Below are positions 1-64,000 of a stretch of 64,000 bases of DNA, in pieces. The notes under the pieces are model-generated. The model ran no database searches. It saw nothing but the letters and a program-made list of their open reading frames with translations, and was not told the DNA's origin. This stretch comes from Bryobacterales bacterium (GTDB lineage: Bacteria; Acidobacteriota; Terriglobia; Bryobacterales; UBA6623): positions 1,024,001 to 1,088,000 of the forward strand of contig OY729427.2 in NCBI GenBank assembly GCA_963422375.2. Direction: 5' to 3'. Within the stretch, counting starts at the first letter, position 1. Each line of letters begins with the position of its first letter. Position numbers and translations under genes: made by a program.

Positions 1-998
1 CGAGGAACATCCGCGATGTGGTCGACTGTCATCAGCTCGACCGTCTTGCGGCTGAGGATGCGCTGGCCGTCCAGTTCGCCCCCGTTCAGCAGCATCTGGC
101 AGAAGCGAAGGTAGTCGCGCGTCGTGGAGACCAGCCCGCCGCCGCCCGAGTACCATTTCGTGTCCTCGACGTACCGCTCGAGCCGCCCGCCGGGAACGGG
201 CTCGATAGCCCGCTTGTCCTTGGTTTGCCGGTAGACCTGCGCGAAGCGGTCCATCTGGCTGTCGGCCAGCCGGAACCCTGTGTCGCGCATGTCCAGCGGC
301 TCGAAGACGCGCTCGCGCATGAACGTGGCGAGGTCCTTGCCGGACAGGATCTCGATCAGCCGGCCCTGGACGTCGACGGACACGCTGTACTCCCAAGCCG
401 AGCCGGGCTGGTGCTTCAGCGGGAGTTTCGCGAGCTTCCGGACAAATTCCTCCACGGACCGATTGCCGCCGAGGACATTCGCGTCGGTGTACATCTCGTC
501 CACCGGGCTGTCGCCGAAGAGCCCGTAGGTCATGCCCGATGTGTGCCGCATCAGGTCCTGGACCGTCATCTCGCGCTTGGAGGGCACCAGCTTGTCCTTG
601 TCGCCCTCCAGCACCTGCAGGCCGCCGAGCTCCGGGATGTGTTTCTTGACTTGATCTCGCAGCGCGAACCGTCCCTCCTCGTACAGCGTCATCAAGGCCA
701 CGCCGACGATCGGCTTGGTCATGGAGTAGATGCGGAAAATCTGGTCGTCGCGCATCGGCTCGCCGGCTTCCCGGTCAGCCATGCCGACGGTCTCCCAGTA
801 GGCGATCCTCCCCTTCCGGGCCACCACGCCGATCGCGCCCGCCAGGTGCCCCTTGGCCACGCGGGCCTCCATAACCCGGGTGATCCTGTCGAGTCGTTCC
901 TGGGACAGGCCGACCTCGGAAGGGTCGGCTCGGGGGATTTCGCCGGCGGCGGCGTGCGCCACGAGCAGGGCAGGCAGCAGTAGGAATCGAAGATGCAT
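1..998 (-). CDS. Serine hydrolase, beta-lactamase class C-like family (3' end runs off the window)
   Basis: Not in the ORF track because no stop falls inside the window. Manual translation from the ATG at 998: MHLRFLLLPALLVAHAAAGEIPRADPSEVGLSQERLDRI...IFRIYSMTKPI...LMRHTSG. Shows a signal peptide, the SxxK motif (SMTK) and an LxxHTSG motif. Confidence 0.85.
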   Translation of the reverse strand, partial: MHLRFLLLPALLVAHAAAGEIPRADPSEVGLSQERLDRITRVMEARVAKGHLAGAIGVVARKGRIAYWETVGMADREAGEPMRDDQIFRIYSMTKPIVGVALMTLYEEGRFALRDQVKKHIPELGGLQVLEGDKDKLVPSKREMTVQDLMRHTSGMTYGLFGDSPVDEMYTDANVLGGNRSVEEFVRKLAKLPLKHQPGSAWEYSVSVDVQGRLIEILSGKDLATFMRERVFEPLDMRDTGFRLADSQMDRFAQVYRQTKDKRAIEPVPGGRLERYVEDTKWYSGGGGLVSTTRDYLRFCQMLLNGGELDGQRILSRKTVELMTVDHIADVP

Positions 999-1047
999 TC
1001 GGAGGTCTCCAAGTGTCCGTAAGAGTTTACGCGATGGGCCCGGCGGG

Positions 1048-2070
1048 CTAGGCGAGGCCCAGCAGGGGGCGGCTGTACGCCAGATCCGCGGCAACCTCCT
1101 GCCGTTCCAGATCCACCGGATCCCCCTTCGGGGCGACGTAGGCCTCGCCGGTCCGCGCCAGCGCCATAAAGCCCTCGTAGACCCATGCGGGCACGTCCCT
1201 GTAGTGTGTCCAGAAGCCCGTGTCCCGCACGGCGAACTTGCGCGGTGCGCGCAGATTGATGATCTCCAGCGAGAACGCGAGATCGGGCCGCAGCTCTCGG
1301 AACCGCCGGGCCCAGCGCTCGATGCCGACGTTGCCCTGGCCCATCGGCACCCACATGACGTTCACCTCCCCGTCTTCAAGCCAGATGCGCGAGTCGCGGA
1401 TGCCGGTCGTCAGCGCGGTCGGCGCGAGCACCTCCAGCGTGTGCAGAGGATCCTCGAGCGTCCAGGTGGCGTTGCCCGAGTCCAGCAGCGCGCCGACGTA
1501 GTCCGTGCCCGCCTCCTCCACCAAGGCGCGCAGCTGGCGGGCCTGCAGATCCCCCGCGTGGTTCTCCAAGGCGATCTTGATGCCGTGGCGGCCCTCGTCG
1601 TCGCGAACGGACCTGCAGGCGGCAATCGTGTTCTCGATATGCCGCTCAAGCGGAATGTCGCCCTTGCGGTCCTCGGAGCCGCCGAGGTAGCAACGGACGA
1701 AGGGCGATCCCAGAATCCGAGCGATCCCGAACATCCTCAGCAACTGCTGGCGAGCCGAGCCGTCCTCCTTGGCGAAGCGCGTGGATGTGCGGCAGATCGA
1801 CCCGAAGCCGACTTCGATCCGGATGCCGAGCGCGTCCGCATGCTCCCGAACGCGCTTGAGGTGATCCTCGTCGGTGCTTCCGAGAAATCGGGGTTCGGAA
1901 AAGTTCGCGACGGTCGCGCCGTGGGCGTGGGCGAAATCCAGAAGCTGGAACGCAGTCCATCCCTGAGACCGCAGGCTGAAGAAATCGAGTCCAAGCGGGT
2001 TGGCTGGCATTTCGGCTCCCATGAGGCACGGCACGGCAGTGCTGCCGAGCAGGAGTTGGCGACGTGTCAT
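1048..2070 (-). CDS. Sugar phosphate isomerase/epimerase (xylose isomerase-like TIM barrel)
   Basis: IALENH, LLDSGN and LEII metal-binding motifs; short twin-Arg-like N-terminus (MTRRQLL). Confidence 0.8.
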   Translation of the reverse strand: MTRRQLLLGSTAVPCLMGAEMPANPLGLDFFSLRSQGWTAFQLLDFAHAHGATVANFSEPRFLGSTDEDHLKRVREHADALGIRIEVGFGSICRTSTRFAKEDGSARQQLLRMFGIARILGSPFVRCYLGGSEDRKGDIPLERHIENTIAACRSVRDDEGRHGIKIALENHAGDLQARQLRALVEEAGTDYVGALLDSGNATWTLEDPLHTLEVLAPTALTTGIRDSRIWLEDGEVNVMWVPMGQGNVGIERWARRFRELRPDLAFSLEIINLRAPRKFAVRDTGFWTHYRDVPAWVYEGFMALARTGEAYVAPKGDPVDLERQEVAADLAYSRPLLGLA

Positions 2071-2941
2071 CTACGAAGCTCCCCCAATGGTAAGCAGCGC
2101 GGGTGCGAGTTGCAACGCGGGGCTTCAAACGTGCCCGGGAATCGACTCTCGGGGGCCGAGACTGGAGGCACCGAACGAGGCCTGGCGGGGGAACGGACCA
2201 TGTAGCGGCTGCTCTCGGGCCACTTGGAGGAGGGATCTCGCTGACCGGGCCGATCAAGATTCCTTTGCTCGGCTTGACGCGGAATGCCTCGTACGGGCTT
2301 GAGCAGCGCCCGGCCAGACAGTCTGCAGGAGGCCAGTCTATCGGCGAAGGCACACAGCTCATCGCGCAGCGCCTCCGCAGTAGGGGCCGCTCCCCGTACC
2401 CGCACCGTCGCCCGCAGGCGAATGCACGGCTGCATCGCACCGCGAAGCAGCGACCGGAAAAGCCCTTGACCCAGGGAGACCGGCCGCACGTCGGCCCTAT
2501 GGGAAATGTCGCCGTCGCGGTAGCGAGGCTAGCCTGCATTGTGCCGGAGCACCGGACTCGCGCCAAGATTCCGGGACTGCCGACATGCTCGGGATGGTAC
2601 TCGTTTAACGAATCCGAAGAAGCGACCGCAATGAGCCAAACGCAACCACGGTGAAGCCTCGGGCACCTCAGGCCGATTTCTATGCTTGCGATCTGCCCGA
2701 GCCTCCCCTCATGTTCCGGATGCGCCATGCAACCCGTTCGCGACCACCAGCGCCCTCGCACGCTTCAGCGTGTCGGTCTATGCGATATGCGCCCATTCCT
2801 CTACGAGCTGGTCACCGTCAATCCTGAACACCGCGCGACGATCACTCGCACCCCGGACCGACAAGGTCCGAATTGCCGTGGCCTCACCGGTCTCCCCGTC
2901 CACTGCCTGGACGGCCCAAGACGGATCCCCGCCGGTTTCTG

Positions 2942-3133
2942 TCAGCGTGAAGTTGAGCTGCTCACCTGCTTGATCGCGATGTAGTCCCGGATGTCATTGA
3001 TCTTGGCAACCAAAGCTCTGAGCTCAGCCCTGATCTCGGCACCGTCGTCGGTAGCAAGGATCAAGCCGCCCAGCGATACGCCCACCGCCAGGACGGCTAT
3101 GATCAGGTGCCTGTCCTCGGATCTCGCGACCAT
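2942..3133 (-). CDS. Small hypothetical membrane protein (one TM plus short coiled coil); possibly a remnant
   Basis: LIIAVLAVGVSLGGLIL hydrophobic helix followed by AEIRAELRALVAKINDIRD heptads. Confidence 0.3.
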   Translation of the reverse strand: MVARSEDRHLIIAVLAVGVSLGGLILATDDGAEIRAELRALVAKINDIRDYIAIKQVSSSTSR

Positions 3134-3653
3134 TCCTGCCTCAATCTAGCCGAAGCGAAGCTCCTATCAGTTTGCAAGTCGCGCCCAGGCACCGGCGGCC
3201 CGGCACCCTTCGCTCAAGTTCGGACATGCATACCAGCGGGTTCCGTTACCCCAGCGGCGAATGCACCAGCACTTGCAGGCGGACGTGTCGCCGCATCCGG
3301 CTGGGTGGACGCTGTGCCGACCCGGTGTCACGTCAGGATGCACTTCGCTTCGATTGGGGCCTTGATGGCGACGTCGACCAGGCGCACGGCAGTCCTCCCG
3401 ATGCCCGCCGACAGACTCACGGGCGTGTCTAGGCGTTGCGACACCGGGGCGACAGCGCCGCCTAGCCGGCACCGTCCGTGCTGCATCCACTCCCTGGGAT
3501 GGCACACTCACTCCGTCGGTAGATCTCGATCCCCTAGGTCCCTGCCCGCACACGCCCGTGCGACCCACTCGCCGCGGAGTGCGGGCGAATCTCGGAAATT
3601 GCCGACTATCCCAGTCCGGAAGGGGCGCTAGGAAGATGTGTCATCGTAGGCGC

Positions 3654-5510
3654 GTGCGCTTCTTCAACACCGCTGGGCCGGTCGTGGCGGGGATGCCAAA
3701 TATGATTCCGCCTCTGGATCGTATTCCTATCGGAGGATGTCCTAGGCCTCGGACTTCCCGAGGTCGAGGGGTGGAGCGAGGCCGGTGCCTGCCGAAGGTC
3801 CTTACGCAAAGCTCACGGTCTTCTGCGAGTGTTCCCACCGTCCAATCTACATGTTGGAGCTTCTTGTCACGCGTGCCTGTATGGAGGATAGGACTCCGAA
3901 ATCAGCGTTGACGCACCGAGCAATTTCACCAGCAGATTCCGGGATCGGCGGAATGCCGCCTGTCTCATTTGTCCTGTCGCCGTTCCGAGGCGGGTCCACT
4001 CGGCTGGAGCCCTCGTCCTAGCCGTCGAAGGGTCACTGCCGGGCCGAGAGTCCGTTCCGGGGCTGTTGCACGGGGTGTCGCGCGCCTCGACGGCGGCGAA
4101 ACCGGTCCGTTCCGCTCCCAGCCCGGCACGCTTGCGGCTATCGTGCTTCTCGCGGTCTGTCTGAGCCGTCTCATGTTGCGACATCGCTAGTGAGACGACC
4201 ACGGGATGTCCGAGGCCTAGTCCGGGACTACAGGTCCCTATCCTGCACGCGCCTCGGCAGACGGGCAAGACCTCCGCCATGCTTGCGCTGCAAGACTTCC
4301 TGAACAGCAGGTCGGATGACGATTACCGTTGCGTAAACGTCAACATCGAGGGCGGCCCAGCGTTCCGTGAAGACGTAGGCCAAGTCATGCGCACGATCCC
4401 CAGTCTGCTCTCCGTGCTGCACCAGCCGCGGTCCGGCTACCACCTCTGACCGCTCGAGTTCCCCCGGAGCATCGTGTTGTGCGGGGTACGCGACGTGCGG
4501 GACCACCGCAGTCACTCGACTTCCGGGAACGAGTACGTCGCCGGTGGCAGCGCCTTCACCATCGGTGCGGAATCGTTGCAGCTTGGAAACTTCAGCCGAC
4601 CGGAGGTCGAGGCGTTGCTGGCACAGCTCACCGCAGAGACCGGGCAGGCGCTACTGCAGGAGGCAGTGGAACGGCATTGGATCCAGACGCTTGGCTAGCC
4701 CTTGCTCGTTAGCGCGCTCTGCTACGGAGCCTGCTTTCGGCGCGCGTCGGCAAGACCGCGACCGCCCCATCGCCGAGCAGGACATTCTCGATGGGCAGGA
4801 GGTGGCTCATTGTCCGGCGCGTCACTCGCCTAGACCAGCTGGCGGACAAGCTGACGGAAGATCGAGTCCGGCGGGTGGCCGAGCCAATGCTCAGCGGCAC
4901 GTTGGACCAAGAGGCCTTGACCCAGGATCTCGAGCATGTGCGCGACCCTGGGCTTGGTCGCTCGAGAGGATCCGCCCCGCATCGCCAACCCGATCTATTC
5001 CGAAGCGATCGCGCAAGAGCGCGCTTATCAAGTGCAGGCGGGTCTCTGGATGAAGCCGTCCGCATGCGTAGGACCGAACAGCCGGCTGGACACGGCCAGG
5101 CTACTCGCGGAGTTCCAGGCGTTCTCTTGCCAGAATTCCGAGCACTGGCTGAAGCGGTTCCAATTCCACGAGGCGGGCCCACCGCTGCTGCAGGCATTCC
5201 TGCAGAAGGCGGCCGAACAGCGGAGGGCGAATCGAGCGCGAGTACGGCTTAGGTCGCGGCCGCACGGACCTGCCCGTCGTCTGGCCAACGGACGGGGGGA
5301 CCTGGCGCTTCGTCGAGTGCAAGCTCCTGCACAAGGGGCTTGAGAGCACGACCCGCGACGGGCTGCGGCAGAGTGCCGAGCACATGGATCGCCGCTCGGC
5401 CGAGGAAGGCCACCAGGTGCCGTTTGACCGCAGCGAGCGGAGCTGGGAAGACAAGGTACTCCGTCGAACGGAATACGCTGGCGGCAACGCCATCGAAGTG
5501 TGGGGCAAAC
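3654..5510 (+). pseudogene. Degraded AAA-type ATPase fused to a C-terminal PD-(D/E)XK-like nuclease domain
   Basis: Collinear fragments in shifting frames: VRFFNTAGPV..IPPLDRI, LHAPRQTGKTS (Walker A), SIVLCGVRDVRD, LDQLADKLTEDRVRRV, IANPIYSE, IEREYGLGRGRTDL...VECK, IEVWG. Multiple frameshifts and stops, plus an insertion at 3750-4212. Confidence 0.8.
3750..4212. mobile_element. MITE-like non-autonomous insertion (463 bp) with 17-bp terminal inverted repeats and a 6-bp target duplication
   Basis: Left end CGGACTTCCCGAGGTCG (3750-3766) and right end CGACCACGGGATGTCCG (4196-4212) are 15/17 inverted matches. AGGCCT flanks both sides (3744-3749 and 4213-4218). Removing the element restores the reading E-D-V-L-G-L-V-R-D just before the Walker A segment. 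Confidence 0.7.
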
Positions 5511-5573
5511 AAAGTCGCTGCAAGCGGTTGGCCGGCTCGGTGCCGGGAGCGCGGCTCGTTCGTGCGGCCGAGG

Positions 5574-6359
5574 TCAGCCCGCGACCTCGCGCCGGACAGC
5601 TTCCCGCGAATCGGGTGGCAGGTCCTCGATGGCTGCGCCCAGCCGGTCCAGATCCTCGCAGGCGCGTTCCAACTCGGCTTGGAGCCGCCTGCGCATCTCG
5701 CGGATCAGGTTCCGACCGGACAGGCGGGCCTGCTCGTGCTCCTGCATGATCCTCGCGATCGGCGCCGCGTGGAGCTGGCCCAGCGCGTACCGCATCTCGC
5801 GCACCCGGTAGCGCGTCCAGGCAATCTGCCGGTTCGTCCTGGACCAGACCGATTCGAGACCGAATCCCACGATCGGATTGCTCTCGGCCAGCCAGTGCTC
5901 GAGCAGCCATTGCAGGCGGCGATCATCGCCGTCGCGGTATGCGAGCGTCGCTTCGGCCATGACCTCGTGCCGCCTGCGCCGCTCGCTTTCGTCCTCCGCC
6001 AAGTCGGGATGGATGCGGCGGGCGAGCTCCAAGAAGATCCGCCTCGCGCCCTCGCCCGGCCGCGCCGCAGGCGCATCGGCGGCGTCCCGCTCGGCGCTCT
6101 CGGGCCCCTCCCCGCTCCCGCGAGCCCTAGCGAGTGCATCCCATCCCCGACCGGCCCTTGCGCGCAGGCGCTCCAGCTCGTCGTAGCGGTCGCCCACGGC
6201 GGGCCGGTAGCGCAGCTCGAACCGTCGCAGCTCCTCGACATCCCGCGCGTACTCCAGTTCCACTTGGCGCAGCTGGCGCTGCAAGCCGATCAGAAGGCCC
6301 CGTCTGCGGAAGAGCCCGCAGTCGGGCGCGGCCTGGTACGCGACCAGCGCGGTAGTCAC
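5574..6359 (-). CDS. Coiled-coil protein with an internal J-domain-like segment
   Basis: RRIFLELARRIHPDLA...MAEATLAY contains the HPD motif. The GTG start at 6359 overlaps the upstream stop codon. Confidence 0.65.
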   Translation of the reverse strand: MTTALVAYQAAPDCGLFRRRGLLIGLQRQLRQVELEYARDVEELRRFELRYRPAVGDRYDELERLRARAGRGWDALARARGSGEGPESAERDAADAPAARPGEGARRIFLELARRIHPDLAEDESERRRRHEVMAEATLAYRDGDDRRLQWLLEHWLAESNPIVGFGLESVWSRTNRQIAWTRYRVREMRYALGQLHAAPIARIMQEHEQARLSGRNLIREMRRRLQAELERACEDLDRLGAAIEDLPPDSREAVRREVAG

Positions 6360-6976
6360 GCCGACGGGCCCCCGTAGGCGGACCCAACCGACTCGCGGAT
6401 CACGGCGGGCACCCAGTGGTGCCACCTCCGCCCGGCGCGGATTGCCTCCCGGACCGCGCTCGAGGAGGCCGCGCCGCGCCGCGGGTCGATCTCGAACGGA
6501 ACGATCCGGTCGGCGTGCGCCGGAGCCGGGGGGTAGGCACCTTGGCGGGCCGCGACCAGCAGGCGAAAGTGCCCGAGCTGCTCGTCGAACGGCATTTCCC
6601 GCCCGTAGTCCCAGCGAGCGAAGCGCTCCGCGGCGTCGCGACCGGCGATTACGGATGGCTCGCACCCCTCGCCAGCCGCCCGGCGAAAGGATTGCACCAC
6701 GTCGATGATCAGTCCCTGCGGGCAAGCGGCCGCAGCACGGTCGGGCCGTCCCTGCGCGAGCGTCGCGAGCCAGCGCAGGCGCTGCTCGAAGCCGGGCCCG
6801 TCGAAGCGCTTGTGCGGCAGCGCCTGCGGCAGCACGAAGACAACCTGGTCGAGGGCGAAGCTCGCCTGGGCCCTGTCCGCCAGCGCCACGTGCGCCACGG
6901 TCGGGGGATTGTAGGCCGCCGGCAGCAAGCCCACGCGGCCCTCCCCGACGAGTCGGCCCGCGACCGTGCGGAACAC
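6356..6976 (-). CDS. Nicotinate-nucleotide adenylyltransferase-like (NadD-like cytidylyltransferase family)
   Basis: C-terminal part of the 6356..8425 ORF: VGLLPAAYNPPTVAH (HxGH-like), PHK, IAGRD, SSSAVRE. Confidence 0.7.
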   Translation of the reverse strand: MFRTVAGRLVGEGRVGLLPAAYNPPTVAHVALADRAQASFALDQVVFVLPQALPHKRFDGPGFEQRLRWLATLAQGRPDRAAAACPQGLIIDVVQSFRRAAGEGCEPSVIAGRDAAERFARWDYGREMPFDEQLGHFRLLVAARQGAYPPAPAHADRIVPFEIDPRRGAASSSAVREAIRAGRRWHHWVPAVIRESVGSAYGGPSA

Positions 6977-7959
6977 TACTCGAGAAAGGGCGCGATCGCG
7001 CGATCCAGCCCGGCGTCGTCCCAAGTGTCGATCTTCACCGGTCGGTGCAGCGACCAAGTCTCGACGTGGTCGACCGACTCTCCCGGCTGAAGCGCGCGCA
7101 TCGGCCCGAGCGTCTCCAGCTCGAGGAACCGCTCGTTCGTGAACGTCTCGAAGGACGAGCCCATATCCGGGTATTCCTCGTCGGGCGACGCCGCGAACTT
7201 CTTGACGAACAGCTCCCCGTCCAGCAGGTACGCCCCGCGCGTGGCGGGGTTGAAGAGCCCGATCTTCTCGGGATCGGAATTGGCGGGATCCTGCCGCAGC
7301 AAGATGTACTTCTCCATCCAGCTCCAGCGCGGGTCGGCCATGTTCGTGAAGGCGAAGACGATCAGGGGGTTGGTCGGAGCCAAGACCTCCGGATGCGTGC
7401 CCCTCGGCGGCAAAGTCGTGATTCCGACGCCTCCCGGAGCCATCATCGTGAGCACCCACGTGGCGATCCGCAGCGGGAAAATCGTGCGGTTGGCGAGAAC
7501 GTAGCGCACAGTGGCACCGGTACCGCTCTCGGCGAGCTCCACCTCGATCCGCTTCTGGAATCCCGTGTTCTCGACAGGCGCCTGCGCGGACAGCCTGTTC
7601 CCGTGAATCTCGACCTCCACCGGCTCGTTGTCGGCGGCGTAGCTGTACACGGCGTCCTCCGGGGCCACCCAGAGGCGGCTGCCGCCGTAGAGCCGCCAGC
7701 CGTCCCCGCCGGTCCGGCCCAAGTCCTCCTCGAGCTCGACGAACAGGTTGCGGCCGCCGACAAAGGCGTAGCGGATGATGCGCGGGCCCACGTCCGCGGT
7801 CACGACGAGTTCCGCCTCGCCGTTGGACATGCGGTAGCACTCCGGCCAGCCGGCGTACTCGATCCTCTCGACGGTCACAGCGGCGAAGGCAGGCGCGACG
7901 GCCGCCAGTCCCAAGGCCGCCACTGCGCGCAGCGGCAGGCGCGGGCCGGGCTCCGGCAT
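6976..7959 (-). CDS. Secreted hypothetical protein, galactose-mutarotase-like beta fold (DUF4380-like)
   Basis: Signal peptide; VGPRII, YGGSRLWVAPE and LELETLGP motifs. Confidence 0.6.
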   Translation of the reverse strand: MPEPGPRLPLRAVAALGLAAVAPAFAAVTVERIEYAGWPECYRMSNGEAELVVTADVGPRIIRYAFVGGRNLFVELEEDLGRTGGDGWRLYGGSRLWVAPEDAVYSYAADNEPVEVEIHGNRLSAQAPVENTGFQKRIEVELAESGTGATVRYVLANRTIFPLRIATWVLTMMAPGGVGITTLPPRGTHPEVLAPTNPLIVFAFTNMADPRWSWMEKYILLRQDPANSDPEKIGLFNPATRGAYLLDGELFVKKFAASPDEEYPDMGSSFETFTNERFLELETLGPMRALQPGESVDHVETWSLHRPVKIDTWDDAGLDRAIAPFLE

Positions 7960-7974
7960 GAGGCACTGGACGCG

Positions 7975-8748
7975 CTAGTAGGTGGCTCGCCCGCCGCTGA
8001 CATCGTAGCACTGGCCGGTCACGAACGAGCAGTCCGGGCTGGCGAGGAAATGCGCCACCGCGGCGACCTCCTCGACCGTCCCGGTGCGCCCGCGGGGGAT
8101 GCGGGAGGTCATGTACCCGACCTGCTCGGCGGTGAGCTGGTCGAGAATCGGCGTCCGGATCACGGTCGGGCTGATCGCGTTGACGCAAATATCGTATTGC
8201 GCCGTCTCCTTGCCCATGGACTTGCTCATCGCGATCACACCGGCCTTCGAGGCGGAATAGGCGACCATGTTGGGGTTGCCTTCCTTTCCGGCCAGCGAAG
8301 CGATGTTCACGATCCGCCCGTAGCCGCGCTCGACCATCGACGGCAGGACGGCGCGGCAGCAATAGAAGACGCCGCTCAGATTGACGTCGATGACCGACTG
8401 CCAGTCGCGGTCCGACTGCTCCCAAGCCGGGAGCGCCCTGCCCGCGATGCCGGCGTTGCAGACTAAGACGTCGATGCGGCCCTGGCGCTCGAGCACGACA
8501 CCGACCGCGGCCACGACGGAGTCCGCGTTCGAGACGTCCACCGGCACTGGGAACGCCGCCAGGCCTTCCGAGCGGATCTCGCCGCAGCGGACGGCGGCCG
8601 CCTCCTCGTTGAGATCGGCAACCGCCACTTCCGCGCCGGCCCGGGCGAGACGAGCCGCGATACCCTCGCCGATCCCCCGGCCGGCACCGGTCACCAGCGC
8701 GGTGTGACCGCGCAGGCTAAAGAAGCTACTCGGCAACGGGCTCGCCAT
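7975..8748 (-). CDS. SDR family NAD(P)-dependent oxidoreductase
   Basis: TGAGRGIG, NAG and YSASK motifs. Confidence 0.9.
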   Translation of the reverse strand: MASPLPSSFFSLRGHTALVTGAGRGIGEGIAARLARAGAEVAVADLNEEAAAVRCGEIRSEGLAAFPVPVDVSNADSVVAAVGVVLERQGRIDVLVCNAGIAGRALPAWEQSDRDWQSVIDVNLSGVFYCCRAVLPSMVERGYGRIVNIASLAGKEGNPNMVAYSASKAGVIAMSKSMGKETAQYDICVNAISPTVIRTPILDQLTAEQVGYMTSRIPRGRTGTVEEVAAVAHFLASPDCSFVTGQCYDVSGGRATY

Positions 8749-9415
8749 CTGGCGCCGGGGCCGCGACGGCCGTTCCGGCCTGCTCCTCGGATTCGGCCGC
8801 GACCTCGCGGACTACGTCGTCCTGGCCTGCAACCTCGTCCTCGCCCGCGGCCTCCGCGGACTCGAATTCCGTGCCCTCCTCAACCGGCTCCTCCGGCGGC
8901 GGCGGAGCCGGAGCGAACTCCAGCTGCGCCGCCATCTCCGCGGTGCGGTCCAACGGCGCTTCCTCGCGACCTTGGGCCCGGACCTCGAGCTTGACCGTCG
9001 TGGACAGGTCCTTGTAAATGTGTATCGGGACCTCGTAGTCCCCCACGCTGCGCACGGGGCTGGTCATCTGGATGCGACGGCGGTCGACTTCGATGCCCTT
9101 GTCCGCCAGCTTCGCGGCCACGTCGCGGGACGTCACGGAGCCGTAGAGCTGGTTGTTGAGACTGGCGCGGGACACCACCCGCACCACGCTGCCCTCGATG
9201 GCGGCGAGCTGCTTCTCGGCGTCGCCCCGCACCCGCACGGCCTCGCGCGCGGCAGCGGCCCGCATGGCCTCAAGGTGCTTGAGGCTGCCCTTGTCGGCGG
9301 GAATCGCCAGCCGTTTGGGGTAGAGGTAGTTCCGGGCGTAACCGTCCGCGACGCGGACCACGTCGCCGCGCTCGCCGAGGCGGAAGATGTCCTGCTTCAG
9401 AATGACCTCAAGCAT
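8726..9415 (-). CDS. rplI: 50S ribosomal protein L9 with an acidic C-terminal extension
   Basis: [27 protein letters not shown] and LYGSVT motifs. Confidence 0.95.
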
Positions 9416-9899
9416 CGGCCCGTCCTCCCGGCTTGGCCTTGTCGACCGGACCGGCGAAGGGCAGCAGCGCCAGGTTGCGGGCGCGCTTGATCGCCCTTCG
9501 CAGCTCGCGCTGGTGCTTGGCGCTCAGACCGGTGTGCCGACGCGGATTGATCTTGCCGCGGTCGCCGACGAACTGCTTGAGGGTATCGATGTTCTTGTAG
9601 TCGATGTGGTCGATGCGGTTGACGCTGAAGTAATCGACCTTGCGCCGACGAAAGAAGCGCTTGCCGCCCCGGCCGCGCCCGTCAGGCCCGCGTCCCCTGC
9701 CGGGGCCACCGCCCTCGCCCGACGGCCCTCTCCTCGGCGGGCCGCCGCCGGGCCCGCTCCTCTGCGGGGCGCCACCGGGCCCGCTCCTCTGCGGGGCGCC
9801 GCCGGGGGCAGTCCTAGGAGGCGCACCGCCGGGGGCAGTCCTCTGGGGGGCGCCGACGGTCGCGCTCGTAGGCGGCGCTGGGGTCTGCTGGTCAGCCAT
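9408..9899 (-). CDS. rpsR: 30S ribosomal protein S18 with a Gly/Pro/Arg-rich N-terminal extension
   Basis: [44 protein letters not shown]; lies between rpsF and rplI. Confidence 0.93.
9723..9854 (-). repeat. About five imperfect 27-bp tandem repeats coding GGAP(Q/P)R(T/S)(A/G)P in rpsR
   Basis: Unit ccgggcccgctcctctgcggggcgcc(a/g) repeated; peptide [44 protein letters not shown]. Confidence 0.85.
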
Positions 9900-9922
9900 G
9901 TATCAGTCTCTCTCCCGTTCGG

Positions 9923-10375
9923 TCAGGCCTGCGCGGCTTGCGGGGCCGCGGGAGCCGCCGGTTTCGGTGGCTGGGGCACGCCAGGCTCCCTGGGCTGGGT
10001 GGGCGCGGCCGCCGCCTCCCTGGCCGCCAGCCTCGGAGCCCGCTTGGCCCTCCGCGCCTGGGCCTTCTTGAGGCGCTTGAGGTCCTCGTCGATGCGAATC
10101 ATCAGGTGCTTGACGATGTCGTCCGCGACCCGGAGACGGCGCTCCACCTCGCGGTTCAGCGAGGAACCGGCGTCGGTCGAGTACTGGATGAAGACGTAGT
10201 GGCCGCTCCAGAACCCGCGCACGCGGTAGGCCAGCTTGCGCTTGCCCCAGTCGTCGACCTTGTCGACCGTGGCGCCGCCGTCGGTCAGCCACCCCTTGAC
10301 GGCCTCGACAGAGGCCTTGGCGTCCTCTTCCGGCAGATCGGGCTTGAGGATGAATCCCAGTTCGTAGACTCTCAT
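9923..10375 (-). CDS. rpsF: 30S ribosomal protein S6
   Basis: MRVYELGFILKPDL...WGKRKLAY. Confidence 0.95.
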   Translation of the reverse strand: MRVYELGFILKPDLPEEDAKASVEAVKGWLTDGGATVDKVDDWGKRKLAYRVRGFWSGHYVFIQYSTDAGSSLNREVERRLRVADDIVKHLMIRIDEDLKRLKKAQARRAKRAPRLAAREAAAAPTQPREPGVPQPPKPAAPAAPQAAQA

Positions 10376-10381
10376 ATTGCT

Positions 10382-10996
10382 CTAATCCCGTGGCTCGGAT
10401 GCGCGGCGATTGCAACGCGCCATGGCCTTCTCCGCCCCCTCGGCGAGCACGTCGCGAACGACATCCGCCGCGCGGCCCACGATCCCTTCTAGGTCCTCGA
10501 TCTCCTGCCGCGCGAAAGGGCGCAGCACGTACTTGGCCCCGTTCGAGACACGATGCCCCGGGTGGATCCCAATACGCAGCCGGGCGAACTCGGACGTCCC
10601 CAGCGAGTCGATGACAGACTGCATACCATTATGACCTGCCGAGGAGCCCTTGCTGCGGAGGCGCAGGGCGCCCCACGGCAGGTCGAGCTCGTCGTAGACC
10701 ACCAGCAGCCGCTCCGGCCGCAGGTCGTAGCGCCGCATGAGGCGCTTGACCGGGCCGCCGCTGCGGTTCACGTAGGAGAGGGGCTTGGCCAGCAGCGCCT
10801 GGTGCCCGGCCAGCTCGCCGCGCCCGACCAGCGACTCGTCCTCGGGGCGCGAGACGCGGATGCCGGCACTCTCCGCCAGCCTCTCCACGGTCAGGAAGCC
10901 GAGGTTGTGGGGCGTCAGGCGGTACTCCTCGCCCGGATTCCCGAGACCCACCACCAGCCAGTCGGCGCGGGCGCCGCCGCCCTTCCTCCAGAACAT
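10382..10996 (-). CDS. pth: Peptidyl-tRNA hydrolase
   Basis: LVVGLGNPG, TPHNLGF, YDELDLP, GHNG and RLRIGI motifs; start set at the ATG at 10996. Confidence 0.93.
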   Translation of the reverse strand: MFWRKGGGARADWLVVGLGNPGEEYRLTPHNLGFLTVERLAESAGIRVSRPEDESLVGRGELAGHQALLAKPLSYVNRSGGPVKRLMRRYDLRPERLLVVYDELDLPWGALRLRSKGSSAGHNGMQSVIDSLGTSEFARLRIGIHPGHRVSNGAKYVLRPFARQEIEDLEGIVGRAADVVRDVLAEGAEKAMARCNRRASEPRD

Positions 10997-11046
10997 GCTT
11001 ACCTGCCCGCGAAGGGGCCCGGGCTCGGCCCGCGGCCCTCGCGCGC

Positions 11047-11664
11047 CTAGGCACTCAGGTCCTCTTCGCCTTCCCCGGCTTCCTCCTCGCCCGTCTCGCC
11101 CGCGGCCCGGGAGGCCATGACATGCACGAGCAGCTTCCGCTCGTCGTCGGCCAGCCGGTACTTGTCGCTGGCCGGGATGTCCTTGGCCCGGATCGCCTCG
11201 CCGACCCGCAAGGCCGTGACGTCCACGTCGATGTGCTCGGGGATGTCGAGCGGCAGGCACTCCACGTGGACCTCGCGGTTGACCATTTCCTCGAAGGCGC
11301 CCTGGTTCTTCACTCCGAAGGCCGTGCCGACCGCCTTGACGGGGACGGAAACCCGAACCGGCCGGGCCAAGTCGATACGCCGCAGGTCGACGTGCAGCAG
11401 GGTGTGCTTGACGGGGTCAATCTGGTAGTCGACCGCCATGGCATGCTCCTCGGCAGCGGCACCGCGCAGGCTGAACACGCGGTTGTGGCCGGACGGATCC
11501 TTGAGCACGCCGGTGATGGCCTTGGTGTCGACCGCGACCGACTGCGGCTCGCGGTTCAGGCCGTAGACCACGGCCGGCACGCGGCCGGCCGCGCGCAGCC
11601 GCCGCGCGGCGTTCTTGCCGCGCTCCGTGCGCTCGTCAACTTGCAATTCGATCTGTTGCTGCAT
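11047..11664 (-). CDS. rplY: 50S ribosomal protein L25 / Ctc
   Basis: GKNAARRLRAAGRVPAVVYG and LLHVDL motifs. Confidence 0.95.
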   Translation of the reverse strand: MQQQIELQVDERTERGKNAARRLRAAGRVPAVVYGLNREPQSVAVDTKAITGVLKDPSGHNRVFSLRGAAAEEHAMAVDYQIDPVKHTLLHVDLRRIDLARPVRVSVPVKAVGTAFGVKNQGAFEEMVNREVHVECLPLDIPEHIDVDVTALRVGEAIRAKDIPASDKYRLADDERKLLVHVMASRAAGETGEEEAGEGEEDLSA

Positions 11665-11733
11665 TGCGATCTCTCCTTCGCGGAACGCGGGCGGCCCCAC
11701 TGACGCGGCCGATACCGGAACCGCGACCCTGCC

Positions 11734-12681
11734 TCATTCGAACAGCATGCTAATCGACGACTCGCTGTGGATCGAGTCGATGCCGCGCGCCAGCAGCAGC
11801 GCCACGCTCAGCTGGCGGATCTTCCCGGAGGCCTTGGCCGCGGGCGACAGCGGGATCGAGTCCGTGACCACGAGCTGCCTGAGACCCGACTTCTTAATTC
11901 TATCCACGGCGGGCCCCGAGAGCACGGCGTGCGTGCAGGCGGCGTACACCGAGGCGGCCCCCTGGGCGAGCAGCGCGTCCGCGGTATGGACCAAGGTCCC
12001 CGCCGTGTCGACGAGATCGTCGACGATGACGCAGCTGTGCCCCTCGACGTCGCCGATGACGTGCATGACCTCCGAGACGTTGGCCTCCTCGCGGCGCTTG
12101 TCGATGATCGCCAGGGGGGCGCTGAGGCGCTTGGCCAGCGCGCGGGCGCGCTCCACGCCCCCAGCGTCCGGGGAGATGACCTTGACCTGCGGCAGATCGA
12201 GCTGCTCGAGGTACTCGACCAGCACCGGCCGCCCGTAGAGATGGTCAACCGGGATGTCGAAAAAGCCCTGGATTTGCGCCGCGTGCAGATCCAAGCTGAG
12301 AATCCGGTCCGCGCCCGCGGCCACGAGCAGGCTGGCCACGAGCTTGGCCGAGATCGGCACGCGTGGGCGGTCCTTGCGGTCCTGGCGCGAATAGCCGTAG
12401 TACGGCAGCACCGCCGTGACGCGCTTGGCCGAGGCGCGCCGAAGCGCGTCCAGCATGAGCAGAAGCTCCATCAGGTGACGGTCGACCGGGGTGCAGGTCG
12501 GCTGCACGACGAACACGTCCTTGCCGCGCACGTTCTCGTTGATCTGGAGATGGACCTCTCCGTCGGAGAACCTGCGCAGGTTCACCTTGCCTAGCGGTAG
12601 CCGCAGGTGCTCGCAGATCCGCTCGGCCAGCTCGGGATTGGCCGAGCCGCTGAACACCCTCAAGCGCGATCGGTTTGACAC
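11734..12681 (-). CDS. prs: Ribose-phosphate pyrophosphokinase
   Basis: FSDGE, YSRQDRK, DLHAAQIQGFF and VDDLVDTAGT motifs. Confidence 0.97.
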   Translation of the reverse strand: MSNRSRLRVFSGSANPELAERICEHLRLPLGKVNLRRFSDGEVHLQINENVRGKDVFVVQPTCTPVDRHLMELLLMLDALRRASAKRVTAVLPYYGYSRQDRKDRPRVPISAKLVASLLVAAGADRILSLDLHAAQIQGFFDIPVDHLYGRPVLVEYLEQLDLPQVKVISPDAGGVERARALAKRLSAPLAIIDKRREEANVSEVMHVIGDVEGHSCVIVDDLVDTAGTLVHTADALLAQGAASVYAACTHAVLSGPAVDRIKKSGLRQLVVTDSIPLSPAAKASGKIRQLSVALLLARGIDSIHSESSISMLFE

Positions 12682-12725
12682 GCCATTACACCAGCGTCAG
12701 GAGGAGATGCAAGCGAGGCTTCGGG

Positions 12726-13667
12726 CTAGAGCGCGGTAACGCATTCGGACCGAGGCAGGAACCCCGAAACATTCGTGCGGAACCCGTCCGCCTCAATGCC
12801 CGCCAGCGCCCGGCGGGCGGCATCGCTCGAGTCGAACAAGCCAAACACGGCGGAGCCGGTCCCCGACATGAGCGCGTGGCGGGCTCCCTCTTCCCGAAGC
12901 CGGCACTTGATTTCCTCAAGTACGGGAAACTGCCGGAACGCTACGAGCTCAAAGTCGTTGAGCATCCACTCGGACGGGCTGTCGCGGGCAGCGGCCTCGG
13001 CGGTTGCAGCCTCCGCCCAGCGATCTCTCATTGTACGGGCGTCGTGCGGGGATGTCAACCGCGTCCTGCGACTGTCCGCGAGAGCCCTGTACATTGCCGG
13101 CGTGGCGATCTCGATGTCGGGCAGCACCAGCGCCACGGCGGTCGGCGGCAGGTCGTCCATCGGGAGCAGCTCGGTCCCGCGGCCACCGGCGAGCACGGTG
13201 CCGCCGACAAGGAAGTACGGCACGTCGCTGCCGAGGGAGCCCGCGACCTCGGCCAAGGTGTCGGCCGGAGGCGGGTCGGGCAGCACCCTGCCCAGCGCAC
13301 GCAGCACGGCGCCGGCGTCGCTGGAGCCCCCGCCCAGGCCGGCGCCGACCGGGATGAATTTGCGCAGGCGGATATGAACCGACACGCAGGCGCCCGTCTT
13401 CTGCAGCAGGCGATCCGCGGCGAGCCATGCGAGGTTTCCCTCGTGCCGCAGATCGGCGCGGTCGCACTCCAATGCCACGGACGGCCGCCGGGCGCGGCGC
13501 ACCTTCAGGTCGACCTCGTCGACCAAGTCGACCGCCTGCAGAAGCGTGCAGATCTCGTGGTACCCGTCAAGGCGCGGACCCAAGACCCGCAGGCCCAGAT
13601 TGAGCTTGGCGAAGGCGAGCTCGTAAACGCGCCTCTCGGCGGAGTCGCCTTCCATTTGGCCGACCAC
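12726..13667 (-). CDS. ispE: 4-diphosphocytidyl-2-C-methyl-D-erythritol kinase
   Basis: AKLNLGL, IPVGAGLGGGSSDA, LGSDVPYF and MSGTGS motifs. Confidence 0.95.
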   Translation of the reverse strand: MVGQMEGDSAERRVYELAFAKLNLGLRVLGPRLDGYHEICTLLQAVDLVDEVDLKVRRARRPSVALECDRADLRHEGNLAWLAADRLLQKTGACVSVHIRLRKFIPVGAGLGGGSSDAGAVLRALGRVLPDPPPADTLAEVAGSLGSDVPYFLVGGTVLAGGRGTELLPMDDLPPTAVALVLPDIEIATPAMYRALADSRRTRLTSPHDARTMRDRWAEAATAEAAARDSPSEWMLNDFELVAFRQFPVLEEIKCRLREEGARHALMSGTGSAVFGLFDSSDAARRALAGIEADGFRTNVSGFLPRSECVTAL

Positions 13668-13677
13668 GAGCGCAGGG

Positions 13678-14199
13678 TCAGCTCTCGTACTTCAGCAGAG
13701 ACGAGACGTTGTATCCGGCGAGGCGATCACGACCGGCGAGGAAGCTCAGTTCGATAACGAACTGCAGGCCTGCGACCCGGCCCCCGAGCTGCTCGACCAG
13801 CCTCGCGGCGGCCGACGCGGTCCCGCCGGTCGCCAGGAGGTCGTCCACGATCAGCACCCGCTGGCCCGGGCGCACGGCGTCGGTATGCATTTCGAGCGAG
13901 TCGGTTCCGTATTCGAGGTCGTACTCGACCTTCGTGGCGGCGGCGGGAAGCTTGCCGGGCTTGCGCATCAGGGCGAAGCCGGTCCCTTTCTGCAATGCGA
14001 GCGCCGGCCCCAGCAGGAATCCGCGCGATTCCATGCCGGCAACCAAGTCGAACTCGATGCCGGCGGCCGCCTCGGCCAACCGGTCGCTCACGACGCGCAA
14101 GCCTCGGGCGTCCTTGAAGAGCGTGGTGATGTCATAGAAGAGAATGCCCGGCTTGGGGAAGTCGGGCACTTCGCGAACGAGAGACCGCAATTCGTCCAT
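13678..14199 (-). CDS. apt: Adenine phosphoribosyltransferase
   Basis: [25 protein letters not shown] and [10 protein letters not shown] motifs. Confidence 0.97.
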
Positions 14200-14672
14200 T
14201 TCTCTCCGTATCGTATCCGATCAGAGGGCGGTCGCGGTCCGGGAGACCCGCCGGGGACGGGGCGCGAGGGCGCGCTCGCCCAGCCGCCGGCAGGTGGAGA
14301 GCCGGACCGGGACCCCGCTGCGAATGGAGATCCGCGGAGGCGATCGGCCGCAGCCGACTCGAGCGGGCCGGCCGGACGCATGCTCGGCTTGACTTCCGGC
14401 GCCGCACGCCGTACCATTAGCACGCTTGCGCACCGCTGCACGGTAATGGCGCCGGACTTCTCACGAGTCGGATCCGGCACTTCAGGAAGGGCCGCGGTCG
14501 CTGATCGCGGATTCAAGCCACCAGGCGACCTTGCCGAGGCATGTCCGAGTCGCATGTGCCGGATCACCCGAGCGTCGCGAGGAATTGGAACACCGCCGAC
14601 CATTGGACTGGATCCGACGCAGTGTCAGATGGCGATTCCACGGGTAGGCTAGCCTAAGGGGGATTCGGGGCT

Positions 14673-15134
14673 TTGACGGACGAACTCGAGCAGCATCCGG
14701 CCTGGCTTCGGCTGGATGATCAATACACCTGGCTGGACCGGACGAGTATCGCGTTTCAGAGAAAGTACAAATGGCTCAGATACATCCAGCTCGTTGTAAT
14801 CGGCGCGTTACCCATCGCGCCTTATTTCGAACCTTCGGCCTTCATTCCGGTCCTCTTGGCTGCGACCGCCGCAGCCATTGAGGGTGTCCATAAACTAAAT
14901 GGCTATGGAACGCTCTGGGTGCAGTACCGCCAAACGGCAGAGCACCTCAAACGCGAGAGGGCGCTGTTTCTGTCAAGCGCAGGGCCCTACAGAAGCATGA
15001 CCATGGAAGACCGCCTGGTCAACCTAGCCGAGCGCACCGAAGCGATTCTTGCAGGCGAGCAGCGCCAATGGGTTCGCGAGGCCGCAGCTATGGTTTCAGA
15101 GCCCAGCCCGAAGGCACCCCTTCGGGCGGCATGA
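14673..15134 (+). CDS. DUF4231 / SLATT-family 2-TM protein
   Basis: RLDDQYTW...YKWLR, two hydrophobic helices, then WVQYRQTAEHLKRE..F...GPY, the typical SLATT/DUF4231 pattern. Confidence 0.75.
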   Translation: MTDELEQHPAWLRLDDQYTWLDRTSIAFQRKYKWLRYIQLVVIGALPIAPYFEPSAFIPVLLAATAAAIEGVHKLNGYGTLWVQYRQTAEHLKRERALFLSSAGPYRSMTMEDRLVNLAERTEAILAGEQRQWVREAAAMVSEPSPKAPLRAA

Positions 15135-15281
15135 CGGACGGCGGCAGGGCGGCAAGCTGTCGCGGACGCTCGGTTCGGGCTGGCATCCGGGAATTGCGTT
15201 CGTGAACCCGGCGCGGAGCCGACCCTATCCCGTCGAACGCCCCTGACTCGAATCCAACCAGCGCTGCGACTGGCGGCGGGG

Positions 15282-16646
15282 CTACGACTCGTCGCCGGAA
15301 TCGGACGCCCCCGCTTCCTCCTCGTCGGGCTCGCTCAGAAGCTCCTCTACGGCACGCTCGATGTTCTGCGCCGCGACCTGCTCGACCCGGTACGTAGAAT
15401 GCTCTCCCTCGCGCGCCGCGTACACCATCGCCGTGTCGTACGAGGAGACGTACACCGTCTCGGTCGCGGCGTCGTCCCCGGCCGGGGTGACGCTGGCCTC
15501 GATCACCGGGCTGTCCAGTCCGTAGCGCCCTTGGGCGTCCTCTCTGTCCGACGGGAATCCGGTCGCCGCCAGGTTCCGCAAGCGGTCCAGCAGGGTCTGC
15601 ACCGCCTGTCCCTCGAGCTCGCGCCCTTCCGCGGAACCGAGCCGCCATTCCCCGTCGGCCCGCACCACAGTCGCGGAACGCTCGCGGGCCCTTACATCCA
15701 CGCGGGCCGGATCCGCGAAGCCGAAGTCGAAGAGCTTCTTGTTCCGGAAGTCGGCCAGGTCCTTGTCCAGGCTCCCGCCCAAAGTCGAGCTCACCTCGAA
15801 GACACCTGCCTGGGCGCTGCTGCGAGCGTAGTGGGTGTCGCCGTCCTTCGCGATCACCAGCTCGTGCGGGCCGCTGGCGTCGGTCACCGTGACAGTCGCG
15901 ACCGGTCTCGCGAAGGAGTAAGCCGCGGAGCCCTCGCCCTCGGCCAGGACCTCGGTCATTTCGGCGGTGCGAATCGCCCGCGAGAGGTCGCCCACTGTGA
16001 AGTCGTCGGCCCGCGCCTCGATGGGCTGCACGATGCGCCAATCGCCGTCCTCCCGCTCGAAGGCCACGGTTCGCGAACCGGCCCGGACCTCGATCCGGGA
16101 AATCGAAGCCTCGTCCAAGCGGAGCAGACGCTTGTCACGCAGATCGAAAACTGACTTCTCGAAGGCCGTCTTGTTGTAGCTGTAAACGGTGAAGAGGCGC
16201 GGCTCCCCCACGAGCCGCGCGAACACTCCCGAACCCGTGGGCGTGTCCCGGCCGAAACGCACCTCGCCGCCCCCTTCATCGAGTTCGTACGCCACGGCCA
16301 GTTCCGGATCGTCGAGTTGGTACGGCCCCCAGTCGACGACGCTCTCCGAGACCACGCGGTCGGCGTTGAGCGCCGCGAGGCTCGACACGAGGGAGCCGAC
16401 GGACGTGTCGTCGGCGGGGATCCCGAGCCCGCCGCCGAACTCCCACTCGCCGTCGTCGCCGCGCAGCAGCTCGAGCGGGTCATCGCCGGCCCGGCGCACA
16501 GTAACCTTGCGCAAGTCCTCCTCCTCGAGGTCAACGATCTTGGGCGCGGCCTCCCCGTCCTCGGGCGGGTTCTCCCGCGTGTACCACACGGCAGCCCCAA
16601 GCACGGCCAGCAAGGCAACCGCTATGACAAGTGGATTCGCTTTCAT
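15282..16646 (-). CDS. DUF4340-domain protein
   Basis: N-terminal TM; repeated 'DLRDKRLL' / 'DFRNKKLF' modules and YGLD-P motif; last gene of the Gld-like operon. Confidence 0.75.
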   Translation of the reverse strand: MKANPLVIAVALLAVLGAAVWYTRENPPEDGEAAPKIVDLEEEDLRKVTVRRAGDDPLELLRGDDGEWEFGGGLGIPADDTSVGSLVSSLAALNADRVVSESVVDWGPYQLDDPELAVAYELDEGGGEVRFGRDTPTGSGVFARLVGEPRLFTVYSYNKTAFEKSVFDLRDKRLLRLDEASISRIEVRAGSRTVAFEREDGDWRIVQPIEARADDFTVGDLSRAIRTAEMTEVLAEGEGSAAYSFARPVATVTVTDASGPHELVIAKDGDTHYARSSAQAGVFEVSSTLGGSLDKDLADFRNKKLFDFGFADPARVDVRARERSATVVRADGEWRLGSAEGRELEGQAVQTLLDRLRNLAATGFPSDREDAQGRYGLDSPVIEASVTPAGDDAATETVYVSSYDTAMVYAAREGEHSTYRVEQVAAQNIERAVEELLSEPDEEEAGASDSGDES

Positions 16647-16688
16647 CGCCGTTTGTCGATGCCTCCGATCGCGTCCGCGCGCCTCGCC

Positions 16689-18149
16689 CTAGCGGCGGCC
16701 CCACCATGTCCACACGCCCGTCAGGATGATCAGCAGCGGAAGCAACCCCAAGCTGGCGATGAAGATGCGGACCATCTCCCCCTGGCTCATGTTGATCGGC
16801 GTCGATTCCGGATCTCGGGGCCGGATCGAGATGAGGTCCTCGTCGGAGCTCAGCCAGTTCATCATGTTGAGCAGGAGGTCCCGGTTTCCCCCTAGGGACA
16901 GGCCGTAGTTCTCCGCGAATCCGGGCGACCCGACCACGACCACGCGCCCCTCGGGATCGGCCTCCTCTTCCTCCGCGTCGACTTCGTCGCCCGCGACGGC
17001 TTCCTCGCCGTCCGCCTCCGCGGAATCGCCCTCGCTCTCGGGCACGTCGTACCGGGCAGCGACAGCCAGCACGATGGGCCCCTCGGTCCGGCTGGACTCC
17101 GGGCCCAGCCGGACCGTCGAGCCTTCTATCGTGATCCCCGCCGTGGCGAAGCTCGCGGCCGAGGTCTCGAAGAGCTCGTCCACCGTCCAGCCGTCGGGAG
17201 TCTCTTCCGCCTCGCCCACGCTGCGGGCCCTGGGGAACAGCGTGGCCACGTTCTCCATCGGTTCGACGATCTGGTGGAACTTGTAACTGGTCACCAAGGG
17301 GGTGAACGGGCCCCCGCCGAAGAGCTGGCCGATGGTTGACTCGTCGATCACCACGTCATTCCTCGCCTCGATCCCCCACTCCGCCAGCAGCCCCACCAGC
17401 TTCGGGTTCGCCTCGGCGCGCCGACCGCTCCGGTCCGGAAAGGCCGGCCGCAGCATCAGCAGGGCCCTCCCGCCGTCTTGCACGAAGTCCCGGATCGCGT
17501 CGACTTCGGGATCGAAATAGGCCGTGGTCGGCCCCGGCACAACCAGCAGGGTGCAGTCCCCGGGCACGCCGTCCAGCGCCAGGTTCACGTCCTCGTAGGC
17601 GTAGTTGGCGTCCTCGATCAGCCTCCGGGCGTTCGAGAACCCGGCGCGCTCCATGTCCCCGCTGGCTGACTCGCCGTGGCCCGTCGCGACGCAGGCCGTC
17701 TTCTCCTGGCCCTTCAGCGCCATAATGATTGCGTTGGTAATGTCCTGCTCCCTGGTCGAGGACACCTCCCGGCGCTCGCCGCCGACATGCAGGATCAGGG
17801 TCCCGTACGAGCGGATATTCATCGTCTCCGCCCTGACCGGATCCTCGTCCGGATCCACGTACTCGACGCTCACGCGGCTCGAGGCGTACTGGTAGCGTCG
17901 CAGCATGTCCTCGGCCGCGGCGAACTCGACCGTGCGGTCGAAGTAGGTCATCAAGACGTCCCGGTCCAAGTTGTCGAGGATCTTGTGCGTCTGGTCGGAC
18001 AGGCTGTAGAGCTTGCGCTCGGTCGCGTCGAAGGACTCGTTGTACTGGACCCCGAGCCAGTTCGCGGCCACGAGGATGCCCACGAAGACTAGCGAGTAGA
18101 GACCCGTATAGCTGCCCGACTTGAATTGCCTGGATTGCAGGAAGCTCAT
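16689..18149 (-). CDS. GldG-family ABC auxiliary protein
   Basis: D-T-...YSLSDQT, EQDITNAI, TGHGE and NRDLLLNMMNWL..DEDLISIRPR motifs. Confidence 0.85.
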   Translation of the reverse strand: MSFLQSRQFKSGSYTGLYSLVFVGILVAANWLGVQYNESFDATERKLYSLSDQTHKILDNLDRDVLMTYFDRTVEFAAAEDMLRRYQYASSRVSVEYVDPDEDPVRAETMNIRSYGTLILHVGGERREVSSTREQDITNAIIMALKGQEKTACVATGHGESASGDMERAGFSNARRLIEDANYAYEDVNLALDGVPGDCTLLVVPGPTTAYFDPEVDAIRDFVQDGGRALLMLRPAFPDRSGRRAEANPKLVGLLAEWGIEARNDVVIDESTIGQLFGGGPFTPLVTSYKFHQIVEPMENVATLFPRARSVGEAEETPDGWTVDELFETSAASFATAGITIEGSTVRLGPESSRTEGPIVLAVAARYDVPESEGDSAEADGEEAVAGDEVDAEEEEADPEGRVVVVGSPGFAENYGLSLGGNRDLLLNMMNWLSSDEDLISIRPRDPESTPINMSQGEMVRIFIASLGLLPLLIILTGVWTWWGRR

Positions 18150-18163
18150 CGAACCTGCCTCCC

Positions 18164-18940
18164 TTACGCCTTCCAGCGAAGCGACTCGAGCGAGCGCTTG
18201 CTGAGGAACAGCCCGAGCGTGATGGCGCTGAAGTAGTAGACCAAGTCCTGCAGCTCGATCACCCCCCGCGAGAACTGCTCGAAGTGCGGCGAGATCGCCA
18301 GGTACTCGCACAGCCTGCCGATCATGGACGACTCGAAGGAGCTGATCCAATTCAGCACCCAGAGCAGCAGCAGCAAGCCGAAAGTCAGCGCGCCGGCGAC
18401 GATCTGGTTCTTCGTGACGGTCGACAGGAACGTCCCGAGCGCCAGCATCGTCCCGCCCATCAGCAGCAGCCCTAGCAGGGACACCGCCAGCGGCTTCCAG
18501 TCCGGCGTGGAGTAGACGAAGAGCACCGAGATATTGACGACCGCGACCAGCAGCAGGCAGGCGTATAGCAGGAGCGCGCCCAGCCACTTCCCGAGGATGA
18601 TGTGGTAGTCGCGCAGCGGCGAGGTGAGCAGCAGTTCGATGGTCCCGCTGCGCTTCTCTTCCGCGAACAGCCGCATCGTGATCATCGGCGCCAGGAACAG
18701 TAGCACGATGCTCATATTGCCCAAGGCCGGCTCGATCACGAACTGGTTCACATTCAGGGGCGGCGCGCCCATGCCGCCGCCCTGGGCGGACATGTTGGCA
18801 CTGTAGTCGAGAAAGAACGCCAGACCTGCCGTGAAGAAGTAGCCGAAAATCACCGCGAACATCGCGAGCACGATGTAGGCGATGGGCGAGGTGAAGTACA
18901 CCTTGAACTCGCGCATCGCGATCGTCAGGACGTGTCTCAT
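18164..18940 (-). CDS. ABC-2 type permease (GldF-like)
   Basis: REFKVYFTSPIAY and TMRLFAEEKRSGTIELLLTSP..IILGK motifs. Confidence 0.9.
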   Translation of the reverse strand: MRHVLTIAMREFKVYFTSPIAYIVLAMFAVIFGYFFTAGLAFFLDYSANMSAQGGGMGAPPLNVNQFVIEPALGNMSIVLLFLAPMITMRLFAEEKRSGTIELLLTSPLRDYHIILGKWLGALLLYACLLLVAVVNISVLFVYSTPDWKPLAVSLLGLLLMGGTMLALGTFLSTVTKNQIVAGALTFGLLLLLWVLNWISSFESSMIGRLCEYLAISPHFEQFSRGVIELQDLVYYFSAITLGLFLSKRSLESLRWKA

Positions 18941-19965
18941 GCCTGCTTGGCCTCCTCGTCGGCGCGCTCGCTCGGGGCGGCCTCGGCGGCCGGGACCTGG
19001 TCGGCGCCCGGAGCGTCCCCGTCGACCGCTGCCTTCTCGTGGCTGGTCAGCTTCAGGAAGATGTCCTCGAGGCTCAGCCGCAGCGGCTGAAGGCTGTACA
19101 GCCCCCAGCCGGAGTTGACTACCGCCTCGGCCAGCCTGCGCGGAATCCGGTCGTCCTTGTCGACCTCGACCCGCCACACGCAGCGACCGTCCCGCGCACT
19201 CTCCCGCGAGACCTGCCGGACGCCCTCCTCGCTCTCGAGGCGGCCCCGCACGCCGTCCTCAGGGCCCTCCACGTCAATCAGGACGGCGTCCGCGCCTTGG
19301 ACCTGGGCCGTCAGGTTCTCCGGGGTGTCGCTCGCCTCGATGCGGCCCTCGTTGATGATGATGACGCGCCCGCACGTGCCGGAGACTTCCGGCAGGATGT
19401 GCGTGCTGAGGATGATCGTATGCTCGCCGGCGAGCGAGCGGATCAGGCGGCGCACCTCGATGATCTGTTTCGGGTCGAGACCCGAGGTGGGCTCGTCGAG
19501 GACCAGCACCTCGGGATTGTGGATCAGCGCCTGCGCGAGGCCGACGCGCTGCCGAAAGCCCTTGGAGAGCTTGCCGATCAGCGTGCGCCGCACCTCCTCG
19601 CAGGACGTGCGACGCACGACGCAGTCGACGCGGCGCTCGATCTCCCTGCGCGGGATGCCCTTGATGCGCGCCACGAAGCGCAAGTAGGCATCGACCTCCA
19701 GCTCGGGGTACAGGGGCGGCGTCTCGGGCAGGTACCCGATGCGGCGCTTGACCTCCAGCGGATTCTGGGAGACGTCGAAGCCGGCGACCGTGGCGGTGCC
19801 GGTAGTCGGCGGCAGGAAACCAGTCAGGATGCGCATGGTCGTGGTCTTCCCGGCCCCGTTCGGGCCGAGGAAGCCGACGATCTCGCCGCGCTCCACCCTG
19901 AAGCTGACGTCCTTGACTGCGATTTTCGGGCCGTATCGCTTCGTTACGCCTTCAACACGGATCAT
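18937..19965 (-). CDS. ABC transporter ATP-binding protein (GldA-like)
   Basis: GPNGAGKTT, LSKGFRQR, LDEPTSGLDP and STHIL motifs. Confidence 0.93.
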   Translation of the reverse strand: MIRVEGVTKRYGPKIAVKDVSFRVERGEIVGFLGPNGAGKTTTMRILTGFLPPTTGTATVAGFDVSQNPLEVKRRIGYLPETPPLYPELEVDAYLRFVARIKGIPRREIERRVDCVVRRTSCEEVRRTLIGKLSKGFRQRVGLAQALIHNPEVLVLDEPTSGLDPKQIIEVRRLIRSLAGEHTIILSTHILPEVSGTCGRVIIINEGRIEASDTPENLTAQVQGADAVLIDVEGPEDGVRGRLESEEGVRQVSRESARDGRCVWRVEVDKDDRIPRRLAEAVVNSGWGLYSLQPLRLSLEDIFLKLTSHEKAAVDGDAPGADQVPAAEAAPSERADEEAKQA

Positions 19966-20124
19966 GGACTCCCTCAAGCGGTTGCTGAAAATCAATTGGA
20001 CGTCGGCCCGCGCGGATTCGTCTACCGCGCGGCGACGCAACTTGCAGGCGGTATACCTACCATTATCTACATCGCGGGGGAATCGAGTGTCAATCGCCCG
20101 CCTCGTACATCTCGTCAAGCACGC

Positions 20125-20400
20125 TCAGGATCTCGCCCCATCCTCGCCGCAGGTGGCGCGCGCGCCGCGCACGATCCACCGCGGGATGCGGTGCAGAGCT
20201 TCCGCGACCGGCGCGGCCATGGCAGCTGGCGAGTCTGAGTCGCCGCCCAGCGAGACCGCGTTGCGCACGTCTTCCTCGAAGCTCGACAACTCGAGCGTGC
20301 AGATGACGCCCTCGGGCAGGCTTGCGTGGCAGATCATGGCGAAGCCGTCGGAGAGCCGGATGTCGTCGATGCTCCGGTCCAAGTCGTACGACAGCAAGCC
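20125..20400 (-). pseudogene. ADP-ribosylglycohydrolase C-terminal remnant
   Basis: YDLDRSIDDIR...SFEEDVRNAVSLGGDSDS.AAMA..VAEALH.IP (the GGDSDT-type motif). The upstream sequence is not intact. Confidence 0.6.
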
Positions 20401-20994
20401 TCGACGTGCGGACGAAGGCCCGCGGTCCGTCGCGGATGGAGGCGCAGAGAATCGGGACTCACGAGACCGGACCGGCAGAGCTTCGCGCGCGCGCCCCCCT
20501 CGACGGGCTCGAGCGGGCACTCGCGTCTGCCGCACTCCTGCGGTTTCAAGCGGACCTGCCCGGAGGTGATCGATCTGGAGACGGCCAGTCGATGACCTAG
20601 GGCGGAACCCGATAAGCCAAGGTCTCGGGGAGCTTCCCGGGGATCGCCCGCCGCAGCCGGCAGGCGAAGGCCGTCGCCATCCTCCGCGACGGCGACATCG
20701 ATGGAACACTCGTGGATCCCGGGCTCCGACGAGCGAGGCCGAGCCAGCCGACGAGGCGTCCAAGCGGAGACGCAACTCTCACGCGTGCCTGACGCGGTTC
20801 AAGCCCAGATAGAACTCTCGCAAGCGGAGCCGGTTCGTCGCCGGGCACAACCATCGTCGTGGGATCGTCCAGCGCCGGCCAGGCCTGAGTGTTCGCTGGG
20901 CGATCGCGTTGCTTCGGCAGTTGGGGCGACTCCCCGATCTAGCCGGACCAAGACCGGATTCGAGATCCAAAGTGCGTCTGGCCCAGCCGACGGC

Positions 20995-21016
20995 CTCGCT
21001 ATATGCTCGCTATATG
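20995..21016 (+). promoter_or_regulatory. Perfect 11-bp tandem repeat (CTCGCTATATG)x2 overlapping a -10-like TATGAT
   Basis: Read directly from the sequence, about 50 bp upstream of the DUF3500 start. Confidence 0.35.
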
Positions 21017-21066
21017 ATAGTGGCGTGCCCGTCGCGACTCTTTCGCGTCCGGGAAGGAGCGCTTCA

Positions 21067-22155
21067 ATGCATCGTGCCGCCTCTTGTCGAATCGTCCTCG
21101 CAGCGTGCTGCCTCGTGCTCGGCGCGACGGCCTATCACGCCACGACCGAGGATCTCATGGTGACGACGGCCAAGGCATGGCTCGCGTCGCTGAACGGAAA
21201 CCAGATCACCTCGGCGAAGTACAAGCTGGACAACCCGGACTACGAGACTTGGCACTTCGTCCCCGACAACAACTTCGTGACGGCGCGCGGGTATGGACGC
21301 AACGGCCTCACCTACAGGGACATGAAAGCCGAGCAGCGCTCCCTCGCCGACGCTCTGCTGGGCGCGTCCGTCTCGCGGGCGGGATTTGTCTCGATCAAGA
21401 CGATCATGAGCTTGGAAGAGATCCTGCGCATCCAGGAGAACGACACGGTCGGTCGGCGCGACGTGAACGTCTACCACTTCAGTGTCTTCGGGGAGCCGTC
21501 GATGGAGGGCACCTGGGCGTGGCGGCTTGAAGGCCATCACGTCTCGCTGCACTTCCTGATGCGCGACGGCGAGCTAGTCTCGACTTCGCCGACCTTCCTC
21601 GGAGCCAACCCGCACGAGGTCCGCGAGGGACCGCGCAAGGGCACCCGCCCGCTCGGCGGCCGCGAGGACGCTGCGCGCACGCTGATGAAGTCACTCGACG
21701 CCGATCTGCAAGAGCGGGCGCTCGTGAGCGACACGGCCTACCGGGACATCCTGACCTCGGCTGACACCCGCGCGAAGCTGGAGAGCCAGCCGCAAGGCCT
21801 CGCGGCCTCGCGGCTGAGCGACCAACAGTACGCCATGCTGCTCGCGACGGCCGAACAGTACGCGATTTCCATGCCGGCCAAGCAGGCAGAGAAGCGCCGG
21901 AAAATGGTGAAGGAGACGCCCCGCGACCAGCTTTTCTTCGCATGGGCAGGCTCGGTGGAGCCGGGCGGAGGAGACTATTACCGCATTCAGTCGCCGGAAT
22001 TCCTAATCGAGTACGACAACACGCAGAACCGAAACAACCACAGCCACACCGTATGGCGGGAGTTTGACGGGGACTTCGGACGCGACGTTCTAGCAAGTCA
22101 CTATGAGATGGATGATCACTGGGTTACGAACTCAATGGAATTGGCCGCCAATTGA
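21067..22155 (+). CDS. DUF3500-domain secreted protein
   Basis: Signal peptide; WHFVP, WAWRLEGHHVSL, PTFLGANP and YYRIQSP.FLIEYDNTQ..NH.HTVWR...GDFG motifs. Confidence 0.85.
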   Translation: MHRAASCRIVLAACCLVLGATAYHATTEDLMVTTAKAWLASLNGNQITSAKYKLDNPDYETWHFVPDNNFVTARGYGRNGLTYRDMKAEQRSLADALLGASVSRAGFVSIKTIMSLEEILRIQENDTVGRRDVNVYHFSVFGEPSMEGTWAWRLEGHHVSLHFLMRDGELVSTSPTFLGANPHEVREGPRKGTRPLGGREDAARTLMKSLDADLQERALVSDTAYRDILTSADTRAKLESQPQGLAASRLSDQQYAMLLATAEQYAISMPAKQAEKRRKMVKETPRDQLFFAWAGSVEPGGGDYYRIQSPEFLIEYDNTQNRNNHSHTVWREFDGDFGRDVLASHYEMDDHWVTNSMELAAN

Positions 22156-22471
22156 GTGTGATTCCAAGAATGATTTCCGCATGTCGTTAACGTACCAAGC
22201 AGTTTCACATCCGGGCTCGGAATCTAATTCGGTAGTACAGTTATCGAAAACGCGTTGTCTGAATCGATCTACGTGGTCCGCCAAGACCGTAGGCTTGCCC
22301 CTGCGACACCGGAATGAGAATCAGCTCTCAACGCATTGCGTGGCCTTACGGACCGGATTTGAGGGATTCAAGTCTCGAGGCCTGCCACGCTTTGGGCCAA
22401 GATCCCGAGTGCGACGGTCCGTGCGATAGTTTCGCTCGGTGCGAGCCTGAGAACCGGCCGAGAAGCCAGCC

Positions 22472-23694
22472 ATGAAGCCACCCGAGCGAATCTACCTGCT
22501 CGGAGAGAATGGGCAGATGGTGCTGATCGAAGTACCGCCATCAAGTCGGAGAAATGGATTCAAGGCTTGATTTCGGAGTATCCCGACCTGCTGGCCAAGG
22601 TAGCAGATCAATCCGATTCACCGCGTCAGTTCTTGCTTGCCAGCGACGAGATGGACGTGCGTGACCACAATGCCGTCACTCGCTGGTGGCCGGACCATCT
22701 CCTTGTCGATCAGCACAGAACATCTACGCTTGTAGAGGTCAAGCGCAGTGCTGACACGAGGGTATGTCGCGAAGCTTTCGACCAGAAATGCTTGATCACT
22801 TCTCTCACGTGACCGATCAATGGAAGTCGGAGTATCTTGAAGCGGGGTTCGAGCAGCACTGCGAGGATCGCGAAGGAGACCCAGCGCATGCACTGCACAA
22901 GATTCTTGGCTCGGACACCGATCCGGATGAGCCTTCGGACAGAGTAGCTAGCAACGTACCAAGAGCAAGGATCCGGATGCTTCTTGTCACAGATTCGATA
23001 CCGCCTGAGTTGTGACTCATCGTTGAATTCCTGATTGACGCCATGGACCGTGCCGCAGTTCTTGCGGATTAATTTGAGCAGTTCGTTGGCAGAAAAAGTG
23101 CTACCAGAGTGCTTGTGTCTAGGATTGTTTGTCCAGCGAAGCAGGTGAGACAGCAGAGGCTAAGAGCATCACGGTCCGATGGTTATGATAGAGAAATGTC
23201 AGAATGGTATTATTGTTCTCACGTGTTCGAAAGGCGACGACTTAAAGTATCACGATACGGAATTGAGAAGTCTCGTCACATCGGCTAGGAGGACCGATCT
23301 TGAAGTGGAGTTCAAGGATAACTGGAAGAATATGTGCGAAACTCTTTCTCGGGTTCTCCAATTCCTACGAATTCCTCGCTTTCTTTGGATACGAGTATTC
23401 TCAGAGTAGGCGTGTTTCGACATGGCTCCAATGAATGCGCACGCACTGGTCGACTCAGAAGACGCCAGAAATGAACTTCGAGACAAGATTCCAAAGATTG
23501 CAACCTTCAAGAATGACTTGAGCGTGGAAGTGTATCCAATGATTGATCCGGCCGAGATTCTCAAGAGGGAACAGCTCCGCGGGTTCGTTGAGATACCGTC
23601 TTGGGTTGTCGAACAGTGTCGGCAGGACTCTCAAGGATCCGAAGTTGGAGTCTGGGAGCTGACATCGAGGGAGCATCCGTATGTATTCCGATAG
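22472..23694 (+). pseudogene. Degraded PD-(D/E)XK / NucS-like nuclease-domain gene
   Basis: Fragments LISEYPDLL, RWWPDHLLVDQ...TLVEVKRSADTRV.RE...MLD, RIRMLLVTDSIPPEL*LIVEFL, with frameshifts and in-frame stops in an AT-richer segment. Confidence 0.65.
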
Positions 23695-24153
23695 ACTCAT
23701 CTTGGACCGGATGCGACTGACGGGTTAGTTTGACTTGGAGTTGATAGACTCTGCAAGTCATCTTTGACGGACGATGATCGGCTCGCTCTGTGCCGGGCAC
23801 CCTACCCGATCCGCGTTGCAAGTCTCGGGCTCTAGACATTCTTGGTCCGGTCTCCGCCAGTGCCAATCCGCTGCGGTGGATCGCTCAACCCTAAGCTGGG
23901 TTGCTCGGGATGACCGGTCGTCACCAACGCGCGGGTCATTTCTGTCGGGACGGCCCGCACTTTCGGTGCGGCGTGCCTCGTTGGCTTTCCAATCGCCCCG
24001 CGCACCGCCTTGACGTGCTAGGTGCGCTCGATACCGGACAATTTGCAACGAGCGCGCAGGTCCGTCACAGACTCTCAGTCGCTCCGTCGGGGACGGCGGG
24101 GGAGATGCCAGCTCCTTCCAGCAGGCACCGAGTGAAGAGTGCGGTTCAAGCGT

Positions 24154-24177
24154 CTTCCGCAACCACTTCCGCAACCA
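24154..24177 (+). repeat. Perfect 12-bp tandem repeat (CTTCCGCAACCA)x2 upstream of metY
   Basis: Read directly from the sequence. Confidence 0.7.
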
Positions 24178-24240
24178 GTGGTCGGGTGCGCCCCACACAC
24201 GGCAGGCCGAGGATTGCCCGCACGTCGCGAATCTCGCTAA

Positions 24241-25548
<1,308 letters not shown>

Positions 25549-25792
25549 TTCTCGTCGCGCCGACCCCGCTAATCGAACGGTTCTTTTCGCCGCAACAAGG
25601 TCGCGGAAGTCTACCGCCGGATGCTATCCGGGATTCCGAAGTCGAAATTCCATTATTGGAAGCCCGGGCGCGGGGAGTGCGTCAAAAGCCGTTGCCGCCC
25701 AAGGATTTATGCCCTCGATTTCCGCTTGGAATCCGGGTGCCGACTGCAATATATTGAATGTGGGAGTGCGACCGGCTCCGCCGGTCGCCTGC

Positions 25793-28657
25793 ATGGTTCA
25801 GTCTCGCGAAAAAGCGAAGCGGCTAGCGGCCGGGATCCTGGTGACAGGACTGGTCGCGCTCTCGCTCGCCAACTGGGCGGAGCGCGGTCGCTTCGGGGTG
25901 CCGGAGGACGGAGTCATGTGGACCGACTCGGAGGCCGGCGTCGCCGCTGTCCGAGTCGACCCAAACAGCCCGGGCGCGCTGGTGGGGGTGCGTCCGGGCG
26001 ACCTCCTGCTCTCCCTAGGAGGCCAGCCAGTCAGCGAGGCCTCGGACGTGCCGCGTATCCTCGCTGGGATCGGGCCCTGGAGCAGGACAGAGTACCGCGT
26101 GGAGCGGGACGGCCGATCCCGTGCCCTCGCCTTGGTCGTGGCGGAGACTCCAGGGCGCAGCGCGGTAGGAGCCTTCCTGCTCGTGCTGGGCTGGGCCTAC
26201 GCGGGGATCGGCGCCTTGGTCTGGCTACGCCGCCCCGCGAGCCCCACAACGAGTCGCTTCTTCGCCTTCTGCGTGGCATCGCTGGCTGTCTACTCGCTCA
26301 GCTTCACCGGGCAGCTGGACGCCCTCGATCGCCTCGTCTACTGGCTGGACGTCTGGGCGCTGCTGCTCATGCCGCCGCTCTTCCTGGACTTCTGCCTGAG
26401 CTACCCGGCCGGCGACGCGCGTCAGCGCGGACTGGCTCGCCTCGGATACGGCCTCGCGGTCGCCGTCGGCGCGGCTCACCACGCCGCGGCAGGCGGATGG
26501 GTGAGCGGCGGAATCGGTGAACCCGCCTTTCTGCGGTTCTTCGACACCGCGCCGCTCGCGCTGCTCGCGGCGAACTTCGGAGCGGCGGCTGTCGTCGGCC
26601 GGAGGCGCGTAGGGCAGCTAGGCAGCCCCATCCAGCGGCTGCAGTGGAAGTGGCTCTTCTCAGGCACCGTCGCGGCTTTCGTGCCGTTTACAGCTCTTTA
26701 CGTCATTCCGTTCGCAGCGGGGGCGGCGCCCGGCCCTAACCAGGCGTTCTCGGTGCTTTCCCTCGCGGCCCTGCCGGTCTCGATCGCGACGGCGCTATTC
26801 CGCTACAAGCTGCTGGACCTCGAGATCGTCTGGAAGCGCGCCGCCGCGGCGGCGGTGACAGCGGCGGTCCTGCTCGCCGCCGCCTACCCTGCCCTGTTCG
26901 GCGGGGCCGTTCCGGCCCAGTGGATGGAACGGTACGGGCCCCTCGTCTGGCTGGCCTCGCTGACGCTGGCCGCCGCCTCGTGTCGCCCGCTCTACCGGCG
27001 GGTCACGGCCGCCCTCGACCGGCGGACGTACCGAGACCGCTACGAGGACCGGCGAACGCTGGCGGCCTTCGCCGCGGAGCTCGCGACTGACACCGACCTA
27101 GACCGCATGGTAGTGGCGGTCGCCGCACGCCTTGCGCGCACGCTTGACCTGAGTAGGGTCGCAGTGCTCGTCCCGGAAGACTGCGGGGACCCCGGCACAT
27201 GCAAGGCCCGGGTGCTGGCCGGACATGGCATCCCCGACGAGTTGGCAGGCGCCGGCGTCGACATGAGCGCCCTCGTCGGGCAGGCCTCCAAGATCCGAGG
27301 TCCCGAAGAGTTCCCCGGCGGGGACCCGAGGCTCCTGCCGGAGCCGGCCGAGCGGCTCGGCTGTGGGCATTTCGTGGAGTGCCGGCTTCGCGAGCGGAGG
27401 CTGGCATGGATCGGCCTAGGTCCCACCAAGGCAGGCGGCTTCCTCACGAGCGACGACCTTTCCTTGGTGGAAGCGCTGGCGGCCCCGTTCGCCATCGCGC
27501 TGGAAAACGCACGCCTGTACGCCTCCCTGCGCGCCAAGGCCGCGCAATACGAGCGCCTGAAGGACTACAACGAGAACATCGTCGAGTCGCTGTCGGTCGG
27601 CATTCTCGTGCTTGACGAGAAGGATCTCGTCCAGAGCTGGAACACGTACCTTGAACTCGCGCTTCACGTGTCGCGCGACAGCGCGCGCGGACGGAAGCTG
27701 AGCGAACTCCTGCCGGCCTCCTTCGTGGCCGAGATCGAGCGCTGCGCTGGCGAGACCGGTTCAGGCAGCGTCCACAAGTACCGCCTGCGCGGGGCGGACT
27801 TCCCGGAGCGGTTCCGGCCGGGCGATCCGGGCGACACAACGGAGCGCGTGTTCAACGTCGCCGTGGCCCCGCTCGTCGACAGGCAGTTCCGGGAGGTCGG
27901 GAAGCTGCTCATCCTCGACGACGTGACCGAGCGCATCGAACTCGAGGAGCGCGTCGTGCAAGCAGACAAGCTCAGCTCCGTCGGGCTCCTAGCCGCCGGC
28001 GTGGCTCACGAAGTCAACACCCCGCTGGCCGTGATCTCCAGCTACTCGCAGCTGCTGGCATCCCGGTTCTCCCAAGGCAGCACCGAGGCCCGGATGCTAG
28101 GTAAGGTCACCGAGCAGACGTTCCGGGCCAGCGAGATCGTGAACTCTCTGCTCGACTTTTCCCGCACGTCCAGCGCGGAAACGGCACCCTGCGAGATCAA
28201 CCGCACGATCACCGACACCTTGGACCTGATCGCCCCGCAGCTGCGCCAAGCCGACGTGCGGGTCGCGAGCGACCTGTGCGCCCCTACCACCATCCAAGCC
28301 AACAAGGGGAAGTTGCAGCAGGTCTTCCTGAATCTGTTTCTGAACGCACGGGACGCGATGCCGAGCGGGGGTGGGCTGCGGGTCACGAGCCGGACCGTGA
28401 CGGCACCGTCCGGCGAGGACTACGTTGAAGTGCTCGTGGCGGACACCGGCACGGGCATTCCCCCCGAGGCCCAGCGGCAGGTCTTCGATCCTTTCTTCAC
28501 GACCAAGGACTCCCGGCGAGGCACCGGTCTCGGGCTAGCGGTGACCTACGGCATCGTCCGCGAGCATTCCGGTGCTATCTCGCTGGAGAGTGAGCCGGGA
28601 AAGGGAACAACGTTCGCGCTGCAGTTCCCCCTTGCCAACCAGCCGGCGCATGCCTGA
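25793..28657 (+). CDS. Membrane sensor histidine kinase (PDZ, multi-TM, GAF, PAS, HisKA, HATPase)
   Basis: SPGALVGVRPGD (PDZ), AIALENARLY, AGVAHEVNTPL, QQVFLNL..NARDAM, DTGTGI, PFFTTK and GTGLGL motifs. Confidence 0.9.
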   Translation: MVQSREKAKRLAAGILVTGLVALSLANWAERGRFGVPEDGVMWTDSEAGVAAVRVDPNSPGALVGVRPGDLLLSLGGQPVSEASDVPRILAGIGPWSRTEYRVERDGRSRALALVVAETPGRSAVGAFLLVLGWAYAGIGALVWLRRPASPTTSRFFAFCVASLAVYSLSFTGQLDALDRLVYWLDVWALLLMPPLFLDFCLSYPAGDARQRGLARLGYGLAVAVGAAHHAAAGGWVSGGIGEPAFLRFFDTAPLALLAANFGAAAVVGRRRVGQLGSPIQRLQWKWLFSGTVAAFVPFTALYVIPFAAGAAPGPNQAFSVLSLAALPVSIATALFRYKLLDLEIVWKRAAAAAVTAAVLLAAAYPALFGGAVPAQWMERYGPLVWLASLTLAAASCRPLYRRVTAALDRRTYRDRYEDRRTLAAFAAELATDTDLDRMVVAVAARLARTLDLSRVAVLVPEDCGDPGTCKARVLAGHGIPDELAGAGVDMSALVGQASKIRGPEEFPGGDPRLLPEPAERLGCGHFVECRLRERRLAWIGLGPTKAGGFLTSDDLSLVEALAAPFAIALENARLYASLRAKAAQYERLKDYNENIVESLSVGILVLDEKDLVQSWNTYLELALHVSRDSARGRKLSELLPASFVAEIERCAGETGSGSVHKYRLRGADFPERFRPGDPGDTTERVFNVAVAPLVDRQFREVGKLLILDDVTERIELEERVVQADKLSSVGLLAAGVAHEVNTPLAVISSYSQLLASRFSQGSTEARMLGKVTEQTFRASEIVNSLLDFSRTSSAETAPCEINRTITDTLDLIAPQLRQADVRVASDLCAPTTIQANKGKLQQVFLNLFLNARDAMPSGGGLRVTSRTVTAPSGEDYVEVLVADTGTGIPPEAQRQVFDPFFTTKDSRRGTGLGLAVTYGIVREHSGAISLESEPGKGTTFALQFPLANQPAHA

Positions 28658-30092
28658 GGAAGGCGTCGCGCCCCAACTGGCGCACGGCGCCCGCATCCTT
28701 GTTGTAGACGACGAACCCTCCATCGCCGAGGCACTGCAGCTGGTGCTCGAGGGCGACGGTCACCAAGTGGGCACGGCGACGTCGGCTAGCGAGTGCCTCG
28801 AGGCGATCACCCGCAGGCCTTTTGACCTAGTGCTGCTCGACTTGATGCTTCCGGACCGGAACGGCCTCGAGGTGCTGAAGGACATTGGGAGGGTCGACCG
28901 TACGATTCCGGTGGTGATGCTCACCGCGTACGGCTCGATCAACTCGGCCGTCGAGGCAACGAAGCTCGGCGCCGCGAACTTCCTGACCAAGCCTTGGAAC
29001 AATAGCAAGCTTCTGCTCGAAGTGCGGCAGACGCTCGAGCACCGGAGGCTGGCGACCGAGAACGCGCTGCTGCGAGACCAACTCCGCACGCAGGGCCCAT
29101 TGGCGAGCCTGATCGGCAAGTCGGAGGCCATGCTGCAGGTCTTCGTGATGATCCGCCAGGTCGCCCGCACGAACTCTACGGTGCTCATCTCGGGGGAGAG
29201 CGGGACCGGCAAGGAGCTCGTGGCCAAGGCCATTCACAAGGCCTCCTCGCGCGCGGGCAAGCCTTTCGTCACCGTAAACTCCGCCAGAATCCCCGGAGAA
29301 ATGCTCGACTCAAGCCTCTTCGGCCATGTCGAGGGGGCATTCAGCGGAGCGATCCGAGACCGCAGGGGCTGCTTCGAAGTCGCGGACGAAGGCACGATCT
29401 TCCTCGACGAGCTGGGGAACCTCACACCCGAGACCCAGGCCAAGCTACTCGGCGTGATCCAGCACCGCGAATTCGTACCCCTAGGAACGAGCGATCCCGT
29501 GCAGGTCGACGTACGGATCCTAGCGGCGACTAACATCGACCTTGGCCATGCGGTCGGGGAGGGGCGATTCCGACAAGACCTGTACTACCGGTTGAACGTA
29601 ATCGGAATCCGCATGCCCCCGCTTCGCGAGCGGATGGAGGACGTCCCGCTGCTCGTCGAGGAGTTCCTGACGCAGATTTGCCGGCGGGAGAGCAACCACT
29701 TCCTCGACCGCAACCGAAAGTCCACGCTGCGCTTCACTCCGGAGGCCCATCGGATCCTCATGGCCCACAGCTGGCCGGGCAACGTGCGAGAGTTGTGCAA
29801 CGCAGTCGAGCATGCTGTCGTCCTCGCCTCACGGGAGGAACTCGGTCCCGAGGTGCTGCCGCCGACGGTCACGGCGGCCCGCTCGTCGCCCGCTCCGAGC
29901 CCGCCCGCCCGACCGGGCGCGAGCCTGTCGGAGATCGTCGAGGAATTCGAGCGAGGCGTGCTCCTTGCCGAGCTGGAGAAGCACGGCTACAACCAAACCG
30001 AGACGGCCAAGGCACTTCGCGTGGCGCTATCCACGCTGAATCAGAAGATCCAGCGACTGAACATCGAGGTTAAGCGTCGCCGGTCGGTTTAG
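28650..30092 (+). CDS. Sigma-54-dependent (NtrC-family) response regulator
   Basis: Receiver domain (VVDDE, LLDLMLP), GESGTGKE, GAFSGA, IFLDE, WPGNVREL and a C-terminal HTH; overlaps the kinase stop. Confidence 0.92.
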   Translation: MPEEGVAPQLAHGARILVVDDEPSIAEALQLVLEGDGHQVGTATSASECLEAITRRPFDLVLLDLMLPDRNGLEVLKDIGRVDRTIPVVMLTAYGSINSAVEATKLGAANFLTKPWNNSKLLLEVRQTLEHRRLATENALLRDQLRTQGPLASLIGKSEAMLQVFVMIRQVARTNSTVLISGESGTGKELVAKAIHKASSRAGKPFVTVNSARIPGEMLDSSLFGHVEGAFSGAIRDRRGCFEVADEGTIFLDELGNLTPETQAKLLGVIQHREFVPLGTSDPVQVDVRILAATNIDLGHAVGEGRFRQDLYYRLNVIGIRMPPLRERMEDVPLLVEEFLTQICRRESNHFLDRNRKSTLRFTPEAHRILMAHSWPGNVRELCNAVEHAVVLASREELGPEVLPPTVTAARSSPAPSPPARPGASLSEIVEEFERGVLLAELEKHGYNQTETAKALRVALSTLNQKIQRLNIEVKRRRSV

Positions 30093-30204
30093 AGCCGGCT
30101 TCTTGCATCGACAGGCAAGGCCCACCGTCACGCGGGGCCGCCCGCAAGCTACTCGCCCGACTTCGGCGCGGGTGCCGCAATTCCTGAAGGAAACCTAGCA
30201 TCAC

Positions 30205-31749
30205 CTACCGGTCACGCCACTCCAACAATGCATCCTCCAAGCCATTCGCGAACCTATGAATGGCACTTCCAAGGATATCCATCTCCCATCGTGCCACGAT
30301 TCGGCAGATGTCTCCCGAGCTACGACCTAATGCGGTTCCTAGATTGTGGAGCTTGATCTTCGCTTTTCGCGAAGTCGAGTCCGACGCGGAAGCGTACACT
30401 TGATCCAAGGAATCCATCCTTCTGCGGAGGTCAATCGAATCGATTCCTAGTCCACTGGCTCTTTGACGATGATCCTTGAGCCGTGTCCAAACCCAAGTCT
30501 CCGGGGCGTCTCCCGGAAGAAACAAGACATGCACAGTGCTTCCTGCATTGTCCTTGATCCTTTCGGAAAGATGGCTGTCCCGTTTGTCTCCATCCAATAC
30601 GAAGACAAAACTAGATGCCAGGCCGACTCTTCGAAAGGCCGAGGCGTGGCTTGGGAATTCCTCAGCGCCGGTGTCGCGTGCGACATGGACCGATTCCATG
30701 CTGATGCGGTGTCTATGCAGCAATACATCCAGGACGCCCCGCACAACAGACTCGGCCGTGTCGTCCTCGCACAGGAGCTTCAGGGTTTCGCGGGAGCGTC
30801 CATAGAGCGCTTGCTGAATGACATCTCGATAAGGCTCTTTGACAACTACGTTACCCGAACGGTCACGTTGAAGGAAGATCCGTCCGTGTTTCGGAACGCA
30901 GTTTAACACAACTGGACTGTGTGATGTGACAACAATTTGCAAGTCATTCCTCAATGCAAGGTGATGCAATTCGAGCATCAGCAGTTCTTGAGCCCACGGA
31001 TGGAGCCCCGCTTCAACCTCGTCGATCAACACAAGGGCACCTCTGATCTGAGCGATTTCTTGTGATAGCCGCAACATGGTTCGCTCTCCAGCAGACATAT
31101 GGAGCTCAGAATAGGACGCACCAAGTTCTTGAGTGGCAAAGAGGAGGTGCTTGCTTCTACTCGACAGATCCACGACTTCTGAGTACCGGAATGGCAATAC
31201 TCGCTCTGCAAAGTCAATTTGCCTCGCTGTCATTGGTTGGGTCATCAACGCAGACTTTAGACGCGACATACTGAGGACTCCTCGGACCTCAGCTGGATTA
31301 CTGAGATTGCTAAGGGTACGCAAGTAGACAGGTCTTGATGGCTGACTGGCATTCTTGCGTCCAAGAAAACTACGATTCCATCCCTTCGATCTGCGCCATA
31401 CCATTCCGAACCGCCCCTCAGGAGTTTCATAACTATACTCTATCTTCACCGGGGATCTTTTGTCAATACGATTCCCAGACGTGGGCCGAAAGTCCGGAAA
31501 TATAGTTGAAGGTACGAAATCCCTAACTCCAGCTCCTGGGACCTTATAGGCACATGCCGCAGCAAAGAGGACGGTTGATTTTCCACTCGCATTCTCACCT
31601 GCGATGACGCTGACAGGATACTCCAGCTTCACTCTCAGATGGTTGATTCCGCGAATTCCCGCAAGTTCGATGTCGGTAAGAAAGTGCGGAAAATGCGGCT
31701 TCTTGCCTTGCAAGTTGGCCCATAGACCCTTGAAGCGATCTCCTGTCAT
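30205..31749 (-). CDS. ABC-type ATPase with a C-terminal TOPRIM-like domain (OLD-family-like ATP-dependent nuclease)
   Basis: Walker A GENASGKS, signature MSAGE, Walker B VLIDEVE..LHP, H-loop TSHS; then LLCEDDTAE...VLDGD. AT-richer than the flanks. Confidence 0.75.
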   Translation of the reverse strand: MTGDRFKGLWANLQGKKPHFPHFLTDIELAGIRGINHLRVKLEYPVSVIAGENASGKSTVLFAAACAYKVPGAGVRDFVPSTIFPDFRPTSGNRIDKRSPVKIEYSYETPEGRFGMVWRRSKGWNRSFLGRKNASQPSRPVYLRTLSNLSNPAEVRGVLSMSRLKSALMTQPMTARQIDFAERVLPFRYSEVVDLSSRSKHLLFATQELGASYSELHMSAGERTMLRLSQEIAQIRGALVLIDEVEAGLHPWAQELLMLELHHLALRNDLQIVVTSHSPVVLNCVPKHGRIFLQRDRSGNVVVKEPYRDVIQQALYGRSRETLKLLCEDDTAESVVRGVLDVLLHRHRISMESVHVARDTGAEEFPSHASAFRRVGLASSFVFVLDGDKRDSHLSERIKDNAGSTVHVLFLPGDAPETWVWTRLKDHRQRASGLGIDSIDLRRRMDSLDQVYASASDSTSRKAKIKLHNLGTALGRSSGDICRIVARWEMDILGSAIHRFANGLEDALLEWRDR

Positions 31750-32526
31750 GTCGCCTCCCTTCGATCGTAACTCACGCGATCCCACGGCTGATCGGACGAT
31801 CCACGGTTGTCGACCCGCTTGGGAGCTCCTGGGTCTAGAGGTGTCTGTCGCACACCGGAAGGTTCGCCTTAGCTATCGTCGTCCGTTCGCGGGATGCGAG
31901 CTGACCAGCGAGACTCAGCCTCCTTGTCACTATAGCACTTATAGGCGATTCCGAACTCTTTCTCCCTGACGCCTCGTGCTAGATGCGGGGCTCTCGGTCG
32001 AATGGACATTGCGACCCGCGCAATTCAGGTCGCTGCCGAGGGGGGACGTTCGCGGCGGCTTCGCGGGCCGTTCAACGGGTTGACCCGCGGCGCGTCGGCG
32101 CGTCGACCTCGGTGCAGGCCGAGGCACGCCAATCCGCACGGACCGTCCAGATCCGCGTCGGGCTCAGAGATCGGGTGACCGTTCCGCCCCGGGGCACTCA
32201 ATCGACACGACCCGACGGGCCTCTTCGCGGGGATCTGCCGGACCTGCCTGAACGGAGCCGCGGGTCGCGTGTCTCCCGGACAGGAACGGCACCTCCGCCA
32301 CCGCGACCCCATCCGAGTCAGTAGTGTCCACTCTCGTGTGCAAGCCCGCCTCAAGCCCCGACAGACTTCGGGCGGCGCCGGTTCAGCCGTAGCTAGGACC
32401 AGAAAGTTGCGCGAGCTCGCCTCGTAGGGTATAGTGGCTTGCACTGGGTGCTGAACGGCAGATGTGAGCAGGACTGCGTGGCTAGGCCACCTCTCGGCCC
32501 ACGTTGCTGCTGCGCACTGGATTCCC

Positions 32527-33057
32527 GTGGCCGACTACAACCTGTCGCTGGACGAGTATCGCGACCGGGTCTACGACTTGGCCCGGAAACGAAAGGGCGG
32601 TCTCATCTTCAACGGCTCCCTTGACCATTCGGCGATTGTGGTGGAGCACATGTTCGCCTGCGCTCGACGCGAGGTGGCGCTCTTGACGGGATCTCTCAAT
32701 CCAGTCGTCTATGGGCGGGAGGAAGTAATCCGCGAGGCGCGAGACTTCCTAGCGAGTGTCGAAGGAGCAAGGATTCGAATTCTCCTCGAGGAAGGAGATT
32801 CGTACATTTGGAGATTTCACCCTCTTCTACGGGAGCTGCACCCATCTAGAGGGTTGTCCGTTCGGATTGAAGGTCCGGCAATTCGGGATCACTTCATGGC
32901 TCACTTCATGGTCGTTGATGACGACTGCTACCGACTTGAAGAGGACAAGAGGAAGGTAGACGCCTACGCCGTGTTTGGTAAGAATCAAGGCAGTACTAAT
33001 CTGAAGAACGCTTTCAACCAGCTTTGGAATCACTCGGAAGTATTGCGTAGTCCTTGA
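32527..33057 (+). CDS. Hypothetical protein, possible PLD-like fold
   Basis: HSAIVVEHMFACARREVALLTGSL...IRILLE...HFMVVDDDCYRLE...AFNQLW resembles a single PLD-type domain without a canonical HKD motif. Confidence 0.55.
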   Translation: MADYNLSLDEYRDRVYDLARKRKGGLIFNGSLDHSAIVVEHMFACARREVALLTGSLNPVVYGREEVIREARDFLASVEGARIRILLEEGDSYIWRFHPLLRELHPSRGLSVRIEGPAIRDHFMAHFMVVDDDCYRLEEDKRKVDAYAVFGKNQGSTNLKNAFNQLWNHSEVLRSP

Positions 33058-33686
33058 ATGGATGACATCAATCTATCACGCCTTCTCTAGGAGCTAATGG
33101 CTACGCTCCATACTGCTATTGGAAAGCCTAGAAGAGTGGGACCTGAACTCAGTACCGTGATTCGGCTAGACAAGAGCTCGTTTCGCTCCAGAAAAAGGAG
33201 CAAACTCTTCGCAGTACTACTACCACAGAATCTTCACTCGTTGAATCTTATGGCTCCTTGGAGGTCTACAAGATTCTACATTCATTCTCAAGGCTAAACG
33301 ATTTAGACTATTCGCCCTCCAGAGACAGTCTTGGTGATGGCATCGGGGCGATCAAGCGATTTTTCTACCTTCGCGGTTGGGATCGAAGACTGACCATTCT
33401 CGCAACGCTGTTTTCCTTCTTGTCGCTTATCTTGCACAGCGTAGGTGTTTTGGACTCGCATAGTCCGCAATGGATGACTTGGCTAATCTGGTCTATTGTA
33501 ACAGTTTTCCTAGCAATGTCAGGTGCTTTCGTCTTATTCAGTGATTCGATAGTAGTTTCCGCTCAAAAGCAGATTCGAAAGAACAGCGAGGAACTGCTAA
33601 AGACAATCAAAATAAACCTTGACAGCCGGACGACTTCGATTGAAGGCATTGCGAGCAGAGTAACACCATCTAACGGTCTACAATAG
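33058..33686 (+). pseudogene. Interrupted 2-TM membrane protein gene
   Basis: ATG at 33058 directly after the upstream stop, an in-frame TAG after 10 codons, then a frame change into the 33258..33686 ORF with two TM helices. Confidence 0.4.
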
Positions 33687-33710
33687 CGAAACTTCTGCAA
33701 TAGCGAAACT
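33681..33710 (+). repeat. 13-bp direct repeat CAATAGCGAAACT x2 with a 4-bp spacer
   Basis: Copies at 33681-33693 and 33698-33710. Confidence 0.7.
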
Positions 33711-34030
33711 ATGGACAATACATCCCAAAGGCCGTACTGGCTTCTCTCCATCGGGCGTCCGTTGCTGACAAACAACAGCGCGAGTGACGGCACGGGCGCG
33801 AGCAGCCTGCAATCTGTGGTCATGCCGGATCGACTTCCAATGCTTGAAGCGAGTTGTCAGGAGAGGGTACTACTGCAAGTATCGCGGTTGTCTTGGGAAG
33901 CACTGCTTTTCATTGCGCATACGCGCCATTTGTCCCTCAAAGCCTTGCACTTAGATGATCACAGAGAATCGTTAGCCACACTCACCGCAGCTCGTATGCC
34001 TAGGACGCCTTAGTCACCGGAGATTCCGCG

Positions 34031-35983
34031 CTAAGAGGCCTTCGGCACGATGTCGCGGCACTGCAAAACGGTCGACGTTTGCCTAGCAGCGGACCCCCTC
34101 CGTAGCAGCGTCGCGCAATAGAATCCCAGTTCCGCTTCCAATGCCCGCCTGACGGTCGCTCCGTCACGGAACCCATGGGACTCGCCCTCGAATAGGTAGT
34201 ACGCAACCGGAATGCCGCGGGAACGCAATGCCTCCACCATGACCTCGGTCTGCTCCTTCGGAACGACTGGATCCTCTGCCCCCTGGAAGAAGATTGTCGG
34301 CGCACTCACCCGGTCCGCCGCCGAAAGTGGCGACCTTTCTTCGTACACGGCGCTCCGGGCGGGCCACGGCCCGATCAATGTCTCGTGGTACCTTGACTCG
34401 AACTTGTGAGTATCCCGGGCCAAGCCTTTCAACTCGCTGATCCCGTAGTACGAGGCCCCGGCGGCGAATTCGTCGCGGAACGCCAGGCAGCAAAGCGCGG
34501 TGTACCCGCCTGCGCTCCCTCCCTTGACAATGATGCGATCCGGATCTGCCAAGCCGGCAGACGCGAAGTGCCGGGCTGCGGCCACCGTGTCATCGACGTC
34601 GGCCACGCCCCAGTTGCCGTCGAGACGCGTTCGATACGAGCGCCCGTAACCCGTGCTGCCGCTGTAATTCAAGTCAAGCAGCGCGAATCCCCGGCTTGTC
34701 CAGAACTGGGCCGACAGCGAGAGCGCATTGCTCGCCGCGGCCGTCGGTCCTCCGTGCAGGCGGATGATCATCGGCGGCTTCTCGTCCGGCGGTGCCTCGA
34801 AGTCGGGGTTCCAAGGGGCGAAGTAGAAGCCGTGAACTGTGCGCCCGGCCACCGAACGGAAGGAAATCGGACATCCGGTCGAGATGCCATTTAGCAAGGC
34901 CTCCGGCAATTCGGCCGAGCGCGCGAGGATCTCGCGGTTCCGCGTTCCAAGGTCGAAGCGCACGAGCTGGGACGGGAGGCTTGGGGAAGCGGCCCGGAAA
35001 ACAGCCGTGCTCCCTCGAACGGCCACCCCGTCGATCAGGCAATACGGAGTCTCGATGGGCTCGAACGCGCCCTTGCGGTCGATCAGGGCTAGGCCCCATT
35101 CACCATCCCGGCAGTACGCGGCGAGAATTCGGCCGTCCTCGGCAATGCCGTAGGTCGACATCCCGAACAGCCATTGGGGCAGACCGAATTCCGCCTCGCA
35201 CGGATAGACCGGGGCCACATCGGAGCCGTCGTCACGGTACAGGTTCCAGTACCCGCTGCGGTCCGTGACGAAGTAAAGCTCTCCGGCAGGCGACCACTGC
35301 GGCTGAAACACCGATTCGCGAGGCCCTCCCGCCACCTTGCGGCGCTCGCGAATCTCTCCGTCCCCCGAGAGCGCCCCTACCCAGAGATCGGTGCCGTCCC
35401 AAGGCATGTTGGGGTGGCGCCACTCCAGCCAGCACAGCCGATCACCTCGAGGGCTCAGACGGGCGCTGGCGTAGAAGTCCGCGCCGGAGACCAGCGTTCG
35501 CGGCGCTGGGCGAGGGCGTGCGAGATCTAGGGCGACAATCGACTGCTCGGCCTCCCGGCCAGCGTCCGAGTGGTCTTCGCAGGTCGACACCAAGAGATCC
35601 CTGTGCTTGTCGACCTCAAGGTCGGCGTACCGTCGCGGCCCCGGAGGGGTCAGCGGTTTCGGGTCCCGGGAAGGAACGGCCCGGTAGAGGCGCCGGTCGG
35701 CGCTGTCGCTGAAATAGACTGTCCCGTCGGCCACCGCGTAGGCACCGCCACCGTACTCGTGGACTCGCGAGCGGACGTTCCACCGCCGCTCCAGCCGATC
35801 CCGAATGCCGCCGTCCGGCCCGCGCCGCACTAGCGCCGTGCGACCACCCTCCGAGGGACGCCCCTCGAGCCAATAGACGGACTCCGTGTCAATGCGCGGC
35901 TCGCCGAGTCGAACCGACTCCCCCGCTACGAGCTCCGCCGTGAAAGGTGACCGCCAGAACCCGTACGCGGCTACCTGCTTCAT
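34031..35983 (-). CDS. S9 family (prolyl oligopeptidase-like) peptidase
   Basis: YGFWRSP, HEYGGG, HGGPT, GGSAGGY (nucleophile), QGAEDPVV and ESHGF motifs. Confidence 0.92.
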   Translation of the reverse strand: MKQVAAYGFWRSPFTAELVAGESVRLGEPRIDTESVYWLEGRPSEGGRTALVRRGPDGGIRDRLERRWNVRSRVHEYGGGAYAVADGTVYFSDSADRRLYRAVPSRDPKPLTPPGPRRYADLEVDKHRDLLVSTCEDHSDAGREAEQSIVALDLARPRPAPRTLVSGADFYASARLSPRGDRLCWLEWRHPNMPWDGTDLWVGALSGDGEIRERRKVAGGPRESVFQPQWSPAGELYFVTDRSGYWNLYRDDGSDVAPVYPCEAEFGLPQWLFGMSTYGIAEDGRILAAYCRDGEWGLALIDRKGAFEPIETPYCLIDGVAVRGSTAVFRAASPSLPSQLVRFDLGTRNREILARSAELPEALLNGISTGCPISFRSVAGRTVHGFYFAPWNPDFEAPPDEKPPMIIRLHGGPTAAASNALSLSAQFWTSRGFALLDLNYSGSTGYGRSYRTRLDGNWGVADVDDTVAAARHFASAGLADPDRIIVKGGSAGGYTALCCLAFRDEFAAGASYYGISELKGLARDTHKFESRYHETLIGPWPARSAVYEERSPLSAADRVSAPTIFFQGAEDPVVPKEQTEVMVEALRSRGIPVAYYLFEGESHGFRDGATVRRALEAELGFYCATLLRRGSAARQTSTVLQCRDIVPKAS

Positions 35984-37815
35984 GCACCTTCCGGATCCAC
36001 GGCAAGTACGGACTCGGCGTAGAGCTGCTCGCCGGTCAGGCCGTCGTAGTACTGAAACAGCGCCTGCGGGCGCGGATACGCGACCCAACGCGAGCGCCCC
36101 TCGGAATCCTCGTTCTCGAACACGTTGTTGATGCGCACGACGCAGTAGACGGGCCGGCTCCGACTGGCGGGTGCCGTGTCGTCAAGGAAGAACGTAGACC
36201 AGCGGATCTGCGCCTCGCGCCCGCGCGACTCGAACCTGCCGTTCGGCGGCCGCTGGGCCTCGGAAGCCAGAGGGTGGTTGCGCGAGCTGTGCGGCCCGGA
36301 GGCGAATTCCCACACATTGTCCGTCACTCGGATCGCGAAGCTGTTGTGCAGGTCGCCGGTCAGCACGAACACGGGCACACCCAGCTTGTCCCAGAAGCCG
36401 ATCAGCTCTTCCCGCTCCGCCACGACGGCCGTCCAAGCCTCGTCCTTGTTGGGGCCGCCCATGCCCGGCCCGACGTGAGGGATCATCAGGTTGACCGAGG
36501 AGACGACGAAGAGGAAATCGGCGTCGCTGGCGCGCATCCCGCTCTTCAGCCAGCTCTTCTGGCGCTCGCCGAGGATCGAGACGCCCTCCTTGTGCGGATC
36601 GCGGATGTCGTGAAGCTGCCGGTGGCTCCTCGTGTCGAGAAAGTAGAACTCCGCGTTGGCGATCGAGCGCCTCCAGAAGTTCAGGCGTCCGATCGAGTAG
36701 GAGGACTCACCCGTACTGCGCGGCACCGGGCTTATCTCCAGCTCGCTTGCGCCGAGGACCCTCTCGATCGCGTATACGCCCGCGTTCGGATCACCGCCCC
36801 GGCTGTCCAGCTCCTTGACGTTGACGCCGGCGTCCGGCTCTCCCCAATGCACCGTGAGCGTCGCGGCCTGCTCAAGATCCAAGGCGTCAAGGCCTCCGGC
36901 GTCGTCGCGCAGCACCGGGCTGCCCGCTTGAAGGCTGGCCCTGCCGAATCGGATCCCTTGCGATTGCGGCACGGGATTCGACCAGCCGAGGTAGTCGTAC
37001 CAGCCCCGCACGCCGATGTCTCGAAAGACCGCACGACGGCTGCGGAGACCGGGAGTTCCCGCCCCGTTCACGTCGCCCAAGATCTCGTGATCGTCAAAGA
37101 CAAAGAAGCTCGGAACCTCCCGGTGCCACGCCGCCATGTCGCGGCCCCGCTCGAGGTAGAGCTTGTAGTTCTGCCATACCCCTACGATCGTCGGAGCGAT
37201 CTGCACCAAACGGGGATAGCCGGCCGCGGCCGAGTCGCGCAGCCACTCGGAGGGCGGGTGATCCCGCTTCTCTTCGTAGAGCCAGTCCCCGTTCTGGATC
37301 GCGAAGTCGATACGGCCGTCAAGCTCGCGAAGCATCGTCCGGAACGCCGGCTGGTTCGAGTCCAGCTGCTTGTTGCCGCAGGCGAACTCAAAGCTGAAAT
37401 TGAAGAGCCCGCGCGGGTTGTGGTCCGCGCTGGCGTAGTCGGGACCGCTCGGCAGCGTTCGGAACGAGGCGACCGGGGGAGTCTGCCCGAACGCCTCGAG
37501 GCGGTAGAAGTACTCTGTGTCCGGCCGGAGCCCTTCGAGCCGGATCCACCCCGCGTTGTCGTGGGAGGACTCGGTTGCCACGACCTCCGAGATGCTGTCG
37601 AGGCTGCCCGGCGACAGCCCGTAGCGAACGCGGAAGTCTCCGGGCCGACCCGTCCGGGCCCAGACGCCGACGCCCTCGGACGAAAGGCGTCCCAGGATCG
37701 GTCCGTGAGAGACTTCAGCACCCGGGGCAAGGCCCCCGTCGCAGGAGAGCTGGGCGAGAAGGCCTAGGACGGCAGGTCCGCACGCAGTCAGAAACCAAGC
37801 GCGGGCCAGCGGCAT
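35980..37815 (-). CDS. Alkaline phosphatase D (PhoD) family protein
   Basis: NGDWLYE, FDDHEI, LDTRSHR, ILGERQKSWL and LTGDLH motifs; N-terminal signal or lipoprotein-like peptide. Confidence 0.85.
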   Translation of the reverse strand: MPLARAWFLTACGPAVLGLLAQLSCDGGLAPGAEVSHGPILGRLSSEGVGVWARTGRPGDFRVRYGLSPGSLDSISEVVATESSHDNAGWIRLEGLRPDTEYFYRLEAFGQTPPVASFRTLPSGPDYASADHNPRGLFNFSFEFACGNKQLDSNQPAFRTMLRELDGRIDFAIQNGDWLYEEKRDHPPSEWLRDSAAAGYPRLVQIAPTIVGVWQNYKLYLERGRDMAAWHREVPSFFVFDDHEILGDVNGAGTPGLRSRRAVFRDIGVRGWYDYLGWSNPVPQSQGIRFGRASLQAGSPVLRDDAGGLDALDLEQAATLTVHWGEPDAGVNVKELDSRGGDPNAGVYAIERVLGASELEISPVPRSTGESSYSIGRLNFWRRSIANAEFYFLDTRSHRQLHDIRDPHKEGVSILGERQKSWLKSGMRASDADFLFVVSSVNLMIPHVGPGMGGPNKDEAWTAVVAEREELIGFWDKLGVPVFVLTGDLHNSFAIRVTDNVWEFASGPHSSRNHPLASEAQRPPNGRFESRGREAQIRWSTFFLDDTAPASRSRPVYCVVRINNVFENEDSEGRSRWVAYPRPQALFQYYDGLTGEQLYAESVLAVDPEGA

Positions 37816-38333
37816 CACTGCACCGGGGGCGGGGCAAGTTGCTCGAGAAAATCGTCGACGAGCCTGCGATTGTCCGCATCGCCCAGGTTTCTTCTGAGCA
37901 GGTGCTCGGCCGCGCGAATGGCGAGGCCGGCGGCCTCCCGACGCAACTCCTCCATGGCGACACGCCGCTCGGCCTCGAGCTGGCGACGCCCCTCGTCCAG
38001 AATCTTGCGGGCTTCCTCGCGCGCCTCCTCCCGGGCCCGGGCGCGCATCTGCTCGGCCTCTTGCCTGGCCTCTGCCACCAGTTCTTGCGAGCGACGGAGC
38101 GACGCTTCCATGTTGGCGCGGTTCTCCTCGATCGCGCGCTCCGCCTCGGCCTTCGCTTGCTCGGCCTTTTCGAGAGACTCCCGGATGCGCCCCTCCCGCT
38201 CGTCGAGCGCCCCGAGAAGAGGCTTCCAAGCGATGAGCCGCAGGGCGACGAACGTGAACACGAACGTCACCACGGTCCAAATCATCAGACCGGGCTCGAA
38301 CTGCAGCAGGGCGCTGCCGTTATCGGAGGCCAT
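37815..38333 (-). CDS. atpF: F0F1 ATP synthase subunit b
   Basis: PGLMIWTVVTF...AWKPLLGALDEREGRIRESL followed by a coiled coil. Confidence 0.9.
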   Translation of the reverse strand: MASDNGSALLQFEPGLMIWTVVTFVFTFVALRLIAWKPLLGALDEREGRIRESLEKAEQAKAEAERAIEENRANMEASLRRSQELVAEARQEAEQMRARAREEAREEARKILDEGRRQLEAERRVAMEELRREAAGLAIRAAEHLLRRNLGDADNRRLVDDFLEQLAPPPVQ

Positions 38334-38339
38334 CGTTGT

Positions 38340-38633
38340 CTACTGGAACAGCAGGGCGACGAAGAGGACGCCTAGACCGATGACGGCCACGCCCTCAAGC
38401 AGGAACAGAGGGAGCTGGAAGGCGGCCCTGATGTCCTTGGCCGCTTGCGGCTGCCGGGCGATGCTCTCCACGGCCGCGGCGGTGAACTTGCCGATCCCGA
38501 GGCCGGCACCTACCACGATGATGCCCGCTCCTATTGCGCTGCCCGAGGCCTTGTCTAGGACTTGCGCCGAGGCGACGGCCGGCAGCACCAGCAGTATGGC
38601 GAGTGCGAACAGTAGGTTGATGGTGGGTTTCAT
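38340..38633 (-). CDS. atpE: F0F1 ATP synthase subunit c
   Basis: GAGLGIG, ESIARQP loop and conserved Glu in LLEGVA. Confidence 0.9.
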   Translation of the reverse strand: MKPTINLLFALAILLVLPAVASAQVLDKASGSAIGAGIIVVGAGLGIGKFTAAAVESIARQPQAAKDIRAAFQLPLFLLEGVAVIGLGVLFVALLFQ

Positions 38634-38677
38634 TGCTTGGATTCCTCCTTGACGGATGGGAAAGGGGCGAAGAGCTG

Positions 38678-39508
38678 TCAATGCTCCTCGGCCACGAGCA
38701 TGCCGACGTACAGCGCAGTCAGCAGGGTGAAGACGTAGGCCTGGATCAAGGCGACGATCAGCTCCAGCAAGGTGATCGCCACGGCCAGCGGCACCGAGAC
38801 GGCAGCGAGGGCCACCATCTGGAACATGAAAATGAATCCGAGGATGATCAGGATGACGATGTGCCCGGCCGTCATGTTCGCGCCAAGGCGGATCATCAGC
38901 GCGATGGGCCTGACCAGCATGGAGATGACTTCAAGCACCACAACGACCGGCGCGATGGCCAGCGGCGTACCGACGGGCACCATGTGCTTGACGAACCCGA
39001 CCGGGCCGAGCGCGACCAAGCCCGAGACGACGAAGGTGAAGAACGAAACCAGCGCCAAAGCACCCGTCACGTTCAGGTTACTGGTGGCCGTGAATCCGCC
39101 CGGCACGAGGCCCAGCAAGTTGCAGGCGAGGATGAAGAAGAACAGCGAGAGCAGGAAGGGTGTGAACCTTCGCCCCCACTTGCGGCCCATGTTGGCGATC
39201 GCGATCTCGTCTCGCACGAAGACGACAATCATTTCCAGCGCGTTGGCCACGCCTCGCGGAGCTTCCCGGCCCGCGCGCGGATTGCGCAGGTACACGGCCG
39301 CAGTGACGATCAGGATCGCGGAGGCGACCAGCATCATGAGCACGGCCTTGGTGATTCCCAAGGTCTCGAAGGCTGGGTGCAGGTAGGCGTCGAGCCACTC
39401 CGGCAGGTGGACGGCGCTGTTGGAGATGTGATGCATGATCACATCTGCGAGGCTTTCATCGCCGCCGCCCGCAGCGAGGAGAGCGAAGTCTGCCTGCGTT
39501 GCTAGCAC
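38678..39508 (-). CDS. atpB: F0F1 ATP synthase subunit a
   Basis: FFFILACNLLGLVP, RPIALMIRLGANMTAGH (conserved Arg) and IQAYVFTLLT motifs. Confidence 0.93.
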   Translation of the reverse strand: MLATQADFALLAAGGGDESLADVIMHHISNSAVHLPEWLDAYLHPAFETLGITKAVLMMLVASAILIVTAAVYLRNPRAGREAPRGVANALEMIVVFVRDEIAIANMGRKWGRRFTPFLLSLFFFILACNLLGLVPGGFTATSNLNVTGALALVSFFTFVVSGLVALGPVGFVKHMVPVGTPLAIAPVVVVLEVISMLVRPIALMIRLGANMTAGHIVILIILGFIFMFQMVALAAVSVPLAVAITLLELIVALIQAYVFTLLTALYVGMLVAEEH

Positions 39509-39795
39509 CGCTCGACGCACCTCGTGTAGCGGAGGCCCTCGAACACCTGGGCCGCTACGTAGCCGAGCAGCAGGGCGGGAACGAACAACCGCGGGTCGGC
39601 GGAACCGACCGTCAGCGCCCACCCGGTCAGCGCCAGGACCCAGAGCCCCCGCAGGGCCGCCCCGACCGCCAGCACCCGGAAGAGGCCGTTCTCGACGCTC
39701 GCCGGGACGATGCGCAGGACCGCCTCCGACAGGACCGCTGTCGCGAGGCCGCAGGCCAGCCCAGCTGCGGCGTGCCAGATCATTCCTGCGCCCAC
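39502..39795 (-). CDS. ATP synthase subunit I-like membrane protein
   Basis: Small hydrophobic protein directly upstream of atpB. Confidence 0.55.
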   Translation of the reverse strand: MGAGMIWHAAAGLACGLATAVLSEAVLRIVPASVENGLFRVLAVGAALRGLWVLALTGWALTVGSADPRLFVPALLLGYVAAQVFEGLRYTRCVERC

Positions 39796-39974
39796 ATCGC
39801 CTTGGCCAAGTTGTAGAAGCCCGCCACGATTCCGAGAAAAAGCCCGATGACCGCCGCCGTGGGATTACAGTCCCAGCGCTCTCCGACCGCAGCCCCTACC
39901 AGCAACCCGCCCAAAACCATTCCGCTCAGGGACAGGGCCGCCGCTGCGGTAGCGTTGCGAGGGCGGACCGGCAC
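39780..39974 (-). CDS. AtpZ/AtpI family protein
   Basis: GLLVG..VGERWD..P..AVIGLFLGIVAGFYNL pattern; first gene of the operon. Confidence 0.7.
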   Translation of the reverse strand: MPVRPRNATAAAALSLSGMVLGGLLVGAAVGERWDCNPTAAVIGLFLGIVAGFYNLAKAMWAQE

Positions 39975-40849
39975 GGAGTCGTCCTAAGGTCTGGACAGGA
40001 AGCGCTTCTGCGGGGTGTGGGCTAGGAGGACGCTGGGCGCGACCTAAATTGAACATAGCAGAATCGGCGGGCACGCGACAACTCCCGGCACCCAAGAGCA
40101 CACGTCTTCGGCCCGCTCCCCGCAGAGCCGCCAGCCGAAGCAACGGTCCAGCGCTCGGAGTCTCCATGCGCGAGGAGACCACCAGCGAACCCACCCTCGC
40201 GGCCACGGCGCCTAAGCCCAACCGGCCGAGTCAGAATTGATGACCCTCCCGCCGGACCGAAGACTCGATCATGTCGCATCGAAGAGCGCACGTTCCTCCG
40301 AGAATACCCTCCACGTCGAAATACCAGAGATCCGAGTACAAACTCGCCTGCCCACGCCAAGGCACCGGACGGCTGCGGCATAGGTGGCGAAATCGACAAT
40401 GCCGGCTAGGTCCGGACGGGCTAGCGCGGGCGACCAACAGCAACAGATTAGGGCCCTAGAGCCGAGCTTGACCCGCGGGGACCGCCACCCACAGTGTAGT
40501 GCAGGCTCCGTCGCCCCGTGCTTCAGCGCCTATTCTCATTGCGTGGCGTGGGGCGGTCCGGGCACCCGCATGCGCGTTGCTGGGTATACCCCTGCCTCGT
40601 CGCAAGAAGCTCCCGAAGACACGAGCGGTGAGAGTCGGCATTGAAGACTGTCCGGCCGCAGCAGTCGAACGAACCCGTCACCGGACGGCACCTTAGCCAC
40701 CGCACCCAAGCACTCGGGAGCGACAGGTCGTGCGGCAGGAGCCGTTGGATCATGCGAAGGCGGGTGTCGCCCAACACTCACTTCGCTCTAGAATCGCTGC
40801 GAATTTCAAGCGGCACGCGCAGACAGCGACGCGAGACCTTAGGCTGAGA

Positions 40850-41788
40850 TTACAGGGGCAGATGAAACCCAATGTATCCGATCTCGAATTCCCTCTGATC
40901 AGAATCCCACCGAAAATGGATTCGACCACTACTACCATATCTAGCATGCCAAAAGAACAATTTATTCTGGCCATCCTCGGACCTAAATTCACGCTTCTGT
41001 CGCAACTTTCTATTCTGCTTCACCGATGCACTTTCATCCGAAACTCTGCAATACCACTGTGGAATTCCGATGTCTGAATGTGCCCACATAGAGGCTGACT
41101 TGTTCAATTGACACAATCTCTTGCGAACAACAGGAATCGAACTAGTCGGCACACTTTTGAGGTGCTGCCTAACGTCGACTCCAAATCGCAGCCCTGGAAA
41201 TAGATCGGCTCTAGAATCCCAAATCTCGTCCGGGTCATTACCACTCTGGGCCAGCTTCTTGTGACGGGAAATAATCGCTGTAGCGTGCCGACGCCGGGTC
41301 AAATTATCAACTGTCTCAGTAAACAATGCAATTGACTCGTCACTAACCAACTCATTGTATCTTACAATAACCTCGTCTCTGTCCCAACCCGGTTCAGATG
41401 GAAACCCTACAAGAATCGAGTCCATTAGACTACAAAGAACCAATTCATCTGACGAGAGCTTCGTTTCATCAACTGTCTCTCGCCCATGGAATCTGTCGAG
41501 GACATCGCTACCAATGTCTGTTAGCAAGGGTAACTTTGAGGTCAACTTCAGAAAAAATCTATATTCTTCTAGTGACGTTGAACGTCTCAATAGACGAGCG
41601 ACTTCAGCAAGCGAATGCCCAGATGTTACTTGAATTGATTCAACAGGAGTCCTCAATCGCAGAGTAGGTTCCACGCACCTCGATTGATGAAGTCGAACCA
41701 TACCCAAAATCATATCTTTCATCCAATCTTGAGCGACAAACACATTTGATGCGCGCAAACTCGCAATATTGAGTATCATTTCTCTCAT
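40850..41788 (-). CDS. Putative effector of a Menshen-like system (NsnC-like) with a RelE-like C-terminus
   Basis: C-terminal WHARYGSSGRIHFRWD...IGYIGFHL; third gene of the AT-richer operon. Confidence 0.55.
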   Translation of the reverse strand: MREMILNIASLRASNVFVAQDWMKDMILGMVRLHQSRCVEPTLRLRTPVESIQVTSGHSLAEVARLLRRSTSLEEYRFFLKLTSKLPLLTDIGSDVLDRFHGRETVDETKLSSDELVLCSLMDSILVGFPSEPGWDRDEVIVRYNELVSDESIALFTETVDNLTRRRHATAIISRHKKLAQSGNDPDEIWDSRADLFPGLRFGVDVRQHLKSVPTSSIPVVRKRLCQLNKSASMWAHSDIGIPQWYCRVSDESASVKQNRKLRQKREFRSEDGQNKLFFWHARYGSSGRIHFRWDSDQREFEIGYIGFHLPL

Positions 41789-41795
41789 GGTGAAA

Positions 41796-42911
41796 TCACC
41801 AATCTAAGAGCTGTGCGAGGTTTTCCTCGTGCTGATCAAAAAACCCCCTTGGCCATGAAGACAGTCGGCCCTCCCTATTCAACCGTGGTTCGTGAACAAT
41901 GGATGCCGACCCACGACGTTCAAAGTATTGAATCGAAACGTCGTCTGGTGCGATCATGTCCTTGCGAACGGCAATTCGCACTCCGTCCAGAACATGGTCA
42001 CTATGGGTCTCCAGCACCACCTGAACCCCTGCACACGCCGCTCGAACCGCAAGCTCGCCGAGCTTGGTCTGACCATACGGGTGGAGATGTGCTTCAGGAT
42101 TCTCTATCAAGCAAAGACTACACGGCGAGCTCTCAAGCAACAGAGCCAACACAACAGGCAAACAGTACGAGAGTCCAAATCCAACGTTCGTTGCACGAAA
42201 CGGGCGACTTGAAATGTCCCCCTCTCGATCAAATGAATATCCTACCAGCAATAGACCAGCCTCCCGAAGCGTCCTTAGTTGCAGATGCGCTCCCGGTGAA
42301 ATCTCCTGTAGCCAAGTGTCAACGACATCCAACAGTCTGCGTTGGTTCTGATTGCGACATCTCGGGTCGTCCGCCGTGAGTAGCTGACCCTGAAAATGAC
42401 TCAAGTAGTTTAGAGCGTGCTCGCAATTGTGACCAAAGTCATGGAGCAGAGCCCGCGATTCGGTCAATCCATGGAATCTGCGCGGTCCAATGCGCTCTGC
42501 ACTAACAAAGGTTAGGCGCCCTCCGAATGGAGGAATCTGTCGCCATTGCTCGGTGACCAATGACTTCTGTGGATCAATCACAGAAAGTTGATCGGAATCC
42601 CTTGAATATTTAAGGGATGCAGTCCACGAATCTGAGATATCGTTGGCCTCCAATTCAACTTCGATGCGATCATTCAATGCCCCATCCCAAAGAATATCTC
42701 CACCTGTCCCTAGGTCGATCAACTTGCCATTAAGCGTCATATGTCCGCTCTGGAGATGTCCTGATTGGCATGATTGACGGATCATCAATAGTGCTTGAAT
42801 CACGCTGCTTTTTCCCATTCCATTTAGTCCACAGAATAGGTTGAGAGAAGCACACGATATGCTGATGCCCTCGAAACACTTGAAATTCTCGAGTCTGATT
42901 CGACGAATCAT
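41796..42911 (-). CDS. AAA/ABC ATPase with DUF3696 C-terminus (Menshen NsnB-like)
   Basis: LENFKCF, GLNGMGKSS, NVGFGLS, IENPEAHLHP, ETHSDH and GRLSSWPRGFFDQ motifs. Confidence 0.85.
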   Translation of the reverse strand: MIRRIRLENFKCFEGISISCASLNLFCGLNGMGKSSVIQALLMIRQSCQSGHLQSGHMTLNGKLIDLGTGGDILWDGALNDRIEVELEANDISDSWTASLKYSRDSDQLSVIDPQKSLVTEQWRQIPPFGGRLTFVSAERIGPRRFHGLTESRALLHDFGHNCEHALNYLSHFQGQLLTADDPRCRNQNQRRLLDVVDTWLQEISPGAHLQLRTLREAGLLLVGYSFDREGDISSRPFRATNVGFGLSYCLPVVLALLLESSPCSLCLIENPEAHLHPYGQTKLGELAVRAACAGVQVVLETHSDHVLDGVRIAVRKDMIAPDDVSIQYFERRGSASIVHEPRLNREGRLSSWPRGFFDQHEENLAQLLDW

Positions 42912-44023
42912 AGGAGAATCCCCTCAACGAGGTGCTTGATTGCAGTGAAGCGTTTTCTAACCTTGCTCACGGCCGAAGTCCCAACAGAGATGGCCTTGTC
43001 GAATTCCTCATCGTTCATTGCTAAGTGTTTGAACTCTCTCTGCACTACTTCTGAGTTTCGGATAAGATGGTCTATTTGATTTGAACTAACAGATGCAAGC
43101 TCGACTCCCCAAGTCTCAAACAATGCTCGATTAATCGGCTTCTTCCTGCCATTCGTATCCCGTGGTTTTCGGAATGTGTCAGCGCCAAATATCTTGTAAG
43201 CAGCATCCATAGACCGCACGAAGTCATTTCTGTAACGTGCACGCTGTTCCTCATTGAGTTGGTTAATTCTCCTCATAGTTTTGCCAAGATAACCATCTAA
43301 GTCTCTTGCATCATAGGACTGCCACGGATCTATCCTAAAGGCCATAAATCGAAGAACACACTCTTGGTCCGCCTTGCGATCAGAGTTGATACTCTTTCCT
43401 GTTGCTTGGAGGAACTCTTTGGAGTTTGCTAAATCTCGAAGAAAGTCACGCGCTGGACCTCGGTGCATTGCATGACGGATTTCCTGCCCTGTCAGTGAGA
43501 CTCCACCTGTGTTGATTCGTTTAAACACATTGAACTTGACTTCTTCCGGAGTGCCAGGTTCAATCACATTCACAATCAGTTGAGTCTCGCTGATCCGCCG
43601 TTGAAGAAATCTAGGAAGGTCACCATATATCTTGTCATTGTAATTTATCAAGTATTCGAGGTCTGTGAGCGGAAACTCTCCCTTCACGAATCTATAGACT
43701 GATGTAATGCGTTGAATTCCGTCAACAACGTCCCAGTGATCGCTGTAGTCGGAGGCGACATAAAATACGGGAATTGGGATCCTCAAGAGTAGAGACTCAA
43801 TCAGTCGACTCTTCTTGCGAGAATCCCACACGTTGGTACTCCTCTGGAAATCAGGCGCTAGTTCGATCTCATTGTGATCAAGTCGTGAGACGATCTGCTC
43901 AATCACAACCGTATTCGTGCGTATCTTTATTTTTTGGGGATCGAACGGCCGGGTGATCCTCGCAGATCCATCAGTCTGCTCACGTTCAACTCCATCCAGA
44001 CCGGTTGCATCAGAGTAAGACAT
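42908..44023 (-). CDS. DUF262 (ParB-like) domain protein (Menshen NsnA-like)
   Basis: PDFQR..VW, SRLIESLLLRIPIP, VVDGIQR and FKRINTGG motifs. Confidence 0.88.
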   Translation of the reverse strand: MSYSDATGLDGVEREQTDGSARITRPFDPQKIKIRTNTVVIEQIVSRLDHNEIELAPDFQRSTNVWDSRKKSRLIESLLLRIPIPVFYVASDYSDHWDVVDGIQRITSVYRFVKGEFPLTDLEYLINYNDKIYGDLPRFLQRRISETQLIVNVIEPGTPEEVKFNVFKRINTGGVSLTGQEIRHAMHRGPARDFLRDLANSKEFLQATGKSINSDRKADQECVLRFMAFRIDPWQSYDARDLDGYLGKTMRRINQLNEEQRARYRNDFVRSMDAAYKIFGADTFRKPRDTNGRKKPINRALFETWGVELASVSSNQIDHLIRNSEVVQREFKHLAMNDEEFDKAISVGTSAVSKVRKRFTAIKHLVEGILL

Positions 44024-44898
44024 GGCACGGACGCTTCAACACATCATTATACAACATGCGAAGGTAGGTGCGACTGGATCGCTACCTGTCTCCAACGAGG
44101 CGGTCGATTCCCGCGGCAGTCGGGGCTCGGGCGTCCGCACCCTGAAAGATCGTCGGCGCGCAGCATGCGTTCAGACAGGCCTTGAAGAGGGAAAGGCGAG
44201 GCTAGCGCTGAGGATCGAGCGCCGCTCGAGATGCTGGCGCTTCAGGGAAATGTCATTGACAGGGGGCGAGCCTTGGTTGCAGACCTCCAGCTTGCCGCGG
44301 CCCTCGGCGCCACCGGCCCCCTTCCGGCGCTCCCGCTCCAACTCCCCACTCAGCCTTCACCGCGACTTGAGGAGCCGCTGCTTGACCCGCTCGTACACCC
44401 GCCGCCAAGGATGTCCAGCATTCAGGGCGACCGCCGTCGGGTCTATCTCCCGCTCGCGCAGCCTGACGCAGGCAGACGGAGGTCGCAGGGCTCGCCCGCG
44501 CCTGCATCCACGGTCGGGCGAGGCTACTCGGCTGAATCCCGGCCACGCGCCAAGCCCGACCGTGCGTGCACGGCGGCGCAGATCACTCCCGAGTCGTTGG
44601 GGCCCGGCCGCGCCGTCCCCGTTGGGCACGCATGGGCCTCGCGCCTGTTGTCAACCCAGCAATTCCACGGCCATTCCCAGTCCGGCCCACGCTAGAGCCG
44701 CGCAAGAATGCACCATGCTGCCTACGACGTCTCCCTGTTGCAGGGGGCTGTCTGCAGAATGCGGCGCGTCTCGGCGACAGTTGCTCCTGACAGATGTGCT
44801 GCCGCTGCCGCGGCTGACCGGTGTACGGCCTGCGGTGCGAAGCGTGGCCTGGGGCTCGGCGATTCTGCCAGTCGCGCGGCACCGTCGGCACTTCGGCC

Positions 44899-46536
44899 CT
44901 ACGTTCGGCTTCGGGTGCCGAGCAGGTCCCTAGCAGCCTGTCGCGCCTCCCCTAGCGTGGCGACCTTCCGGTTCCCGGGCACCCCCCGCAGCACGTCGAA
45001 CTCACGGATGGTAGCGGCACCCGAGCCGTGAAGTCCCTTGATAACGAAGTCGGTATCGGATGCGGTCGCGACCTCCAGAAGCCGCTCGATCACCATCGCG
45101 GCGCTTTCGTCGATATAGGTGGTGTCGGTGAAGTCGAAGATCAGAACCTCGTGATCTCGGATTTCCGGCCCGACCACGTTCACCAGCTTGTTCGACGAGG
45201 CGACAGTGGCGACAGTGAGGTCGCCACTGAGCGCCACCAAGCCCACGCGCCGCGCAATGGGGCTCCCGGCTGCCATGTCCTCGTCACAGTCGAAGAGAGT
45301 CTCATCCCGCATAGGCATGAAGACGACCCTGTCGAGCTCAAGCTGCTCCAGTCGCCGCGCATGCACCATTCCCCCTGCAATCAAACCGATCGCCGCCGCG
45401 GTTATCGGGTCTACGAATACCGTGAGGCCAAGCGTCGTCAGAAGGACGAGCAGGCTCTCGCCACTGATCCGGTGGAGCCGGAAGAGCAGACGCCAGTCAA
45501 TGATGTCCCAGCCCGCCTTTATGGTTACGCCGGCAAGCGCCGCAATCGGTATCGGCTCGGCAAGGCGGCCAAGTCCCGGTACCAGCGCCAGCAGGGTCAG
45601 CGCACATATCACTCCCGACCACGGCGATGATCCCCCGGAGCGGATATTGGTCACCGTGCCTAGCGACGCCCCGGAACCGGGAAGCGCCCCTAACAGCCCG
45701 GCTATCGTGTTGCCGATACCTTGGCCGACGAGCTCGCGACCAGGGTCGTGACGCTTGCCCGTCAGCGAATCGGTCGCCAGCGCAACCAGGAGGGTATCCA
45801 CCGCACCGAGCAGCGCGAGCATCAACGCCGGCTCCAGGGCATCTAGCAGGACTCCGGTAATGGGGACTGCCAGTCGGATGCTCGGCGATTCGGTCGGCAA
45901 TTCGCCAATGACCGGCGCACTCGTCAACCACAGCACACCCATCAGAGTGCCGACTACGAGCGCTACGAGCGGCCCGGGAGCGAACCGCGCAAGGCGGTGC
46001 GGCCAGAGGAAACCGATCGCCAGAGTGACGGCGGCGATGGCCAGGGCGCTGAGACGGATGTTGGCGAGCGCATCCGGGAGCGCCCACATCGTGCCGATGA
46101 GGCCGCCCGGATGAAGGGGCGCGCCGAGAAACGGGGGAAGCTGAACCAGAATGATGATGGCACCGAAGCCGGACATAAGCCCGGACACGATCACGCGCGG
46201 CGTGTAGGCTGCGAAACGGCCGACCCTCGCGAGGCCTAGAATCACCTGGATCAAGCCGGCGAGAACAACTGCCGTCAAGGCATCGGCGACATTGTGCGCG
46301 TAGCTGGTGACGACGGCCCACATCGCTACGGTCATCGCCGCCGTGGGACCGGATATCTGGGAGCGCGTGCCGCCGAACACAGCCGCGCCGAAGCCGAGCG
46401 CGACGGCACCATGGAGTCCCGCGACCGCTCCCATGCCCGACGCGATGCCGAAGCTGAGCGCCAACGGCAGCATCACTGCCGCGGAGGCGATCCCTCCTAG
46501 GAAGTCGCCACGGATCGTCAGGCGGTCAAGCTTCAT
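44899..46536 (-). CDS. SulP/SLC26 anion transporter with STAS domain (BicA-like)
   Basis: RGDFLGG...LPLALSFGIASG, QISGPT, ELVGQGIGN and STAS IFDF...IDESAA motifs. Confidence 0.88.
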   Translation of the reverse strand: MKLDRLTIRGDFLGGIASAAVMLPLALSFGIASGMGAVAGLHGAVALGFGAAVFGGTRSQISGPTAAMTVAMWAVVTSYAHNVADALTAVVLAGLIQVILGLARVGRFAAYTPRVIVSGLMSGFGAIIILVQLPPFLGAPLHPGGLIGTMWALPDALANIRLSALAIAAVTLAIGFLWPHRLARFAPGPLVALVVGTLMGVLWLTSAPVIGELPTESPSIRLAVPITGVLLDALEPALMLALLGAVDTLLVALATDSLTGKRHDPGRELVGQGIGNTIAGLLGALPGSGASLGTVTNIRSGGSSPWSGVICALTLLALVPGLGRLAEPIPIAALAGVTIKAGWDIIDWRLLFRLHRISGESLLVLLTTLGLTVFVDPITAAAIGLIAGGMVHARRLEQLELDRVVFMPMRDETLFDCDEDMAAGSPIARRVGLVALSGDLTVATVASSNKLVNVVGPEIRDHEVLIFDFTDTTYIDESAAMVIERLLEVATASDTDFVIKGLHGSGAATIREFDVLRGVPGNRKVATLGEARQAARDLLGTRSRT

Positions 46537-46921
46537 GGCGGACCCACTTGCGGTCTCTGTCGTCGGGATGGCCGGACTGTCTCGAGGAATGGACGCCTAG
46601 TACCGCGACGCACAGGTCCCGATGTCGTTGACAGCAGCGTAGTCCAAGAGCTCGCCGAGTCGCCTGCGGGAGGGCAAGCCGAGGGACTTGGGCAGGATCT
46701 CCGGCACGGAGTCAAGCGATTGGTGCGCACCCCTCCGCCTTGTCAAGGCCAAACGAATGCTCCGCCTCCCTGCTGATCTCAGGACGACCAGACTTCGCGC
46801 ATGGTGCGCCAAGAGCTGCGCACTGCCGCGAATCCCGCTGGAAGACTTGCCTTCCGCAAGGCGCTCGCCCGCCGTTGGCTGCCAGACTTGCCGGCACGGA
46901 GTGCCGGAATCAAGCCCGCTC

Positions 46922-48421
46922 TCAGGGAACTCCCGCTGCGCTCGCCAGAGCCGCTTCCGCACCGGACACGATTCCGGCAACGGCGACGTCAAGCACTTCA
47001 AGAATCGGACCCGGGTACACACCCGCCGCGATCACGATCGCGACCAGCGGCGCAAGCGTCAGGACCTCGCGCGGCCCGAGATCGGGCAGCGACTCCACCA
47101 TGCGAGTCGGCACGCGACCCAATGCCACCCGTTGCAGCATCCAAAGCATGTAACTGGCCGAGAGCACGATTCCGCCCATCGCCAGCAGGACCTTGAGCAT
47201 GCCGCCGTAAGAGGTCCCCGCCAGCACTAGGAACTCGCCGACGAAGTTCGCCGTGCCCGGCAGGCCAAAGGCGGCCACCGAGAAGATCGAGAGGAACACG
47301 ACGAACCTAGGCATTGACTTGTGCAGGCCGCCGTAGTCGCCGATCATGCGCTTGTGGGTCCTTTCGTACAACAGGCCGATCGCCAGGAACAGCGCTCCTG
47401 TCGTCAGTCCGTGGCTGAACATCTGCACGACGGCACCCTGGACACCCTCGCTGTTGAACGCGAAGATGCCGAGCGTGACGAACCCCATATGCGAGACCGA
47501 GGAATAGGCGATCAGCTTCTTGATGTCGGATTGCGCCAAGGCCAGGCACCCGCCGTACAGAATGGCTGCGACGGACAGCCACAGAATGTAGGGCGCGTAC
47601 GTCGCGGCGGCCTCGGGCAGCGCGGGCACGCAAATCCGAATCATCCCGTATCCGCCCATTTTCAGCAGTACGCCCGCAAGGATGACGCTGCCCGCCGTCG
47701 GTGCCTCGGAATGGGCGTCGGGCAGCCAAAGGTGGAACGGCACCATCGGGAGCTTGATGGCGAATCCCAGGAAGAGCAGTCCGAAGATCGCGAGCTGTGC
47801 TTCCGTTCCGATGTCGCTCTCTACGATCGCCTGCAGGTCGAAGGTCTGCCCGCACTGCAAGTACAGCCCCAGAATCCCCGCCAGCAGCAGCAGGCTGCCC
47901 GCCAAGCTGTACAGCACGAACTTGATCCCGGCTACAACCCTATTCGGTCCGCCCCAGAGGACGATCATGAAGTACATGGGAATCATCGTGACTTCCCAGA
48001 GCATGAAGAACAGGAACAGGTCCATCGCCGTGAAGACTACGATCATGGCCCCCTCGACTAGGAGAACCAAGCTCAGAAAGGCCTTAACCTTGCTCTCGAT
48101 CGATGTCCAGGAAACGAGAACGCAGAGCGGCGCGAGCAGCGCGGTCAGGAGCACGAGCACGATGCTGATGCCATCCACGCCGACCGCGTATTCGACGTTG
48201 AAGGACGGCATCCAAGCGACGCGCTCCACGAATTGCATGCCGCCCTGGGCCGGATCGAAACCAGCCCATAGAGACAGCGAGAGACCGAGAGCGCCGACCG
48301 TGGTCGCCAGCGCGACCCAGCGGGCCCACGCGTCGCTTCGGACAAGCAGCAGGATCGCGATTCCGAGAAACGGAATCGCAACCAGCGAACTGATCATGTG
48401 GTCTGCTAGGATCGACGTCAA
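46922..48421 (-). CDS. NuoM-like antiporter-type membrane subunit (second copy, part of the Dab/Mrp cluster)
   Basis: GVDGIS, LWEVTMIPMY, HLWLPDAHSEAPT, LLKMGGYG and NFVGEF motifs. Confidence 0.88.
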   Translation of the reverse strand: MTSILADHMISSLVAIPFLGIAILLLVRSDAWARWVALATTVGALGLSLSLWAGFDPAQGGMQFVERVAWMPSFNVEYAVGVDGISIVLVLLTALLAPLCVLVSWTSIESKVKAFLSLVLLVEGAMIVVFTAMDLFLFFMLWEVTMIPMYFMIVLWGGPNRVVAGIKFVLYSLAGSLLLLAGILGLYLQCGQTFDLQAIVESDIGTEAQLAIFGLLFLGFAIKLPMVPFHLWLPDAHSEAPTAGSVILAGVLLKMGGYGMIRICVPALPEAAATYAPYILWLSVAAILYGGCLALAQSDIKKLIAYSSVSHMGFVTLGIFAFNSEGVQGAVVQMFSHGLTTGALFLAIGLLYERTHKRMIGDYGGLHKSMPRFVVFLSIFSVAAFGLPGTANFVGEFLVLAGTSYGGMLKVLLAMGGIVLSASYMLWMLQRVALGRVPTRMVESLPDLGPREVLTLAPLVAIVIAAGVYPGPILEVLDVAVAGIVSGAEAALASAAGVP

Positions 48422-48449
48422 ATCTAGCCCTCTCCTAAACCGAATGCCT

Positions 48450-50405
48450 CTACCCTGCTAGGAAGTAGCCCCAGCCAATGGCAGCAGCCATAATGCAGAC
48501 GATTATGGCGAGGTGATGGCGGAGAGTGCGCGGCCCGGCCCGCTCCAGCGCGTTCCCCGTGCCTTCAGCCGCCCGGTCAAAGCCTCGCAGTGCACTGTCC
48601 GTAGCGGGCTGGTCCAAGCCGCTCCACAGCCAGCCAGCTCCTCGCACCGTCGCCTTCGCCGCCCCGTGCGCGGTGCCTTCGCCGATTCCTTCCACCCTCA
48701 GCCACAACCATCGAGAGAGCCGCAGCACGGGGTTCACGGCCAAGGCCTCGTGCAGCTCGTCGAAGTAGAGCTTGTTCAGGAGAAGCACGTAGGCGGTCCT
48801 CGCCCACGGCCTAGCAGCCAGCGGCACTGCCGGCGGTTTCGCATGCCGATACCAAGCCCAGCCCCAGCCCGCCACCGCCGTGGCTAGGGCCGCCGCCAGC
48901 GAGAGAGGGAGATCCGTGGGCCGAGGCTCCCCCGCCGCCGACCCCGTGACAGGCGCCAGGAACCCGCTGAAGGCCGACCAAGCGCCGAGCAGAAGAGCCC
49001 CGATAGCGGCGCCCGCCAAGGCCAGCCCCGGCAGGTGGGCGATCGATAGCAGGCGTGGCCGGGCGCTGACGCCCTCCCCCACCGATTGTCCGAACAGGGA
49101 CACGATGCCCCGGAAGACGTAGGCGGCAGTGAAGAAGACTGTCGCCAAGGCCACGCACCAGAAGGCCGCCCGGGCCGAAGGGAATGGCTGAGCAACCCAG
49201 ATCCGCTCGTACGGGCCGGCGAACAGCACCACCGCCGCGACGCAGGCCAGCGGGAGCGCGCCCATGGCCAGGCCGACGACGCGGGCCGGCCGGCCCGCCG
49301 GCCCGCCGTGCCCATGACCGCTCGCGGCATTCAGGGCGTCCCCGGTCGACAGGAACAAGAACCCCTTCAGGAACCCGTGCGCCAAGAGGTGGAAGATGGC
49401 GGCGCCGAACGCGCCGACCCCGCAGGTGAAGATCATGAAGCCGATCTGGCTCACCGTCGAATACGCGAGCAGCTTCTTGATGTCGCTCTGGGTCAGCGAA
49501 ACCAGCGCGCCGTACAGCGCCGTGACCGCCCCGACAGCCGCGATCGCCCCCATCGCGGGAGGCGACAGGATGACTAGCGGGGCGAGCCGCACGAGCAGGA
49601 ACGGACCGGCATTGACCATCGTCGCGGCGTGAATCAGGGCGGAGACCGGTGTCGGAGCCTCCATGGCGTGCGGGAGCCACACGTGCATGGGCACCTGCGC
49701 CGACTTCCCCATGGCCCCGCTCAGCAGGCACAGCGCGATCAGCGTGTTCCTCTCGATTTCCAGTCCGAGGAACGCCAGGGTGCGACCGTCCATCGCCGCG
49801 GCCCGCTCCAAGAGCTCCGGTATGTCGAGCGTGCCGTAGGTCGCGAAGGCCAGCACCACGCCGAATCCCAAGCCGACGTCAGCCACCGCGTTGACGAGAA
49901 AGGCCTTGGTTGCCGCCCGCCCGGCCGCCGGCCGCGCCGCCCAGTGCGAAATGAGCAGGTAGGAGCAGATTCCCATGACCTCCCAGCACATGTACGTCAC
50001 CAGGAGGTTGTCGCTCATGACCAGCATCGCCATTGCGGCGGTGAACAGCGCCATGACCGCGAAGAAGCGGCGATACCGCGGGTCTCCCGTCATGTAGCGC
50101 GACGAGTAGACGTGGACGATGAAGCTGACGCCCGTGACCAGCGGGAGCAGCAGGACCGCGAGCTGGTCGATATACAGGCCGGCGTCGACGACCAAGCCGC
50201 CCGCCTCGATCAGGCGATACAGGGGGATCTCGATCAGACCGTCTCGCGCGACGCCGGCGAACGCTGCCAGCGAAAGAGCGAACGCGGTGCCTACGGAGAA
50301 TATCCCGACGCGGTGGATCCCGGCCTCGCCCAAGCGGCGACCGCCCAGCGCCAGGAAGAGGAACGCCGCCAAGGGCAGCGCAGGAATCAGAGCGTAGGCA
50401 GACAT
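48450..50405 (-). CDS. NuoL/MrpA/DabB-like antiporter-type membrane subunit
   Basis: WEVMGICSYLLI, GKSAQVPMHVWLP.AMEAPTPVSALIHAATMVNAG and HGFLK motifs; divergent after this point. Confidence 0.85.
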   Translation of the reverse strand: MSAYALIPALPLAAFLFLALGGRRLGEAGIHRVGIFSVGTAFALSLAAFAGVARDGLIEIPLYRLIEAGGLVVDAGLYIDQLAVLLLPLVTGVSFIVHVYSSRYMTGDPRYRRFFAVMALFTAAMAMLVMSDNLLVTYMCWEVMGICSYLLISHWAARPAAGRAATKAFLVNAVADVGLGFGVVLAFATYGTLDIPELLERAAAMDGRTLAFLGLEIERNTLIALCLLSGAMGKSAQVPMHVWLPHAMEAPTPVSALIHAATMVNAGPFLLVRLAPLVILSPPAMGAIAAVGAVTALYGALVSLTQSDIKKLLAYSTVSQIGFMIFTCGVGAFGAAIFHLLAHGFLKGFLFLSTGDALNAASGHGHGGPAGRPARVVGLAMGALPLACVAAVVLFAGPYERIWVAQPFPSARAAFWCVALATVFFTAAYVFRGIVSLFGQSVGEGVSARPRLLSIAHLPGLALAGAAIGALLLGAWSAFSGFLAPVTGSAAGEPRPTDLPLSLAAALATAVAGWGWAWYRHAKPPAVPLAARPWARTAYVLLLNKLYFDELHEALAVNPVLRLSRWLWLRVEGIGEGTAHGAAKATVRGAGWLWSGLDQPATDSALRGFDRAAEGTGNALERAGPRTLRHHLAIIVCIMAAAIGWGYFLAG

Positions 50406-50452
50406 CTCCTATTCCTCGCTCCTTGCCGCTAGCGCCATGTCGCTCCCCCGTG

Positions 50453-51925
50453 TCACAGGCCCAGCCCGCCCGTCGCCTCGGTCAGCAGCCCGACGATCGG
50501 ATCGTTGAAGATTCCGAGCAGCAGCCCGGCGGCGGCCAGCGCGGCCATGCTGGTCCGCAACTGCCACGGCGTAGCGGCCTCGCCGGCTCCGGCTTCGCGA
50601 ACGCCCTTCCGGAACAGGCTCTCGAACACGAGCGAGAAATACCGGAGAGTGACCAACGACGCCACAACGACCGCCGCCGCCGAGACGTAGTCACCGGACT
50701 CCAGCGTGGCCAGCAGGATACGCATCTTGGCGAAGAATCCGCCTGTCGGGGGCAGTCCCACCGCTCCGAGCGCAGCCACCACGAACGTAGCGACGGCCCA
50801 AGGGTTCCGCACGGGGGAGCCCGCGACATCGTCGAGCGAGCGGACGCCGTAGCGGTAGGCCAGGAATCCGGCCAGGACGAATAGCGTGCATTGCAGCACG
50901 GCGTCGTTGAGCAGGTAAAAGAGGGCCCCGGTCAGGCCGGTCTGGCTGCCCTGCCCCGCCGCGACCAGCACCAGCCCCGCATGCGAGATCCCGCCGAATG
51001 CGAACATGCGCGTCAGGTTCCTCTGCTTCATGGCGAGGCAGGCCGCCCCCACGGACGACAGGATGCCCAGAACGGAGAGAATCCCTAACACGTACGTCGA
51101 TCCGACCGCCTGGCCCGGCTGCAGGACCCAGAAAAGGATGCGCAGCCAGACCAGCATCACCACCTTGGTCACCAGCCCGCCCAGGAGCGGAAGCGCAGTC
51201 CGCGGCGCGTCGGCGTAGGCGTCCGGGAGCCAGCCGTGCATCGGCATGACCGCCATCTTGACCGCGAGCCCGATGAAGATGAAGATCAGGCCGCCCATGA
51301 CTGCCTTGGACGCAAGCGGATCGGGCAGCAGCTGGGCCAGGTCTCGTATGTTGAGCGTCCCCGTCGCCGCGTAGAAATAGGCCACGCCGAGCAGGTAGAG
51401 CGCGGTTCCGGCGCTTCCCATGATCAGATAGCGGAACGCCGACACCAAGGCCCGCCCGCCCGGCACCGCGACGAGCGCGTAGGCCGCCAGCGAGACCACT
51501 TCGAGGAACACGAAAATGTTGAAGACGTCGCCCGCGTACACCGCGCCGGCAAGGCCTGCCATCAGCAGCAGCACCATCGCGTGGTAGGGAACCGTGCGGC
51601 CGGCAATCAAGCGGCCGCTGACCGGGCCCGCGTACAGCAGGCTGATCGCGCTCACCGCACTCACGGCCGCGGCCATGACCGCGGCCGGAGCGTCCACGAT
51701 CCATTCGACTCCGAGCGGCGCCGCCCAGCCGCTCCAAGGGTAGTACCTGGCGCCGGCACCCACGCACACGCTCCACAGGCTCCACGCGGCCAGCAGCGCC
51801 ATGCATGTCGCTGCCAGGAGAGCGAGGGGCCGGCACGCGCTCTTGCTGCGATGGCCCACCAGCGGCATGCAGATTGCCGCCGAAAGGGGCGCGAGGAGCA
51901 CAAGTGCTGGAAGGTGGTCTGTCAT
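50453..51925 (-). CDS. MrpD-like proton-conducting membrane subunit
   Basis: GWAAPLGVE, GDVFNIFVFLEV, GTLNIRDL, HGWLPDAY and GLPPTGGFFAK motifs. Confidence 0.85.
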   Translation of the reverse strand: MTDHLPALVLLAPLSAAICMPLVGHRSKSACRPLALLAATCMALLAAWSLWSVCVGAGARYYPWSGWAAPLGVEWIVDAPAAVMAAAVSAVSAISLLYAGPVSGRLIAGRTVPYHAMVLLLMAGLAGAVYAGDVFNIFVFLEVVSLAAYALVAVPGGRALVSAFRYLIMGSAGTALYLLGVAYFYAATGTLNIRDLAQLLPDPLASKAVMGGLIFIFIGLAVKMAVMPMHGWLPDAYADAPRTALPLLGGLVTKVVMLVWLRILFWVLQPGQAVGSTYVLGILSVLGILSSVGAACLAMKQRNLTRMFAFGGISHAGLVLVAAGQGSQTGLTGALFYLLNDAVLQCTLFVLAGFLAYRYGVRSLDDVAGSPVRNPWAVATFVVAALGAVGLPPTGGFFAKMRILLATLESGDYVSAAAVVVASLVTLRYFSLVFESLFRKGVREAGAGEAATPWQLRTSMAALAAAGLLLGIFNDPIVGLLTEATGGLGL

Positions 51926-52299
51926 CCGATCTTCGCGAGGATCTCGTCCTCGTCCAAGCTCCCGAACTCGCGGTAGATCCGGCTGACCAAGCCGAGCGAG
52001 ACACCGAGCGTGGCAATCTGCACCACGATCGCCGTTAGGGTCAGCACTTGCGGAAGGGGATTGACGTACTCAGCCGCCGCGACGGCGCCCGTCACTTCCC
52101 GGATCACAGCGACGGTCGCGCCTTCCTTCGCGCCCAGCGTGACGAAGAAGAAGATGACGCTCGTCTGGACGAGATAGAGCCCGATTAGCTTCTTCACCAA
52201 GTTGTGATGGGTAATGGTGATGTAGAGGCCCCACACCAACAGGAGCACGGCCACGACGACGTTCGGCCGCTCGACGGCGAGTTCAAGCATCTCAACCAT
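51922..52299 (-). CDS. MrpC / MnhC subunit
   Basis: NLVKKLIGL and NPLPQVLTLTAIVV motifs. Confidence 0.85.
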   Translation of the reverse strand: MVEMLELAVERPNVVVAVLLLVWGLYITITHHNLVKKLIGLYLVQTSVIFFFVTLGAKEGATVAVIREVTGAVAAAEYVNPLPQVLTLTAIVVQIATLGVSLGLVSRIYREFGSLDEDEILAKIG

Positions 52300-52744
52300 C
52301 GGAACCACCCCGGGCGCCGCTTCGCGAGAGACTGAACACGATCGACACCGCCGCCACCGCGACATCGGCGGCGACGCCGACCTGGGTGAGCAGGATTCCC
52401 AGGTATCGCCGGTAGGGGGGCGGGACGCCGGGGACGGGTGCGTCCGAGTAATTCAGGAACTCCCCGCCGCCGATCATGCAAGCTCCCCCGATTGCAACGT
52501 ACAGAATCAGCCCTGTGCCGTCACCCGCGAGGACGCTGCTGGCCCGCTGCCCGGAGACACCCTCCCTGCCGAACACGATCAGCCCCACAACGATGCTGGC
52601 AGCCACCATCACCCCGGCCACGAACCCCCCGCCGGGGCCGTACTGCCCGAAGAAAAGCACGTACAGCGCGAAGATTTGCACCAGCGGGATCAGCATCGAG
52701 CAGGTGCGCGTCACGATGACGCTTCCGAACGGGGAGCGGATCAT
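52292..52744 (-). CDS. MrpB / MnhB-domain subunit
   Basis: FALYVLFFGQYGPGGGFVAG motif. Confidence 0.85.
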   Translation of the reverse strand: MIRSPFGSVIVTRTCSMLIPLVQIFALYVLFFGQYGPGGGFVAGVMVAASIVVGLIVFGREGVSGQRASSVLAGDGTGLILYVAIGGACMIGGGEFLNYSDAPVPGVPPPYRRYLGILLTQVGVAADVAVAAVSIVFSLSRSGARGGSDG

Positions 52745-53271
52745 TCGGCGTCCCTCCGGAGAAGCAGCCAGCACGCGACGCCGGACGTGAAGACGACCAC
52801 CGTCTCGATGAGCGTGTCGATGCTGCGGTAGTCCATGAGAACCGCGGCAACCGCGTTGGGGCTCTTGGTCTCGGCGAGGCTGTTCTCCAGATACTCGGGC
52901 GAGACGTGGGCGTTGGCGGGTGAGAGGGGGTCACCGAAGCTCGGAATGTCACGCGCCGCGTACAGGAGCAAGAAGGCCAGCAGAGGCAGGGCCACCAGCG
53001 CGACCAGCGGGGGGCGCGGCCGCTTGATGCGCGTGTCCTCCGGCGCGGTCCGGAAGAGCGTCAGCAGGAACAACACAGTCGCCAGCCCGGCTCCGACCAC
53101 CGCTTCGACGAAGGCCACGTCCGCAGAGCCGAGCCACGCCCAAACCAGCGCCATGAAGAAGCTGTACGAGCCGAGCAGCAGCACGGCGCTGATCAGATCC
53201 TTGACGAGGATCGCCGCTCCGGCCGTCAGCACCAGCAGCGCGAGCAGCGGCAGCTCGAACGAGATATTCAC
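52741..53271 (-). CDS. DUF4040 / MrpA-C-terminal-like subunit
   Basis: ADVAFVEAVVGAG and PNAVAAVLMDYRSIDTLIE motifs. Confidence 0.8.
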   Translation of the reverse strand: MNISFELPLLALLVLTAGAAILVKDLISAVLLLGSYSFFMALVWAWLGSADVAFVEAVVGAGLATVLFLLTLFRTAPEDTRIKRPRPPLVALVALPLLAFLLLYAARDIPSFGDPLSPANAHVSPEYLENSLAETKSPNAVAAVLMDYRSIDTLIETVVVFTSGVACWLLLRRDAE

Positions 53272-53567
53272 CGGCAGTCCTCCCCCACCGGCCTCTGGCC
53301 GGAACGCAGCGCCGCACGCACGCTCGCGTGAGAGATGACGGGATTGATCAAGTACAGCAGGGCCATGACGACCAAGATGCGCAGGGTGTTAGTGGTGAAG
53401 CCGTGATACACCGCCAAGCCCCCGAGGAGGAAGAATGCCCCCAAGGAGTCTGTCAAGGCGACCGCATGCGACCGCGTGTAGACATCGGGCAGGCGCCACA
53501 TGCCGACTGCGGCCACCACGAGGAAGAAGAGGCCCGTTGCGATCAGCAGGGCCGCCAGCGCGTACAC
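53268..53567 (-). CDS. MrpG / MnhG subunit
   Basis: GMWRLPDVYTRSHA...DSLG and NPVISHA motifs. Confidence 0.85.
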   Translation of the reverse strand: MYALAALLIATGLFFLVVAAVGMWRLPDVYTRSHAVALTDSLGAFFLLGGLAVYHGFTTNTLRILVVMALLYLINPVISHASVRAALRSGQRPVGEDCR

Positions 53568-53568
53568 C

Positions 53569-53832
53569 TTAGGTATTCCTCCCCCGCTCCAGATACTTGG
53601 CGATGGCCAGGGCGCCCACCAGGTTGAGCAGCGCGTAACCCGTCGAAATGTCGACGAACATGTCCACCCTCTCGTAGACCGTGCCGATCACGACCAGCAG
53701 CACGATCGCCTTCGTGGAAATCCCGTTCAGGCCGAGCACGCGGTCGAAAAGCGTGGGCCCGCGCACGACCCGGTACAGGTACATCCCGATCAGCACCGCG
53801 ATCAGGTTCATGACGAGCAGCAGGAGGCTCAT
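53569..53832 (-). CDS. MrpF / MnhF subunit
   Basis: YRVVRGPTLFDRVL and DIS..YALLN motifs; start at 53832 overlaps the mrpE-like stop. Confidence 0.85.
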   Translation of the reverse strand: MSLLLLVMNLIAVLIGMYLYRVVRGPTLFDRVLGLNGISTKAIVLLVVIGTVYERVDMFVDISTGYALLNLVGALAIAKYLERGRNT

Positions 53833-54323
53833 GCGCCCTCCTCCGACGGGCCGAATACCTGGCCGACCTTGGCTTCCAGCCGCCCGGTCTTGACATCCCG
53901 CGCCGACTCCGAGTCGATCGCGTGAACAATCAGCTCGTCGTTGGCCGCCTCCACGGTCAGGGTGCCGGGAGTCAGCGTGATCGAGTTGCCGATCAGCATC
54001 ATGGCGCTGTCGTGGCCGAGGTCCGTCCGGTGGCGAAAGAGCTGCGGCTTGATCGGAAGGCGGGGATGCAGAATCAGGTACGAAACGTGGAGGCCGCTCA
54101 GCAGGATGCGACCGAATAACCAAGGGAAGTACCACAGCGCCTTCCACCAACGCACGGCATGCGCTCTCGGCCCGAACTGGTAGGCGTTCACCGAGGAGAC
54201 TGCGAGCGACGCCAGCAGGCCAACCGCCATGTGCAGGGGGTTGAAGCTCTCCGACAGGAGCAGCCAAATGACGAACAGGACGGCTGTCCAGAATGCGTGG
54301 CGTCTGGAGAATCGCATGCGCAT
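53829..54323 (-). CDS. MrpE / MnhE subunit
   Basis: ILHPRLPIKP, NSITLTPGTLTV and LIVHAI motifs. Confidence 0.88.
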   Translation of the reverse strand: MRMRFSRRHAFWTAVLFVIWLLLSESFNPLHMAVGLLASLAVSSVNAYQFGPRAHAVRWWKALWYFPWLFGRILLSGLHVSYLILHPRLPIKPQLFRHRTDLGHDSAMMLIGNSITLTPGTLTVEAANDELIVHAIDSESARDVKTGRLEAKVGQVFGPSEEGA

Positions 54324-54327
54324 CGGC

Positions 54328-57087
54328 CTACTCGGGGCGAACGGGCGCTTCGCGGCTCCACGCGCCGTCCGCACCGTAGCGAAAGAACTCGTTCCGCGCG
54401 GCGTCCAGCGCCACTAGGTGGACCCACTGATTGTGGAACAGCGCCTGCAGGATCGCGTGCTTCCCGATGATCCCGGAAATCCGCTCCCTAGGCGCCTCGA
54501 TGAGCGCCAGAAGCCTCATCGGCTCGTGATAGCGGCGCGCGCCGTCGGCCACGCCCTGCAGAGGCAGGCCGCCCTGCAGGTCCCCCTGGCTGCCTAGCAT
54601 CACACCGACACCGCCCGCGACGTTATGGATGACCTTGCTCCCGCTCCCGTACACCCAAGGATCCACGGAAGAGAAATAGTATTCCATGTTGATCCATTCG
54701 CCCACGATCAGCGGGGCCGTCATGATGCGCTCCAAGATTCCGCCGTCGCCGTCCGACGCCGGATCGTAGGAGTGGAGGAACACCCTGGACTCGAGGTCCA
54801 AGGCCTTGGTGAGCGCCCTGCGGCCGATCAGGAACGCGGCGTTGCTCGAGAGGCCCCATTCCGGGCGCGGGTTGGCCCAGTCGACGCTGCGACCGACGGC
54901 GTGCGCGGCCGCCCGGACGGGCGCAGCCCCGACCGGGGCTCCCGGCAGGCGCCCGAGACGCTCTCCGGCCTGGCAGGCGCCGGCGGCGATCAGATCGCGG
55001 TCCAAGCTGCGCAGGTCCTCGGCGTGGGTTGGCGGGACGTCGACGAGGTCGTAGAAATGCACGCGATCCGTCGTGGTGTCGTGCTTGGCCGCCACGAACC
55101 AAGTGTCGTCCGGAATGGCGAGGCCGCTCTCCGCCAGTGCGCCGCGCACGGCCGGCTCGTTCGCCATGGCGGCGAAGGCCCGGGCGTTCGGATCCCCGTG
55201 CGCCCCGCCGCAGGCGCCGCAGTTGTAGGCCGCGGCGTACGGATTGTTGTCCGACAGCGCACCGTGGCCGCACACGACCACCAGCCTGCCCAGGTTCTCG
55301 GCGAGCCCGATCATGCGGAGTCCGTTGCCGACGAAGGCCGCCCGCTCGGACAGCGTGAAGCCCCGGTCCGACTCGGCCTCGCTCTCGTCCCGCTCGACCG
55401 GCAGGCGGGTCGCGACCTCGCTGCGGAAGCGCCGCCGGATCCAAGCGCGCAGACCCGCGTACGGCCGCCACGCCAAGGTCTTCCCGGCGAGGCCGACGCT
55501 GAACAGCAGGCCGACCGTGTCCACGAGCATGTAGCCCGCGAGCGGGTTCTGCTTCAGGTCATGGAGGAGATCGTCGCCCAGCCGCCGCCAGCGCGTGCCG
55601 GAGGCGTATCGCTGCAACGGCGCAGCCTCGCCCTCGCGCGGCCGCTCGTCGACCTCGCGGGCCGGCTTCAGCAGGACCGGGCACAGCGCTAGACGGTCGT
55701 GGCTGTCGAATGCCTGGTGGCTGATCGGCACGCCGAAGAACCCGGCGTAGCCGAAGGTCTCGTAGGCCCCCTGCGCCTCGACGTGGCGCCGGAAGGGCTC
55801 GGAGCGGGCGTCGATGCAGAAGATCAGCTGGGCGCGCGGCCTCGAGCCGACCGCGGCCTCTTCCCGCGGGCGGGCGGCCAGACGGCCCAGGATGCGCTCG
55901 GCGTAGGACGCCTCGTACGCTTCCAGCCACAGCCGCCCGTGCGAGTCTGCAGGGAAGGCATCCAGCCAGCCCAGCAGCGCACGGGCTCCGTCCGGGGAGA
56001 GTGCGGCGACCTCCCGCGCCGTCAGCCCGAGGCACGCGGCAAGCAGGTACAGCCGACCCGCTTCCGAGGCGCCGCCGCCGCCGGTCCGACCGCTCGCGCA
56101 CGCGGCGATCTCGGGCAGGGTCCCGGGCACGCCCAGCTCGCGACGGCTCGCCGCCTCGACCAGCTCCGCCTCGTAGAAGAGCCGCACGGCGAGGTATTCC
56201 GTCAAGTCGACGGGATACTCCCTCTGGCCGGGGTAGGCGGGATTCTCGCTGCGCCAGCGCACGAACCCGGCCCAGCCAGGCAGTTGCGCCAGCGTGCGGG
56301 ACAGGTAGTCGGCCCGGCGCTCCTCCGGGATTTCCAGCCGCTCCAAGGCGGCGGCAACCGCCTCCTCGGGCGTCTCCGGAAGCGCGCGGATCTTGGCGCG
56401 CAGGGCGCGGATACCGAGCAACCGCCCGCCAAGGTCGCGCTGGCCCAGACGCTTCCAGCTGCCGTAGAAACCCTCGCCCCGCGAGGGCATGCCCCATCCG
56501 GCGATGCCCTCGTCCAGGAAGGCCGACACCCACTTGATCACCTGCTGGTCAATCGCTTCGACGACCGACGCCCCGCACAGCTCGTCGAGCCAATCGCTTA
56601 GCGTCCGCCAGCGCGGCAGTTCCGCCTCGCCGGGGCGGTCGCCGTCCGGCGCGCCGCAGGCCTCGGACGCGGCGCCTAGGAGATCCAGCTGGCCCCCCGC
56701 CCTAGCCTGCCAGCGGACGACCTCCGGATCGGGGCTCTCCACGCCTTCGACGAGGTGAGCCCAGAGCACCTCGGACGGCTCAATCGCGCGGCCCCCGGCC
56801 TGCACCGGGGCGGAGGCGAAAGACGGGCCCGAGCGGTCGAGCGCCTCGCGCAGATGGCGGTCGAGAATCCTGCCCGACCGGCGCAGGTCGCGATACTCGC
56901 CGTTGGAGAGGTAGCCCGCCCCGCCGGTCACGCGGCCCGCTTCCCGCACCGCGCGGTCGAAGGGCAGATCCTCGTAGAAGCGGACGGGGCTGCGATACGC
57001 AAACGTTCTCAAGGGCCAGATCGGCGAGACCGGACGGGCCGCCTCCGCGATCTGCAGCCGCAGGGTGTCGCGATACGCAGGATCCAT
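54328..57087 (-). CDS. dabA: DUF2309 / DabA inorganic carbon transporter subunit (beta-carbonic-anhydrase-like)
   Basis: PIWPLRTF, LPGWAG, FCIDARSEPFRR, TFGYAGFFG, GHG..DNNP...CGACGG, HDTTTD, DWA.PRPEWGL, FLHSYD and HEPMRL motifs. Confidence 0.92.
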   Translation of the reverse strand: MDPAYRDTLRLQIAEAARPVSPIWPLRTFAYRSPVRFYEDLPFDRAVREAGRVTGGAGYLSNGEYRDLRRSGRILDRHLREALDRSGPSFASAPVQAGGRAIEPSEVLWAHLVEGVESPDPEVVRWQARAGGQLDLLGAASEACGAPDGDRPGEAELPRWRTLSDWLDELCGASVVEAIDQQVIKWVSAFLDEGIAGWGMPSRGEGFYGSWKRLGQRDLGGRLLGIRALRAKIRALPETPEEAVAAALERLEIPEERRADYLSRTLAQLPGWAGFVRWRSENPAYPGQREYPVDLTEYLAVRLFYEAELVEAASRRELGVPGTLPEIAACASGRTGGGGASEAGRLYLLAACLGLTAREVAALSPDGARALLGWLDAFPADSHGRLWLEAYEASYAERILGRLAARPREEAAVGSRPRAQLIFCIDARSEPFRRHVEAQGAYETFGYAGFFGVPISHQAFDSHDRLALCPVLLKPAREVDERPREGEAAPLQRYASGTRWRRLGDDLLHDLKQNPLAGYMLVDTVGLLFSVGLAGKTLAWRPYAGLRAWIRRRFRSEVATRLPVERDESEAESDRGFTLSERAAFVGNGLRMIGLAENLGRLVVVCGHGALSDNNPYAAAYNCGACGGAHGDPNARAFAAMANEPAVRGALAESGLAIPDDTWFVAAKHDTTTDRVHFYDLVDVPPTHAEDLRSLDRDLIAAGACQAGERLGRLPGAPVGAAPVRAAAHAVGRSVDWANPRPEWGLSSNAAFLIGRRALTKALDLESRVFLHSYDPASDGDGGILERIMTAPLIVGEWINMEYYFSSVDPWVYGSGSKVIHNVAGGVGVMLGSQGDLQGGLPLQGVADGARRYHEPMRLLALIEAPRERISGIIGKHAILQALFHNQWVHLVALDAARNEFFRYGADGAWSREAPVRPE

Positions 57088-57105
57088 GGTCTTCGATTCC
57101 GAGCC

Positions 57106-58686
57106 CTACCCGCGCCTGCGGACGCGGGCCGCTGCCGGATCCTCCGACAGCGGCCTGTGGCTGTCGAGGCCTCGAATCTCGAGGCTGGCGCCAGCCTCCT
57201 CGAATTCCATCCTAGTCTCCGCCAAGCGGGCCATCACCGTGTGGTCGACGAGCGCGGTGCCGGACAGGTCGACCGTGACGGGCGTCTCGCCCTTGAAGCG
57301 CTCGATCCGCCTCTTGAGAGCGATCCATGTGCTGAAGACCGCCGCGCCGCTGACCGAGACCGTGGCGCCGCGCTGATCCCTGGCGATCCCGGCGCGCAGG
57401 CGCAAGAGCGATCCCACGGGGGCGCCGTTCACGACGTGGACCAGCAGCTTGACGACAATCCCGATCGCGATGCCCATCAGCAGGTCCGTGGCGAGCACCC
57501 CGACGATGGTCGAGACGAACACCACCAGCTGCTCGCGACCGACGCGATACATGTGGACGAATTCCCGCGGCGACGCGAGGCGGTAGCCCGTGTACACCAG
57601 CATCGCGCCGAGCGCGGCAAGCGGGATGTGATTGATGAGGGCCGGCGCGAGCGCCACGAAGGCCAGCAGGAACAGGCCATGGAACATGTTCGCGAAGCGC
57701 GTCTTCGCGCCGTTGTCGATGTTCGCCTTGCTGCGGACGATCTCCGAGATCATCGGCAGTCCGCCGACGAAGGCGGCCAGGGTATTGCCCACGCCGATCG
57801 CGAGCAGGTCGCGATCGTGATTGGTCTTCCTGCGGTGGGGGTCGATCTCGTCGACCGCCTTGGCGCTGAGGAGGGACTCCAAGCTGCCGATAAGGGCGAA
57901 GAGCGTGATGTACTTCGCGCCGGTCGCGGTCAGCACTCCCGAGAAGTCGGGGAACGTCAGGGCGCCAAACATGTTCAGCGGCACGGACACGAGGAACTCC
58001 GGGCCCAGACCGTAGTGCAGGCCGAGCGGCACCGTGATCAGCAGGACCACCAGCGGGGCCGGAATCGACCGCAGCCCGGGAACCTTCAGCAGGGGGTAGC
58101 AAAACATCACGGCCAGGCTCGCGAGGCCGATCACCGCCACTTGCGGATGCAGGTCCGTCACGTAGCTGGGAATCCTGGCCAGCAGCTCGAGCGGCGTGCC
58201 CTCCGACCCGAGACCCAGCGTCACCGGCAGCTGCTTGGCGAAGATGATCACGCCGATGGAGGCTAGGAGGCCATGCACCGCCGCGCTCGGGAAGAACTCG
58301 CCCAAGATCCCGGCGCGGAAGACTCCGAATAAGATCTGGATCGCGCCTGCGACCACTCCCACGCCCAGCGCCAGCCGGTAGGCCTCGATATCGGCCGCGG
58401 GATCCCGGCCCGAGGTGAACCCGAAGTCCGTCACGCAGCCGATCGCAATGACGATGAGCCCGGCGGCGGGCCCTTTGATGGTCAATTCCGAATTGCTCAG
58501 GAACGCGGAAAGCACGCCGCCGATAATCGCCGTGAAGATGCCGGCGATGGCCGGATAGCCGCAGGCTAGGGAGATGCCCAAGCACAGCGGCAGGGCGATC
58601 AGGAAGACGAGAAAGCCGGACAGCAGATCCGGCATCCAGTAGCGGCGAAGCCCGGCAGCGTTGCCGATCGGAAAATCCTCTTGCAT
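57106..58686 (-). CDS. SulP/SLC26 anion transporter
   Basis: DLLSGFLVFLIALPLCLGIS, TIKGPAAGL, LESLLS and GGLPMISEIVRS motifs; short STAS-like tail. Confidence 0.9.
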   Translation of the reverse strand: MQEDFPIGNAAGLRRYWMPDLLSGFLVFLIALPLCLGISLACGYPAIAGIFTAIIGGVLSAFLSNSELTIKGPAAGLIVIAIGCVTDFGFTSGRDPAADIEAYRLALGVGVVAGAIQILFGVFRAGILGEFFPSAAVHGLLASIGVIIFAKQLPVTLGLGSEGTPLELLARIPSYVTDLHPQVAVIGLASLAVMFCYPLLKVPGLRSIPAPLVVLLITVPLGLHYGLGPEFLVSVPLNMFGALTFPDFSGVLTATGAKYITLFALIGSLESLLSAKAVDEIDPHRRKTNHDRDLLAIGVGNTLAAFVGGLPMISEIVRSKANIDNGAKTRFANMFHGLFLLAFVALAPALINHIPLAALGAMLVYTGYRLASPREFVHMYRVGREQLVVFVSTIVGVLATDLLMGIAIGIVVKLLVHVVNGAPVGSLLRLRAGIARDQRGATVSVSGAAVFSTWIALKRRIERFKGETPVTVDLSGTALVDHTVMARLAETRMEFEEAGASLEIRGLDSHRPLSEDPAAARVRRRG

Positions 58687-58767
58687 CGATTGGTCCTCCT
58701 TGTCAGGGAAACTTGATTGGTCGGGCGATTCTCCCCATCGTTCAATTCACCCGTCGCGACCGGAAGG

Positions 58768-60249
58768 CTATCGCAGCGCAGTCAGCACGGATTCGCCCGC
58801 CAAGTCGAGGAAGCCCTGCGGCATCAGGCCGATCAGGACCGTGAAGGCGCCGCAGCCGACCAGAGCCGCCCTCGTCCCGAGATTCATGTCAAGCAGCGCG
58901 GGCTTCTCGCTGCCGTCCGTCAGCCAGCAGGCCCGGATCACGCGGAAATAGTAATACGCAGCCACCGCCACGTAAAGCGCCGCGAAGACCGCCAGCAGGT
59001 AGTAGCCCTCGCGCAGCAGCGCCAGGAAGATGTACCACTTGCCGTAGAAGCCCGCCATCGGCGGGATGCCGGCCAGCGACAGCATGAAGACCGCCATGAG
59101 GATGGTGTAGCCCGGCGCCCGCGCGAACAGCCCGTTCAGGTCGTCCAGCTCTTCGGCGGCCTCGCCGTCCCTGCGCAGAGCCCCGACCAAGGCGAACGCG
59201 CCGAAGTTCATGAACACGTAGGCCAGGATATAGACGGCGATGCCGCGCAGGCCGGATTCGTTGGCGGCCACCAGCCCCAGCAGGATGTAGCCCGCGTGCG
59301 CGACCGAGCTGTACGCCAGGAGGCGCTTGAGGTTCGACTGGGTCACGGCCGCCAGGTTGCCGACCGTCATGGTCACGAGCGCGATCATACCCAGCAGCGG
59401 CATCCACGCTGCGGACTCGCTGCCGTAGGCCGAGAGGAACAGACGGATCATCAGCGCGAACGAGGCGGCCTTGGAGGCCACCGAGACGTAGGCCGTGGTC
59501 GGGGTGGGGGCGCCCTCGTACACGTCCGGCGCCCACATGTGGAACGGCACGGCCGAGATCTTGAAAAACAGGCCGACCGAGGTCGTGACCAGCGCGAGCA
59601 CGGCCGCCCAGTCGCCCTCGGGCCGGGCCGCGACCGCCTTCCCGATCGCCTCGAGATTGGTCGAGCCGGCAATGCCGTACAGGATGGAGAATCCGTAGAC
59701 GAGCAGGCCGCTGGAGAACGCGCCCAGGATCAGGTACTTCAGCGCCGCCTCGTTCGACTTCTTCGAGGATCGCAGGAAGCCCACCAGCACGTAGAAGCTG
59801 AGGGCCATCGTCTCCAGGGACACGAAGAGCACTACCAAGTCGCGGCCCGTGGCCATCAGCGACATGCCCGCCTGCGCGAACAGCAGCAGGGCGTAGTACT
59901 CGCCCCGGTGCTCGCCCTCCGCCTCCATGTAGCGCACCGACATGGCCACCGCGAGAACGGCCGACAGCGCGAAGACGATGTTGAAAAAGACGCCGAAGCC
60001 GTCAATCACCACCGAGCCGCCGAGCCCCGCGAAGGCGCCGGAGGAGCGCACGTCGCCCAGGTGCTGCCATACGACCACCGCCACGACGGCCTCGCCCGCG
60101 AGGGCGGTCACGGCGTTCAGCCAGCGCCGGCCCGTGCGACGCACCAGGAACGCGTCAGTCAGCAGGATGCCGCAGCCGAACAGGCACAGCACCACGGCCG
60201 GCTTGAGGACGTGGAGGTCGTCGAGCGTGAAGGTGAGCGCGTCCATCAT
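58768..60249 (-). CDS. nuoN: NADH-quinone oxidoreductase subunit N
   Basis: EAALKYLILGA, FKISAVPFHMWAPDVYEGAPTP and LSLAGIPP.AGFYGK motifs. Confidence 0.93.
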   Translation of the reverse strand: MMDALTFTLDDLHVLKPAVVLCLFGCGILLTDAFLVRRTGRRWLNAVTALAGEAVVAVVVWQHLGDVRSSGAFAGLGGSVVIDGFGVFFNIVFALSAVLAVAMSVRYMEAEGEHRGEYYALLLFAQAGMSLMATGRDLVVLFVSLETMALSFYVLVGFLRSSKKSNEAALKYLILGAFSSGLLVYGFSILYGIAGSTNLEAIGKAVAARPEGDWAAVLALVTTSVGLFFKISAVPFHMWAPDVYEGAPTPTTAYVSVASKAASFALMIRLFLSAYGSESAAWMPLLGMIALVTMTVGNLAAVTQSNLKRLLAYSSVAHAGYILLGLVAANESGLRGIAVYILAYVFMNFGAFALVGALRRDGEAAEELDDLNGLFARAPGYTILMAVFMLSLAGIPPMAGFYGKWYIFLALLREGYYLLAVFAALYVAVAAYYYFRVIRACWLTDGSEKPALLDMNLGTRAALVGCGAFTVLIGLMPQGFLDLAGESVLTALR

Positions 60250-61826
60250 TCACCCGCAGGAGCGCCGCCCGCCAGCAGCGGCGCCAAGGGCTCGCCGCCG
60301 GGCGAGGCCGCGGCCGCGTTGCGGCTGAAGTATCCCGGGTCGAGCCGCTCCACCAGCTTGTTCGTCGGCGCCTCCAGAATCTCGAAGCACGGCTTGGGAT
60401 AGAGCCCGATCCAGAAACAGCCCGCGATCAGGGGCGCCATGACCACGATCTCGCGCAGGTTCATGTCGCGCAGCGCCTCGTTCTTGGGGTTGGTGACCGG
60501 GCCGAGCATGACGCGCTGGAACAGCCACAGCAGGTAGGCGGCGCCAAGCACGATGCCCAGCACGCCGAAGCCCGCCCACACGGGGCTCGCTTCGAACGCG
60601 CCGCGCAGGATGGTGAACTCGCCGATGAAGCCGTTGAGCCCGGGCATGCCCATGGAAGCGAACAGGGCGATGGCGAACAGCACCGTGTACACCGGCATGC
60701 GATTGGCCAGCCCGCCGTAGTCGGCGATCTCGCGCGTGTGCCGCTGGTCGTAGACGATCCCGACGGCGAGGAAGAGCAGCGGGGTGGACAGGCCGTGGTT
60801 CAGACCCTGGAGCATGCCTCCCGCGATGCCGTTCGGGTTCAGCGCGATCAGCCCGAGGGTGCAGAAGCCGAGGTGGCTCACCGATGAGTAGGCCACCAAG
60901 CGCTTCCAGTCCTTCTGCATCAGCGAAACCAGCGCGCCGTACACGATGCCGACGATCGACAGCCCCGCCACCAGCTGCACCGTGAGGTCGTCCGTCGCGC
61001 CCTTGGGGAACATCGGCATGGCGAAGCGCACCAAGCCGTACAGGCCCATCTTCAGCAGGATGCCGGCCAGGATGACCGATCCGGCGGTGGGGGCCTCGGT
61101 GTGCGCGTCGGGCAGCCAAGTGTGGAACGGGAACATCGGGACCTTGACCGCGAAGGCGACGAAGAAGCCCCAGAAGAGCCAGAACTGCATGTCGGGCCCC
61201 GTGTAGGCCGCGACCCGCATCAGGTCCTCCAGCGCGAAGCTGTAGAAGCCGAACTGCTCGAAGTGCCGGAAGTACACCGTCAGCATGGCCAGCAGCATCA
61301 GCACCGAGCCCGCCAGGGTGTACAGGAAGAACTTGATGGCCGCGTACAGACGCTTGCCGCCGCCCCAGATGCCGATGATGAAGTACATCGGCACGAGCAT
61401 GATCTCCCAGAACACGTAAAACAGGAACACGTCGAGCACCATGAAGACGCCGAGCATGCCCGCCTGCAGGAACAGGAAGAACGCGTAGTACTCCTTGACA
61501 CGGTCCTGGATCGAGGACCACGAGCACAGGATCGAGAGCCAGCCGACCACCACGGTCAGCAGGATCATCAGGAATCCGAAGCCGTCGATGCCGAGGTAGT
61601 ACTGAGCGCCCAGGGCCGGGATCCAGTCGTAGCGCTCGACCAGCTGGAAGTCGCCGTTGGCGCTGTCGAAGGCCCGCATCATCGGGATCGTCACCAGCAG
61701 GCCGAGCACAGCGAAGCCGTTCGCCACGTACCGGATGAGATCCTTGCTTTCCTTAGGCAGGCACATGACGGCGAGCATGCCGACCAGCGGGGTCAGCCAG
61801 ATGATGCTCAGAATGTGTTCGCTCAT
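60246..61826 (-). CDS. nuoM: NADH-quinone oxidoreductase subunit M
   Basis: FWEIMLVPMY, KVPMFPFHTWLPDAH, LLKMG and GFIGEF motifs. Confidence 0.93.
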   Translation of the reverse strand: MSEHILSIIWLTPLVGMLAVMCLPKESKDLIRYVANGFAVLGLLVTIPMMRAFDSANGDFQLVERYDWIPALGAQYYLGIDGFGFLMILLTVVVGWLSILCSWSSIQDRVKEYYAFFLFLQAGMLGVFMVLDVFLFYVFWEIMLVPMYFIIGIWGGGKRLYAAIKFFLYTLAGSVLMLLAMLTVYFRHFEQFGFYSFALEDLMRVAAYTGPDMQFWLFWGFFVAFAVKVPMFPFHTWLPDAHTEAPTAGSVILAGILLKMGLYGLVRFAMPMFPKGATDDLTVQLVAGLSIVGIVYGALVSLMQKDWKRLVAYSSVSHLGFCTLGLIALNPNGIAGGMLQGLNHGLSTPLLFLAVGIVYDQRHTREIADYGGLANRMPVYTVLFAIALFASMGMPGLNGFIGEFTILRGAFEASPVWAGFGVLGIVLGAAYLLWLFQRVMLGPVTNPKNEALRDMNLREIVVMAPLIAGCFWIGLYPKPCFEILEAPTNKLVERLDPGYFSRNAAAASPGGEPLAPLLAGGAPAGE

Positions 61827-61863
61827 GGTGTGGTGCGCTCCGGACGGTCCCGTCCGCTCTTCC

Positions 61864-63975
<2,112 letters not shown>

Positions 63976-63987
63976 CGCTCTCGCCCC

Positions 63988-64000
63988 CTACCAGCGCAGC
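63988..64000 (-). CDS. nuoK: Probable 3' end of NADH-quinone oxidoreductase subunit K
   Basis: Reads ...L-R-W-stop 12 bp upstream of the nuoL start, consistent with gene order. Only three full sense codons plus the stop are visible. Confidence 0.5.

Follow-up and report, generated by a model that had tools for sequence, protein, structure and literature searches.

Gene content and order of the locus

The window analysed is a stretch of 64,000 nt from a Bryobacterales bacterium (UBA6623, Acidobacteriota; GCA_963422375.2, contig OY729427.2, positions 1,024,001 to 1,088,000 of the forward strand), and coordinates given here are positions within it. The block under study (44899-58686) was characterised from its open reading frames and from Pfam and NCBIfam searches, which agree with the gene content, order and coordinates listed in a preliminary description of this DNA. 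The order on the minus strand is sulP, dabA, mrpE, mrpF, mrpG, MbhD/E, mrpB, mrpC, mrpD, a NuoL-type gene, a NuoM-type gene and, after a gap of 385 nt, a BicA-like sulP:

57106-58686, minus strand: upstream sulP; PF00916 (190 bits) and STAS
54328-57087, minus strand: dabA; PF10070 (863 bits), 919 aa
53829-54374, minus strand: mrpE (MnhE family); PF01899 (112 bits)
53569-53832, minus strand: mrpF; PF04066 (52.9 bits), 87 aa
53268-53567, minus strand: mrpG; PF03334 (75 bits), TIGR01300 (70.6 bits, cut-off 63.1), 99 aa
52741-53271, minus strand: MbhD/MbhE-type gene (DUF4040); PF13244 MbhD and PF20501 MbhE, NF009159 (163 bits, cut-off 141)
52292-52744, minus strand: mrpB; PF04039 (66.5 bits), 150 aa from the ATG at 52744
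51922-52365, minus strand: mrpC (NuoK-like); PF00420 (67 bits)
50453-51925, minus strand: mrpD; PF00361
48450-50405, minus strand: NuoL-like gene (NuoL2); PF00662 and PF00361, TIGR01974 (459 bits, cut-off 407.5), 651 aa
46922-48421, minus strand: NuoM-like gene (NuoM2); PF00361, TIGR01972 (580 bits, cut-off 263.8), 499 aa
44899-46536, minus strand: second, downstream sulP (BicA-like); 6ki1_A (294 bits)

The upstream sulP ends 18 nt before dabA. As delimited above, dabA and mrpE overlap by 47 nt; however, relatives of mrpE align only from residue 18-30 onwards, so its true start is likely the ATG at 54323, which would leave a 4-nt gap instead. Overlaps of 4 nt join mrpE to mrpF, mrpG to MbhD/E, MbhD/E to mrpB, and mrpC to mrpD, while mrpF and mrpG are separated by a single nucleotide. 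mrpB also overlaps mrpC, the start of which is uncertain (52365 or about 52299). Gaps of 47 nt and 28 nt follow between mrpD and NuoL2 and between NuoL2 and NuoM2.

The cluster does not stand apart from respiratory genes: it begins 81 nt past nuoN of a complex I operon. The genome has exactly eight PF00361 genes: those for L, M and N of complex I, the three of the cluster, and two of a distinct canonical Mrp operon, for MrpD and for a fused MrpA of 785 aa. There is no stand-alone DabB in the genome. dabA is its only PF10070 gene, and RuBisCO was not found in it. The cluster itself contains no hydrogenase or sulfane-reductase module, and Pfam identified no NuoH/MbhM-type subunit among its genes.

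DabA and its NuoL-like partner

Judged by its sequence, DabA is a beta-carbonic-anhydrase-like catalytic subunit. The metal ligands attributed to it in the preliminary description are all present: C424 and D426 (FCIDARSE), H608 (GHG), and C623/C626 (CGACGG) are invariant among 18 aligned DabA sequences of the same type, and their motifs line up with those of the solved DabA2 (9rd0_A, E 4e-116). The hydrophobic elbow, which enters DabB in solved structures, is also retained. In the DabA tree, this protein belongs to a distinct clade (T3, SH-aLRT 99) that is linked with the Mrp-type arm, and the tree of the NuoL-like partners resolves into the same four clades as that of DabA.

NuoL2 matches NuoL/NdhF at about 275 bits, MrpA at 144 and DabB2 at 126. 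Its complex I traits (a TM5 Glu, the LIHAAT motif of TM8 and a long C-terminal extension) are missing from the DabB types examined, the TM5 Glu being lost in two of the three other DabA-partner types. Channel residues are mostly retained, except that the TM12 lysine of NuoL is absent. Beyond alignment position 470, NuoL2 has 182 residues, compared with 200-201 in NuoL of complex I and 97-116 in DabB; across NuoL2-type proteins the extension measures 182-241 residues, against 50-150 in the short partners of operons that lack mrp genes. An extension of complex I length fits a clamp spanning two further antiporter-like subunits, although AlphaFold models this part of NuoL2 with low confidence (pLDDT below 50 at residues 543-632). 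Phylogenetically, NuoL2 clusters with all DabA-partnered subunits (SH-aLRT 94 and 93), but a tree placing it beside complex I NuoL rather than DabB is not rejected by the AU test (delta lnL 3.19, p-AU 0.252). In terms of protein families, NuoL2 replaces the N-terminal domain of MrpA.

The earlier proposal placed DabA on an arm with three antiporter-like subunits. A complex model was built with NuoL2 as the only partner (residues 1-466, with DabA residues 386-919), and this pair passed. The complex scored 0.70 (runs of 0.73, 0.70 and 0.69), against 0.00 for the best of three controls. Of 157 solved complexes, 116 reach the score mark, as do 2 of 215 mismatched pairs. Contacts agree between runs to at least 83%, and the partner pLDDT is at least 78. 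On the DabA side, the modelled interface comprises the hydrophobic elbow (residues 510-538) and a segment next to the active-site Cys (613-618); on the NuoL2 side, it comprises residues 93-109 and 339-359. The model may owe its pass to resemblance to the solved DAB2 complex, 9rd0. NuoL2 is likely the docking partner of DabA and would be the equivalent of DabB.

The remainder of the arm

NuoM2 aligns over its full length with 8qby_M (421 bits) and retains the conserved Glu, Lys and His motifs. The nearest solved relative of MrpD is 6u8y_H (198 bits), followed by the MrpD 7qru_D (153 bits); in alignments with these solved relatives, it retains the charged residues of TM5, TM7, TM8 and TM12. Among antiporter-like subunits, the mrpD product is of the Mbh/Mbs 'H' type. 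The MbhD/E protein also matches positions of about 600-790 of the NCBIfam MrpA models, and by this homology is a free-standing counterpart of the MrpA C-terminal domain. mrpF is 73-93% identical among relatives. Clusters that lack DabA and have the same mrpEFG-MbhDE-BCD order likewise end in two additional PF00361 genes; since they share both the order and the three antiporter-like genes, the nine arm genes look like one Mrp-type unit.

Conservation and linkage

The arrangement is not unique to this genome, and is far beyond chance. In a search from the DabA side, the order sulP-dabA-mrpEFG-MbhDE-mrpBCD-nuoL-nuoM was kept in all 35 related genome loci, titled as Acidobacteriota (33), Nitrospirales (1) and Pseudohongiella (1), and thus under three phyla. 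Among metagenome loci drawn from the best 80 of 539 MbhD/E relatives, dabA precedes mrpE in 38/38 with more than 2 kb upstream and in 19/19 with more than 4.6 kb. Within 301 Nitrospirota genomes, all 18 that bear the arm have a T3 DabA, in 17 of them within 11 kb of it. No arm without DabA was found among the 38 arm-first metagenome loci (from the best 80 of 539) or the 18 arm-bearing Nitrospirota genomes.

The linkage shows some variation. One genome (G522) has dabA about 260 kb from the arm. In some Nitrospirota, the dabA-mrpE junction is interrupted by a gene for an HtrA-like protease (L046, L053, L055) or, in L051, by a whole DAB1-like operon. The NuoL-NuoM pair is inverted in L003. Two Nitrospirota genomes with a T3 DabA and no arm have that DabA in pieces (L054, L056); split DabA also occurs at two arm-bearing loci (L031, L053). 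Other DabA loci were fetched from 401 Acidobacteriota genomes, and eight of nine (L038-L045) are Mrp-less operons of dabA with a short NuoL-like gene (433-521 aa, no extension), six of which have a NuoM-like match. Their DabA is merely 33-36% identical to the one described here. The existence of these operons in eight Acidobacteriota indicates that DabA in general does not require mrp genes. NhaB and OmpA/MotB are neighbours at one metagenome locus (L113), and a few metagenome contig names indicate marine or sediment origins (L102, L119, L125).

The bracketing of the cluster by two SulP carriers, to which the preliminary description drew attention, holds in this genome and in none of the 35 related genome loci. 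The upstream sulP precedes dabA in 35/35 of those loci and is present in 11 of the 20 metagenome loci whose upstream DNA is long enough to contain it (more than 2 kb). Its product is not a close relative of BicA (just 70 bits against 6ki1_A), and probably transports an anion such as HCO3-. The downstream SulP scores 402 bits against the NCBIfam BicA model, under the cut-off of 880, and no counterpart of its gene was found in the 35 related genome loci; it is probably a transcription unit of its own, outside the conserved block.

Relation to known systems

DAB1, solved by cryo-EM from Thermocrinis albus, consists of DabA, DabB and DabC, with DabC overlaying the NuoM helices that adjoin NuoL (10.64898/2026.05.01.722082). 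The preliminary description had contrasted the cluster with pumps possessing one NuoL-like subunit, which is overstated given the DabC of DAB1. DAB2/MpsAB of Halothiobacillus neapolitanus is DabA2-DabB2 (PDB 9rd0; 10.64898/2026.03.13.711513). With both, the cluster shares the catalytic family with all Zn ligands, a NuoL-like partner with PF00662 and PF00361, and the DabA elbow, here placed inside the partner by the model; with DAB1, it also shares an additional subunit in the place of NuoM (DabC there, NuoM2 here). Unlike them, it comprises ten genes rather than two or three, adds a full-length canonical NuoM, MrpD and six Mrp small-subunit genes, and has the partner gene about 4 kb from dabA instead of adjacent to it.

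The company of DabA with SulP, NuoL and NuoM is not new either. Operons of DabA (YbcC/COG3002) with these genes were noted in 2017 as 'Clade C' by Klimchuk et al., in work older than the carbonic-anhydrase assignment of the family, and their several membrane subunits were suggested to move several ions (PMC5700660). There, as here, a NuoL homologue follows dabA downstream, and genes for SulP and NuoM are close by; the paper mentions none of the Mrp E, F, G, B and C genes, and its 'Clade C' figure legend gives 7 COGs with no Mnh/Mrp among them (PMC5700660). The Mrp-less acidobacterial operons match 'Clade C' in gene content, and may belong to it.

The arm, for its part, corresponds to the 'group 3 Mrp' locus described in Candidatus Nitrospira alkalitolerans by Daebeler et al. 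in 2020, which has the same nine genes in the order mrpE, F, G, mrpA fragment, B, C, D, nuoL-like, nuoM-like, with BicA/SulP nearby (PMC7784846, Table S3). DabA/DUF2309 was not found in passages of the main text of that paper or in 12 of its 14 supplementary files. No publication joining DabA and an Mrp arm was found, the halves being published separately (PMC5700660, PMC7784846). In place of the single MrpA of canonical Mrp, there are two proteins, a NuoL of complex I type and a small MbhD/E protein, and a NuoM is added.

NDH-1MS, the cyanobacterial NdhF3-NdhD3-CupA-CupS complex for CO2 uptake, is driven by electron transfer. There too, a complex-I-like arm ends in a NuoL/NuoM-type pair that bears a CO2-hydrating protein. 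Unlike NDH-1MS, the cluster encodes neither a quinone nor a NuoH module, despite its position downstream of the nuo operon, and NuoL2 scores 145 bits against NdhF3 (6tjv_F) and about 275 against NdhF1. No statement of kinship between CupA and DabA was found in the portions of the CupA/B literature available (10.1101/476713). Mbh and Mbs (PDB 6cfw, 6u8y) resemble the cluster in the closeness of MrpD to the MBS subunit 6u8y_H. The gene order mbhA-H matches mrpE-F-G-MbhD/E-B-C-D. Both differ in having a hydrogenase or sulfane-reductase module and an MbhM/NuoH-like anchor, and the predicted site of DabA is the other end of the arm, that of NuoL.

A proposed complex and its alternatives

The presence of dabA in one conserved operon with a nine-gene arm resembling a Na+/H+ antiporter suggests a large, uncharacterised ion-driven machine for inorganic-carbon uptake. 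On balance, dabA and the nine arm genes, ending with NuoM2, probably encode one membrane supercomplex coupling CO2 hydration to ion flow. What the analysis shows is gene content, conservation, co-occurrence, conserved catalytic and channel residues, and a passing in-silico DabA-NuoL2 interface; that the ten proteins make a single complex, how its subunits are ordered, which way the reaction runs and which ion is coupled to it are inferred, as follows. The arm would run, as in complex I, from NuoL2, NuoM2 and MrpD to MrpC, the MbhD/E protein, MrpB, MrpG, MrpF and MrpE, with the cytoplasmic DabA seated on NuoL2 as DabA is on DabB in solved DAB pumps. Ion flow along the arm would gate DabA, such that incoming CO2 is hydrated to HCO3- in one direction only. 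H+ would pass through all three antiporter-like subunits and might be traded for Na+ where the Mrp small subunits lie, and the often co-encoded SulP would serve the same purpose by carrying HCO3- or a different anion. The genome looks heterotrophic, and carboxylation reactions might draw their HCO3- from this system, a role ascribed to MpsAB in Staphylococcus.

The earlier suggestion of DabA on a multisubunit arm is consistent with the gene content, the wide linkage, the lack of a stand-alone DabB and the DabA-NuoL2 model; its putative coupling to Na+/H+ exchange is read from family names only. That DabA takes the place of the redox module is probably wrong. In Mbh and complex I this module docks on a NuoH/MbhM-type subunit, none of which was found among the cluster's genes, while NuoL forms the distal end of the complex I arm. 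From the likeness to solved DAB complexes, DabA is expected on the NuoL-like subunit, at that distal end.

Unlikely, though deserving consideration, is an operon for two machines: a DAB1-like CO2-hydrating trimer of DabA, NuoL2 and NuoM2, and an Mbh-type Na+/H+ module of MrpD, MrpC, MbhD/E, MrpB and MrpEFG that recycles Na+ for SulP or controls pH. Mbh functions with a single antiporter-like subunit, and the solved Mbh/Mbs list one H-type (MrpD-like) chain, the nearest solved relative of this MrpD. The Mrp-less acidobacterial operons, the joint movement of the NuoL-NuoM pair in L003, and the trimeric DAB1 with its NuoM-like third subunit (10.64898/2026.05.01.722082) also favour such a division. 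Yet seven mrp genes separate dabA from its supposed partners in nearly all loci, the NuoL-length extension of NuoL2 would be superfluous in a trimer, and the cluster has no other equivalent of the MrpA N-terminal domain. Moreover, DabA-less clusters of the same order also have three antiporter-like genes, and the arm without DabA is absent from the metagenome and Nitrospirota loci surveyed.

That same absence weighs against a plain Mrp Na+/H+ antiporter, with NuoL2 and NuoM2 as extra MrpA/D-like subunits and DabA merely co-regulated as a soluble or loose carbonic anhydrase acting alongside a Na+-dependent import of HCO3- through SulP/BicA. This is improbable, even though the nine-gene order is annotated as Mrp in Ca. 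Nitrospira alkalitolerans, near ompA/motB, nhaB and bicA, where Na+ export is proposed to drive BicA (PMC7784846), and dabA lies far from the arm in G522. One DAC (DabA-type) subunit of N. moscoviensis and N. tepida is also termed an orphan with no membrane companion, but according to the same source DabA-type subunits without membrane subunits have not shown carbonic anhydrase activity (PMC13147460, 2026). DabA here keeps its elbow, modelled inside NuoL2, and the genome already has a separate canonical Mrp operon. The fragmented DabA of arm-less genomes is a weak hint in the same direction, yet arm-bearing loci have split copies too.

Least probable, and by some way doubtful, is a role in ion and pH homeostasis rather than carbon gain, whereby CO2 hydration releases H+ in the cytoplasm and HCO3- leaves through SulP, aiding Mrp-type pH control in an alkaline, salty habitat; in a variant, the DabA reaction powers the export of ions, an idea put forward in 2017 for YbcC operons (PMC5700660). 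Mrp systems do serve alkaline and salt tolerance (PMC7784846), the genome lacks a detectable RuBisCO, and a few contig names are marine or sediment. However, other mrp genes in the genome are available for this role, the sequences give no sign of a reversed direction, and characterised DAB complexes accumulate inorganic carbon by means of the membrane potential, in an uncoupler-sensitive manner (10.64898/2026.03.13.711513).

The gene string

ORF calling places twelve genes in the cluster, all on the minus strand. Pfam and NCBIfam scans give the order sulP, dabA, mrpE, mrpF, mrpG, a gene for a 176-aa MbhD/MbhE (DUF4040) protein, mrpB, mrpC, mrpD, a NuoL-type gene, a NuoM-type gene and, after a gap of 385 nt, a second sulP. 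This bears out the gene order of the preliminary description, and the Mrp B, C, D, E, F and G subunits that it had named were all found by HMM (PF04039, PF00420, PF00361, PF01899, PF04066 and PF03334, respectively). From dabA to mrpD, neighbouring genes overlap by 4 nt or are spaced by a few nucleotides; two larger overlaps in this stretch hinge on the uncertain start codons of mrpE and mrpC. The cluster's own NuoL- and NuoM-type subunits are referred to here as NuoL2 and NuoM2, and the nine genes from mrpE to nuoM2 as the arm.

44899-58686, minus strand: the whole cluster, including the BicA-like sulP at its downstream end
48450-50405, minus strand: nuoL2
46922-48421, minus strand: nuoM2

No quinone module and no NuoH/A/J heel were detected by Pfam between sulP and the NuoM-type gene. 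A scan of 44500-47100 for promoters and terminators found none, and is uninformative at the G+C content of this region. None of the sequencing runs listed as matching is recorded as RNA. Contigs of 150-400 nt with at least 99% identity cover parts of the cluster and of the nuo genes, and, coming from four runs of which three are merely guessed to be RNA, cannot show transcription or co-transcription.

DabA and its place on the arm

The dabA product is matched from end to end by PF10070 (863 bits) and is the only PF10070 protein encoded in this genome. It aligns with the solved DabA2 (9rd0_A; E 4e-116), and 571 protein clusters match it at E <= 1e-100; some DabA relatives bear a Planctomycetota label. 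The metal ligands that had been pointed out by eye are in place: C424, D426, H608 and C623/C626 form a Cys-Asp-His-Cys zinc site that aligns with DabA2 and is invariant across 18 DabA sequences of the window type. In the DabA tree, four operon layouts form four clades, and the Mrp-linked clade to which this protein belongs (T3) has an SH-aLRT support of 99. In most members of T3, some 70-100 extra residues that include two conserved Cys are inserted (alignment A1, columns about 170-250); the window's own subclade (919-927 aa) is without them.

Eight PF00361 genes occur in the genome: complex I's NuoL, NuoM and NuoN, the three of the cluster, and the MrpA (785 aa) and MrpD that belong to a canonical Mrp operon on a different contig. 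No stand-alone DabB, the usual partner of DabA, is present in this set. A complex model of NuoL2 (residues 1-466) with DabA (386-919) scored 0.70, and the best of three controls 0.00; of 157 solved complexes, 116 attain the mark used, as do 2 of 215 mismatched pairs. At least 83% of contacts are shared between the runs, and the partner's pLDDT is 78 or higher. The modelled interface sets DabA 510-538 (the elbow) and 613-618 against NuoL2 93-109 and 339-359. It resembles the solved DAB complexes, in which, in the parts of the structure papers available, an elbow or finger of DabA is described as wedging into DabB (10.64898/2026.05.01.722082, 10.64898/2026.03.13.711513). The passing model may partly reflect likeness to 9rd0.

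The subunits of the arm

NuoL2, encoded seven genes downstream of dabA in the same string, has both PF00662 and PF00361 and exceeds the NCBI NuoL subfamily cut-off (459 vs 407.5). Its scores are about 275 bits with NuoL/NdhF1 structures, 144 with MrpA and 126 with DabB2. NuoM2 is matched at 580 bits by the NuoM model and, along its whole length, at 421 bits by Paracoccus NuoM, and its conserved Glu, Lys and His motifs are in place. MrpD has its nearest relative in subunit H of archaeal MBS, followed by bacterial MrpD, and retains the four charged positions. MrpA models match the MbhD/E protein with their C-terminal part. A fused MrpA, joining a NuoL-like N-domain to an MbhD/E-like C-domain, is absent from the cluster, where NuoL2 (651 aa) is without an MbhD/E domain and MbhD/E is a separate protein; the other Mrp operon of the genome has the fused, 785-aa form. 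By sequence, the nine arm genes amount to an Mrp antiporter with a split MrpA whose N-domain is NuoL, plus one extra NuoM.

Residues with roles in E. coli NuoL served as comparison sites. In E. coli NuoL numbering as read from the alignment, NuoL2 keeps E144, D178, K229, H254, H334, H338 and K342, whereas a conserved Glu stands one position before the place of the K399/D400 pair and substitutes for it; fewer of these features survive in the DabB types that were compared. In complex I, the C-terminal extension of NuoL is a lateral helix that clamps NuoM and NuoN. After alignment position 470, 182 residues follow in NuoL2 and 183-241 in its relatives, vs 200-201 in complex I NuoL, 97-116 in DabB and 50-150 in the short partners of other DabA. 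The AlphaFold2 model of NuoL2 (mean pLDDT 63.6) has a helical extension (533-622, then 626-650) at a pLDDT below 50, which is consistent with a lateral helix and nothing more.

All of the top 120 matches in a search for NuoL2 homologues belong to its own family and supply no outgroup. Partner trees place NuoL2 in a clade with all DabA-partnered subunits, of which it is the first to branch; the SH-aLRT value of this clade is 94 when five complex I NuoL sequences are included and 93 when twelve, drawn from three phyla, are used with a mixture model. The alternative that joins NuoL2 to complex I NuoL was not rejected by an AU test (p 0.252, on a reduced 26-row set without the mixture model), so that it may belong to either lineage, DabB or complex I NuoL.

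Conservation of the block

The arrangement is not unique to this genome, as a gene-neighbourhood survey from the DabA side established. One genome per species was searched, giving 35 loci, titled Bryobacterales/Terriglobia/Acidobacteria in 33 cases, Nitrospirales in one and Pseudohongiella in one. The order sulP-dabA-mrpE-F-G-MbhDE-B-C-D-NuoL-NuoM was recovered in all 35 by tblastn with the window proteins. Exceptions are matters of detail: L003 has an inverted NuoL-NuoM pair, L017 is truncated by the end of its contig, and hits to single genes are split in L008, L013 and L031. The preliminary description had SulP carriers on both sides of the unit. The upstream one holds (35/35), but none of the 35 loci has an equivalent of the downstream BicA-like sulP, which was rejected as a member; a second, downstream SulP does occur in the metagenome loci L101 and L124.

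From the arm side, a scan of metagenome contigs with the MbhD/E alignment found at least 539 relatives, of which the best 80 were kept. Among these 80, dabA precedes mrpE in 38/38 loci whose contig extends more than 2 kb upstream from the match and in 19/19 with more than 4.6 kb. SulP lies upstream in 11 of the 20 loci among these 80 with more than 2 kb before dabA; in one more locus it lies downstream only.

Co-occurrence was assessed in 301 evenly drawn Nitrospirota genomes. Any DabA occurs in 107 and a T3-type DabA in 20, of which 18 gave a single match at E <= 1e-232 and two (G663, G582) were counted from split or partial matches. MbhD/E of at least 57% identity is present in 18 genomes, every one of them among the 20 with T3-type DabA, and DabA and arm lie within 11 kb of each other in 17 of these 18. 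In the remaining genome, G522, they are about 260 kb apart, and a LysR-type regulator gene precedes the arm. Two genomes, G639 and G582, have a T3 DabA but no arm marker, and their dabA is in two or three frames (L054, L056). The idea that DabA decays where the arm is lost thus holds in 2/2 arm-less genomes, but dabA is also split once in each of two arm-bearing loci (L031, L053) and the genomes are metagenome-assembled, so it is a hint at most.

The junction between dabA and mrpE is interrupted in a few loci. An HtrA/DegP-like protease gene (Trypsin_2 + PDZ) is inserted there in L046, L053 and L055 (about 11300-13070), and a complete second DAB1-like operon, in opposite orientation, in L051 (6345-12409). 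In L034 (9468-9839) and L113 (2088-2471), sulP and dabA are separated by an MpsC-family gene (PF10057) of opposite orientation; MpsC was rejected as a conserved part, being present in these two loci and not found in the window's genome.

LysR-type regulator genes are found directly upstream of the arm or of dabA/sulP in L070 (4596-5495), L109 (2896-3795) and L124 (3159-4067), and an ArsR-type gene at the same place in L035 (7532-7888). None lies directly upstream of the cluster in the window. On one metagenome contig, Ga0299906_10000335 (L143), a DabA-arm cluster and a divergent, stand-alone cluster of Mrp type are arranged back to back.

Other layouts of DabA and relatives of the arm

DabA is above the cut-off in 10 of 401 sampled Acidobacteriota genomes, the window's included. 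At 8 of the other 9 loci, dabA is followed by a short NuoL-like gene (433-490 aa), accompanied by a NuoM-like gene in 6 and by SulP in 6; Mrp small subunits were found in 0/8. The remaining locus has the order dabB-dabA. Nitrospirota also have a DAB1-like type, in which DabB is accompanied by a 358-aa protein that PF00361 matches weakly and by a DabA of about 1080 aa; these two accompanying proteins are sometimes fused. At another Nitrospirota locus (L064, G664:C39:245000-264999), a nuoM-like gene, dabA (1095 aa), a nuoL-like gene and two further nuoM-like genes make up a string with four PF00361 genes, and no Mrp small subunits were detected.

Relatives of the arm also occur without DabA. DabA-less clusters in Nitrospirota have the same mrpEFG-MbhDE-BCD order and two further PF00361 genes, with no PF00662; their MbhD/E proteins are 42-49% identical. 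The nine-gene arrangement therefore looks like an Mrp type in its own right.

Possible organisation and function

What the analysis shows is gene content, linkage, conserved residues and a passing interface model; the assembly, the direction of the reaction and the coupling ion we infer. A single supercomplex has slightly the better chance of being right. In it, a complex-I-like arm would be ordered NuoL2-NuoM2-MrpD-(MrpC, MbhD/E, MrpB, G, F, E), and DabA would sit on NuoL2; the passage of ions along the arm would make CO2 hydration one-way, and SulP would be a frequent but dispensable helper. The NuoL-length extension of NuoL2, the mrp genes that stand between dabA and nuoL2, and the company of a T3 DabA with every arm found (18/18 in Nitrospirota; 38/38 metagenome loci among the best 80 of at least 539) count for one complex. 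The insertions at the dabA-mrpE junction (three HtrA loci and L051), the unlinked genes of G522 and the Mrp-less operons count against it. The Mrp-less operons would suit a DAB1-like trimer of DabA, NuoL2 and NuoM2 beside a separate Mbh-type Mrp module, which is possible if rather unlikely, given the mrp genes that part dabA from nuoL2. That the arm is a plain Mrp antiporter and DabA merely co-regulated is improbable: G522 would fit such a loose association, but the DabA-NuoL2 interface model and the presence of a T3 DabA with every arm found speak against it.

Very improbable is a role in pH or ion homeostasis, or a reaction running in reverse. The Mrp-type gene content would suit ion homeostasis.

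Searches of the genome (completeness 96.4%) covering the RuBisCO large subunit, alpha- and beta-class carbonic anhydrases and MpsC found none of them. Because no RuBisCO and no alpha- or beta-class enzyme was found, the DabA complex may be the cell's main bicarbonate route.

The single supercomplex could also be placed in an evolutionary series, a speculative and on balance doubtful step. The ten-subunit form would then be the least reduced DabA pump, in which a whole Mrp/complex-I-type arm, with three proton channels and a Na+ module, drives one-way CO2 hydration, possibly on a marine sodium gradient. DAB pumps of two or three subunits would have descended from it by reduction, and DabC, the additional subunit of DAB1, would be a relic of NuoM. 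This is allowed by the trees and alignments, since in the partner trees NuoL2 branches first among DabA partners, of which it keeps the most NuoL features, and DabC-like proteins retain a weak PF00361 match. Cyanobacterial NDH-1MS is likewise a CO2-uptake complex, of which the cluster would be a redox-free counterpart.

Relation to published work

The elements of the cluster have been noticed separately. Klimchuk et al. 2017 (PMC5700660) described, in the part of the paper available, a clade of operons in which YbcC/DUF2309 is accompanied by SulP and NuoM genes, and proposed multi-ion complexes; that part names no Mrp small subunits and assigns no enzyme. The available text of Daebeler et al. 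2020 (PMC7784846) lists the nine arm genes of Ca. Nitrospira alkalitolerans as an Mrp antiporter adjoining ompA/motB, nhaB and bicA, and proposes a Na+ cycle for BicA; DUF2309 does not appear in its searchable text or in 12 of its 14 supplementary files. A survey of 2026 (PMC13147460) reports, in its accessible part, two Nitrospira species in which one DAC (DabA-type) cytoplasmic subunit has no membrane companion; this subunit is probably of the same DabA type as the window's. Mrp is only a family name in the available parts of the DAB discovery preprint (10.1101/476713) and of the structure papers (10.64898/2026.05.01.722082, 10.64898/2026.03.13.711513). Full-text searches of the literature yielded no report of DabA/DUF2309 joined to Mrp subunits; Figure S8 and two of the 14 supplements of PMC7784846, and the bioRxiv supplements, lay outside that scope and may bear on it.

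The DabA-Mrp cluster is real and widespread, and appears to be an enlargement of a known carbon pump, uncharacterised in the literature. DAB pumps are described, in the available parts of the structure papers, as the simplest known energy-coupled CO2-uptake systems, with the coupling of ion flow to carbonic anhydrase still open (10.64898/2026.05.01.722082, 10.64898/2026.03.13.711513). A natural DabA on a full Mrp/complex-I-type arm would show whether several channels or Na+ can drive the same catalytic head and, if true, would link DAB, Mrp and complex I in evolution. It would also correct labels, as the arm is now annotated as 'Mrp antiporter' or 'NADH-quinone oxidoreductase subunit L/M' and DabA as DUF2309, hypothetical or 'orphan'. 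The type is common, occurring in Nitrospirales (relatives of nitrite oxidisers) and metagenome-assembled Bryobacterales, with at least 539 metagenome stretches matching the MbhD/E of the arm.

Surroundings in the window

The features on either side of the cluster are as follows.

58768-63975: nuo genes of a complex I operon, ending with nuoN 81 nt before the start of the cluster
44022-44933, plus strand: 303-aa ORF
41796-44023, minus strand: two adjoining 371-aa genes

In the nuo operon, nuoC, D, H, I, J, K, L, M and N were seen, of which nuoK, J, I, H, D and C lie upstream of the window (L151, G000:C1:1087000-1103000), with nuoD directly followed by nuoH. The genes nuoE, nuoF and nuoG are away from their usual place in this operon, and a NuoF-like gene is found on contig 2. 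The arm was considered as part of this operon and the idea rejected, as only 6 of the 35 related loci have nuoL/M/N genes in the 10 kb upstream; the neighbourhood is local context.

The 303-aa ORF has no Pfam match; it runs antisense to the BicA-like sulP and shares 35 nt with the 3' end of that gene. The 371-aa genes encode an AAA_15/AAA_21 + DUF3696 protein and a GmrSD_N (DUF262-type) protein. Around them (low-G+C stretch 40001-44000) the G+C content is 0.48-0.54, vs about 0.66 in the surroundings, and the pair has the look of a small defence island, situated immediately downstream of the cluster. G+C is also low (0.53-0.55) at 22001-24000 and 30001-34000, stretches that may be acquired DNA, and is 0.64-0.71 in the rest of the window.
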